This document shows, one piece after another, positions 1 through 39,910 of a DNA stretch of 39,910 bases (the stretch's first letter is position 1; the number at the start of each line of letters is the position of its first letter). Made by a program: the position numbers and the translations under genes. The stretch comes from Macrostomum lignano (taxonomy: Eukaryota). The stretch is taken from contig NIVC01004639.1 of assembly GCA_002269645.1 (NCBI GenBank), positions 1 through 39,910 on the forward strand, written 5' to 3'. A model generated the notes under the pieces. That model was not told where the DNA came from, ran no database searches, and saw only the letters and a list, made by a program, of their open reading frames with translations.

Positions 1-777
1 CACCGGCTGTAGCAGTACGACTCGCGCGGATGATGCGGCCTGCCAGCTGGAGTCGCCGACGGCTGCAGCTGGCGCAGGTTAGATTACATGGCTTTGCATC
101 AGGGCGCCGGCCTGGTCCGTCCAAGCGACCTGTTGTGCTCCACCGCGCCCACACACTGCTTTTGTCATCTCTCTCGGATCAAACAATCAGTGGAGAGGCA
201 TCCTGGCACAGACAGAGGCATCTCGCGCTGCTGCACTCAAAATGACAATCTTTGGTCATGGCTGTTTGTTTAGATTGCGCTACCTACAAAAAAAAATCCG
301 CAGTGAGGTAAGCTCTTTCTGCCTCTCCGGTGTCTAGAAATTTGGTCTATGCCCGTGAGAGACGAGGATTAGCAGAATGGGCAGCGTCGGCACGGAGCCC
401 TGCAGGCTGCGGGTCAGCTAAATGAGTCAAATGCCGCACGCGTGCAGCTTCTTTTGGAATTTAAGTAATCAGCTTACCAAAAAGACATTCAGTTGTATTT
501 TATCATTTCAAACAAAGCGGCTTTGTCAGAGAAGTTGTATTTTGCTTTAAAAAATTATAGATAGTAACAATTAGCCGAAATTATAAAAATTAGATAAGTA
601 CATGCCAGCATCATTTTAAGTATTAGTAAAAAAAATAAGGGTAGCGAAAATCTTTAAGCAACATCTAATTAAGTGTGATAATGCCAACGCATTCGGTTCG
701 ACAGTACGACATTACGAGTGCAACACGATACAGCTCGGCAAGCTTACATACACAAGAATAAATATACTCGCATATTA

Positions 778-890
778 AAGGCTCGTTCGCACTGCAATCA
801 ATTCAACCATAAAATCTGATGTACAGTGTGTACAAACTTAAGGATCGCGTAAAATTTGCCTCGAATCGGATTGTGGTGCGAACGAGTCTT
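778..890. mobile_element. Small MITE-like element with about 22-bp terminal inverted repeats
   Basis: aaggctcgttcgcactgcaatc (778-799) versus the reverse complement of 869-890, aagactcgttcgcaccacaatc (19/22). Termini look Harbinger-like; no clean TSD. Confidence 0.5.
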
Positions 891-1200
891 CTTTGGGTTT
901 TTATAGTGCACTGTTTTTAGTGCTCTTCAGGTATAGACAAATAAAGCAATATTTTAAACGTGATCTGCTGCTTTTAGAAACTGCGTAATATAATGATTAA
1001 AAATTTAGCGATCAGCAGAACTTTCAATGCTTTGACAGTTTTAAGGCAATATCTAGAAAATCATTCAGCAACTTCTAAATAAATTATTTATCAAGTACGC
1101 TTTCACCCACTTGTCTCCGTCAGCACATTCGCAGCAGTTCACAATGTGTTCCGCCTGCTGCCCTCCAGCTGCAGCTCTATGCAGCACGTATCGCTGCTCT

Positions 1201-1370
1201 TCAGCATCTGTCGCTGTTTCCGCTGTTGCAGCAGCACGAATCGCCAGCAGATCTTGTCAAGTTCAGGCAGATCTGGCTGTCCCACTTCCGGTCCGCCAGA
1301 GTGTAGCTGCTGAGCATTGAATCAATGATGCCGAACTTTGCGTGCAGCCGGTTGATGGTGACGTCCAAGT
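1201..1370 (-). CDS. Terminal exon: cytoplasmic tail (DLDVTINRLHAKFGIIDSMLSSY...C*)
   Basis: Acceptor ttcattcag|ac, phase 1, joins the donor at 1678. Amphipathic coiled-coil-like start; TGA at 1201-1203. The exact stop is uncertain (see findings). Confidence 0.65.
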
Positions 1371-4300
1371 CTGAATGAATTTCAGAGGTTGGCGGTTAGG
1401 AAACGACTTCACCAGGGAACAACTTAAACTAGCTATTGGATTCAGACCAGCAGAAATGGCATTTACATAACTACGATACTGTTAAGGAATTTCAATAAAC
1501 GTAACGGAATCGCAGCTTCATTTCTTCACGTTTAAAGGTGAGATTTTTGCAACGAAAATACTCGTAAGATATAGGAAAATACAAATCGGTACTACCGATG
1601 GGCACATGCTATACTGTGTGTAACTGTTCATATCCCGAATACTGCATGTAGATAAATTTCAGTTCCAGAAATTTTACCTGTACTCTCCTTGTAACTCGGC
1701 GCCGCAGCTCGACTAGAAACGAAAGTGTCGCGCAGTCTCTGCAGAACGAACTGGACGATCTGGAAGTCGCTCGAGCCACCGGCCCGCTCTGCGTTGGCTC
1801 CCTGGCCCCTTCGTAACTGTCGTTGAGAATGACCACAAACAGATTGACTACGATGAACATCAAGAAGGAGACGTACAGAGAGAACGCGAGCTTCGGGAGC
1901 AGTCCGTGGCGGCTGACTGTGGCCATGTCGAACTTGCCGAGCATCGCCGAGAACAGAGTTGACATGGTGCCGAGGGGGAGCTGAACTGCAGCTGCACCGG
2001 CCCGAGCAGCTGGTTCATCAGCCAGCAGAAGGCGAAGAAGATGACACAGAAAAATACGGCGAAAGAGCTCAACTTGCTGAGCGAGGATCGCAGCGTGCCG
2101 AGCAGGTGGCCGAGGCTGGCGCTGAACCTGATGAGGCCCAGCAGCGACAGCTGCAAAAGGAAGCAGGAGAAGCCGAGCGAGTAAAAGAAGAATTCGTTGA
2201 GCAGCAGCAGCTGACGTAGCTGCGGTCGGCCTCCGTTCACCGCAGCCTCCAGAGCACTGCCAGTGCCGGCTGTGCGGAGACCATAGAAAACGCAGGCGAC
2301 CACCATGAAGATGATGACGCCCATGTCCAGCCAGTTCTCAAAGTTGGTCCAAAACTGGCGACAGTTTCGCAGCTGAATAGCCAGAAAAACGATGCGCAGA
2401 AGCAATAGAAGGCCGGCTAGAATCTCTGAGACCAATGCAAAGACTCCCACTGCACCCACGTAGCGGTACAGCCTAGTGCTAAGGAGCTGCTCGCTGGCGT
2501 GAGCACCGCCGAATGAATTGAGTTCCGATGCCATGGCAACCGCGGTGAACAGGTTCACGTCCGAGTAAAACAAGTCCAGCTCAACGACCAGCAGGCTGGT
2601 GGACGAGTCCAACCAGCCCAGGCGCTGCAGCTCGGCCAGGAAAGCTCGACTCGGCGCCAGTCCTTCCGGCAGCAGGGCCACAAAGCCGCCACCTCGGTAT
2701 TCGGCTAGAATTCCCGAGTACGGCGCACCGTCAGGCCGGTTCATGAAGGCCTGCTCAAGCGGCGACGCCGAGAGGTTGCACGGAGCTGCGGCAGTCCAGC
2801 CCGGCAGGAAGCAGCCGGTTTCATCAGTGCCGCTCGCTAACGGCGACTGGCGTTGCTGGCGAGGCCTTCTCAGCTGGCGCAGTGACAGCCGGCTCAGACG
2901 GTAGCCGCATCCGTCGGAGATCAGAAACGAGGCGGAGTCTGCGAAAACAGTAGGCAAGATGCTGGAGTTTATAACTTTGTACAGCTCAGTGGCAGTTCCA
3001 TCCACGGCAACCAGGTCTTTGTAGTTCAAGTGCTGCTTGATGCTTTCGTGTAGCCGGAAGGTTCCAGGGTCGATGTTGCCGTAGCAAATGCAGTATTGAA
3101 GCAGGAGCAGCAGCAAGGTGAGGACCAGCTTCACAGTGGCGCTGATGGCAGCCTTGCGGACCGGGTTCTGTCGAGCTTTGGCCTCGAGTTCGTATAGAAA
3201 TGCGATGCCCTCTGAAAATTTTTTGTTCGATTTGAAGCTGCCTGTCTAATTGAATGTGGTTATTTCAGATATGTACATGCAAAGAGGCAGTTCGAGAACA
3301 TCTAGTTCGAACTCTGTGGCCCCACTCCCCTTACTTGAGCACATCCTCACCCGCACTCAATAAAATGCACGCAATTCTGCTATATCAGACAATAAATACA
3401 CAGGCGCAGCCACCACTTTTTGAGTAGTTAACTAACACTCGCAAACTCTAGCCAGAGTTGCTCGGTTTTAATAGAAAAGACATTCCTTGAGCAATCAAGG
3501 AATACTATAAGTTAGCGGTAACTGTCCTTGGATCTTCTCCAAGGAGTTTCTTCAATATCTTTTTGGTTGTTGTCCTTTAGATCTGCTTCGTGCTTCCAAC
3601 AGGCATGCAAAGAGCGCACGTTCTCTCAAAGTGCACTAACTCGTAGTAAAAGTCAAAGTAAAAAGCAATAATTTTAATGCTTCTACTGATAAACGGTTGC
3701 GGCAAACATTTTAAATCTTTGCTCACCTCTCTGATGCTCTTCGTTGAAGTACCTGACTCGGATGAGGGTGAAGTTCTCAACGTCGTAGTCTTTTCGAAAT
3801 ATCACAATTAAGACGAGGCCAATCAGTGCCACCTGAAAATTAAAAAAATGGCCTAACTAATCGCTGAATGAGTTCAACCTAAAACTGCTATAACCATAGC
3901 TTAGTCCTTTAATTATAGCCCCCTATTCATAACACTATCCTTGCCTCAATCACATCATGGACTTTGGATTCTCAAAAGTCTGGGACGCAGCTATGCGAGC
4001 TTTTGAGCAAGAAACTACTGAATATAAAACGATGGATAGATGGTGTCAGAGAAGAGATCCTCAATATTGTACAAAATGTTGAGACTTAAGCTTTCGTATG
4101 GGAGGAGCAGCTTAGCGTCTGACTCCCGTGCCTCGAGCCCTGGTTCGATTCCAGGGTCACATTCAATTTGAGCTTAGTATGAAAAATTGGCCGAGGTTTT
4201 CGTGCGATTCGCACCCACGGGGGCCGATTCCCAAGGCACAGAGAGTGTGTACACCCTGTGTGAGCATGAGTGTCATGTTTGCTCAGGAGTCCGCGGAATG

Positions 4301-7300
4301 GACAAAATTTCCTCGGCACTGATTGCGGGACAATGTCGCGGAAGGCGTTGTGCCAAGGTGCCCACAATGCTCCCCTGTGATTATTTTTTGCTTATTTTTC
4401 TATGATCGTACAGTTGAATACAACTCAACTAGCTTGATAAATAGATAAATGTTGACTTGCAAACCTTCAGCGGCTGTACTAGAAACGCGGTCTGAACAAA
4501 CGACAGCACAAAGGAGAGAAGCCACTGCTGGGACTTCTCCTTGCCCCACTGCATAGCGTAGAACACGAGGAAGACCCCGGCGCCGAGCATGCTACCCAGA
4601 ACCAGCGCCCAGCCCACGTACTGGCACCAGTGCGGCAGCTGGAATCCCGTCGACGGCATTTCGCTCGCCTGTGGCACCAGCGGTGTGCTGGCTGGGTTAC
4701 TAAAAACGTCTTTGGATTTGAGCGTCCTTGAATCAGCTGATTTTCTAGATCGATAAACAATTCCGGTTTCAAGCTGAAATGAATTTGGAAAATAAGTAAT
4801 AGATACTCAATAAATAACTAAGCAATGGTACCAACCGCACCTATCTGTAGTACAAACGCACCTATGGACTTTGCAGCCCTTAAACTTAAAGAAGTGCGGC
4901 GAGTTCCCTAATTTTTACAGCTCAAAAGCATTTTTTTCTGTCAAGCAATGGTTTTACAGATGTGCCGCAGTTCACGGTTGCTATTGGCAAAGATATGAAA
5001 TTTAGGAACGAATGAAATAAGGGTGAATATGTGGGTTTAAGTACCGGTATATGCGGATAATAAATTTACTCACTAGATCAAAGACCCCGTCATCTGTAGT
5101 ACTCTCCGACTTCTCTCTGGACTCTTTCATTGCATCTGAATTCTCAAGAGAAGAACTGGGCGTTGCGGAATTGCTTGCTGATCTTTTGGACTTCAAAAAG
5201 AAAATAGTGACAGCAGCTGAAACTGGCACAACAACAACAGCGCCCAGCATGGACGTGAACAGGGTGTTGACTGACAGCTTGATCGGTCCGATCGTGATCG
5301 TGTCTGACGCTGACTGGCCCCCCTCCCCAACACCGTAAAACATGGCATTGGATATCATGGTTAAGAAGAGCAGACAGAAACAGACGCCAAATCGCTGCAG
5401 CCGAGAAAAGTTCGTGTCAGTTTTACGCTTGACCACCGACATCCACAGGTGATCGTCGAGGAACTTTCGCGACAGATTGTTCCTCACAAAGCGCTGCTGG
5501 AATGCCAACTGCTCTTTGTTCGCCAATGCTATCGCAATAGGCTCTTGGTACGGCAGGATCGTTTCGGATGAGTTGAATATGTAGCTGAAAAATTAAATAT
5601 TTCTTCTGCTGATCAAGTATCAGGAATCCAGTGAAGTTATCGTTGTGAAAACATACCTGACATTGTACAAACAATCTGTGATAATTATTTTCTGCAGCAT
5701 CCACGGAGAAATTGGTTTCTGTCCTTCAAGCGAAATTTCTATCTCGAGAATGTCACCCAGATGTTTCCCTGTTGTCATTGTGAAGTGATTTATATCACCC
5801 GGCTGAAAATTCTAAAAAAAAGTTAGTTGAAAATATAAAAAAATTTCACTTTACTGTTTCAGCCAATGGATTTCACACTGTCGTTTTCTTACCTGTCGAA
5901 TCCCATCAGACATAACTCTTAGCGGTTCTCTGTGAAGTTCACCCGAAACCGATAGTAGCGGGCATATCCGGGTTCCAGCGTTGCTTCTATCGCTGGCAGT
6001 GTACACGTCAATCCTGTAGACAAACTTTTCATTCGCATCGTCGATCAGAGGTAAATACTTAAACTGAAATTTTTTTCGAGAAAGGTGTTTGCTTTTTATC
6101 TTGACGACGAATTTTAATTCCGAAGAATCAGCGGTTTAAAGCATGTTGGCAGAATATCCAGTCTCACCCTTTCGCTGTCTTTGTTGTCAATGCGACGCAA
6201 CCAGACAGCAATCGGGATGAAGATGACCCAAAGAGCCACCACGGTGCCCACAACTGCAGCGCTGTCCGCCAGCTTTCCCTGCCAGTTGTCGAACAGCTTG
6301 CCGAAATCGATGAGATTCGGCAATACATTCATTCCCGCGCCAAGGCTACCGAAGAGGTTGCTGACGAACCTCGGTCGATTTGGGACATCGGACGCTTCGA
6401 CAGTGCACGAAGCTCCAGCAGTTGAAGGCTTCGTCCAGATCTCCTGGGCAGAGTCCCAGATGAGACAATCGTACTGAGACAGACCAAACTCGTAGGACAG
6501 GCTCGGGTCAGCACAAGAAGAGGCTACCTCGCCGCTGGGCTCCCGGTAGCAACCGTCTCGCTGGACTCCGATGAAATAGGTACCGTTGGAAACTGCAGGT
6601 AGATAGAACGAGCCTTGGCTAGCGTTCGTTAAATACTCCAATGGAGTCGGAAGGCGGTCGAGCTGCACAAAGACCTGCAGTGCGTGGCTGACATTGAGTG
6701 GTAGCACTGTCACCTCCAGGACTCCAAAGGTGACATTCACGCTGTGATAAAAGCTCAGCCACCGATCCGTCGGGGTAGCATTGACCACAGATTTTTCGCC
6801 GGCCGCTGTTGCAGGTAAAGAGAAGGTGAAACTTTCCGAGCTGGAAGGCGCTGCAGCGCGACGCGAGCGGCAGCCTCTCTTATCAATCATGAGGACAGGC
6901 GAAGCAACGGATGTCTTCGGTTGCCACACATACGGGCTGCGGCCTGAGAACACAGCCTTAACTGAGTCGCAGCCGCTCAGCTGTGGCAGACTGGCGTCAC
7001 CCAGTGCCGACTGAAAACTAACGCTATCGTTGCTTCCATTAAGGCGAACTCCCTGAACTGACAGTGCGGAATCGGAGATGGAATAGGACCCCGAGCTGTT
7101 GAGAAGAATTTCCGTTACATATTCAACAGTTGTGAGAACAGACTCTATTACTCCTCTGACTTTTGCGCTAAGCTCTTCGGTTCCAGTTGCTGGGGTAGTC
7201 GAAAGACAATTTATCTGACTCGAGTTTGAGCAGGCGCTTTCGTTGTTGGCATTGTTGGCCTTTGCAGTGGCGTCAGATGCGGACCAAATATTCGAGCCAG

Positions 7301-10300
7301 TGAACACAATATCTGTTTCGTGTTGCGTGTTGCGCGGTTCGTTCGTGATAGAAAAGCTGTTTAATAACCCGATAACACAATACGTAAAGGGAGGAATAAC
7401 TGTTGCTCTTACCTGAACCCATAAGCGGTTGCACGTCTTTTTGGAGTTTTTCTTTAAATTTTCCAAAAGAATCCGTAACTTCTTGAAGCTTTGAAGCACC
7501 GAGCTCCTGAGACAAGCATTTAATGGGTGAAATAAGTGGGTGAAGCTTTTTACAGATTCAGATTCAAGTATCCAAGGAAAGCACCGAAAGTATCTTGGCT
7601 ACAGCAATAAAGGTACTTACCTGCGCATTAACCGTAATCTGATCTGTTCGGTCAGGGGGGAAAGCTGTCCTCAATACGTCATTTGTCTGCTCCAAATCCT
7701 CGGGAGAGTTCAAGCTGAAATTGGCGACCACTTCGACAAGCTTCGTACGCAGCTGAAAATATAGTGAGAATACTAGCTAATATTGCATACTAGCTTGTGC
7801 CAAAACTGCTTGTTATCATTGCCTTTTCAATAACCATGTGAGTGATAAATCTGAGCGCATATGCTACTTACCTCCGCCATTCTTCTATTAAACGCCGTCC
7901 TTTCTTCACTCGTAGCATTTGCTCCTTCAGCATCTTCATTCTTGGCGTTCATTACCGACGTCAAGCACATAAGAGTGGTGGCAGCTCCCTGCTGGTTGCC
8001 ACTCTTCAAATGCTGGCTTAATTTATCACTTGTTCCGTCCATTATGTCCGAAATGCCCGCGAGAAGCTCAGATGCGGGAATTGCCGGCGGATAAACCTGA
8101 AGCGGGACGAGTAAGAGTATTTACTAAGCTTGCGAATGCTTAAAAACGATTAAGAAATTAAAGAATTTGAACAAAACAGTGCAGGCAGATTGGGTGCTTA
8201 CTGTGACATCGAAAATGAATGCAATTTTATCGCCTAAACTGTCAACGACATTTATGTAGGCGTCAGTCTTGTACCCATGAGTCGAAGAACCGACCGGAAG
8301 TACTACCTCCGGAGAGACAGCCGTCGGTCCATAGAACAGTAGAATAGTGCGCAGGTGTCCTTTGGGCCTGATGCGGTATTCGTAAGTCAAGCTGGATGCA
8401 GTCACATTAAACTCCACCCAGCTCCAGCATGAGATGCGAAATTTAGTTTCCATGGCAATGCCTTCACGTGGCTCGATCGTGCAATTGCCTCCACTGGCTG
8501 GTTTATTAACAACAAAAGTCTTTGAAACAGTGAAAGGACCCTCCTGAGCGAAGCTTGATGCCGACACTTGAACCAGATAAACAACACCTGGGATCAAAGT
8601 GTTTTCTCTGCGAACGATTCAAAGAATGGGGTCGATTTTACTTCTCAAAGTAATTCGTTGAAAACTGATTTCGGTGACCAAACTGTTACTATGTTAATTC
8701 TCTTGAGGTGCAACTCACCCGATTCAGTGAGAACAGCCAAATCCTCAAAGCCGCCTGCTTGCAACTGCCGCATGGCCCATGTAAAGGACAGGTTATCAAA
8801 TTTTGTACCGCAATTTTCTTTGCAGGATGCCTCGTAAGCCAGGGGAATACGTGCAGATACTTTTTCAGCACAATTACTGACGCACCTGAAAATAGGTTTA
8901 TAATCAGCTGATTTAGGGTATTCGATTCAAAGAAAATTATCTGAAAAACAGAAGAGAATATAATTTACCCAATTAGTATTGTTGGCAAGGCCTGGGGACT
9001 CAGGAATATGGTCCACTCACTAAAAGCTGATCTTGAGTCCTTGAAGACATCAACTCGTAGAACATACGACAAGTTGGGCATCAAGTGCCATGTGCTCAGC
9101 ACTAAAGCAGCAGCAGTGTGTTCATTTCCCTCGGAAATGATTCCAACTCCATTTCCAAAACAGCCTCTGAATTCTGCAGAGCCCTGCATGTCTGGAGGCC
9201 TTATAAAGCTGGTGCTGGGATTAGGAGTCAGTTCTGATTGCTGCATGCAAATCCACCGAAAGGACATCGCAGTCAAGTTCCCGGCCTCTACATCCCAATC
9301 ACGCGCGTCCAGTTCAAATCTAACAGTTCGATTATAAGCCACAGACACAGGTGAACTGCTGCTAAAGTTGACGCTTATCGGTGTTTTTGTTATGTTTAAA
9401 TAGAAAGCAAACTCTGCAGAAACCGGAGGTGTCACTTCCGCCATGGACAAGTTCAACACAACCTTATACAGGCCGTACCAGAGGGAGCGCGGCGGAAGTC
9501 GAAAGCTAAGTAAGTCCGGAAAGCTGAGATTCGTCACGGTCCCAGTCACAGTTTCCACTCGCCATCGTCGCATTGTAACACCGGTTTTCGAACAGTTCAG
9601 CTCAGGCAATCCGCTGACTAGAACTTCTTGCGATCTCATTTGTTGCAAAGGCATTCTGGGGTCCCACTGGGCCAGTTGGACGCCGAAATGCGAGAAGTTT
9701 AGCTGTGGGGCCTCGCACATCCAGTCCATGATAGTCGCCAGAGTCTCGGCTGTGTCATTGCTCACGTGATTAAAGGCGAACACGGTAGCAGAAAACCCAC
9801 CGAGGTGTGGGTAAATGTGACTGAAAGAGATCGACATGTTCTCATAGGAGATAGCAGTGAAATTGATTCCACGTGATGCTGAGTACGGCTGGCATAATGC
9901 AGGCACGCCAAAGCTGATATTTGTTGAGTCTCCAAAGTCAACTACAAAGCAGCCGTTTGTGCCGAAGCGAGTGATATTAAGAAAAAAGTATGTCGCGTTG
10001 GAGAGCAAAGTAGTTCCATTGGTTCGGAAGCTGCCAATGATCACAGCGTCAAGGACAATGTCAACTGTGATCGGAATGCTTTGAAATGAGACCAGATTAG
10101 AGCAGTTCAGACTGAAGTTTCTTACTCCCAATGCAGCTCTAGTGAATTCTTGAGCAAGTGTCACTTCGCCAACAGTGCTTAAGCTGCTCACATACAAGTA
10201 TCGAGAGCCGAACTGGGCCCAGCTGAACATGCAGTGTAGGTTGTTCAAATCTACCTCTGAGCTGGATAAACGAAACTGCACCTCCGCGGGTGTGTAAAGC

Positions 10301-13300
10301 ACGGTGGAGTTGTACTCTAGGACTAGGCCTCGAACAGCCTCCTGCACAACAATCGGACCAAATGTGACAGACTTATTGCTGACGTCATTCCAAACAGACA
10401 CGGTGGTGGTAAAATTTCCTACAGATGGATACTGAACAGAAATATTTCCTGTCGCGTTCGGAGGATATTGAATTCGACCATCCCCACAGTCAATGCCAGT
10501 CCGGAGAGAGGATCCGGACAACACGGATAATACATAAAAACCGGCTTCTGCTCGCCGAAGAGCCAGAGGCCCCGACCAGGCAAGACCATCCACAGCTTCC
10601 TGGCAATGAACAGTGGCGTTCGAAGCATTCTTCTCGGAAACCAAATTCCAACAAGTTAATTCCACAAGCTCTGGTTTTAGTAAAAGATCCCGGTAGCATC
10701 GTATTGGCAGCCGGACTGGTTCCACCGAAAGATTTTTTGTAACAGTCAAATTTCCAAACTTCATCCGGCATGTTGCGTTAGTGGGTTGAGGATCAGGATG
10801 AAAGAATTCAAAGCTTGAGTTGACAGAAAATAGCTCAACAAATTTAGGTGCCAGTAAGATCAGCTGATGAACTGGATTTTGCACTAGTACACTCAGGCTA
10901 CGACGTTCAGATTGAGTGTGAAAGTTTGATGCAACATTCGTTATCACGTACAGGCCAGGCGATTCATAAGAGAGATTCAGTGATTCAGATGCTTTCCAAG
11001 CCAAAATCTGCCCATCTGTCACAGAAAAAGTACTCCCATTTCCCAAGTTAATTTGATAAGTAACGTGGCTTCCTGTAGTGACAGAGAATTCCAATTGGAA
11101 TGTATGATTTGTTGGTACAACGGTCTGACTGGAGTTGAACCATAAACTAGTAATGTTCTGCTGTAAAATGACATAGTAAGCTGCGGTAATACTTGACAGC
11201 TGGTTCCAGCAGGTCACGTTGGCCAATGCAAACGGTGAGTCTTCGCTGAATGTTAGGATTTCGTTGAAGATTCCCACGGGCTGCAGAGTCTTGCTAAAGT
11301 TTCTGTGCGAATTTGGCTGTAGCTTTGCGTAGCACGAGATGGGCAAATTCGATATCGGGCTGCCTCGAATCTAGAATAATTAAAAAACCACGCGTTATGA
11401 TTTAGTTTTGTTTATTTACATTGATGCATCAACTATGCATCGAATATTAAAAACGTCACTCACCATTTCAAAGCTCAGAGTAGCATTCAATGGCACAGGT
11501 TCTGGAATGTAAGTCATCGAAAGTCGCAGAAACTCGCTCAGTTGAGGCACCACATCAATGCTGTCTGCTGTCTGCCAGTTTCCCGCAGCATTGCCAACGA
11601 TGCAAGTGAAGTTGAAGCGTCCCACATCTGCTCCAAAGACTATTTTAAGCGTAGCAGAGTGGGACTCAAAATTTGCTGTATGACCTGCCGTAAGCCAGTC
11701 CCAAGTCAACGAGCGGTTGTTGCTGAAAGAAACTGAAAATTGCACAGCGGAGCCCCGCAGCCAAGCCGCAGTGACTATAAGGGTATCGTTTGGTGTCAGC
11801 AGAGATGCTGAAACTTGACAACTGGCATTGAGCACGGAAACCTCAGCGCATGATAGGTTATTGAGCAGTGCAACGCAGCCAACATTGTTCGAAATATCGC
11901 TCTCTGTATAGGAGGGGCTGATGCTGTTGTTAAAGATTACGCAAAGCTTTTTTAGACTTGGACATGCATCAGCAGTCACGTTAAACATGTACAAGCAATC
12001 GAATTGGGTGCTATTTTGAAGGCCTCGTCGAAGTAAGCCCTGATCGCATTTGGTGAAAGTTGACATCTCACTGACAGCCAAGTCTTCCGACGCTAAGAAG
12101 GCCATGGGCTGAAAGTTGGTCCGAGGCGGGGGTACCTCTTCGATCGGAAGTCCCGAACGAAGGTGCAGAAAGTGTGAGACTGTAAGGCTGGCTGGATATC
12201 GCCTGATCCAAGTTGCATTATCAACGGCGAAGGCTACCTGACCGATCTCTACATCAGCATGCGGCGTGCAATTTCGTGGCAGCGTGGTGCAGGCAATCCT
12301 GACGCTAACGTTAGCGAAAACCAGACTCGAGTTGGGCCCAGTTGCGACCTGGGCACAGACAAAGCTGTATGACTCACAAGCAGACAGGTTGAATGTGTTC
12401 GATGCGTTCGACACAATGATGGTGGATCCACCCACAGGAACAGATTCCCTTGAGGCAGCAGAAGTCCAGTAAACTGGCGGCTGACAGGAGACGATGAGGC
12501 ATTCGCTGCTGTTCGAGCAATTTTCTGAGCAGAGTAGCACGTTGCTGAGCTGAAAGCAGTGATATAATGTAATTGGTTAGTAACAATAATTAAATATTTT
12601 AGTTTATATTACTGATATATTTGATTAAACCTGCCCCAATTGAACCAGATGTGCAACCGACAGCTCAGCCGCAGCTATTGTGTGGCGCATCTGAAGGCTG
12701 CCTACGGCTGTTTTGGCAAGGACTGGGGGTCGCCACACACACCCTCAATTACCACAGCTAATGCTGGCACCCATTTTACAGCTGGCTGAACTGAAGCAAT
12801 GCAGAGTAAGAGTCTTGCTCAAGGACACAAATTGTTCGGAGTGGGTCGAGAATCGAACGCCCGACCTTCAAGTCTTGAGTCCGACGCTCTAAGTACTAGT
12901 CTACAACTTTATTGCACAATTGCACGTTAGTGAATATTGTACATAGTAAAAGTACTTAGGCAAACCTATAGAATCTTTATAGCTTTTAGTTCTATAGAAA
13001 GAACATGAGAGCATAAAGCATCGACTTAAAGCTATAGTACATTTATTACACGCATACTGATGTCAAGGTTTTTGCGCTTTCTTACTATAAAATTATCCTC
13101 GGGTTGCGGAACTGCAGCTACGCTGACAGCGCTGGTGGAGTCGAGTGTCAGCGAAGTCTCCAATGTGATCAGAGCAGGTAGAGAGCGGGTCACGAACTCC
13201 GGACTCTGTAGTCTCACAGAGGCATCAACTTTTAGCTGAGGCTGGCAGAGCTTTACAATGCCGATGCACGCCTCGTTGTTATTTAGCTGGTAGTCAACGA

Positions 13301-16300
13301 ACCTGGAGGTGTCACCAGGTTGAGCGAAAATACAAACTTCGTTGAGACGCAAGCAAGCGCTGCCGGGAGGAATCTTGATCTCCAGTAATAGGGAGATCTC
13401 AAAGTCTTCCCCGATGCTTCGAGCTGCAGCTGGGTCTCCGCCAATAACCATGATGGAATCAATAGTACCGTTGAGGCTCTCTCCTCTCAGATGTGCACCA
13501 AAGTTGAAGTTTGTTCCCGATGCCGCTGCGCTGGTTAAATTGGCGGTGCCGTTCAGAATGCGAATGTGCACTCCAATTGATAAGTTTGTGGGAACATTTC
13601 GCACCAGTGTCAACGGCGAAGGCAGAGACAGGGACTGCACGGAGCTGTCGATCACTACAAAAATAAGTAGCAAAATTAGCGAATTTTTAGAGCAACGGGT
13701 GCATCTCGAGTCTGTGGAAACTGCCTCTACGAAATTGATTCATGTTCATATCGAATATATCAATCACAGATATTTCGATATATGTAGCTCAACAACAGTA
13801 TAAATCAATGTGATATCAGAAAAATTAGCCTACATGATTTGCATTCCACTCCAACTCGCACGAATCCTTTTCGACAGGAGCACCTGGTGTCCAGTAGCTG
13901 GCCCGAAGACAGGCACACTGTATCTCCAGTGAGTGAGCAGGATGCGTCAGCATTGCAGGCCTCCCCGATAGCTTTTGCTGCAGGGTGTTTATCGGAAGAA
14001 AAAATACCGTTAAGTTTACTAGTAGAAATATTCCTATAAAATTTTCATCACTTACCAGGGTGGAAGTAGTTTTTGTTTATTAGCCTCATCACAACTTGAG
14101 CCCCGGCGCTGGTGCTTGAGGACCACCTGATGGCATCGCTCCCGGCGCATCCAGCGCAGCCCGTCAGCTTCAGTCCGTCGCAGCCCGGGGTGTACCACCA
14201 GCCGCTGCCGCCTGCGCTAGCGCAGGATGTCTGATAGCCAAAGTCAAAATTCGAGAATGTCGACGCATTGAGCGCCTCAAACAGATGCTGATCGCCGAAG
14301 TCACTGGAACAGTCTTCGACATGTAGGCCGAATTTGAGGTATGCGGGCGCAACCTTGATGCGTCTGCACTCCATGTATCTGAAACTGCCGTCAGACACCC
14401 AGGCATCGAATCTAAGCGACATGTGTTCCACATTTGTCAAATCGCTGAGGACTTGTAGGCCCGGCCAGGTGAGGTTCTCAAACTCGAAGCCAGCCTGGTA
14501 GTTTACGATTGACAAGTTCATTGAGGCTGTGGTGTTAAGATTTCGGTAGACGATCATCCAGTCGTGCTCGCAGCCGATTGCCATTCCACCAAACTGGAGG
14601 CTGTTTTTGCCAACGCATGTTGGAACTGCAAAGTAGTATGCGTGTTTGTGTGATTCTAGCGTGCTTACTACCTTCTCGTGTGAATATATACAGTAGATTC
14701 CCCACGATACTAGTATTCTGATTGCTGGATTGATTTATCAAACATTCACGCAACTTACTACTAAGGACGCATCCAAATATGTCGAACTTAAATGCGGCCG
14801 CTCCCCGGTACTGCGCTGGCATGATCCGCAACTGCTGCGTCACGATAGCGAAACTTGTGTGAAAAATCATTGCCTGATTCAGCATGTCTTCGGGTTCCAT
14901 GGATAGTCCGAGACTCTGCCAAATGATTCAAGTTAAGAGTAATTTTTGTGTCAGCAGATTTTAAAAACGGCAACATAAAAAATCATCAGCCATTTCAGAG
15001 GTGCTGTAAAACTGTTTTAAAAAAATGATGAACTACAGGAAATCATAACAAGATGTTTAAAGTAGTTCCGTTCCCATCACTTAACAGTAGAAAGACCATG
15101 GGGGTGTATTTCAAATACACACATTTTTCATCATAAAGGTTTATAGAGTGTAGTGTTGGTTGTCCTTGCCACCAGTGTCTTCGACAAGAATCGTTGAATA
15201 TCTTGACGATGCTGATGTCGGATAACTTTGAAAGTTAGTTCGTCGAAAAGGGCGGAAAATTTTGATCCATATGGTGGAATTTTAAGAAAATCGGTAATTC
15301 GGTTTGCGAGCTATCGTGAAATGGGTTGGATGTATTTGTAATACATCCCCGTGGTCTTTCCCCATGGGGAAATTAGCGTGGTCTTTCTACTGTTAAAAGT
15401 CAATTAGTCCTTTAGAAACCACTCGTACCTTGTTCAGACTTAGCGCCGTTGCTGCACTGACCCACGCAGCCGCTTCCGCTTCGAAGAACAGCAGCGTCAC
15501 GGCTGCGTAGGCAACCGGTTCGTCTCCAATCCTCAAATTGTTGCCCGCACCCATGAAGCCGAAACCGGTCACTCGAACTTGCTTATTAAATGTGATCTGC
15601 GGGTTTCGAATATTGGTTATGCCAATAAATTTACTAATGCTCCAATTTCAGAGAAGCCTTGAAACCGAATTGACCGGATGCGCACCGTCAAGAAGTATCC
15701 GTTGAAAACTCCGTTCGAGCTACTCAGAGTCGTGTACGATATCAACGAATGCGAATCGCTGCCATTCGTGGCGTTTGTCAACAGCGTTGCGCTCACGTTG
15801 GACATGGCAGAAGTCAGGCTGTGCCAGCAGTCTTCTGCTAGTGGTAGATTGGTAGTGTTCAGTAAGTCACTCGTTACTATTTACTATAATTTAACAATTG
15901 TTACTTCTTTGAAAAGCTACTTTCTTCCGTTTTACTTTTAAAAATACTTTGTTACCGATACCAAAATGATGGGTGTCAATAGATTTTTACCGATTGATTT
16001 GAGTATAATCGCGGCTGTAGCTTAGGGGGATGTAGCTTAGAGGGGTTGTAGCTTAGAGGGGTTGTAGCTTAGAGGGGTTGTAGCTTAGAGGGGTTTTAGC
16101 TTAGAGGGGTTTTAGCTAAGAGGGGTTTTAGCTTAGAGGGGTTTTAGCTAAGAGGGGTTGTAGCTTAGAGGGGTTTTAGCTTAGAAGGGTTGTAGCTAAG
16201 AGGGGTTGTAGCTAAGAGGGGTTTAAGCTTAGAGGGGTTGTAGCTAAGAGGGGTTGTAGCTTAGAGGGGTTGTAGCTAAGAGGGGTTGTAGCATAGAGGG

Positions 16301-19300
16301 GTTGTAGCTAAGAGGGGTTGTAGCTTAGAGGGGTTTTAGCTAAGAGGGTTGTAGCTTAGAGGGGTTGTAGCTAAGAGGGGTTGTAGCTTAGAGGGGTTTT
16401 AGCTAAGAGGGGTTGTAGCTTAGAGGGGTTGTAGCTAAGAGGGGTTGTAGCTAACAGGGGTTTTAGCTAAGAGGGGTTTTAGCTAAGAGGGGTTGTAGCC
16501 TAGAGGGGTTTTAGCTTAGAGGGGTTTTAGCTAAGAGGGGTTGTAGCTTAGAGAGGTTGTAGCTTAGAGGGGGATTGTAGCCTAGTGGTTAGAGCGTCGG
16601 ACTTAAAACCTGAAGGTCGGGGGTTCGATTCCCGATCACACTGAAACTATTTGTGTCCTTGAGAAAGACACTTAACTCTGCATTGCTTCAGTTCACCCAT
16701 GCAATAAAACCCATGCAGTAAAATGGGTGAAAGCATTAGCTGGGGTAATTGAGGGTGTGCGTGGTGACCCCCAGTCCTTCCCAGAACAGCCTTCAGATGC
16801 GCCGCGCAATAGCTGCAACTGAGCTGTCGGTTGCACATCTGGCCCAATTGGGGCAGGTGCAATGCAATATTATATAATATATAATATATTGAGTATATTA
16901 TTGAGTAAAATAAGGTCGTAGGAGCACAGAAAAATTATTTAATCTGAAGACCGAAACTTAATTTATCAGGGCCGTTTGCGCTTACTTCGGCAGATCTGTT
17001 CGATGAAGAACTGATTCTGCAGCCAGCTGGGCTGAAAGCCAATGGAACGCGAGTGCACGGTTGAGCTGTAGATGGCTGGCTCTCCAACACCGGCTTGAAG
17101 ACTGTTGCAGGCGCCGGCCTGGCACTTAACGAGTGCAGACTGAACGCTGCCATAGTAAAGTGCCCGCTTGCCCTCTGCATTTCCCGAGTAGTTGAAAATC
17201 ACATTGTAGAACGGCCTGCTGCAGTCCAGATGCTGATTCTCGTCTAGGAGAAAAAATAAAGACTTTTTTCAAGCTGTCACTGAAACATCAGCAAGTTAAT
17301 AATCACAAAAAATTCTTGAAAAAATTGTTAGTGGCGTTTAATAATCAAAGAACCCCACCCCGCTGGTGTAGACTGAAAAAACACAAGCAAAGCCAACTCA
17401 GATTGGAAGGCATTCTTTACAAATGAGAATTGACTAGTTAGAGTAGGGTCGGAGAACTCCCTCCCGCGGGGCCTTTGAAACCTCTCAATAGCAATCCAGC
17501 CCGCTCGAGGTTGGTGTCTCTTCTCAGCTTTCTTCTCTCCTCTCTCTGTCTCCTCTCCCCTCTTTTCTCTCTTCTCTCTCCCCCTCTCTCCTCTTTTCTC
17601 TCTTCCCTCTCCCCTCTTCTCTCTCTTCTCTCTCCCTCTCTCCTCTCTCCTCTCTCCTCTCTCTCTCCCCCTCTCCTCTTTTTTCTCATTTCTCTCGCCC
17701 CTTTATCGCTTCCCTCTCCTCTCTTCTCTCCTTTCTCTCTCTTCCATCTCCCTCCTCTTTTCTCTTCTCTTCCCTCCCCCTTCTTCGCTCTTTTCTCATC
17801 TCTCTCTCCTCTCTCCTCTCTCCTCTCTACTCTCTCCTTTCTCTTACCTCTCCCTTTCCTCCCTCGCCTCTACTCTCTCCCCTCTCTTCCCTCTCCAACC
17901 CCCGAGTTGAAGTAAGGACTCGATGCTTCCTATGTATGGTCTTCCCACAACAAAGCGATTAAGATTCCTGCCCTAAATTTATGTTTAGCGGGCTCCGGAA
18001 AAACACTGCTTCGATCCAAGATCGAGCACCAATTGAAGCCGCAGCAAAAAAACTGACCAGCCTCGATCTGGCAGATGACGTGGGCTCGGCTAGAGTCGCA
18101 ATCAACAGAAGTCCAGGCCTCTTCAGTGAGACGCGAGGTGGCGCAGGACCCGACTGCTGGCTGGCTGGGCGCCCAGTGGCTCCAAGCCAGGCTGGAGTTC
18201 GAACTCGTGACCCACTGACCGTCGGATGGGCGCTGTCTGGCGTCCATGTGAAAGCTGGCGTCGCGGCGCAGTGGCTGCTGGCTTTGATTGAATTTTCTGC
18301 AGAAATTTGTGAAAAGAGGTAATTCTGCTGCTGTAGTCTTTACATCACACGTTGGCGCTACTTTTAACATTGGAAGGACCAATTTGAGGTTCTTAAACAA
18401 CACATCTTTAGTTCTTTGCTTAAAATGTCGAAGCAAGCCAACTGACTATTTAAAATAGGATTTGGAGCGTCAAATAAAACAATTTTCGAAACAGACGTTC
18501 CTGTCGGGAGGAATTTTTAGTTAGCGCTTTCAGAAACACTAAGGCGCAATTTGACAGATGATTTGAGGAAGGCGTAGCAGAGAGTGCTTTACACCAGCCA
18601 GCTAGAGACAAAGAGAGCTATTTTACTCACAGTGACAAGTCAACATAGGCCAGTCGCAAAGCTGCATAGTCATAGTAGCTGGTTGGCTGGAACAGGCTTC
18701 CTGACTTCAGCCAGTGAACGCTCTTGCAGTAGGCCTCAGCAACAGAGCGAGGGATGCCGCCGATGCCATCGACAAGGTGGTGCCGGCAGGCGCCCTCATG
18801 ATAATAGAAGTTCACTGGACAGTCTGTTGAAAGCATTTGTACGAGGTTTGGTGAAAACAGCTGTATTAAAGCAGATGGAAACCCCACCCTCCGCAGGGCT
18901 CTGCTTGGACTCGACTGCCGGGACATCAAGGCGGGTAACCATGGCTCCCTCAGACCTCGGCTATTTTGTTAGTTATCACTACCTCCAGGAAAAATCTGCA
19001 GTGAGGAAAAAGCCCTTTCTGCCTCTCCGGTGTCGAGAATGCGGGCACTTCATCTGTGAATGTCCCGACTTTACTCAGGACAGGCTCACCTACCTCGGCC
19101 CAAACCCGGACATTCCAGGATTTTCAGGCCCGAGAATCTTTTGTCAACTCTAGTGAACATCGACCGTTACATTGGTGAGATAGGTCTTATTTTGCCACCA
19201 GCTCGTCCGCTACCTAAGGGCTACCGGGCGAGCGACCATCCACCTCATATACCATCCGGAGGGGGAACCGCACTGCAGACACCAACACCACCTAATCTCA

Positions 19301-22300
19301 CACCAGCTGCCCTCGGTCGACAGGGGTTAGCGGAATGGTCGTCAACGCAACCCTCCCCGCTACATCCTGATTCCCGGAGCCCCTGCTAAGTCAAGTAAGT
19401 CAAGCTAATGTAAAATGGCATTTTTAAGGATAACTTTTGAGTTATTTCACACGATACTTCAAAGTACTTTCCAAATGACAGCTCATCATAATTAAGCTCA
19501 CGTTCGGCAACAAATTTGAAGCACAATGCATCAATTTTATTAACCAGAGCTCAAAGGAGCAAAACTAAGTCCAAAACTTCAAAATGTTTCTTGAGTAAGA
19601 ACTTACCTCCACTTGCGCAAGCGTAGATGTTCAGGATGCTGAGACTGACAATTTCCGATGAATTGGCCTGCAGGTATCCGGACTTTGCCGCAAATGTGCG
19701 ATTTAGCCACACACGGTTTGTTCCATTGTTCACAGCTATTGTCTGCAGTGTTGGATTTGAGTTTTTTATTATTCCTCAGCATTAGCAGCGTACTTCGTAA
19801 AATATCCCAAGCTACTAGTAATTAATATATACTTTAAAGATTCACACCTGCTCCTCTGGACTGCCAGTGACCCTGAAGAGAACAACACCTTTGTCAACTC
19901 CGAGTGCCAGTCGAACATGGACCGTTACATTGGTGAGATAGCTCATATTGTGCAGCGAAAATGATATTTGCACCTGGCTTGGCGGAGCGCTCTCAACCAC
20001 GCTGAATGAACCGTTGGCCAGTGCAGGGCATTCTGTTGGTGAAACATTCGGTTGGTTTTAGTAAAAATAGAAACTACAATAGGAAAAACTTGACTCTCAC
20101 GAACTCACCAACAGGAAATGCCAGAACGGCAAACTGAAGCCTCGCATCGCCATAGTAGTGCCTTGGCGTCAGCTCAAGATATTTCACTACCAAAGAGCTC
20201 GGCAGGTCCTCAGTGAACTTCAGCTGGGAAATGACGCTGCCAAGAAGCGTGCGATCCGGCATGTTTGCTCGCGGTACATCGATAGGCAGCGTGTCGTCTG
20301 TCTGGCCGTACCGGAGGTCATATGAGCTGATGTACGACCCGTTGTAGCCTGCTGTAATCACGCTGAACACCCGATGCGGCACAGGAAAAGTCAGCCGAAC
20401 CGAGGCATTCACTGGCAGCTCGTAAAAGTTTCCAGCCAGGGCGCCAACTGCCTCCGTTAGGGGCAGCAGAAGCGACGCGGGACCATCAGGCCAGCTGGTG
20501 GCAGCGCCAGCCGATGAATGCTGCGTTCTGATCGTCAACTGGTGGGGCCACACTGGCACTGCTGGAGCTTCCAGCGACACCTGAGCTGAGCAGCCGAATA
20601 GCTCGAGTTTGCCGGCCAGCCTGCCAGTCAGGTGCAGTGGATAGAGGCGGAAGCTCCGACCCACAATGGGACTGGAGAGGCGCTCCACCGTTGAGATGCA
20701 GCTTTGAGGATATCCGGCGGGACCTCGCATAATCTATTGATGGATTATATATGATGGATTTAATCATCACTTTTCAAAGATTCTGTTTTTTTTACTGATA
20801 ATCTGGTACTTTTCTGCGTCTCTACAGGCTCACTCACTCCTGGTGCAAGGCCCCAGTAAAGTCCGGATAGCGAGTACAAAATGATGTAGCTGGTCACAGC
20901 TTCCCTTTCCAGGCCAGGCAAGCAGTAGACTCCTGACATAGCAACAGATTGCACGGTCACTTTATGCAGAAAATCCACCTGTAGCCATTCTTCCAAGCTG
21001 TTGCTGGCTGCTCTAAAGAACCCGTATGTTCCAACGCTTGAATCTGCAATGATTTATAAGTTTCAGTTTGAGTTAGGGCTGAATAGCAAACCAGTAATGA
21101 GTCTGAATCACCAATAGTGCACCCAAATTGATCTAAGGGTGACAGTGGAATTTTCGTTTGGAAAAGCCAGTTTCTAAGGGCAAAATTTTGCACAAAAATT
21201 CGCACATGCCTGAAGATAGGAGAAAGTCAGGGATGCTGTGCACACTTCAAGTGCGTACCTGCATGCTCGTACGAGCGTACTTCCTTCAGGTTGACTTTCG
21301 CCTTGATTTACTGCCGCATACATACATATTTACATGAATTTATAGCAGCAGATGGTGCTCGATAAGCACAAATCTCACTTGCCATTTGCAATATAGTTAA
21401 ACGCAATCCGCTCGGGAGAGAATCCAGCCAGACTCGACTTGGCAGTGAGGCCAACAATTTCCACCGACCGATTGTCCGCCGGATCGCGGCTGATTAGTGC
21501 GCTGTCGCAGTTCGAATCTGCAAGCCGGACGTGATTTGGAATTTTTTAAAGCAATAGATAGCAGAGGTGAAATTCGAAGGAACATCGTACCGTAGCAAGA
21601 GAACCGAACGGTGCTGTTGAGGGCTGCCAGTGGCAGTTTCTGCGACGCATCGCTTGAATCCACGGTGAATGTGGCAACTGGGCCCGACAGCCGCACTGCG
21701 CTGCAGTTTCTCGTGGCGTTCAGCTGACAGTCCAACAGTGACTTGCCTGTCGGCTCAGCACTCTGGTACAGACTTATCTCTGTCAAAGCAGACGGACTCA
21801 GGGCTGGCAGATAAATTTTGGTGTCGCATCGAGTGCCTGGAATCGCATTTGCCCGTAAAATTTATATTTTTAGAAATGAAAAGAAATATATTTTAGTCCA
21901 ATATTCCTGCAGCAACTAGGATGATGTAGGAGATGTTTACAGAACATTAATAATCACGGTAGGGGACTGACCCGGAGCTGCGGGAAGCTCGCACAGAAAC
22001 GGGTGCACCGCGATCTCGCTGTCGCAGGGCACCGTGCGCCACTGCATCCGCTCGCCAATCTCGGCTACTAGACAGTCGCCCGACTCGTTGGCACTCGCCC
22101 AGTTGTTCAGGTGAGCAGCTACGGCCTGGCCAGTGTAGGACTCAAACTGACCTGTGCTGTTGCTGCGCTGGCCGTCAATGTGCACGAACTTGTACGCTGG
22201 GATCGAGCTTAAAACATTGGGATTTATGGAATATAGATTACCTTTTCCAATGGCTGGCACGAATCGATGGATTTGACAAAAGCTGCGATAAAAATTATTA

Positions 22301-25300
22301 TTTGCCGCATTACGTAGACCCCAGGGATGCTGGCGCTTGACAAAGATAGAAACAGGCCCTTTAATTGAAAAGTCCTGGCTACGCCCTCCTGTTACTTAAC
22401 ACCCTTAGACCTCCTGGCTAATAATTTCACATATGGGGATTGGAGGTCTATCCAGTTTGCTCTGATGTTTGCTTATCGATTGATGCGAACCGACCCTGAC
22501 CTGAAGCGATCGCAAGTACAAATTATGTTGCCATGTACAGGTAACATCAATAAGTCATGCACGCCAGTTTGAAAGTACAAACCTATTTTGCAGCTGCCTA
22601 AAAATGAAGCTGAAAAGCTGCAGCTCGGTCTCGGTTGTCATGCGCGCCAGCTGACCTGCGCCCAGCCAGCTGGCGGACTGGCAGATGCTCTGAGCCACCC
22701 GCCTGTTTGCCACCGTGTGCGGCCGGTTGCTGTCCGAAAACGGCGCCCAGTAACAGAAGCGGCCGTGGCGTAGCGAATTTGTCGGGCATTCTGTGAAACA
22801 TTTGTAAGGCGACGGAAGGCTGGTCAAATTAGCTTCATTTTTGTTCTAGTACGCAGAAAATTGAGGCAGAAATTACTCCCACGCATTGTCAACTCGCGTT
22901 ACAATAAACAAACCAATCTACTCACCGAGTGGCTATGTGAGAATCCCTGAGCAGACCTCAGGTAGAGAAGTTGGAAAATAGACATGAATGCATCACGGAC
23001 ATGCATATCTAGCTGATCTGCATGTATAGACATGCATGTATATCTAGCTGATCTGCATGTATATCTAGCTGATCTGCATGAGACATGCTTGTATAGCTAG
23101 CTGATCTGCATGAGACATGCATGTATATCTAGCTGATCTGCATGAGACATGCATGTATATCTAGCTGATCTGCATGAGACATGCTTGTATAGCTAGCTGA
23201 TCTGCATGAGACATGCATGTATATCTAGCTGATCTGCATGAGACATGCTTGTATAGCTAGCTGATCTGCATGAGACATGCATGTATAGCTAGCTGATCTG
23301 CAGCAAAGCTAGCAAAGAATATAATTTCGACCTAATTTTCAAAATGTTTTTAAATTTCTACCAGAAAATGCTGTTATTAAACAGGTTTTTGCTAAAATAT
23401 TTGTTTTCGCAGAGTTCTTAAATTTTGATATAATTTCGAATTAGCATTTCTTGATACTTGATACGTCGCATATGAGCGTTGCAGCGCCCTGTGAGTTGTT
23501 TAGACAGTCATGTACGAGCGTACTCCATGCACTTCGGATTAACGGGGTATGCGTGGGAGCTAGCTACTAGTTTTCCTACCTGCCATTCGACAGCCGCGAA
23601 GCGAGATTGCAGTGCTTAGCTTGGCTGGGTCTGAGAAATTGATGAACAGTTTTGTGGTGTACACAGCCAGCGGGAGGTACTGCTCGCTCCCCAGACTGTA
23701 GTTGAACACCTGGAGCATTTAAAACGCTTAGAGATTAAATTGAGCCAATAAGGTATGAAGCTGAATGCAATGGATAGCGAGCTTTGATTACGTTTGGTGC
23801 GTCACCGCTTCTCACGGTTTGAAGACTTCCATTTCGCAAGCTGATGAAGCTCAAGCTGAATGTGGCATTTCCCGAGCCGCCGGTAAGCCTCCAACCCGTC
23901 ACAACGTGAGGACTGGATAGCAGTATTTGAGCAGAGTTGGAAGACACAGCACTGACTGTTGCCTCTGATGAGTCCAGCCAGTTACAGTCTAAATTTTAAT
24001 GCGATAATTCTGTGCACAGCTCGGGATAAAAGCTAGCAAATGGGAAACAGATTTATGAGCACTTGATAGGTTATTGAGTTTAACAGCCTCACTCACCTTC
24101 CGGATAGCCAAGAAGCTCAAACCGAAGCAACCGTAGATTCTTGGAGGCCTTCGGCAACAGCCGAACAACCTTAGCCAGAAAAGGGCTGCTGAGTGACATT
24201 CGATGGGGTGTGATGCTGTCTGTCAGACCTGTGCCGATGGTCTGCAAACAAATGAATTATTTTATAAACTTCATTGTATTTGAACACCAATTTGCACTAA
24301 GCATATTATAACACATGTTTAAAAATTGGCAAGATTCGAGGGCAATGAGCAATAAAACTCACAGTGCTGAGTCCCAGCGCTCCGTACACTGAGTAGGCTT
24401 GTAGCGAGTTGGTCGAGTTGCCATAAAAAATTTCAGCGGTTGCAACAAATGCATTGTAGCTGTTGGTTCCGTTGGCGGCCAGGTCGCTGAAAACACCACT
24501 GCCCTGCCAAACCAGACCGCAGATCATGTGAGTGACGTCCAGCTGAACCTCCAGGAAAATCTCAGTTGTTCCAACTGAAACGTTTGCGCATTTTCAGTCG
24601 CCAGAGTTCGTTTCTAGGAAAAAGTACAGAAATCCCAGGCATCCCAAACTATAGAAATCACGGGCATCCCAAAATATAGAAATCCCGGGCATCCCAAACT
24701 ATAGAAATCTCGGGCATCCCAAAATATAGAAATCCCGGGCATCCCAAACTATAGAAATCTCGGGCATCCCAAAATATAGAAATCCCGGGCATCCCAAACT
24801 ATAGAAATCCCGGGCATCCCAAACTATAGAAATCACGGGCATCCCAAAATATAGAAATCCCGGGCATCCCAAACTATAGAAATCCCGGGCATCCCAAACT
24901 ATAGAAATCCCGGGCATCCCAAACTATAGAAATCCCGGGCATCCCAAACTATAGAAATCCCGGGCATCCCAAACTATAGAAGTCCCAGGGATCACAAACT
25001 ATAGAATTCCCAGGCATCCCAAACTATAGAAATCCCAGAGATCGCAAACTATAGAATTCCCAGGCATCCCAAGCCTAACGGCTCTCACCGGTAGGAAAGA
25101 AAGCGGCGGGTGGCAGACCGCCGAGCATCGGTCGGTTCAGCGCCGCCATGAAAGGAGTCGGGTGGCTGAAGCCGTCAAAGGGACTGACTGGAGCGGTCTG
25201 TCCGACTCCCAGCTGAGTGACTTGGACTCTGCCGTCCTCCAGTCCGATTGCAGAGTTGATATAGTAGTACGCGGCTAAAATTCAAATTTTTAAGTTAACC

Positions 25301-28300
25301 AGGTTGGTTTCAAGATTCGGTAACACGTCTCTGTTCAAAATGGCTACTCACCGATGTTTGGATAGCCGTAGATTTCAAACTCGCAGAACGAGAAGCCTCC
25401 AAGCGTTGCCGGCTTTAGGAGACCGGCAACCGATGCAATCTATAGATTTTAGCCGGAAATAGTTGTAATAAAGAATTCGTTTCGTCTGTGTAAAGTCAGG
25501 AAATTTGGTTCATCACTCACTCTATCAACTTCCACATTCCAAATGTGGCTCTTCATAAATCCGCCGGTCCATGTTTCAACAATGCTGGCTAAAGAAGTGT
25601 CGGTGCTGTTACCGACGAAAACGCTGACTGACTGCATCTCTTCGATGGTCTGCTGGACACTCGCTGAAATATTTATTAGTAAAGCATAGATTTTGCTTAA
25701 CTTTCTTTTATTTGCTTTGAGTAGATAATAAGTTTAACAATGGACAACAACACAGATTTCAGCTAACCCAAGCTCTCGACCATGTCAACAATGAAAATGT
25801 GGCTGATTATTTTCTGCTCGCCAAGGCTGACCAGCCAATGCACGTACGGCAGGCCGGCTGTGGGTGACGCGCGGATGCACAGTCCTGAGAGCACGTGATT
25901 GGTTAAGTTTCCGTCGACGGCCAGTCCGGCACTACCCAGAGTGATGTTGTTGGACCCAGTCGGGTGCCAACGAGACAGCAAAACCGGACTCGATGGTACT
26001 GAAGAGTTTGAATTGCGATTTAATCATTCAAATAATTACTTTGAAGGATTTAGGACTAAAGGCATGAATGAAATAAAATTTGCTAAGGCATCGATCGTAT
26101 GCATGACAGCAAGATCACGATGGTGCGCACCGCTGCTAGCGTCCTGACATCCGTAGAGCTGCCAGCGAAGTTCGAGTCCGTTCTGCCACTTTCGCGGGTA
26201 GAGGCGAACGCCCTTCACAGTCGGCTCTGGCAGCAGGCGGTACTTCGTCACGTGATGCGAAACGAAGACTCCTGGCAAAGTCTAGAATCATTGGAATCGA
26301 GAATTTTGTTGATGTTTTGGAGTTTTACTGAAGTCCTTGTAAATACTAAAATACTAAAAGTTTGAATGATCGCCTTGAAAAACATTTATTCAAACCGCTC
26401 ACTTCATATTGAAACACTATTGTTGTCAAAAAGTAAGAACTAACCCTACGGTACATCTCCCAGAAGCTGCCTTCCTCGCTGGTGGCCACGGAGAACTCTG
26501 TCACACTGCTAGATGCGCCACTAACTTGTGTGACGTCAGCTCCACCGCCCAAGGCAACGGAGAATATTCGCATTCGTTGTCGAAAAAGCGCCTTTATTAT
26601 GTGAAGGGGACTTTCCAAGTAATTTTGTATTAATTTGTCCCTTCAATTTTAAAATGCTTCAATTTTCACGCATTTACCTGAATAAATACTTTGCTCGTGG
26701 AGCTGGGGCCATCGGTCAGGTAACTCAGAAGGCTGGGTGAGAAGGCCCCCATGGTGCTTGAATCGGTCTGGTTAAACCAAACCTGTGGAGATGCTTCCGC
26801 AGTCGCGTAGGGATCCGTTGGAACCTGCAGTCCCGAGTAGCCCACTCGGCTCACGGCGATCCTGTAGTCGCTGTCAAAGCAGCCGCCTAGCAACTGGCCC
26901 TCGATAAAGGTGAATATTTTCATAGCTCCACTGGCTTCATCCATCTCCCATGTGACTCTCAGGTTGGCGAACTCGTCAGTGTTAAAGACAATCGGATTCG
27001 AGGTTCCAGTGAAGTTCATCGGTAGTGAAGTGAGGACGAAGTCAGGCTGACCGTAGTCCTTGTGCTCGATGGTGCAGTTGGACAGGCGGATGCTGCTTCC
27101 GTTGCCAGACAGGTGGACGATGTAGCGCTTCTGGAAGGTGTTTGATAATGATTTAGTTAGTTATATAGTCAAGTATGACTACACTGGTAGATATAGTTGC
27201 TAAGACTGCATTGGCACTTACATTGAGCATGGCTAAGTCGTAGCCTGTCTGGTTGGTGAGCCACACCTTCAGAGTTTGCTGCCTCAGTCGAGCATTGAAG
27301 CTGGCTTGTCCGATCGGCACCGAGGTGTCCACCACTGAGTTCGGCAGCCACTCGGGCCGAAGCTGCACGCGCTCGTCCAGGGAGTAGTCTGAAATTCAGA
27401 TGGGAATAGACCATAAATGTGTGAAAAGCGTCCAAACTCCTTGCTCAGCTCATTCAATTTTGCCAGACGGATTTGAAAAAAAAATTGTAAAATTAATAAT
27501 GGACCTGATCTGGAGCCAGCGATGATTTTCACCAAGTTCTATTGTGAGGATCACTACACACAAGGACCACTAGACCACAACTAGACCATATACAGTGGTC
27601 CTTGCATGTTACATGTTGGACCGTCACAAAATACCTCATTTGCGAGTAAATAACTGCCAAATCAATAAGTTAAAAGTACAAGAATAGGACTACAATACCT
27701 GAATTGCCTTTGTTTTTCGGAATTTTAAGTTCATGCCTCTTAAAAGGAATAGTCAATATAATTAGATACTGTGACGTTGTCAGTTTAAGTAGCCCCGCCA
27801 AGGGCGGTTTTGACATACGGTACCAATCTATAATATTATTAGTTTCGTTCTCTCGCGTCTGCTTAAAGTAGTGCCCAAAGAATTTTAAAAAGCTGCGTAC
27901 ATTTGTAAAGCCTGCGTACAGTGCGCGATCGATAATTTCTGTTTTCTGTTTTTCTCAGCCGGCCAATAGAAAAGCCGCGCATTAATTATACTAAGTTCTC
28001 CTCGAGCGCCCACCCCCAGCCCGCTCTTTATCAGTTCTGTCTGGCCGTGCGCTCGGGGTTATCTTGGATCCTGGCTTTGCGTCCCCGCCTGTAGACCCTT
28101 GCCGCCCGGCACTCCTGTTTGGTTGCCTTCTCTTCCTGCCTCACTCCGCCACGGCCCTGGCCACGCCTCTGCCACTCTCAGTCACGCCACTTCTACTACC
28201 TAAGCTATCTAACTCATTGTTGTGTAGCCGCCAGTGCATCGTTACGAATCCAACTTGTATTTTGACCTTTCTCTGTTGACAATAACAACTGTTCCAATAA

Positions 28301-31300
28301 ACTAAGTCTGTGGCCATTGGTCGCATTAACTGATATTATTGCCAAGTGCTACCGCTACAAAATTGCCTCTGCCGTACTCATTTGCCTTCGCTGATTATTC
28401 TCGAGGCCGCCACATTAATACGTCACAATAATAATATAATAAATAAATATGTTCAATGCATGTAGTGTCCTACTACGAGCCTAAAATGAATAGTTCTTGA
28501 TTACGACACAAACACGTGTACCAATCTACAATCAGTAAGTCATTCCTTCTGTATACGTATCTAGAAGCGCTTGACGACAATGAGGACCAACTCCCCCGCA
28601 AAGCACAGGGATCAGCAAATTGGGCTTGACAATTTGCCCCTTACTAACTATAGACTGACTGCCGCGTTGATCAGCGGCAGAGCTGGAAAGCCATCAACCT
28701 CCACTAACAGTGAATTATCGCTAACTTTTTTCTGACTGTAGTGGCTTATAGTGGCTATAGCCTGACCATTCCAGTGGCTTACTCTGCAGCAGCAATAACG
28801 ATCAATTATGACCCCGCGGAAGTTTTCCACCCATCTTCCCAGCACACCTCAGCCGACTTTTTCAATAATTGATGTCGGCTCTATGATGACAACCAGTTGA
28901 GCCTCGAAGCATAGCTCCTATCAACAATACACTGGCCTATATGCAATACCTGGTAAACATAAAATGCAGAAAAAAAACTTTTTTAATCAAGTTAGGTGAC
29001 ATCTCGGGATATTGCGTTGGTTTGAGACTGGTCTTGACTAGTCAATAACAAGTTTTAAACCCCTCTCCTCTGCCCTGCCTTGTGTCGCTTTGCCTACGTT
29101 CTCTCTCCCTCTGTCCGCGCTGTGTGGGGGTGCTTGGCTCTGCGTGCGTGGGGTGGTGCTGGGCTTTAGCCTCGGCGCCGTCGCCCCTTTAATTGGCGTC
29201 TCGCTCAGTTGACTCTGCGTTTTTTGGCTGCCTGCGTGAGCTCAAATTTTTTTCTTTAAACTTTTATTTTTCCAATTTTCTTGCATTGCTGTTTGCATTC
29301 GTGATGCCAAATGCACTTTTAATTCGAGCTGTTGCTTTTATGGGGTTGCTTCCGCGCATTCCCTTTCCTGCCAATGCTGTTTTTGATTCTTCTTTTGGGT
29401 TTAAATCAAGTAGACTCTTTCAATGGTTAAAGCTACAATTAGAAACACGTTTAGACATCAATTTAGGTGCGATGCTTGCGGACCCCGTCAAAGACGTAGA
29501 AAAACTTTGTGCTGTTACACAAATTTCAACTTCAACAAATGAGACCATCTAATCGACGACCTGTCAAAGCATTCGGCTTTGAAGTTACTCACACTCTTTG
29601 CCATACACCATGAGCGCCGTGATGTTGAGCGATCCCAGCTCCCGTCGACGGATCAGAGCTAGAAATCGATACGGCCGGCTGCCTGTCACGCAGGCGATGC
29701 TGTAGTCGGTGCTGAGCTGCGGCACCTCAGCTGCTCCGCACTGGGGCCAGTCAGCATAGGTGACGTCACCGAGAGACGCCTGCCAAGAGTTGCCCACGTA
29801 AAGTCTGAGGCCGGGCTGTAGGCCGGCTGTAAGTGCATCGGGGCTGGCTATTAGATTGTATCAAATGAAAAGGTCCCTTATGAAAATGGAGTGCTATGCA
29901 TCTTAAGTTCAATACACGCAACATGGACGTCTATCTCAGTAGTGCATCTTGCAACTAAAACGGCCTGGAGAAAAATTCAGTGAAACTAAAGCGTCCTGTC
30001 CTGCTTTACCATAGCTTCAAGTGGTTTTGGCATTCCTTTGGAATTATTCCCTTCGAAATTGACCGCATGCATCAAGATAACGTTGTTGGGAAATGTTTCC
30101 CAGAATAGCAAACATCCAGAATCACAATGCAGCCAGTTAGTTGAAAAAGCCACCAACCTGCTATTAAGTCCACTCCATTGATGAAGTGAAGGCTCTTGAA
30201 GTCTACAACCAAACTGTGGAGCTGCGAGCCGACAGCGGGTGCCAGCGAGCCGGTCATGACCCGCAGGAAGCCTGGTTGGTCCTGCTCAGATTCTGCAGCC
30301 TTTGGCCGTTGAAGTAGATGGTTTTGAAATAGGCGATGTTGTGGGACATTCGCGAGCTGGCGCTCCATGGGCTGTAGTTGTGCACTAGAATTTCAAAGGT
30401 AATTAATGAGGTAATTATTTACTGTGGATACCTGCCTCAATAATTACCTGTGTAAATTAAAAGTAGAACTCAGAAATATCCATTAATTGTCAGAGAAAGA
30501 TTATCCTTACAGCAATTGTGCAGTATGCAACTTTGTTTCGTGTTGGACACGTCGACGTAACAAAATGGCGCTTCCGTCAACGTTGCTGCAAAGAGTAAAA
30601 TTTTTCTTGCCATTTTTGAAGATCCGTTGTCAGGTACCTTCAACAGTGGTTAGATAAAACCACAATAATCAACAGACTCTACTCACTACTTATACAGTAG
30701 TTCTTATAGTCTCTCTTATTTCCTGTAGAGGCTGTACTCAGACACACGCGACCGTAGGCTGTGACGTTCACTGGGTAGACGTAGTTTTCCTTGTCACCTT
30801 GGGCTATCAGGCAGTTGGCTGTTTTTGGACAAAGTGCGCATTGTTGCAATGGTACTTGTAAAACGTTCCATAAAACTGACTCGAAATTACTCTTTTTATT
30901 GCACATCATAAATTTCTTGTCAAATTCTAAGTTCTCGAGTGAAACGTACCTCTCAGCCGCATTCCACTTCCCAAATGAGAGCTTTCGGCATCGAAGTACG
31001 AAGCCGAGAATGGGAAGCTGGACGTCTGAGCTAAACCGTCTTGGCCAAGCAGGGGTTTCAAGCAGTCTGGAAAATAAAATATTTTTATATGTTTTCTATA
31101 AAAAAACACTTGCAAGAGCAACACCCTGATGAACCTTTATTTGCTGTGACAGCAGAGACGGATCGGATGCTTGAGTCGGCATTTCCGCTGAGCAGGTCGC
31201 TGGTGACGCTGCAGGCAAAGATTGCGGTCGAGCTGCTCTGCGTGTGGCTGATGCTAAATCGGCCAAGAGACTCATCCATCAAGTGCAGCCGATTGTACAG

Positions 31301-34300
31301 CAGCTGTTTGGACCGGCTGGTGCTCGGGCTTCCGTGGGCTACGCAGGCCGACGTGAAACTTCCTCCGTAACTCGGTCTTTCATCGGCAAATGCTACGTGA
31401 CCCAACTGCAGCGTTCGACTATTGCCTGAGTAAAATTTCACCAAGTTTAAGAGCTAAATAATTATAATAGTAACTATAAACATATATAAGCCATATAGAG
31501 CAAGTTTGTATTGATAGCTCAATGTGGCTAAAGATGAAAGGTAAAATATCATGCTTGCATTGGGTTTTCGTACCGGACCCTTGCTGCGCCTGCGCCAGTT
31601 GACACGCGAACATTTGCTTTTCACCATCAGCCGCTGCCACCAGCGCTGCCTGACTGGTGCTCCACAGGCCATAGACATCTCCCGGCTGGCCCAGCTTCCA
31701 GTGGCTGCTGGGCACTGGGGTGCCGTCGAGCCACTGCCAGACGGAACCGCTTCTCACAATTCCCACGTGAATCAGGTAGTCAACCCTGTGGATTCACAGC
31801 ATGTAGACATTGGGGTGAATCGTTAGTAGTGGTCCAACTCATAACAATGGTCTGGCTGCTGATATGCTTTGTACATGTTAGCTAATGAATTTAGGGTACA
31901 AAAGAACGAGTGCTATGACGTATTGAGTACTATTTGTGCTGGCAAATCAGCTTTTTAACGCTCCTACATCGCTTCTAAGACAGATTTCTAGTCTTTTAAA
32001 AAGATAAGCATTGTCATTTTCGGTGCAAAACACTATTTTATGGCTCTGGCATGTGGTAACGGAATTCTCTTAATGAATACTCTTAGACAACAATTGACCA
32101 AGTTAGTTTTGCCAGTGCGAATTCATGCAAACAGTAAAAGTATTCTCGACTAAGTTGATTGCCAGTGCAAATCTGTGGGAATCTATCATATAAATATCTG
32201 TAAGGACTCTCAGTACTTGGAAAGCTCACCAAACAGCCAAGTAGCTCAGCACAGATGCATCCTTCGGCATGAGCAGGTCGCCTCGGGTGCCGGCCCACAC
32301 AAACGAACGACAGACTCTTCGAGCCGAGTCTCTGAGAGCCAGCACGGGGCTCAGGTGCAGGCAGGTGTCACCCATGGGCACGAATCCTGGCGGGCAAGGG
32401 TCGGACTGCTTGCCCAAGAAGGTGACCTCGTGCTGCTGCAGAGAGCCATTGGTGAAGTGAATTTTCAATTCGATCGGCGCCAGAAGAATCGGGAACTCGA
32501 AGTTCGCTTGCAGGGCTCTTGTTTCGAACTGAAAGCGCAATTTTTGCAGCTTTACTGTGCTACACGTAGAATTGGCTACACCAGCAAGTTGCATAGTAGC
32601 AGAGGTGAAGATCTTACCATCCATATGTCTCCCTGTACTTGGAGTGTCGCACTTGGCTCTCCATCAACTTCGTAAGTAATGTAGAAGCTTAGGAGAGAGC
32701 TGGTAGTTCTGTTTACCGCTATCCTGCTCAGGTGGTAGAATGAACTAAACGTCACAGACAGAGTGGAGGTCCCCTCTAGCTGAACAATCGCTTCCCTGAT
32801 AACTTCGGCTGCTAAAAAGTTGGATATACTTGTAGTCTGTCAAGTAATACAATTCAATCAATATATTCTGATGAATCATTGTGTCAAAAAGATTTTGACT
32901 CACCTGGCTCATTAGGATAGCCAACTAAGTCAATTTTCAGCTGCCTTCTTCCACAGCTGCCTGTCACTTTGACTTGCACCAACTTGGCCAGTATGGACCG
33001 TTGAAAATTGACTCTGGCGGTCTCTACGTAGACTTTTGGCCCGTCAAATGACACCTAAATGTTAAGTTTAAGTGGAAGTCTTCTGGCTACGCTTTACAAA
33101 TGTTGGAGTATTTCTCTGCTAAAAGATCCAACGCAATCTTGAGGGGATGCAGAATAGCTCCACTGCAACGCGTCTGGTTATCGCCCTAAAGTGCGTTCAA
33201 ACTCGTTCTGTGGCTTGTCATGCGATTTACGCCCACGGTGGTAAACCTCAAAGAAACAGAGTATGCACACATGTCTGACAATAGACAGTTAGGTCCGTTG
33301 TACATTCTGTACGAGCGTGTACATGCGCACGAACCCGTGTGCGTGCTCAGAGGTCAGCGGACTGCGCATGACTGCGGGTCGACTGTCGTCTGATTTGCGG
33401 CAGTGCCCGCAGCCCTTCTGCAAACTAACAAATTCAGAACGCACACTTGAGCACTATTTTTACTTCTTATTTTAAGTTTGGATAGAAAGAGGAAAGAAAA
33501 GAATGTAAAGTTTACAATGAAATTGCCTCTTTCAAGGTTCTTTAAAGTGTTTACTTCTCAAAACAGCTTCCCCAATTAGTTCGGGGGTTCACTTTCGTTG
33601 CCATGGGTCCCGATTACTGCGGCAGTGAATTTCACATCGTCGGACAATATCTGGCAATGTAGCCCATGGCCTTGACTGGCACGAGAAGCCTCAGACCAAT
33701 TGCCCAGCACCAATCACAAAATTTTGTGACCGCACGTGGAATCGAGCCCGTGGACTCTGGCTCGAGAATAGGACGCGTTTCACTCTGCCATCCAGCCACT
33801 TAAAATAGCACCACTACCCCAAGTTTCTTCGGTAAAGCGTCGCTAACCCTCCGATCTAGCTCTTCGACGATATGCGACTACCTCCCAATCCTGACTTTAT
33901 CGCTGGCTCACGAACTCTTAGCAGCAAAAGCAGCTGGCAGAAATCATTTCAGTTTTCAACCACTCCCGAGCCGCAGACGAAACTGGTATTTTAGCAGCTC
34001 TAGTTCGAGGCCTAGGACAAATGCTATGATTTCTCAACTTTGTTGTTATTATTACTACTGCGCTGTTTTAGTGAACTCCATTTAGCTGATGAACAGCCGG
34101 TTTCAGATTGAAAATTGACAACTGATAGATGAAATATTGATTCCTACCACTTACCGTGGAACCGTCATGCAGATCTGTGAAAGGCACAAGTTTTTCACTG
34201 TTTCGATCAGCCGAATAGAACACCTGAAAGCTGGTGACCATGCCGTGCAGACTATCGAATCGTCTGTAGCCGCCCGAATCAGCAAGCCAGTCAGTGCATA

Positions 34301-37300
34301 CGTGTAAGGCAGGTACAGAGAGAGCCAATCGCTGACAGGGTCAATGAAAGCATGGTGGAAGCTTTCGTCGCCCGGAAAATCCAGCGGCAGCGAGTACATG
34401 TCCGCGCAGTAGTTGCACACGCTGTCGACGTCGGCATGCTGAACACCGGTTGAGGGGAAACGGCTTCCAAAACCGATTGCCACGTCGTATGCTTTGGGGA
34501 TGTTGGAGTCTGTGACATCTGGCACGGTGGCGGGGCATTAGAAGAATCACAAAAATGCTTTGTTTCTCATGCGCAGGGTTTTAATTGGACTCTTTATTGC
34601 TTCCGGGATGCTGAATACTATTGAATTTGAGCTCAATAATCTCAATACTAAGAAAAGGTTTCTTTTGAGATCCATCCAAGGTACGCTTGTAGATTAAGGA
34701 TTCAATGAACGATTTCTTCGCCTAAATTAAGCATCTTATTGTTATGCGTCTGACCTAGTTCGAAAGACTCGTGATATTTCCGTAAGCAATATCCTGCTTC
34801 CAAGAATTGTTACAATTAGAGGTTACGTTATACGAACTCGTATTTTATTAGTACGCAGTGCGATAAAGGACAAAAATGTTTTAGAGGCTCACTTAGCGGA
34901 TTTCCGTAGATTTCGAGCTCAGTAATTTTCAACGTACAGTCTGGAGTGCAGAGACTGGTGTTAGTCTTAGCCAAACCCAGCATTCGAGCGACCTTAAATG
35001 CAAAAGTTTGATAGGCAAGATTCCCAGAATTATTTAGTATTAATATTTTAGTAGCAGTGAGACGAATAACGCAAACAGCTCATTCGAGAGTCAGCTCGAG
35101 CATATCTTTTCGGTACCACCGTAAACCCTTGGGGCAGTTTCACTTTGGCTTGTGTCAGATCGTTGATGAATTCTGAACTTCCATAACGAGTATGTCTCTA
35201 TCTTCTTGGTTCATTAGGTAAAATACTTTCTCCTCTGCAGTAAGGTTTTTAAAATTAAAAACTTTATCCGAAATTTCCTGTTTGAATTTATCACTATAAA
35301 AGGGAGCACTGTAACAGTTACAAGTTACACTTAAACAAGAAGTGAACTTCACTTTCTATTCCCATATGGCACTTTGGACAGGTCTTGTTCTCTTAGTCTT
35401 TGATCTCGCAGTCCTCATTATTTCGCTACTCGTCAATGTTGACAGTTTCACATGATTTCGCTACTCGTCAATGTTGACAGTTTCACATGATTTCGCTACT
35501 CGTCAATGTTGACAGTTTCACATGATTTCGCTACTCGTCAATGTTGACAGTTTCACATGATTTCGCTACTCGTCAATTTTGACAGTTTCAAATGATTTCG
35601 CTACTCGTCAATGTTGACAGTTTCAAATGATTTCGCTACTCGTCAATTTTGGCAGTTTCACATGATTTCGCTACTCGTCAATGTTAACAGTTTCACATGA
35701 TTTCGCTACTCGTCAATGTTGACAGTTTCACATGATTTCGCTACTCGTCAATTTTGACAGTTTTACATGATTTCGCTACTCGTCAATGTTGACAGTTTCA
35801 CATGATTTCGCTACTCGTCAATGTTGACAGTTTCAAATGATTTCGCTACTCGTCAATTTTGACAGTTTCACATTTTTAGCTGTGATGCCAACTTTACTGT
35901 AAACTGGTTTCCCAACTGGTCTCGAGATGATGGAGTCTGGGCGATTTGCTAGTGTGGTCCGGTACTGAGTAATTCTCTTTGGATATTACATGATAAAGAC
36001 AGTCTGTCTAGCTCTGAGCGGGCTCCACTACTGCCAGTATTTTCGCTAACTTGTAGAATTTTCCTGCAAGCTCTGAACTGATCCTGAGTTTCGAATGAGT
36101 AGATTTTCGGAAGACAAGCGCGCTCTTTTACACTGCCATCTAGCAAGTCATCGAATTATCCGACTGATGTAAAATGGGAGGAAAAATTATGCACAAGCCG
36201 TGGGATCGTAAAAAATTGTCTTCACGATCCTGTCAAGTGACGAGTCGTAAATACTGCATAGTGTGGTCCGAGAACAAATTATTAGAACTGAATAAAATGC
36301 GACTGGAGGGCACAGGGGCGTCGCCATGGATTTTATGGTGGGGGGACAAAGCCTAGAATTCTACATGACTAAATTTCTACATTACTTTGGGATTTTGTTG
36401 TTTGCCACGATCACTTTGGCGCCGCATGCATTCATGGCGCTGTATTTTGTCACCCCGAAGCAAAACTATTGATCTCCATAACGTTCTCCAGGACTCCAGG
36501 TGGGGAGGGAGGACAATGTCCACCCATAGTTTTTACTGGGGGGCGGGGCATGTCACCCTGACGCTGTCCCTCCCGGTGGCGACGCTCCTAAGTGGGCAGA
36601 AATATAGCAGGTTGATGAGGCAGTCGTACTCAGTTACTTTGTAAAACATCCTGATTTAACTGCATACTGCATCGCATAATTGTTTGTTCAGTCCGCTATG
36701 CAGCTAAAAGAGCCCCTCACCATGCCAACGTTAACCCGCCACGGCTGCTTCAGTACGGCATAAAAGTTCCGCGCGACGAAAATTGAATCGGCTTCCGAAT
36801 AGGCCGACTTGTTGGTAGCGAATGTGGCTAAGTAGACATTTTTCTCTTTTGAGGCCAAGTCTGAAACAAAGAAGACAAATAGATTTAGGATGAAATTTGC
36901 ACAAGAGATTTCCAGAATGGGTCCGTTATTCGTTCGTTATTCGTAATTATAATTTGGCCAGATGTGCAACCGACAGCTCAGCCGCAGCTATTGCGTGGCG
37001 CATCTGAAGGATGTGTACGGCTGTTCAGTCCAAGGACTAGGGGGTCGCCACACACCCTCAATTACCCCAGCTGATGCTGGCACCCATTTTACAGCTGGGT
37101 GAACTGAAGCAATGCAGAGTTAAGTGTCTTGCTCAAGGAGACGAATTTTTCCAGTGGGATCGGGAATCGAACCCCGACCTTCAAGTCGTGAGTCCGACGC
37201 TCTGACCACTGGGCTACAACTCCAATTGTAGGATAAGCAATGCTTACTGTAGTGGTGCAAGTTGTAGCCGAATACCAGAGCAAATTCGATGTATCTCAGC

Positions 37301-39910
37301 GACACAAAGTCAACAGCAATCCAAGGTCCTGCGCTTTCGACATTCCAAGTTGATGCGAAAGGTTTTCTACTTGCGTCAGTGATATACTTGGCGGAGGAAA
37401 TGTCGCTGCTGACCAGAGGTAAATAGCGGGACATGAGCACAGGTGGCGGATTGTAGGCTGTTCGATCTGAAGAAGCAAAAATTTGACTGCGCACTTTTTG
37501 AGTAACTTTTAATATTTATATTTAGTTATAGTTGTAGATAGCTCATACTTGACAGACAGCCGTACAGCATCCAGCGCGACTCCCACCGGTAGTAAAAGGA
37601 AACCCTGTACATGCGAAACATTTTGCCAGTCAGTTCCGGGAACAAGCCATGCAGAGAGGTGTACGAGTCTGTGCGGAGTTTTCTGGCCGCGATGATTTTC
37701 TGCGGGTGATTAATCAAGCATGTTATTACAGAACTGTTGACCAACAATTTTATCATTGGTAAACCCACGAAAAAAAGTATTAAAAAAGAATGACACCAAA
37801 TTGAGCATCTAGCATTAGTATTTCTTACCAAAGGGTACGGAACAAAAGACTCGCCATCAGTTGAGTGAGACAATATTAAATATCTCGGGTATTGTAAATT
37901 GCCCAGCGCTCTGTCAGTTCCGCTCTGAGTTGCCAGCACAAAGGCTGTGACCGAATTCAAAAATGACACCTACGTATAAATTTCGTTTCGATATAACAAA
38001 TTAATTAGAAAAGACAGCTTTACGGGGAATGAAAACAATTAATTCTGCATTTAGAAAAGAGCATCTTGCCTGAATGTATTGGTCATATGAAGCACACCCA
38101 GAAGGAAAGTTCAGTGAAACCATTGGAGACCAAATTCCAATTTGTCTGTCATCTACAATTTTTAAACAATGAATGCAGCATCTTCATCATCAAGTTCATA
38201 TCAGTGTAGTACAAATCTCAATAACTTACTGGGCATGTCAAACATTACGTGAGCCCTCGTGCTGTCTGATCCATCTCCCAGAGTGGTGTAGCCTACTGTT
38301 TGGATCTGCAGCCCGTTAGTTGGGCTGGGAACTGTCAGGTTGGCGAGTAGAACTCCACCAATGCTGACATCGACTCCCAGCTGCGTCCAGACCAGCTGCA
38401 GGCTTTGATAGTCGTCGGTGGTGGCAGCGACTGAGCCGCTGGCGCCCGTCAGAATCATGGAGGCCAGCGTGCTCGGGCTGGATGAGTCTCCAGTGCGAAC
38501 CGCAGCCTCGCTGAGGAATGCGGCGGTGCCGTTGCCGCCGATTGAGATCTCCCAGCGAGGCTGCGAGTGGATGGGATGTTTTCATACCGTTGAAGCACAT
38601 GCGACAGATTTAAAATCAGAAATTTCATGACCTAAACTAATTGAACTAGCGATATATAACTGTATGAATAAGTTCGATTTAAGAATATTATTACTTCGTA
38701 CCTGCTTTCAATTTACGCTTCTGGGTAATAAAACTAACTAAAGTGCCAGCTTATGGTAAGGATACTAAAATATTGTTTCGCTGAAAAAAGGGCGATAGCG
38801 GAAGCCAATAGGGGTCTCCTATTTACCTGCATATGCTGTCTACTGATTATGGGTTTGTAATTGTAGATTTGCGCAAGGACAACTTAATCCCTAAGGACGG
38901 TAAACTCGAAAATCATGGCGAAAAAAAAGTTAGAGGCTCGTTTAAAAGCATTGTTCTATGGCTAAGCCTTATAGAATCTGTAAGTATATAATACACTTTT
39001 TATTAAATTGCGCTGTGATTGCTTTAACAATTAAAACATTAGTAAAAATTAAGAAAACAAAGCAAATATCAGAAACTTGACCAACAGTATAGGAAAGAGC
39101 CACGTTTTGTATATACATTTGCACAGTGCATAGTGAATATGCCCCCCCACACCCCTGGCATTAGTAAGGCTTTCAGTCAAAAGGGCTCTTTGGGCCGTAT
39201 GCAGAAAGCTCTGTCTAGGTAGTCCGGTCTTGAAAAGCTAGTCTGGACTTGGATTTGGTATGCAGAAACGCAAAGTTAGACCGGTCTACTGTAGACAGAA
39301 CTAGGGTAGCTAGACCATAGACTATAGACTGAACTACCCAAGTCCGGACTAGCTAGTCTGGACTAAGCTTTCTGCATCCGGCCGATTATATGAGGCGTGG
39401 CCATAGAACATTCTTTCAAACGAGCCTCTAATTTTTTTTCGCCATGATTTTCGAGTTTACCGTCCTGAGTGATTAAGTTGTCGATGGATTTGCTTTACTA
39501 ACATCATGATTTCACCATGGACTTACAGAGTTGAGGACATCGCGCATGCTCGTACCGATTGGTCAGCCACAGCTTCAGTCCGGAATTCCTTAAGCGGGCA
39601 AACATTTTCAGCGTGTTGTTTCGCTGTATAGAATCGGAGCTCATTATTTTGGCTGGCACTCGACGAATCAGATACGGATATGTCCCGGTTTCTTCAAAAT
39701 TTTCTGCAGTTTACAGATATTAAAGATCGTTAAGGCTTCCGTTCCCTCTTATGTATTTGAGTACTTGCTGAATATTACTTTAGTATACATTTAGCCGACT
39801 AACCTTCCTCCGCATGCAGTTGCAGGGTAGTGATGGAAAGCTTTCCTATCGCCAAACCCTGCAGAAGCACGTAGCGACCAGCAATGGCCTCTCGCACCAG
39901 AACTTCAGCG
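1201..39910 (-). CDS. Multi-exon polycystin-1 (PKD1-like) family gene, 5'-partial, about 63 exons and about 6,300 aa in window; 4 apparent frameshifts
   Basis: Exons with AG/GT(GC) boundaries and matching phases, in transcript order: 39804-39910, 39516-39703, 38230-38560, 38070-38152, 37829-37969, 37549-37699, 37248-37466, 36721-36860, 34893-34992, 34155-34518, 32904-33054, 32618-32811, 32230-32528, 31574-31785, 31135-31425, 30950-31066, 30687-30854, 30158-30384, 29593-29847, 27222-27388, 26678-27130, 26445-26591, 26131-26281, 25768-25998, 25521-25663, 25352-25439, 25089-25274, 24363-24574, 24097-24241, 23792-23988, 23580-23709, 22583-22790, 21972-22207, 21591-21836, 21383-21517, 20838-21043, 20109-20733, 19848-20032, 19607-19742, 18631-18823, 18058-18296, 16986-17243, 15686-15837, 15429-15596, 14759-14915, 14056-14625, 13834-13977, 13086-13654, 11464-12549, 8969-11370, 8719-8885, 8202-8587, 7872-8096, 7621-7752, 7413-7506, 6168-7312, 5893-6063, 5657-5802, 5074-5584, 4465-4773, 3727-3832, 1678-3211, 1201-1370. 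The order PKD-REJ-GPS-TM-PLAT-10TM is diagnostic of the family. The specific paralog was not determined. Confidence 0.93.
1678..3211 (-). CDS. Polycystin channel region exon: TM6, TOP domain, TM7-TM11 and pore; two frame breaks
   Basis: ORFs 1860-3134 and 1609-1965 contain Y.GGGF..L, LQRLGWLDSSTSLLVVELDLF, LYRY, WNFENWLD, TLFSAMLGKFD and VNLFVVILNDSY, all polycystin/PKD_channel motifs. Acceptor ttttcag|ag at 3211, donor g|gtaaaa at 1678. Confidence 0.93.
3727..5584 (-). CDS. Exons for TM2-TM5 (5074-5584, 4465-4773, 3727-3832)
   Basis: DDHLWMSV, FSRLQRFGVCFCLLFLTMISNAMFY, GFQLPHWCQYVGW, QWLLSF and QPLKV are typical PKD1-family segments. Splice phases 2-0, 0-0, 0-1 are consistent. Confidence 0.92.
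4100..4400 (+). mobile_element. Probable tRNA-derived SINE (family 2)
   Basis: Pol III B-box GGTTCGATTCC at 4142-4152 inside a ccctgg...ccaggg stem, then a GC-richer body and a T-rich end; intronic. The A-box is degenerate. Confidence 0.5.
5657..6063 (-). CDS. PLAT/LH2 domain exons (5893-6063, 5657-5802)
   Basis: Not in the ORF track; translated by hand: YRIDVYTASDRSNAGT and GDINHFTMTTGKHLGDILEIEI...PWMLQKIIITD, matching the PLAT pattern that follows TM1. Confidence 0.85.
6168..7312 (-). CDS. GAIN/GPS-like region and TM1
   Basis: CLIWDSAQEIW...SCTV...PNLIDFGKLF followed by hydrophobic AAVVGTVVALWVIFIPIAVWLRR.D..D. Acceptor acag|at, donor agg|gtgaga. Confidence 0.9.
7413..8885 (-). CDS. REJ domain and post-REJ helical exons (8719-8885, 8202-8587, 7872-8096, 7621-7752, 7413-7506)
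   Basis: GCVSNCAEKV..., PASGGNCTIEPREGIAMETKFRISCWSW and LPVG...AYINVVDSLG match the REJ pattern. All junctions are phase-compatible. Confidence 0.88.
8969..11370 (-). CDS. Large exon: PKD (Ig-like) repeats and start of REJ
   Basis: 793-aa ORF with repeated PKD-like strands (YQINLGNG, IDCGDG, VDFGDS followed by H.Y...G.F.....A.N.VS) and many N-x-S/T sequons. Confidence 0.9.
11464..13654 (-). CDS. Exons 13086-13654 and 11464-12549: Cys-containing Ig-like modules plus first PKD-like repeat
   Basis: Long ORFs 213 and 374 aa; phases 1-0 and 0-0 fit their neighbours; a shared C..L..(V/L)C...S(F/Y).(D/E)...NN..C motif recurs. Confidence 0.8.
12629..12907 (-). mobile_element. tRNA-derived SINE (family 1, copy 1)
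   Basis: tRNA-like head (GTTCGATTC B-box) and central GTGTCCTTGAGCAAGAC...CAGCTGTAAAATGGGT block; homologous along its length to 16569-16862 and 36956-37223. Confidence 0.9.
13834..13977 (-). CDS. EB/EGF-like cysteine module
   Basis: Hand translation AIGEACNADASCSLTGDTVCLSSGQLLDTRCSCRKGFVRVGVECKS; phase 1-1 exon. Confidence 0.75.
14056..14625 (-). CDS. Fibrinogen-related (FReD) domain exon
   Basis: DWMIVYR, YQAGF, WPGLQVLSDLT, LRFD, STFSNFD...CA...GSGWWY..C...LTG and I.W follow the fibrinogen C-terminal domain pattern; phase 1-1. Confidence 0.85.
14759..15837 (-). CDS. Discoidin (F5/8 type C)-like domain exons (15686-15837, 15429-15596, 14759-14915)
   Basis: YFLT|ITFNKQVRVTGFGFMG and QQLRIMPAQYRGAAAFKFDIFGC match discoidin core and C-terminal motifs. 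Confidence 0.8.
15081..15396. mobile_element. MITE-like element flanked by TTAA, with terminal and subterminal inverted repeats
   Basis: ttaa|cagtagaaagacca at 15081 and tggtctttctactg|ttaa ending 15396. A second inverted match: 15090-15119 versus 15331-15360 (27/30). Confidence 0.7.
16016..16568 (+). repeat. 16-bp G-rich minisatellite (GCTTAGAGGGGTTGTA), about 34 copies
   Basis: Period 16 read directly (e.g. 16035, 16051); variants T/A and G/T; abuts a SINE head. Confidence 0.95.
16569..16862 (+). mobile_element. tRNA-derived SINE (family 1, copy 2)
   Basis: GGGGATTGTAGCCTAGTGGTTAGAGCG...GGTTCGATTCCC head with A and B boxes, same body as the other copies, AT-rich tail. Confidence 0.9.
16986..17243 (-). 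CDS. Cys-containing exon, possibly PAN/apple-like
   Basis: DCSRPFYNVIFNYSG...SALVKCQAGACNSL...ICR; strong splice sites, phase 1-1. The domain name is tentative. Confidence 0.65.
17517..17896. repeat. Polypyrimidine (CT-rich) low-complexity tract, about 380 bp
   Basis: Almost only C and T on the + strand. Confidence 0.95.
18058..18823 (-). CDS. C-type lectin domain 3 (18631-18823, 18058-18296)
   Basis: CPVNFYYHEGAC...AEAYC and WSHWAPSQP...CA...WTSVDC...HVICQ; split by a phase-2 intron. Confidence 0.88.
19607..21517 (-). CDS. Two discoidin-like domains and an unassigned beta module (21383-21517, 20838-21043, 20109-20733, 19848-20032, 19607-19742)
   Basis: EEWLQVDFLHKVTVQSVAMSG, FRLYPLHLTGRLAGKLELFGC and YLELTPRHYYGDARLQFAVL are discoidin motifs; phases are consistent. 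Confidence 0.82.
21591..24574 (-). CDS. Cassette B, distal part: discoidin, degenerate discoidin, C-type lectin 2, unassigned module
   Basis: Exons 24363-24574, 24097-24241, 23792-23988, 23580-23709, 22583-22790, 21972-22207, 21591-21836. Motifs LRFELLGY, ECPTNSLRHGRFCY...AQSICQ, NNWA...DCL...WRTVPC...FLCE. Confidence 0.85.
22998..23302. repeat. 32-bp minisatellite (CATGAGACATGCATGTATATCTAGCTGATCTG), about 9-10 copies
   Basis: Period 32 (23141, 23173); shorter variants at the left end. Confidence 0.93.
24629..25072. repeat. 25-bp minisatellite (GAAATCCCGGGCATCCCAAACTATA), about 18 copies
   Basis: Direct tandem units without spacers; fills most of intron 24575-25088. Confidence 0.95.
25089..27388 (-). 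CDS. Cassette B, middle part: FAMeT-like, discoidin, F-type-lectin-like, start of discoidin
   Basis: Exons 27222-27388, 26678-27130, 26445-26591, 26131-26281, 25768-25998, 25521-25663, 25352-25439, 25089-25274. Motifs AVDGN...C...HWLVSLG, FCEFEIYG, VRLYPRKWQNGLELRWQLYGC, YINSAIGLEDGRV. Confidence 0.85.
29593..31066 (-). CDS. Junction exons and F-type-lectin-like domain (30950-31066, 30687-30854, 30158-30384, 29593-29847); one frame break
   Basis: NIAYFK...SC..MT...LVVDFKSLHFINGV and LYVGNS...C...IAC...RFLAL...LNITALMVYG resemble fucolectin-type domains; all exons are phase 1-1. Confidence 0.75.
31135..34518 (-). CDS. Cassette A, distal part: discoidin (one frame break), degenerate discoidin, C-type lectin 1, unassigned module
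   Basis: Exons 34155-34518, 32904-33054, 32618-32811, 32230-32528, 31574-31785, 31135-31425. Motifs SDWLSLYL, VTSFQVFYS, LKIDLVGY, CPPGFVPMGDTCL...ARRVC, WQWLDG...HWKLGQP...FACQ. Confidence 0.85.
33560..33799 (-). mobile_element. Probable tRNA-derived SINE (family 3)
   Basis: Minus-strand head TGGCTGGATGGCAGAGTGAA...GGGCTCGATTCC with A/B-box-like motifs; body unrelated to family 1; 3' end approximate. Confidence 0.55.
34893..39910 (-). CDS. Cassette A, proximal part: end of F-type-lectin-like domain, FAMeT-like, discoidin, F-type-lectin-like
   Basis: Exons 39804-39910 (cut by window edge), 39516-39703, 38230-38560, 38070-38152, 37829-37969, 37549-37699, 37248-37466, 36721-36860, 34893-34992. 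Motifs AGRYVLL, WEISIGGNG, DQYIQ|VSF, HSTDGESF, WMLYGC, LKITELEIYG. Confidence 0.8.
35155..36170 (-). mobile_element. Decayed 3' part of a non-LTR retrotransposon (LINE ORF2)
   Basis: FRACRKILQVSENT...RSELDRLSL (post-RT segment) and C-x2-C-x8-H-x4-C (CPKCHMGIESEVHFLFKC, 35327-35380), with stops and frameshifts. Clade not determined. Confidence 0.7.
35420..35873. repeat. 35-bp minisatellite (ATTTCGCTACTCGTCAATGTTGACAGTTTCACATG), 13 copies
   Basis: Period 35 (35421, 35456 ... 35841); few substitutions. Confidence 0.95.
36313..36590. mobile_element. hAT-like MITE, 278 bp
   Basis: TIR CAGGGGCGTCGCCA versus TAGGAGCGTCGCCA; flanks ggagggca and agtgggca form a 6/8-matching 8-bp TSD. Confidence 0.7.
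36956..37223 (-). mobile_element. tRNA-derived SINE (family 1, copy 3)
   Basis: Head GGAGTTGTAGCCCAGTGGTCAGAGCG...GGTTCGATTCCC; homologous to the other two copies; starts about 25 bp from the donor at 37248. Confidence 0.9.
38878..39482. mobile_element. Foldback/MITE-like element with about 95-bp inverted repeats
   Basis: 38878-38973 aligns with the reverse complement of 39387-39482 (shared GGACGGTAAACTCGAAAATCATGGCGAAAAAAAA...TTAGAGGCTCGTTT). Confidence 0.8.
39193..39383. mobile_element. Nested small MITE with 18-bp TIR
   Basis: ggccgtatgcagaaagct (39193-39210) versus the reverse complement of 39366-39383, ggccggatgcagaaagct (17/18). Confidence 0.7.

Follow-up and report, generated by a model that had tools for sequence, protein, structure and literature searches.

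A probable giant polycystin-1-family gene of Macrostomum lignano with an iterated discoidin and C-type-lectin-like ectodomain

Human PKD1 and PKD1L2/PKD1L3 and the sea-urchin proteins SpREJ1-10, whose architectures have been described (PMC1934368), range from 1,450 to 4,303 aa and combine PKD repeats, REJ, PLAT and an 11-TM core with a TOP domain with one or two ectodomain lectin domains (lectin-type modules being CTL, WSC and SUEL). Among flatworms the family is represented by planarian pkd1L-1, pkd1L-2 and pkd1L-3 of Schmidtea mediterranea, for which simple ectodomains are described; pkd1L-1 and pkd1L-2 function in ciliated neurons that sense chemical and mechanical stimuli, and a complex N-terminal ectodomain is stated to occur in chordate PC1 only (PMC11448475). 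Hair cells are a site of PKD1 expression in Nematostella (PMC8846589).

The window analyzed here is a stretch of 39,910 nucleotides from the flatworm M. lignano (contig NIVC01004639.1 of assembly GCA_002269645.1), and it probably contains a single very large minus-strand gene, truncated at its 5' end, for a PKD1-like 11-TM receptor/channel subunit of the polycystin-1 family. The REJ, PKD, PLAT and 11-TM/TOP elements, as well as ectodomain modules of lectin type, are held in common with the human and sea-urchin proteins, but those have no discoidin or fibrinogen type module, and the GPS, at which human PKD1 is cleaved, has lost its motif in the window gene. The planarian genes are likened to it here as members of one family. 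A giant polycystin-1-family receptor with a multi-lectin ectodomain had been proposed for this locus in the original prediction, and that outline holds on the strength of Pfam matches to the core and of discoidin, CTLD and FReD profiles, whereas two of the named module types fail.

The minus strand is the coding side, with open reading frames of at least 60 aa summing to 13,719 aa as compared to 9,030 aa on the plus strand. A splice-aware dynamic-programming model, obtained independently of the original prediction from a periodic Markov content score and splice-site weight matrices and biased against AT-rich exons, gave 63 exons and 6,039 aa, with the last base of a TGA stop at position 1201 and the chain open at 39909. 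At least six demonstrable errors in this ab initio model were corrected by hand (PLAT was mis-spliced, exon 8 was too short and the pore/S6 region was skipped, for example) and a predicted exon at 6494-6607 of the reverse complement was judged false and removed. A variant with a per-base bonus regained some exons but over-predicted, giving 70-80 of them, and was kept solely as a source of alternatives. The curated model has ∼61 exons encoding ∼6,211 aa in ∼18.6 kb of CDS, separated by 60 GT-AG introns, most of them 70-200 nt; for about 20 of the 61 exons the ab initio model is the sole basis, and the N-terminal 1,100 aa of the protein are known from this gene model alone. The 5'-open chain of 63 exons and ∼6,300 aa that had been proposed is thus recovered in slightly shorter form, but it is not strictly phase-consistent as claimed, being interrupted by three -1 frameshifts. 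Because exon 1 is still open, in mid-module, at the window edge, the real start of the protein, with its signal peptide, falls beyond the window.

Ten splice junctions of the model are matched without gaps by two annotated M. lignano proteins. The first (P0157, UniProt A0A1I8G5W4) is identical to exons 23-30 at 432 of 435 residues (99%, no gaps), with splicing in agreement from position 25998 down to 23580, and the second (P0004) is 96-99% identical over five exons, namely exons 52-54 and 55-56. Public M. lignano entries for the locus are fragments only, of 435 and ∼596 aa. Coordinates of all features are collected in Table 1.

Table 1. Features of the predicted gene in window coordinates, listed from the 5' end of the minus strand.
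Feature	Position	Strand	Remarks
Whole gene within window	1201..39909	-	∼61 exons; window edge cuts 5' end; stop codon ends at 1201
Exon 1	39804..39909	-	C-terminal strands of beta-sandwich (F-lectin-like) module; motif reading only
Repeat 'A' copy 1 ('FAMeT-like'), exons 2-3	38230..39691	-	Paralogous to copy 2
Partial discoidin-like module (exons 4-5), then F-lectin-like beta-sandwich (exons 6-8)	34893..37944	-	Motif level
Discoidin (F5/8C), exons 9-10	32904..34509	-	Readable only across the -1 frameshift
-1 frameshift, GGG run	34273-34275	-	Within discoidin module of exons 9-10
Small beta-sandwich (CUB-like), then CTLD 1; exons 11-13	31574..32811	-	CTL HMM
Cys-poor 'PAN-like' module, then F-lectin-like module; exons 14-17	29593..31425	-	Motif level; hhalign negative
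Repeat 'A' copy 2 ('FAMeT-like' 2)	26678..27388	-	Paralogous to copy 1
Discoidin, F-lectin-like, discoidin, small beta-sandwich, in order	23580..26591	-	Exons 23-30 matched by A0A1I8G5W4
Two cassettes: CTLD 2, 'PAN-like', two discoidin, small beta-sandwich; then CTLD 3, 'PAN-like'	16986..22790	-	HMM, Pfam
Discoidin-like, then fibrinogen-related (14056-14625), then EB-like Cys-rich (13834-13977)	13834..15834	-	Pfam, FReD HMM
Cys-rich or Ig-like spacer, PKD repeats, REJ	7621..13654	-	Pfam; P0001, P0002, P0006, P0011 and P0066 align here
2,402-nt REJ exon	8969-11370	-	Within 7621..13654
Juxtamembrane (GAIN-like) region, degenerate GPS, then TM1	6168..7412	-	Alignment with 14 homologs
PLAT and TM2-TM5	3727..6063	-	PLAT exons 5893-6063, 5657-5811 and start of 5074-5584
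Single exon: TM6, TOP/polycystin domain, TM7-TM11 with pore, proximal tail	1678..3211	-	Two -1 frameshifts
-1 frameshift, C5 run	1974-1978	-	Within pore/S6 exon
-1 frameshift, 'gggccgg'	1779-1785	-	Within pore/S6 exon
Last coding exon with TGA stop	1201..1370	-	In phase solely with twice-corrected frame of preceding exon

The C-terminal 2,500 aa constitute a polycystin-1-family core in which PKD repeats and REJ are followed by a degenerate GPS region, TM1, PLAT, TM2-5, TM6, the polycystin/TOP domain and TM7-11 with the pore of the PKD channel, the count of 11 TM segments reflecting hydrophobic segments judged by eye. REJ (PF02010) scores 177 bits in Pfam, with E 7e-52 and the profile covered from position 39 to 449 of 452, PKD repeats (PF00801) lie N-terminal of it in three stretches altogether, with scores of 34.9 and 37.1 bits, and PLAT (PF01477), once its splicing had been corrected by hand, reaches 25.2 bits, the cut-off being 23. 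Polycystin_dom and PKD_channel score 63.6 and 65.4 bits, the latter over profile positions 6-223 of 225; the topology holds only after correction of two frameshifts. A search of PDB sequences returned human polycystin-1 (6a70_B, E 7e-32) as the best match among solved structures, with residues 63-343 of this chain aligning to the PLAT/TM2-TM5 region and with PKD2/PKD2L1 structures aligning over S1-S6 at ∼E 1e-26. The PKD-REJ-GPS-TM-PLAT-10TM order of the original prediction therefore stands with the exception of the GPS, for which there is no Pfam match at E up to 0.1. In an alignment with 14 homologs the GPS position reads RFVSNLFGSLG, with neither of the two Cys nor the His, and HL|T is gone; paralogs within M. 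lignano and two giant proteins of Dimorphilus are degenerate here as well, whereas deuterostome and mollusc homologs retain CxCxHLTSF.

Upstream of the core is an ectodomain of more than 3,300 aa composed of repeated cassettes of discoidin (F5/8C) modules, small beta-sandwiches, CTLDs and unassigned Cys-containing modules, with a fibrinogen-related domain and an EB-like module adjoining the PKD repeats. About 9 discoidin, 3 C-type lectin, a fibrinogen-related and an EB-like module had been predicted, and ∼7 discoidin modules, all three CTLDs and the one fibrinogen-related domain are supported. Pfam on concatenated minus-strand open reading frames found nothing in the 5' 15 kb of the gene, as would be expected for split and diverged domains that are invisible to such a search. 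In the two-cassette block one discoidin module scores 34.7 bits with F5_F8_type_C, above the cut-off of 28.2, and a match to factor VIII C domains has E 6e-10; three further discoidin modules of the gene are sub-threshold (E 1e-4 to 0.04). Aligned as a profile against Pfam-verified annelid domains, seven discoidin modules of the window give an hhalign probability of 98.1% (E 1e-13), and hmmsearch with the discoidin profile gives E values of 1e-22 and 1e-24. Foldseek with an AlphaFold2 model of the A0A1I8G5W4 sub-sequence leads, for discoidin, to neuropilin b1b2 and factor VIII C domains (E 2e-11).

The three CTLDs were detected with a CTL HMM built from homologs. CTLD 1 scores 26.2 bits and matches PDB C-type lectins at E 1e-3 to 3e-3; those of the two-cassette block have E values of 1.7e-6 and 9.9e-6 (three copies overall, E 2e-6 to 1e-5), and one of them reaches 22.1 bits with Pfam Lectin_C, just short of the cut-off of 22.6. 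The fibrinogen-related domain matches Pfam PF00147 (Fibrinogen_C) with 30.5 bits (cut-off 22), a homolog-trained FReD HMM at E 1e-19 and Tachylectin-5A at E 4e-4, and the alignment with P0011, an M. lignano paralog, extends over both fibrinogen/EB exons. The EB-like module is sub-threshold (PF01683, 20.3 bits, cut-off 24.3), and its place after the fibrinogen domain is kept in P0011 and P0006; its assignment, like that of the F-type-lectin-like modules, is weak. No Pfam match was found in exons 4-8, where the F-lectin-like beta-sandwich terminates in '...CTLKITELEIYGNP'.

Two other module names found no support. The two 'A' copies, described as FAMeT-like, are related to each other (27% identity, E 5e-6, ORF-level blastp), but neither matches Methyltransf_FA (PF12248) in Pfam at E up to 5, and no match to this family occurs in the homolog set. 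PAN, F-type-lectin and CUB families give no Pfam match even at E up to 5, and a PAN HMM derived from homologs finds nothing, with an hhalign probability of 0.2%; the likeness of the 'PAN-like' modules is thus positional only, in that they follow each CTLD as PAN_1 does in Dimorphilus proteins. Profiles of the F-lectin-like, PAN-like, CUB-like and 'A' modules of the window have no match in 155 homologs, nor any by hhalign. The case of the F-type-lectin-like modules, of which at least four had been proposed, is mixed. They match neither PF22633 nor PF00754, the hhalign probability against the F-lectin-type domains of homologs is 0.4%, and both the fucose-binding His/Arg/Arg triad and the 'NRxDCC' (CC) motif are absent from their alignment. 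On the other side, Foldseek places fucolectin 3CQO first (E 8e-6) for the module that lies among exons 23-30, on an AlphaFold2 model of the A0A1I8G5W4 sub-sequence with pLDDT of only 56.8 and pTM of 0.57; 1K12 and SpX modules are close behind, generic galactose-binding-like folds score nearly equally and the input alignment contained F-lectin-type sequences.

Discoidin, CTLD, fibrinogen-related and F-lectin-like folds bind sugars in many other proteins, but for discoidin and CTLD folds protein and lipid ligands are as common as sugars or more so. Against this background one must consider the combinatorial glycan-sensing channel subunit of the original prediction, in which active lectin domains, stacked in the ectodomain, would read out glycans in combination, in gamete recognition for instance. 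Sea-urchin REJ1-3 employ CTL domains (PMC1934368), and the fucolectin match of one module points in the same direction. The residues that would do the reading are, however, missing, not only from the F-lectin-like modules as described above but also from all three CTLDs, for which direct reading of the model shows neither EPN/QPD nor WND, the motif positions being 'GQPGD...', 'ASANESGDC...MQWRTVPC' and 'PSQPAVGSC...AWTSVDC'. With canonical sugar-binding residues absent we consider combinatorial glycan reading unlikely, and a 'glycan sensor' label for this ectodomain, as judged from its sequence, is speculation.

The three frameshifts, which the original prediction had missed, are each of a single base (-1), and each falls in a G/C homopolymer or near-homopolymer run. 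They have to be bridged in order to read one discoidin domain and the S5-pore-S6-tail region. With the first bridged, the discoidin module of exons 9-10 scores 26.8 bits over HMM positions 30-144 (F5/8C HMM trained on homologs only), as against 13.5 bits when a 50-nt intron is placed there instead, and the intron was rejected. In the pore exon frame correction raises PKD_channel from 42.5 bits (profile 7-165) to the value given above, and a three-frame view and alignment show that the homologs P0002, P0006 and P0008 run on through the frame change and that the tail matches P0008 and P0002. The M. lignano genome is a hidden polyploid and many paralogs exist. The locus might be a pseudogene, either a paralog or a homeolog in decay beside a working PKD1-like gene, in which real frameshifts destroy the discoidin domain and the pore/S6/tail; that three of them must be bridged before homology is restored and that P0004 differs by 4% would both fit. 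Nevertheless, the ∼18.6 kb CDS is otherwise without in-frame stops, there are unbroken open reading frames of 801, 494, 461 and 386 codons, GT-AG is retained at every one of the 60 introns and near-identical protein fragments have been called from another assembly, all of which makes a pseudogene quite unlikely. Published M. lignano assemblies are PacBio-based (PMC5730564), and given this, the stop-free remainder of the CDS and the confinement of all three -1 shifts to G/C runs, the frameshifts are most likely homopolymer errors of long-read assembly.

The architecture was not recognized in the original prediction, but this makes it look more novel than it is. Two Dimorphilus proteins have an identically ordered set of these modules, and amphioxus PKD1-like proteins carry discoidin, F-lectin-type, CTL, PAN and fibrinogen modules on such a core. 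These relatives are machine-named only, and we found no papers describing them. Closest in size are two uncharacterized predicted proteins of the annelid Dimorphilus gyrociliatus, DgyrCDS14438 (CAD5126282.1, 6,071 aa) and DgyrCDS14777 (CAD5126713.1, 5,543 aa), in which, as in the window gene, many F5_F8_type_C/Lectin_C/PAN_1 modules (PAN_1 not being scored by Pfam in the window gene), Fibrinogen_C and an EB-like module precede PKD-REJ-TM-PLAT-channel. The degenerate GPS, '(R/K)FTSNLFGS', is common to both species and core identity is 32-35%. The annelid modules score well in Pfam, whereas those of the flatworm are far more diverged; the Dimorphilus proteins have, in addition, an F-lectin-type domain that follows the fibrinogen module and precedes the EB module, and no detectable copy of the 'A' repeat. 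Paralogs in M. lignano (PAA69298.1/P0002, A0A1I8JK18/P0155, A0A1I8HYH1/P0008 and others) have the core and FReD-EB-PKD-REJ order found here at 41-63% identity, together with the degenerate GPS and a 'MLGKFD' pore motif, but their models reach no more than 3,185 aa and lack lectin modules upstream of the fibrinogen domain, which may be a limit of annotation. The amphioxus PKD1-like protein XP_078659501.1 (3,260 aa) and the 'PKD1L3' of B. lanceolatum (CAH1271112.1, 1,995 aa) place F5_F8_type_C, F5_F8_type_C_2, Lectin_C, PAN_1 and Fibrinogen_C on a GPS-PLAT-polycystin-channel core, but at half the size of the window gene or less, with one copy per module and no repeated cassettes, an intact GPS and extra LCCL, Xlink, trefoil, fn3 or EGF domains. 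The gene is thus a lineage variant of the known polycystin-1 family with close, unnamed architectural relatives already in annelid and amphioxus proteomes, and established knowledge of the family is unchanged by it. By sequence, it belongs to a subfamily that also includes its M. lignano paralogs and both giant Dimorphilus proteins and whose mark is the lost GPS motif 'CxCxHL|T'.

These relatives also bear on whether the window holds one gene. The M. lignano paralogs P0011 and P0155 contain FReD, EB, PKD, REJ, PLAT and channel within one model each, and Dimorphilus P0006 and P0066 have many F5_F8_type_C, Lectin_C, PAN_1, Fibrinogen_C and F5_F8_type_C_2 modules and then PKD through to the channel, each in one protein; in the window the introns across the lectin/core junction are short at 78-179 nt, apart from a single 536-nt intron containing a SINE. 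Spliced-leader trans-splicing is frequent in M. lignano (PMC5730564), so that neighboring same-strand units can be separate genes, and public annotation breaks the locus into fragments with the models of P0155 and P0011 beginning at the fibrinogen domain, but a secreted or anchored multi-lectin protein (∼14000-39909) joined in silico to an adjacent PKD1-like gene (1201 to ∼13650), or still more genes, is very improbable given that the fibrinogen and EB exons of the 'lectin' block are already joined to the core in the paralogs, that in each Dimorphilus homolog one protein contains the complete run of modules, identically ordered, together with the core, and that no candidate boundary has a Met with signal peptide, a stop codon or a long intergenic gap.

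For a single gene of this kind, the protein would by analogy with PKD1/PKD2 and PKD1L3/PKD2L1 assemble 1:3 with a PKD2-like TRPP subunit, and would probably remain uncleaved, as one chain. Its ectodomain may control channel activity by attaching multivalently, as binder or tether, to surface ligands or the extracellular matrix. We propose a sensory role by analogy with planarian pkd1L-1/pkd1L-2 (PMC11448475) and Nematostella PKD1 (PMC8846589), with ciliated sensory cells, as for the planarian genes, the most likely site of action and sperm an alternative. A fuller reading, advanced tentatively and with limited confidence, is that the gene forms, with its paralogs in M. lignano and both giant Dimorphilus proteins, an old spiralian clade that has lost GPS autoproteolysis, the single chain using iterated discoidin/CTLD cassettes as a long multivalent tether gating a TRPP channel in ciliated sensory neurons; were this true, it would place a complex-ectodomain PC1-type receptor outside chordates, against the current flatworm literature. 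As they stand, the predicted flatworm and annelid ectodomains of this family are more complex than that of human PC1, a complexity that the planarian PKD paper restricts to chordates (PMC11448475). The lost GPS motif marks a presumably uncleaved PKD1-like group and offers a natural test case for the role of GPS cleavage in polycystin function, and direct study of expression and function is feasible in M. lignano, a transgenic model that is tractable by RNAi.

No tRNA genes were found in the window, two Rfam tRNA matches being SINE heads. A search with the REJ exon by shared words returned P0001 as the only homolog. At the level of annotation, several fragmentary M. lignano entries merge into one predicted gene of more than 6,200 aa, among them A0A1I8G5W4 (labeled 'CUB domain-containing') and, close to A0A1I8J599, a fragment with a REJ domain.

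The feature is real. Reading frames of at least 60 aa sum to 13,719 aa on the minus strand of the window and to 9,030 aa on the opposite one, the longest minus-strand ones having 801, 494, 461 and 386 codons. Splice-aware dynamic programming that used GT-AG introns, kept track of phase and applied self-trained scores for content and splice sites returned one minus-strand chain, 63 exons long and coding for 6,039 aa, with its frame open at the window's last bases and ending in a TGA. Since this independent model has the same limits and exon number as the original prediction, the chain is reproducible. The model was corrected by homology: two PLAT exons were re-spliced, one cut-short exon restored, two exons lengthened and one false exon dropped, the last change replacing two broken discoidin (F5/8C) matches (12.7 and 5.0 bits) by a single 24.9-bit match. 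Curation left 61 exons and ∼6,211 aa. Most of the predicted anatomy holds; the lectin census can be verified only in part. Window 1-1200, 3′ of the stop codon, contains short ORFs only and no RNA-family match.

The chain is not phase-consistent as had been claimed, in that three −1 frameshifts have to be bridged. In the pore/S6 exon the S5-encoding frame runs into nonsense and the S5-S6 loop, pore helix and S6 ('...TMSTLFSAMLGKFD...VVNLFVVILNDSY') are read in the −1 frame; by tblastn, the M. lignano paralogs P0002 (PAA69298.1) and P0008 (A0A1I8HYH1) and the giant Dimorphilus gyrociliatus protein P0006 carry on across this shift. A second shift lies ∼190 nt beyond the first; bridging it recovers a tail, 'SSDFQIVQFV...', with homology to P0008 and P0002, and gives the phase required by the last exon. 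With the frameshifts corrected, the PKD_channel match grows from 42.5 bits over profile 7-165 to 65.4 bits over profile 6-223 of 225. For the third shift, in a discoidin exon, a 50-nt intron was rejected, scoring 13.5 bits against 26.8 bits for the frameshift reading with an HMM trained on homologs only. All three are likely to be assembly errors, because every site is a G/C run, no in-frame stop occurs elsewhere in the coding chain and the M. lignano assemblies in print were built from PacBio data (PMC5730564). These same points make a pseudogene, in which the frameshifts would be real, an improbable explanation.

Coordinates of gene features and intronic repeats in the window
Feature	Window position	Strand	Detail
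Exon chain	39909 to 1201	minus	open at 5′ end; TGA
Pore/S6 exon	1678-3211	minus	
First pore/S6 shift	1974-1978	minus	C5 run; −1
Second pore/S6 shift	1779-1785	minus	'gggccgg'; −1
Discoidin-exon shift	34273-34275	minus	GGG; −1
Exon 55	6168-7412	minus	
GPS position	6200-6330	minus	
Match of MEE4247216.1 (PKD/REJ)	8977-11607	minus	
Dispersed element, three copies	12605-12908, 16572-16881, 36951-37223	one copy inverted	∼270-320 bp; 81-89% identical
16-mer tandem array	16016-16585		36 copies; intronic
TC-rich tract	17534-17895		intronic
32-mer tandem array	23033-23302		8 copies; intronic
25-mer tandem array	24621-25072		18 copies; intronic
35-mer tandem array	35416-35873		13 copies; intronic

The polycystin core predicted for the C-terminal part is borne out by Pfam on the corrected protein, with matches to PKD (34.9 and 37.1 bits, three stretches), REJ (177 bits), PLAT (25.2 bits) and Polycystin_dom (63.6 bits) in addition to PKD_channel; its GPS element is not, as the Pfam GPS domain was not detected. 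Human polycystin-1 (6a70_B, E 7e-32) is the best solved-structure match, over TM1-PLAT-TM2-3 and TM4-TOP, and PKD2 and PKD2L1 structures align across S1-S6 (∼E 1e-26). The pore region is TRPP-like and contains an 'LGK' filter motif that is, by alignment consensus, typical of PKD1-like proteins. Aligned with 14 homologs, the GPS position reads 'RFVSNLFGSLG', where deuterostome and mollusc proteins have 'CxCxHLTSFG'. Because loss of 'CxCxHL|T' is common to the M. lignano paralogs and the two giant Dimorphilus proteins (P0002, P0003, P0005, P0006, P0011, P0066), we take it as a derived subfamily character; it predicts the absence of autoproteolysis and may be the sign of a spiralian subfamily whose PKD1-like proteins stay uncleaved. 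A Lingula protein has a weaker version of the loss, 'FKSNFLGSF'. Along its whole length, MEE4247216.1 (863 aa, 4.9-kb contig) shares 38-39% identity with the PKD/REJ exon; its database title is 'MAG: PKD domain-containing protein [Kangiellaceae bacterium]', and it probably represents animal DNA that was binned with a bacterial metagenome-assembled genome.

Counted by exon groups, ∼24 modules lie upstream of the PKD repeats, in keeping with the 'roughly 25' predicted. Supported are about seven discoidin modules, three C-type-lectin-like domains (CTLDs) and one fibrinogen-related domain. One discoidin module exceeds the Pfam cut-off and three fall under it; a profile of seven hits Pfam-verified annelid discoidin domains (E 1e-22 and 1e-24; hhalign probability 98.1%), there are sequence matches to factor VIII, CASPR2 and neuropilin, and exons 26-30, modelled in AlphaFold, resemble tandem discoidin structures (E 2e-11). 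Assignments of the EB-like module (20.3 bits, under the Pfam cut-off) and of the F-lectin-like modules are weak. The latter give no profile signal in Pfam or hhalign and have no fucose triad; one has fucolectin 3CQO as top Foldseek match, from a low-confidence model (pLDDT 57) possibly biased by its input alignment. Neither of the two 'FAMeT-like' copies, true paralogs of one another, matches any Methyltransf_FA profile, and the 'PAN-like' modules are unsupported by profile searches, their sole support being a position after each CTLD, as for PAN_1 in annelid relatives. Small beta-sandwich modules, absent from the original prediction, sit before each CTLD and are probably the source of a UniProt 'CUB' label.

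That label, 'CUB domain-containing', belongs to A0A1I8G5W4 (M. lignano, 435 aa), the sole protein returned by the search with ectodomain exons, which agrees with exons 23-30 as spliced here, gap-free, in 432 of its 435 residues. A0A1I8J599 (M. lignano, 596 aa) matches exons 52-54 (247/250 residues) and exons 55-56 (325/338), so that 10 of the 60 junctions are confirmed by independent models. These matches assign the window to M. lignano or to an almost identical version of that genome. Public annotation at this locus is fragmentary. In A0A1I8J599, exon 54 is spliced to an acceptor ∼348 nt inside exon 55, which drops 116 aa; as four homologs (P0003, P0002, P0011, P0066) align with the missing stretch, this shorter version reads as a mis-prediction or an alternative acceptor.

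Lectin modules and core would, with high confidence, form one gene, since fibrinogen and EB modules are joined to the core in M. lignano paralogs, the full series occurs in single Dimorphilus proteins and boundary marks are lacking. Several genes across the chain would be conceivable in an animal that trans-splices, as M. lignano does, but this is very unlikely given that the paralog models P0011 and P0155 (A0A1I8JK18) keep fibrinogen, EB, PKD, REJ, PLAT and channel together, that DgyrCDS14438 (6,071 aa) and DgyrCDS14777 (5,543 aa), one of which has a signal peptide, each carry lectin series and core, and that no start, stop or long gap was found at any boundary within the chain.

When 1.84 billion representatives were scanned in full with HMMER, 3,576 relatives were returned. 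In the Dimorphilus giants, numerous F5_F8_type_C, Lectin_C and PAN_1 domains are followed by Fibrinogen_C, an F-lectin-type domain and PKD on to the channel, and in amphioxus proteins discoidin, F-lectin-type, CTL, PAN and fibrinogen modules already occur together on a PKD1-like core. The core is shared by twelve other long PKD1-like proteins (hemichordates, amphioxus, sea urchin, scallop, Lingula, snail) whose ectodomains are built quite differently, with modules that include LDLa with Fz, SRCR, EGF, WSC and Laminin_G, so that shuffling of modules on this core is common. Sea-urchin SpREJ1-10 (1,450-3,716 aa) carry CTL, EGF, SUEL and WSC modules (PMC1934368). Our literature search found no paper on such an architecture or on Macrostomum polycystins. 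The architecture, first put forward as unrecognised, is a lineage variant of a known family, already present unnamed in public proteomes. A planarian study describes the complex N-terminal ectodomain as chordate-specific (PMC11448475), which the flatworm and annelid giants contradict.

By analogy with the solved PKD1-PKD2 and PKD1L3-PKD2L1 complexes, the protein could serve as receptor subunit in a heteromeric (1:3) TRPP channel, its long ectodomain binding matrix or surface ligands; planarian and cnidarian expression data would place it in ciliated sensory cells or, alternatively, sperm. The glycan sensing proposed originally is speculative, binding-site residues giving no support to the reading of sugars.

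All three copies of the dispersed element lie within predicted introns. Two have a tRNA-like head over the Rfam tRNA cut-off (34.4 and 30 bits), not called as a tRNA gene by ARAGORN, and the element looks like a tRNA-derived SINE. The five tandem arrays account for most of the longer introns, and the 16-mer array adjoins one SINE-like copy.

Follow-up and report, generated by a model that had tools for sequence, protein, structure and literature searches.

Results

One receptor gene on the minus strand

The window analysed here is a 39,910-nucleotide stretch of the Macrostomum lignano genome (contig NIVC01004639.1), and its minus strand holds one spliced gene with over 6,000 visible codons, whose product is a polycystin-1/REJ-type receptor exceeding 6,000 amino acids. 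In the exon-chain model, a single continuous frame runs from position 39909 to the channel region. PKD domains, a REJ domain, a candidate PLAT domain, a polycystin domain and a PKD cation-channel region make up the rest of the gene (1678..13654, minus strand), as identified by Pfam hits, in-frame continuation of the exon chain and 60% identity to the M. lignano PKD_channel protein A0A1I8GYK7. In Pfam searches, REJ scored 53 and 83 bits in exons 11370..8968 and 8618..8127 (cut-off 25), PKD (Ig-like) domains upstream of REJ scored 59.6 bits in two stretches, and the C-terminal region scored 64 bits for Polycystin_dom and 43 bits for PKD_channel. PLAT reached 18.9 bits, under its cut-off of 23, on one 63-aa exon fragment. 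At the level of Pfam domains, a search for GAIN/GPS in exon 7598..6117 gave no match at E ≤ 0.01. The region studied here, 21383 to 39910, is coding throughout and is the N-terminal extracellular part of this one very large receptor gene.

Exon structure of two repeat units

The exon model was built ab initio and is supported by only four database fragments. Two 1-nt frame problems aside, it runs through the region studied with no stop codon. Repeat unit A (31135..39909, minus strand) was delimited by splice sites, phases, a stop-free chain and collinear alignment to unit B; its first exon is cut by the window edge, its 5' end lying outside. Its exons are 39909..39804, 39703..39516, 38560..38230, 37944..37829, 37699..37549, 37466..37248, 36860..36721, 34992..34893, 34518..34155, 33054..32904, 32811..32618, 32528..32230, 31785..31574 and 31425..31135. 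Repeat unit B (21591..29826, minus strand) was delimited by splice sites, phases and the UniRef entry A0A1I8GUS6, and comprises exons 29826 (or 29804)..29593, 27388..27222, 27130..26678, 26591..26403, 26281..26131, 25998..25768, 25663..25521, 25439..25352, 25274..25089, 24574..24363, 24241..24097, 23988..23792, 23709..23580, 22790..22583, 22207..21972 and 21836..21591. A0A1I8GUS6, from M. lignano, is identical to part of 27388..27222 joined to 27130..26678, which confirms this exon junction. Beyond unit B lies the N-terminal exon of the next discoidin domain (21383..21517, minus strand, 135 nt, phases 1-1, GC donor), the positional equivalent of 31066..30950.

The original prediction had listed 11 A/B exon pairs of similar size and identical phase, and ten of these were reproduced: 188/167 (1-0), 151/151 (0-1), 219/231 (1-1), 140/143 (1-0), 100/88 (0-1), 151/145 (0-1), 194/197 (1-0), 212/236 (2-1), 291/246 (1-1) and 117/135 (1-1). 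Their splice sites are canonical, the last pair needing the GC donor at 21383. The remaining pair, 141/147 (0-0), did not hold, as the 147-nt B exon has no preceding AG and the B exon is the 189-nt 26591..26403. On the A side, a 141-nt exon (37969..37829) with a 312-nt upstream exon was rejected, and 38560..38230 (331 nt, 0-1) followed by 37944..37829 (116 nt, 1-0) was preferred, because the residues VMFDMP past the donor of that rejected upstream exon are conserved in a paralog. Both peptides quoted in the prediction were found, MFARLRNSGLKLWLTN in exon 39703..39516 and FNARLRQQTLKVWLTN in exon 27388..27222. An alternative 3' end of block B (22790..22563, 22196..21958, 21723..21591, 21517..21379, 21258..21206) was dropped because the chosen model matches block A and the third lectin described below in phase and avoids an odd 53-nt exon. 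Tiny exons placed in introns by dynamic programming (36587, 36493, 36287, 28703, 27858) were judged spurious. A dispersed repeat was also observed in the introns; no tRNA was detected in it, and a tRNA origin was rejected.

The two units align as one collinear block

To compare the units at the protein level, we translated blocks A (39909..31135) and B (29826..21591) conceptually and aligned the two proteins with BLASTP. This returned one gapped collinear alignment of 873 columns at 23% identity (E 1.6e-16, 71.6 bits), beginning at A residue 15, ending at A residue 767 and crossing the degenerate domain to reach the first exon of the lectin. Shuffled controls that kept local composition scored a mean of 20.7 bits (n=100, sd 1.9, maximum 27.7). 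The single long diagonal expected beforehand in a self-alignment was obtained. Similarity between the blocks at the DNA level, which the prediction had not seen, is indeed absent: every blastn match between A and B had E > 0.2. The period is about 9.5-10.2 kb of DNA, or about 1,180-1,250 aa, and agrees closely with the proposed super-module of roughly 1,000 aa and 15 exons.

Intron positions were then read from the same alignment. Among 11 A introns, four coincide exactly with a same-phase B intron, six do so within 2 columns and nine within 8 columns, where null means were 0.08, 0.41 and 1.33 (P ≤ 5e-6). Intron phases alone are weak evidence, because all galactose-binding-like domains of the gene share one three-exon plan (1-1/1-0/0-1).

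We further compared domains position by position, the prediction having been that each A domain would pair with its B counterpart. Five of nine positional pairs are individually significant. Four of them are reciprocal best matches, as predicted: FAM (z 18-19), HD, the half-discoidin (8-9), FTL2 (6-7) and DISC (8-9). The fifth, the short C-terminal FTL exon (FTLc), is significant at z 4.8 and is not a reciprocal best match. The C-type lectin pair is marginal (z 2.1; z 2-3 across comparisons) and is, in part, the kind of mispairing named beforehand as refuting the prediction, the B lectin being closer to a third copy. The other distal pairs gave no signal, scoring at chance (degenerate discoidin z 0.2, unassigned exon z -0.7, N-terminal exon z -0.2). 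A two-row profile-profile comparison among domain types returned probabilities of about 1% and is a powerless test. Sequence evidence for the block therefore covers about 12 exons and five of the nine positions; in its distal part, the units match only in the order, sizes and phases of their exons.

The third copy is a C-type lectin domain downstream of block B, made of exons 18814..18631 (1-2) and 18296..18007 (2-1) on the minus strand (18007..18814). It passes Pfam PF00059 (Lectin_C) with 25.8 bits against a cut-off of 22.6, and it is the nearest relative of the unit-B lectin (z 14-19, 29% identity over 125 columns). Neither the B lectin nor the A lectin had a Pfam hit of its own. Because the B lectin is much nearer to this third lectin than to that of A, the history of the distal part may be another or a more complicated one, for instance a duplication of its own, gene conversion or rapid decay of the A copy. 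The possibility of a third full cassette downstream (21383..13000) was considered and rejected, since only the lectin and one discoidin there show domain-level similarity.

Domain identities

Each block begins with the C-terminal end of a galactose-binding-like domain, followed by a domain with no assigned family and half a discoidin-like domain. Two complete galactose-binding-like domains come next, then a degenerate domain, one resembling C-type lectins and an unassigned exon. Of the names first given to these domains, discoidin reached only sub-threshold Pfam scores, in three domains: F5_F8_type_C (PF00754) scored 13-26 bits inside the blocks against a cut-off of 28.2 (E 1e-3 to 0.1). The domain immediately downstream of block B (21517..21383, 21043..20838 and onwards from 20733) is above threshold at 32.9 bits. 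The names FTL (F-type lectin, or fucolectin) and FAMeT found no HMM, PDB or fold support. Neither 'FTL' position had any Pfam hit at E ≤ 10, and profiles of the 'FTL' pairs retrieved no lectin from the PDB; likewise, FAMeT (Methyltransf_FA, PF12248) had no Pfam match at E ≤ 10. A likeness of the 'FTL' domains to F-type lectins was noticed by eye at the level of motifs.

A profile of the two largest paired exons, those of the 'FAMeT' position, was searched against 1.84 billion representatives; apart from a spurious match to one bacterial repeat protein, it retrieved just two fragments, both from M. lignano and both belonging to this gene family. A homologue search with a crude 2,011-aa A+B protein found nothing at E ≤ 1e-5, the word prefilter probably being saturated. 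An AlphaFold2 model of exon 27130..26678 had a pLDDT of 44 and was unusable; Foldseek gave no match at E < 0.2, which is uninformative on such a model. The domains strung along the block are beta-rich and probably lectin-like.

The A/B junction and the age of the duplication

Two junction exons, 31066..30950 (117 nt, 1-1) and 30818..30687 (132 nt, 1-1), lie between the units (30687..31066, minus strand) and were placed by alignment to the paralog fragment P0007. They look like stretches from the N-terminus and the middle of a discoidin-like domain. P0007 is 73% identical over 258 aa to 31425..31135, 31066..30950, 30818..30687 and 29826..29593 taken together, and it joins 30818..30687 directly to the acceptor at 29826, skipping 30384..29918. 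The skipped stretch (29918..30384, minus strand) contains two candidate relic or alternative exons, 30384..30126 and 29964..29918, read from the sequence and absent from P0007. They make up a second N-terminal half with F-type lectin resemblance, and they carry a 1-nt frame problem near 30262, where the chain needs either a 47-nt intron or one extra base. P0007 suggests that 30384..29918 are skipped relic exons. As P0007 splices 30687 straight to 29826, the block boundary is probably not at 30384, where it had been placed. An AlphaFold2 model of P0007 had a pLDDT of 31 and was unusable.

The same paralog reads across the junction, no stop codon intervenes and the model needs no terminal exon in between, so that A and B belong to one gene. 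Because P0007 covers the last part of A, both junction exons and the opening exon of B, the paralog already had the block duplication, which is therefore older than the gene duplication separating the two. Exons A2 (38560..38230) and B2 (27130..26678) are 24-27% identical to each other; the paralog fragment P0004 is 66% identical to A2 and about 25% to B2. The greater nearness of P0004 to A2, together with the absence of DNA similarity between the blocks, indicates that the duplication is old.

Discussion

We propose that a block of about 15 exons and about 1,200 aa was duplicated head to tail inside a polycystin-like gene in an old event, a reading to which we give a probability of about 85% from sequence comparison. 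The tandem duplication first predicted is borne out in its proximal part by alignment, introns and best matches, while four distal positions are not supported by sequence. Unequal crossing-over or slippage during replication would be the most likely route, the two breakpoints lying in same-phase introns. The copies would then have diverged to about 23% protein identity, losing their DNA likeness while the sizes of their exons and the positions and phases of their introns were preserved. A discoidin domain was probably interrupted by the right breakpoint, so that the first exons of that domain were copied and now stand at the A/B junction. Spliced to the first exon of unit B, as in the paralog and probably here, they would give a hybrid domain, and the exons that first encoded the N-terminus of unit B (30384..29918) may have been left to decay. 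The hybrid-domain and relic-exon idea has a single paralog gene model, P0007, as its basis.

Could the two blocks have come to look alike in another way? Independent stepwise exon shuffling of the same domain types, with no block duplication, would draw on the common exon plan of galactose-binding-like domains, which makes the phases compatible with shuffling, and on the very low identity (23%). It would, however, have to produce one collinear alignment across five different successive domains, one of a type unique within the gene, and four intron positions that agree to the exact column. It would also have to make A's FAM, HD, FTL2 and DISC closest to the B domain in the same position and not to domains of their own type elsewhere. 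We regard it as very improbable. A better, if still unlikely, alternative is that block duplication was confined to the proximal part, some 10-12 exons and 600 aa from the C-terminal FTL exon to the full discoidin-like domain. The degenerate domain, C-type lectin, unassigned exon and N-terminal discoidin exon of the distal part would then be an older module present three times (A, B and 20032..15686) through separate events or through homogenisation between B and the third copy. The lack of significant A-B similarity in the distal pairs and the closeness of the B lectin to the third lectin speak for it, as does an exon geometry that occurs three times (185-197 nt (1-0) and 130-136 nt (0-1), lectin (1-2)(2-1), 246-291 nt (1-1)). 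On the other hand, the gapped alignment does not stop at the proximal part, the sizes 194/197 and about 132/130 agree better between A and B than with the third copy, and the third copy has no significant similarity beyond the lectin. Fast divergence of A's lectin, which has lost the canonical cysteines, would explain the same scores.

The last alternative concerns the state of the gene. Four apparent 1-nt frameshifts (near 34270, 30262, 1974 and 1790) could mean that this gene copy is decaying and not functional, which would make the block structure a fossil without present function. Two of the four lie in the conserved channel region, where the paralog P0001 reads straight through. Yet about 60 exons lack in-frame stop codons, ORFs of 461 to 801 aa are intact, and the gene is 60-73% identical to its paralogs, the differences being conservative. 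Each of the four shifts also falls at a short G or C run, typical of long-read assembly indels. A decaying copy thus seems improbable to us, and the duplication finding would be unaffected even if it were one.

Multi-exon intragenic tandem duplications underlie the 7- and 11-domain super-repeats of titin and the 7-module super-repeats of nebulin, and such block duplication is an ordinary growth route for large modular proteins. The Macrostomum gene resembles them in the head-to-tail copying of successive different domains with their own exons and compatible phases, and in that same-position domains are more alike across copies than neighbours of the same type (here FAM, HD, FTL2 and DISC). It differs in showing only two copies within the window, in consisting of extracellular lectin-like domains and not Ig/Fn3 or nebulin modules, in its far greater divergence and in a junction that seemingly gave a hybrid domain and abandoned exons.

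Within the polycystin-1/PKD1-like/sea-urchin REJ family, the gene has PKD, REJ, a candidate PLAT, polycystin domain and PKD channel in the canonical order. Human PKD1 and the REJ proteins carry a C-type lectin in the N-terminal ectodomain, as the Macrostomum gene does. In contrast to other members, its ectodomain upstream of PKD/REJ exceeds 3,500 aa of mostly HMM-invisible beta domains, more than the whole of most family proteins, and none of LRR, WSC or LDL-A was seen in it. We tentatively picture a receptor larger than human polycystin-1, with fast-evolving beta domains mostly invisible to family libraries and a possible record of its growth in a breakpoint inside a discoidin domain, a hybrid of discoidin N-terminal exons and another domain's C-terminal exon, and relic intronic exons.

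A planarian survey describes flatworm PKD1-like proteins as having no complex N-terminal ectodomain and ascribes that trait to chordate PKD1 only (PMC11448475). Where that survey cites Ross et al. 2018, RNAi of planarian pkd1L-2 and pkd2L-1, flatworm members of the same family, impaired rheosensation and vibration sensing (PMC11448475). Because of these phenotypes, the Macrostomum protein is likely, by analogy, to work in ciliated sensory cells as the large partner of a channel of the polycystin-2 type. From what is known of the family, duplication of the ectodomain would make a surface for binding glycans or matrix longer and more repetitive.

In public protein sets this gene appears only as short fragments misnamed CUB, PilW, TonB-dependent receptor and DDE Tnp4, and Pfam misses most of its domains. 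Its repeat structure offers a scaffold for a correct full-length gene model, and the internal A/B alignments can seed profiles for the orphan domains. If transcripts confirm them, the hybrid domain and relic exons would be a clean natural case of domain repair after intragenic duplication. A single step can thus double the surface with which a giant receptor senses, and later divergence can leave only protein traces and exon geometry. The polycystin family gains a lophotrochozoan member with a very complex ectodomain which, if true, counters the idea that only chordates have polycystin-1 proteins with complex ectodomains.

Gene identity and extent

Stop-free fragments, a splice-aware dynamic programme and a codon-usage model for which the long downstream exons served as training set all indicated a single multi-exon gene on the minus strand, running from beyond 39910 to about 1700. 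Pfam detected PKD, REJ, PLAT (sub-threshold), Polycystin_dom and PKD_channel in its downstream exons. On the strength of the PKD, REJ, Polycystin_dom and PKD_channel matches the gene is classed as a polycystin-1/REJ-type receptor, with the region discussed here as its N-terminal ectodomain. The channel exon is 60% identical to an M. lignano PKD_channel protein. UniRef entry A0A1I8GUS6 (M. lignano) is identical to part of 27388..27222 together with 27130..26678; this identifies the species of the window as M. lignano. The 60-73% matches to the M. lignano database proteins P0001, P0004/P0006 and P0007 are paralogs.

The M. lignano UniRef fragments P0003, P0004, P0006 and P0007, which belong to this gene family, bear spurious names (CUB domain-containing protein, pilus assembly protein PilW, TonB-dependent receptor and DDE Tnp4 domain-containing protein), and P0003 is missing 18 residues that a gene finder took out as a 54-nt intron. 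The lectin-like arrays are separated from the PKD/REJ part by a fibrinogen C-terminal-like domain (14625..14056; 29.8 bits in Pfam) and by an EB-module-like exon (13977..13834), a combination unusual for a polycystin-1-like protein. The introns hold minisatellites and a TC-rich tract (16016-16585, 17534-17895, 23054-23302, 24621-25072 and 35416-35873), the minisatellites having periods of 16, 32, 25 and 35 nt in 8-36 copies with 90-95% matches. Two different introns each contain a copy (37208..36950 and 12895..12628) of a dispersed repeat roughly 260 nt long, in which no tRNA-like part was detected.

Exon structure and apparent frameshifts

Refining the exons one by one from splice sites and reading frames gave a conceptual ectodomain of 3,542 aa, free of stops, after which about 2,750 aa of PKD, REJ and channel sequence follow in the same frame. 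Blocks A (39909..31135) and B (29826..21591) belong to one reading frame. Ten of the 11 exon-size and phase pairs that had been proposed between the blocks were recovered with canonical sites, one of them through a GCAAGT donor at 21383. The 141/147 pair was not, as no AG precedes a 147-nt B exon, and the B exon measures 189 nt. The residues VMFDMP, past the donor implied for A, are kept in paralogs P0004/P0006, which favours A exons 38560..38230 (0-1) and 37944..37829 (1-0).

This model requires one extra base near 34270 (TTCGGGCGG) and another near 30262 (TGCGGGTCA), or else introns of 50 and 47 nt, which are implausibly short and would delete a core strand. The frame also switches near 1974 and 1790 in the conserved channel region, where paralog P0001 aligns across both points with no gap. 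All four apparent 1-nt frameshifts fall in otherwise conserved minus-strand coding sequence, and the three whose sequence was read (~34270, ~30262 and ~1974) each sit at a short G or C run. They are probably long-read assembly indels; they could instead mark a decaying gene copy or pseudogene, but that would leave the duplication finding unchanged.

Blocks A and B are related at the protein level

BLASTP of A against B returned one gapped alignment of 873 columns with 23% identity (E 1.6e-16, 71.6 bits), compared with 20.7 +/- 1.9 bits (maximum 27.7) for 100 shuffles within 25-residue windows. The peptide pair quoted in the original prediction was found in A and B, and its remark that the blocks share no obvious DNA similarity was borne out by blastn, which found none between them. 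Introns coincided, in matching phase, at the same column in four cases, within 2 columns in six and within 8 columns in nine (A carries 11 introns on the alignment, B 13). The corresponding null means were 0.08, 0.41 and 1.33, and none to one of 200,000 random placements equalled the observed counts. Two introns are extra in B (after 25089 and after 23580), the corresponding A exons being fused.

All galactose-binding-like domains of the gene follow a three-exon plan, 1-1 / 1-0 / 0-1 (25998..25352, 25274..24097, 21517..20109), so arguments from phase alone are weak. This common plan may reflect earlier rounds in which single domains were duplicated.

Each position was also scored by Smith-Waterman alignment with shuffle z-scores. 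The 'FAMeT-like' domain (z 18-19), half discoidin (8-9), second 'FTL' (6-7) and full discoidin-like domain (8-9) were reciprocal best matches between A and B, outscoring similar-type domains elsewhere in the gene, and for the first 'FTL' the short C-terminal exon gave a significant score (4.8). The degenerate domain (0.2), unassigned exon (-0.7) and N-terminal discoidin exon (-0.2) gave no A-B signal, and the C-type lectin was marginal (about 2-3; 2.1). The expected pairing of positional equivalents therefore held for the proximal five positions but failed or was silent at the distal four.

The domain names originally assigned are provisional, though plausible by motif. Within the blocks Pfam matched only F5_F8_type_C, below threshold (B half discoidin; A and B full discoidin), with no match at the 'FTL' and 'FAMeT' positions even at E <= 10, and pair profiles found no lectin among PDB sequences. 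Against 1.84 billion representatives, a two-exon 'FAMeT' profile retrieved only two M. lignano fragments of this gene family and one spurious bacterial repeat protein. Two-row profile-profile comparisons between domains were powerless, and AlphaFold2 models reached pLDDT 31 (P0007) and 44 (exon 27130..26678), the alignment depth being too low. The names FTL, FAMeT and discoidin serve here as position labels only.

Origin and extent of the duplicated block

We attribute the two blocks to an old intragenic tandem duplication (probability about 0.85), and independent assembly of the same domain order is very unlikely. Super-repeats made by intragenic duplication of multi-domain blocks are well known from titin and nebulin, so A/B is a further example of a known process. 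The duplicated block would comprise about 15 exons, as predicted, and 1,200 aa, close to the roughly 1,000 aa first suggested. We are less sure of this exact extent than of the event. Unit A is cut off by the end of the window within its first visible exon, so any further copies upstream would lie outside the window.

The main alternative, rather less likely, is that the proximal part alone was duplicated as a block, the distal lectin-containing module having its own repeated history. The C-type-lectin-like domain of B (22790..21972) is far closer to a third lectin, located downstream at 18814..18007 (29% identity, z 14-19), than to the A lectin (z 2-3). A separate duplication, gene conversion or fast decay of the A copy could account for this pattern. 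The distal exon geometry is present a third time at 20032..15686 (185 nt (1-0), 136 nt (0-1), lectin (1-2)(2-1), 258 nt (1-1) and an N-terminal discoidin exon), with no significant sequence similarity to the distal cassette outside the lectin. Between A and B the distal exons still correspond: their order, sizes and phases agree (194/197 (1-0), about 132/130, 291/246 (1-1), 117/135 (1-1)), and the lectin exons in both end and start in phase 2.

The duplication can be placed relative to the paralogs. P0007 (M. lignano A0A1I8GE34, 264 aa) aligns almost without gaps, at 73% identity, to 31425..31135, 31066..30950, 30818..30687 and 29826..29593. Since this paralog carries the same A/B junction, the block duplication is older than the gene duplication. 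The identities of P0004 to exons 38560..38230 of A (66%) and 27130..26678 of B (about 25%) agree with that order.

The P0007 gene model omits 30384..29918, the stretch with a frameshift in the window, and the two junction exons plus 29826..29593 encode 161 aa, a length that fits a single galactose-binding-like domain. The discoidin domain next after the block may have had its first exons copied along in the duplication. These exons would now be spliced onto unit B's first exon to form a hybrid domain, leaving unit B's own N-terminal exons as relics; this reading draws on one gene model of unstated evidence grade.

In planarians, pkd1L-2 and pkd2L-1 are required for flow and vibration sensing, and a planarian survey described complex N-terminal ectodomains as a feature of chordate PKD1 only (PMC11448475). 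Any function proposed for the Macrostomum gene would come from family knowledge only. The size and opacity of this ectodomain in a flatworm polycystin-1-like protein are of some interest, as is the possible hybrid domain with its relic exons.
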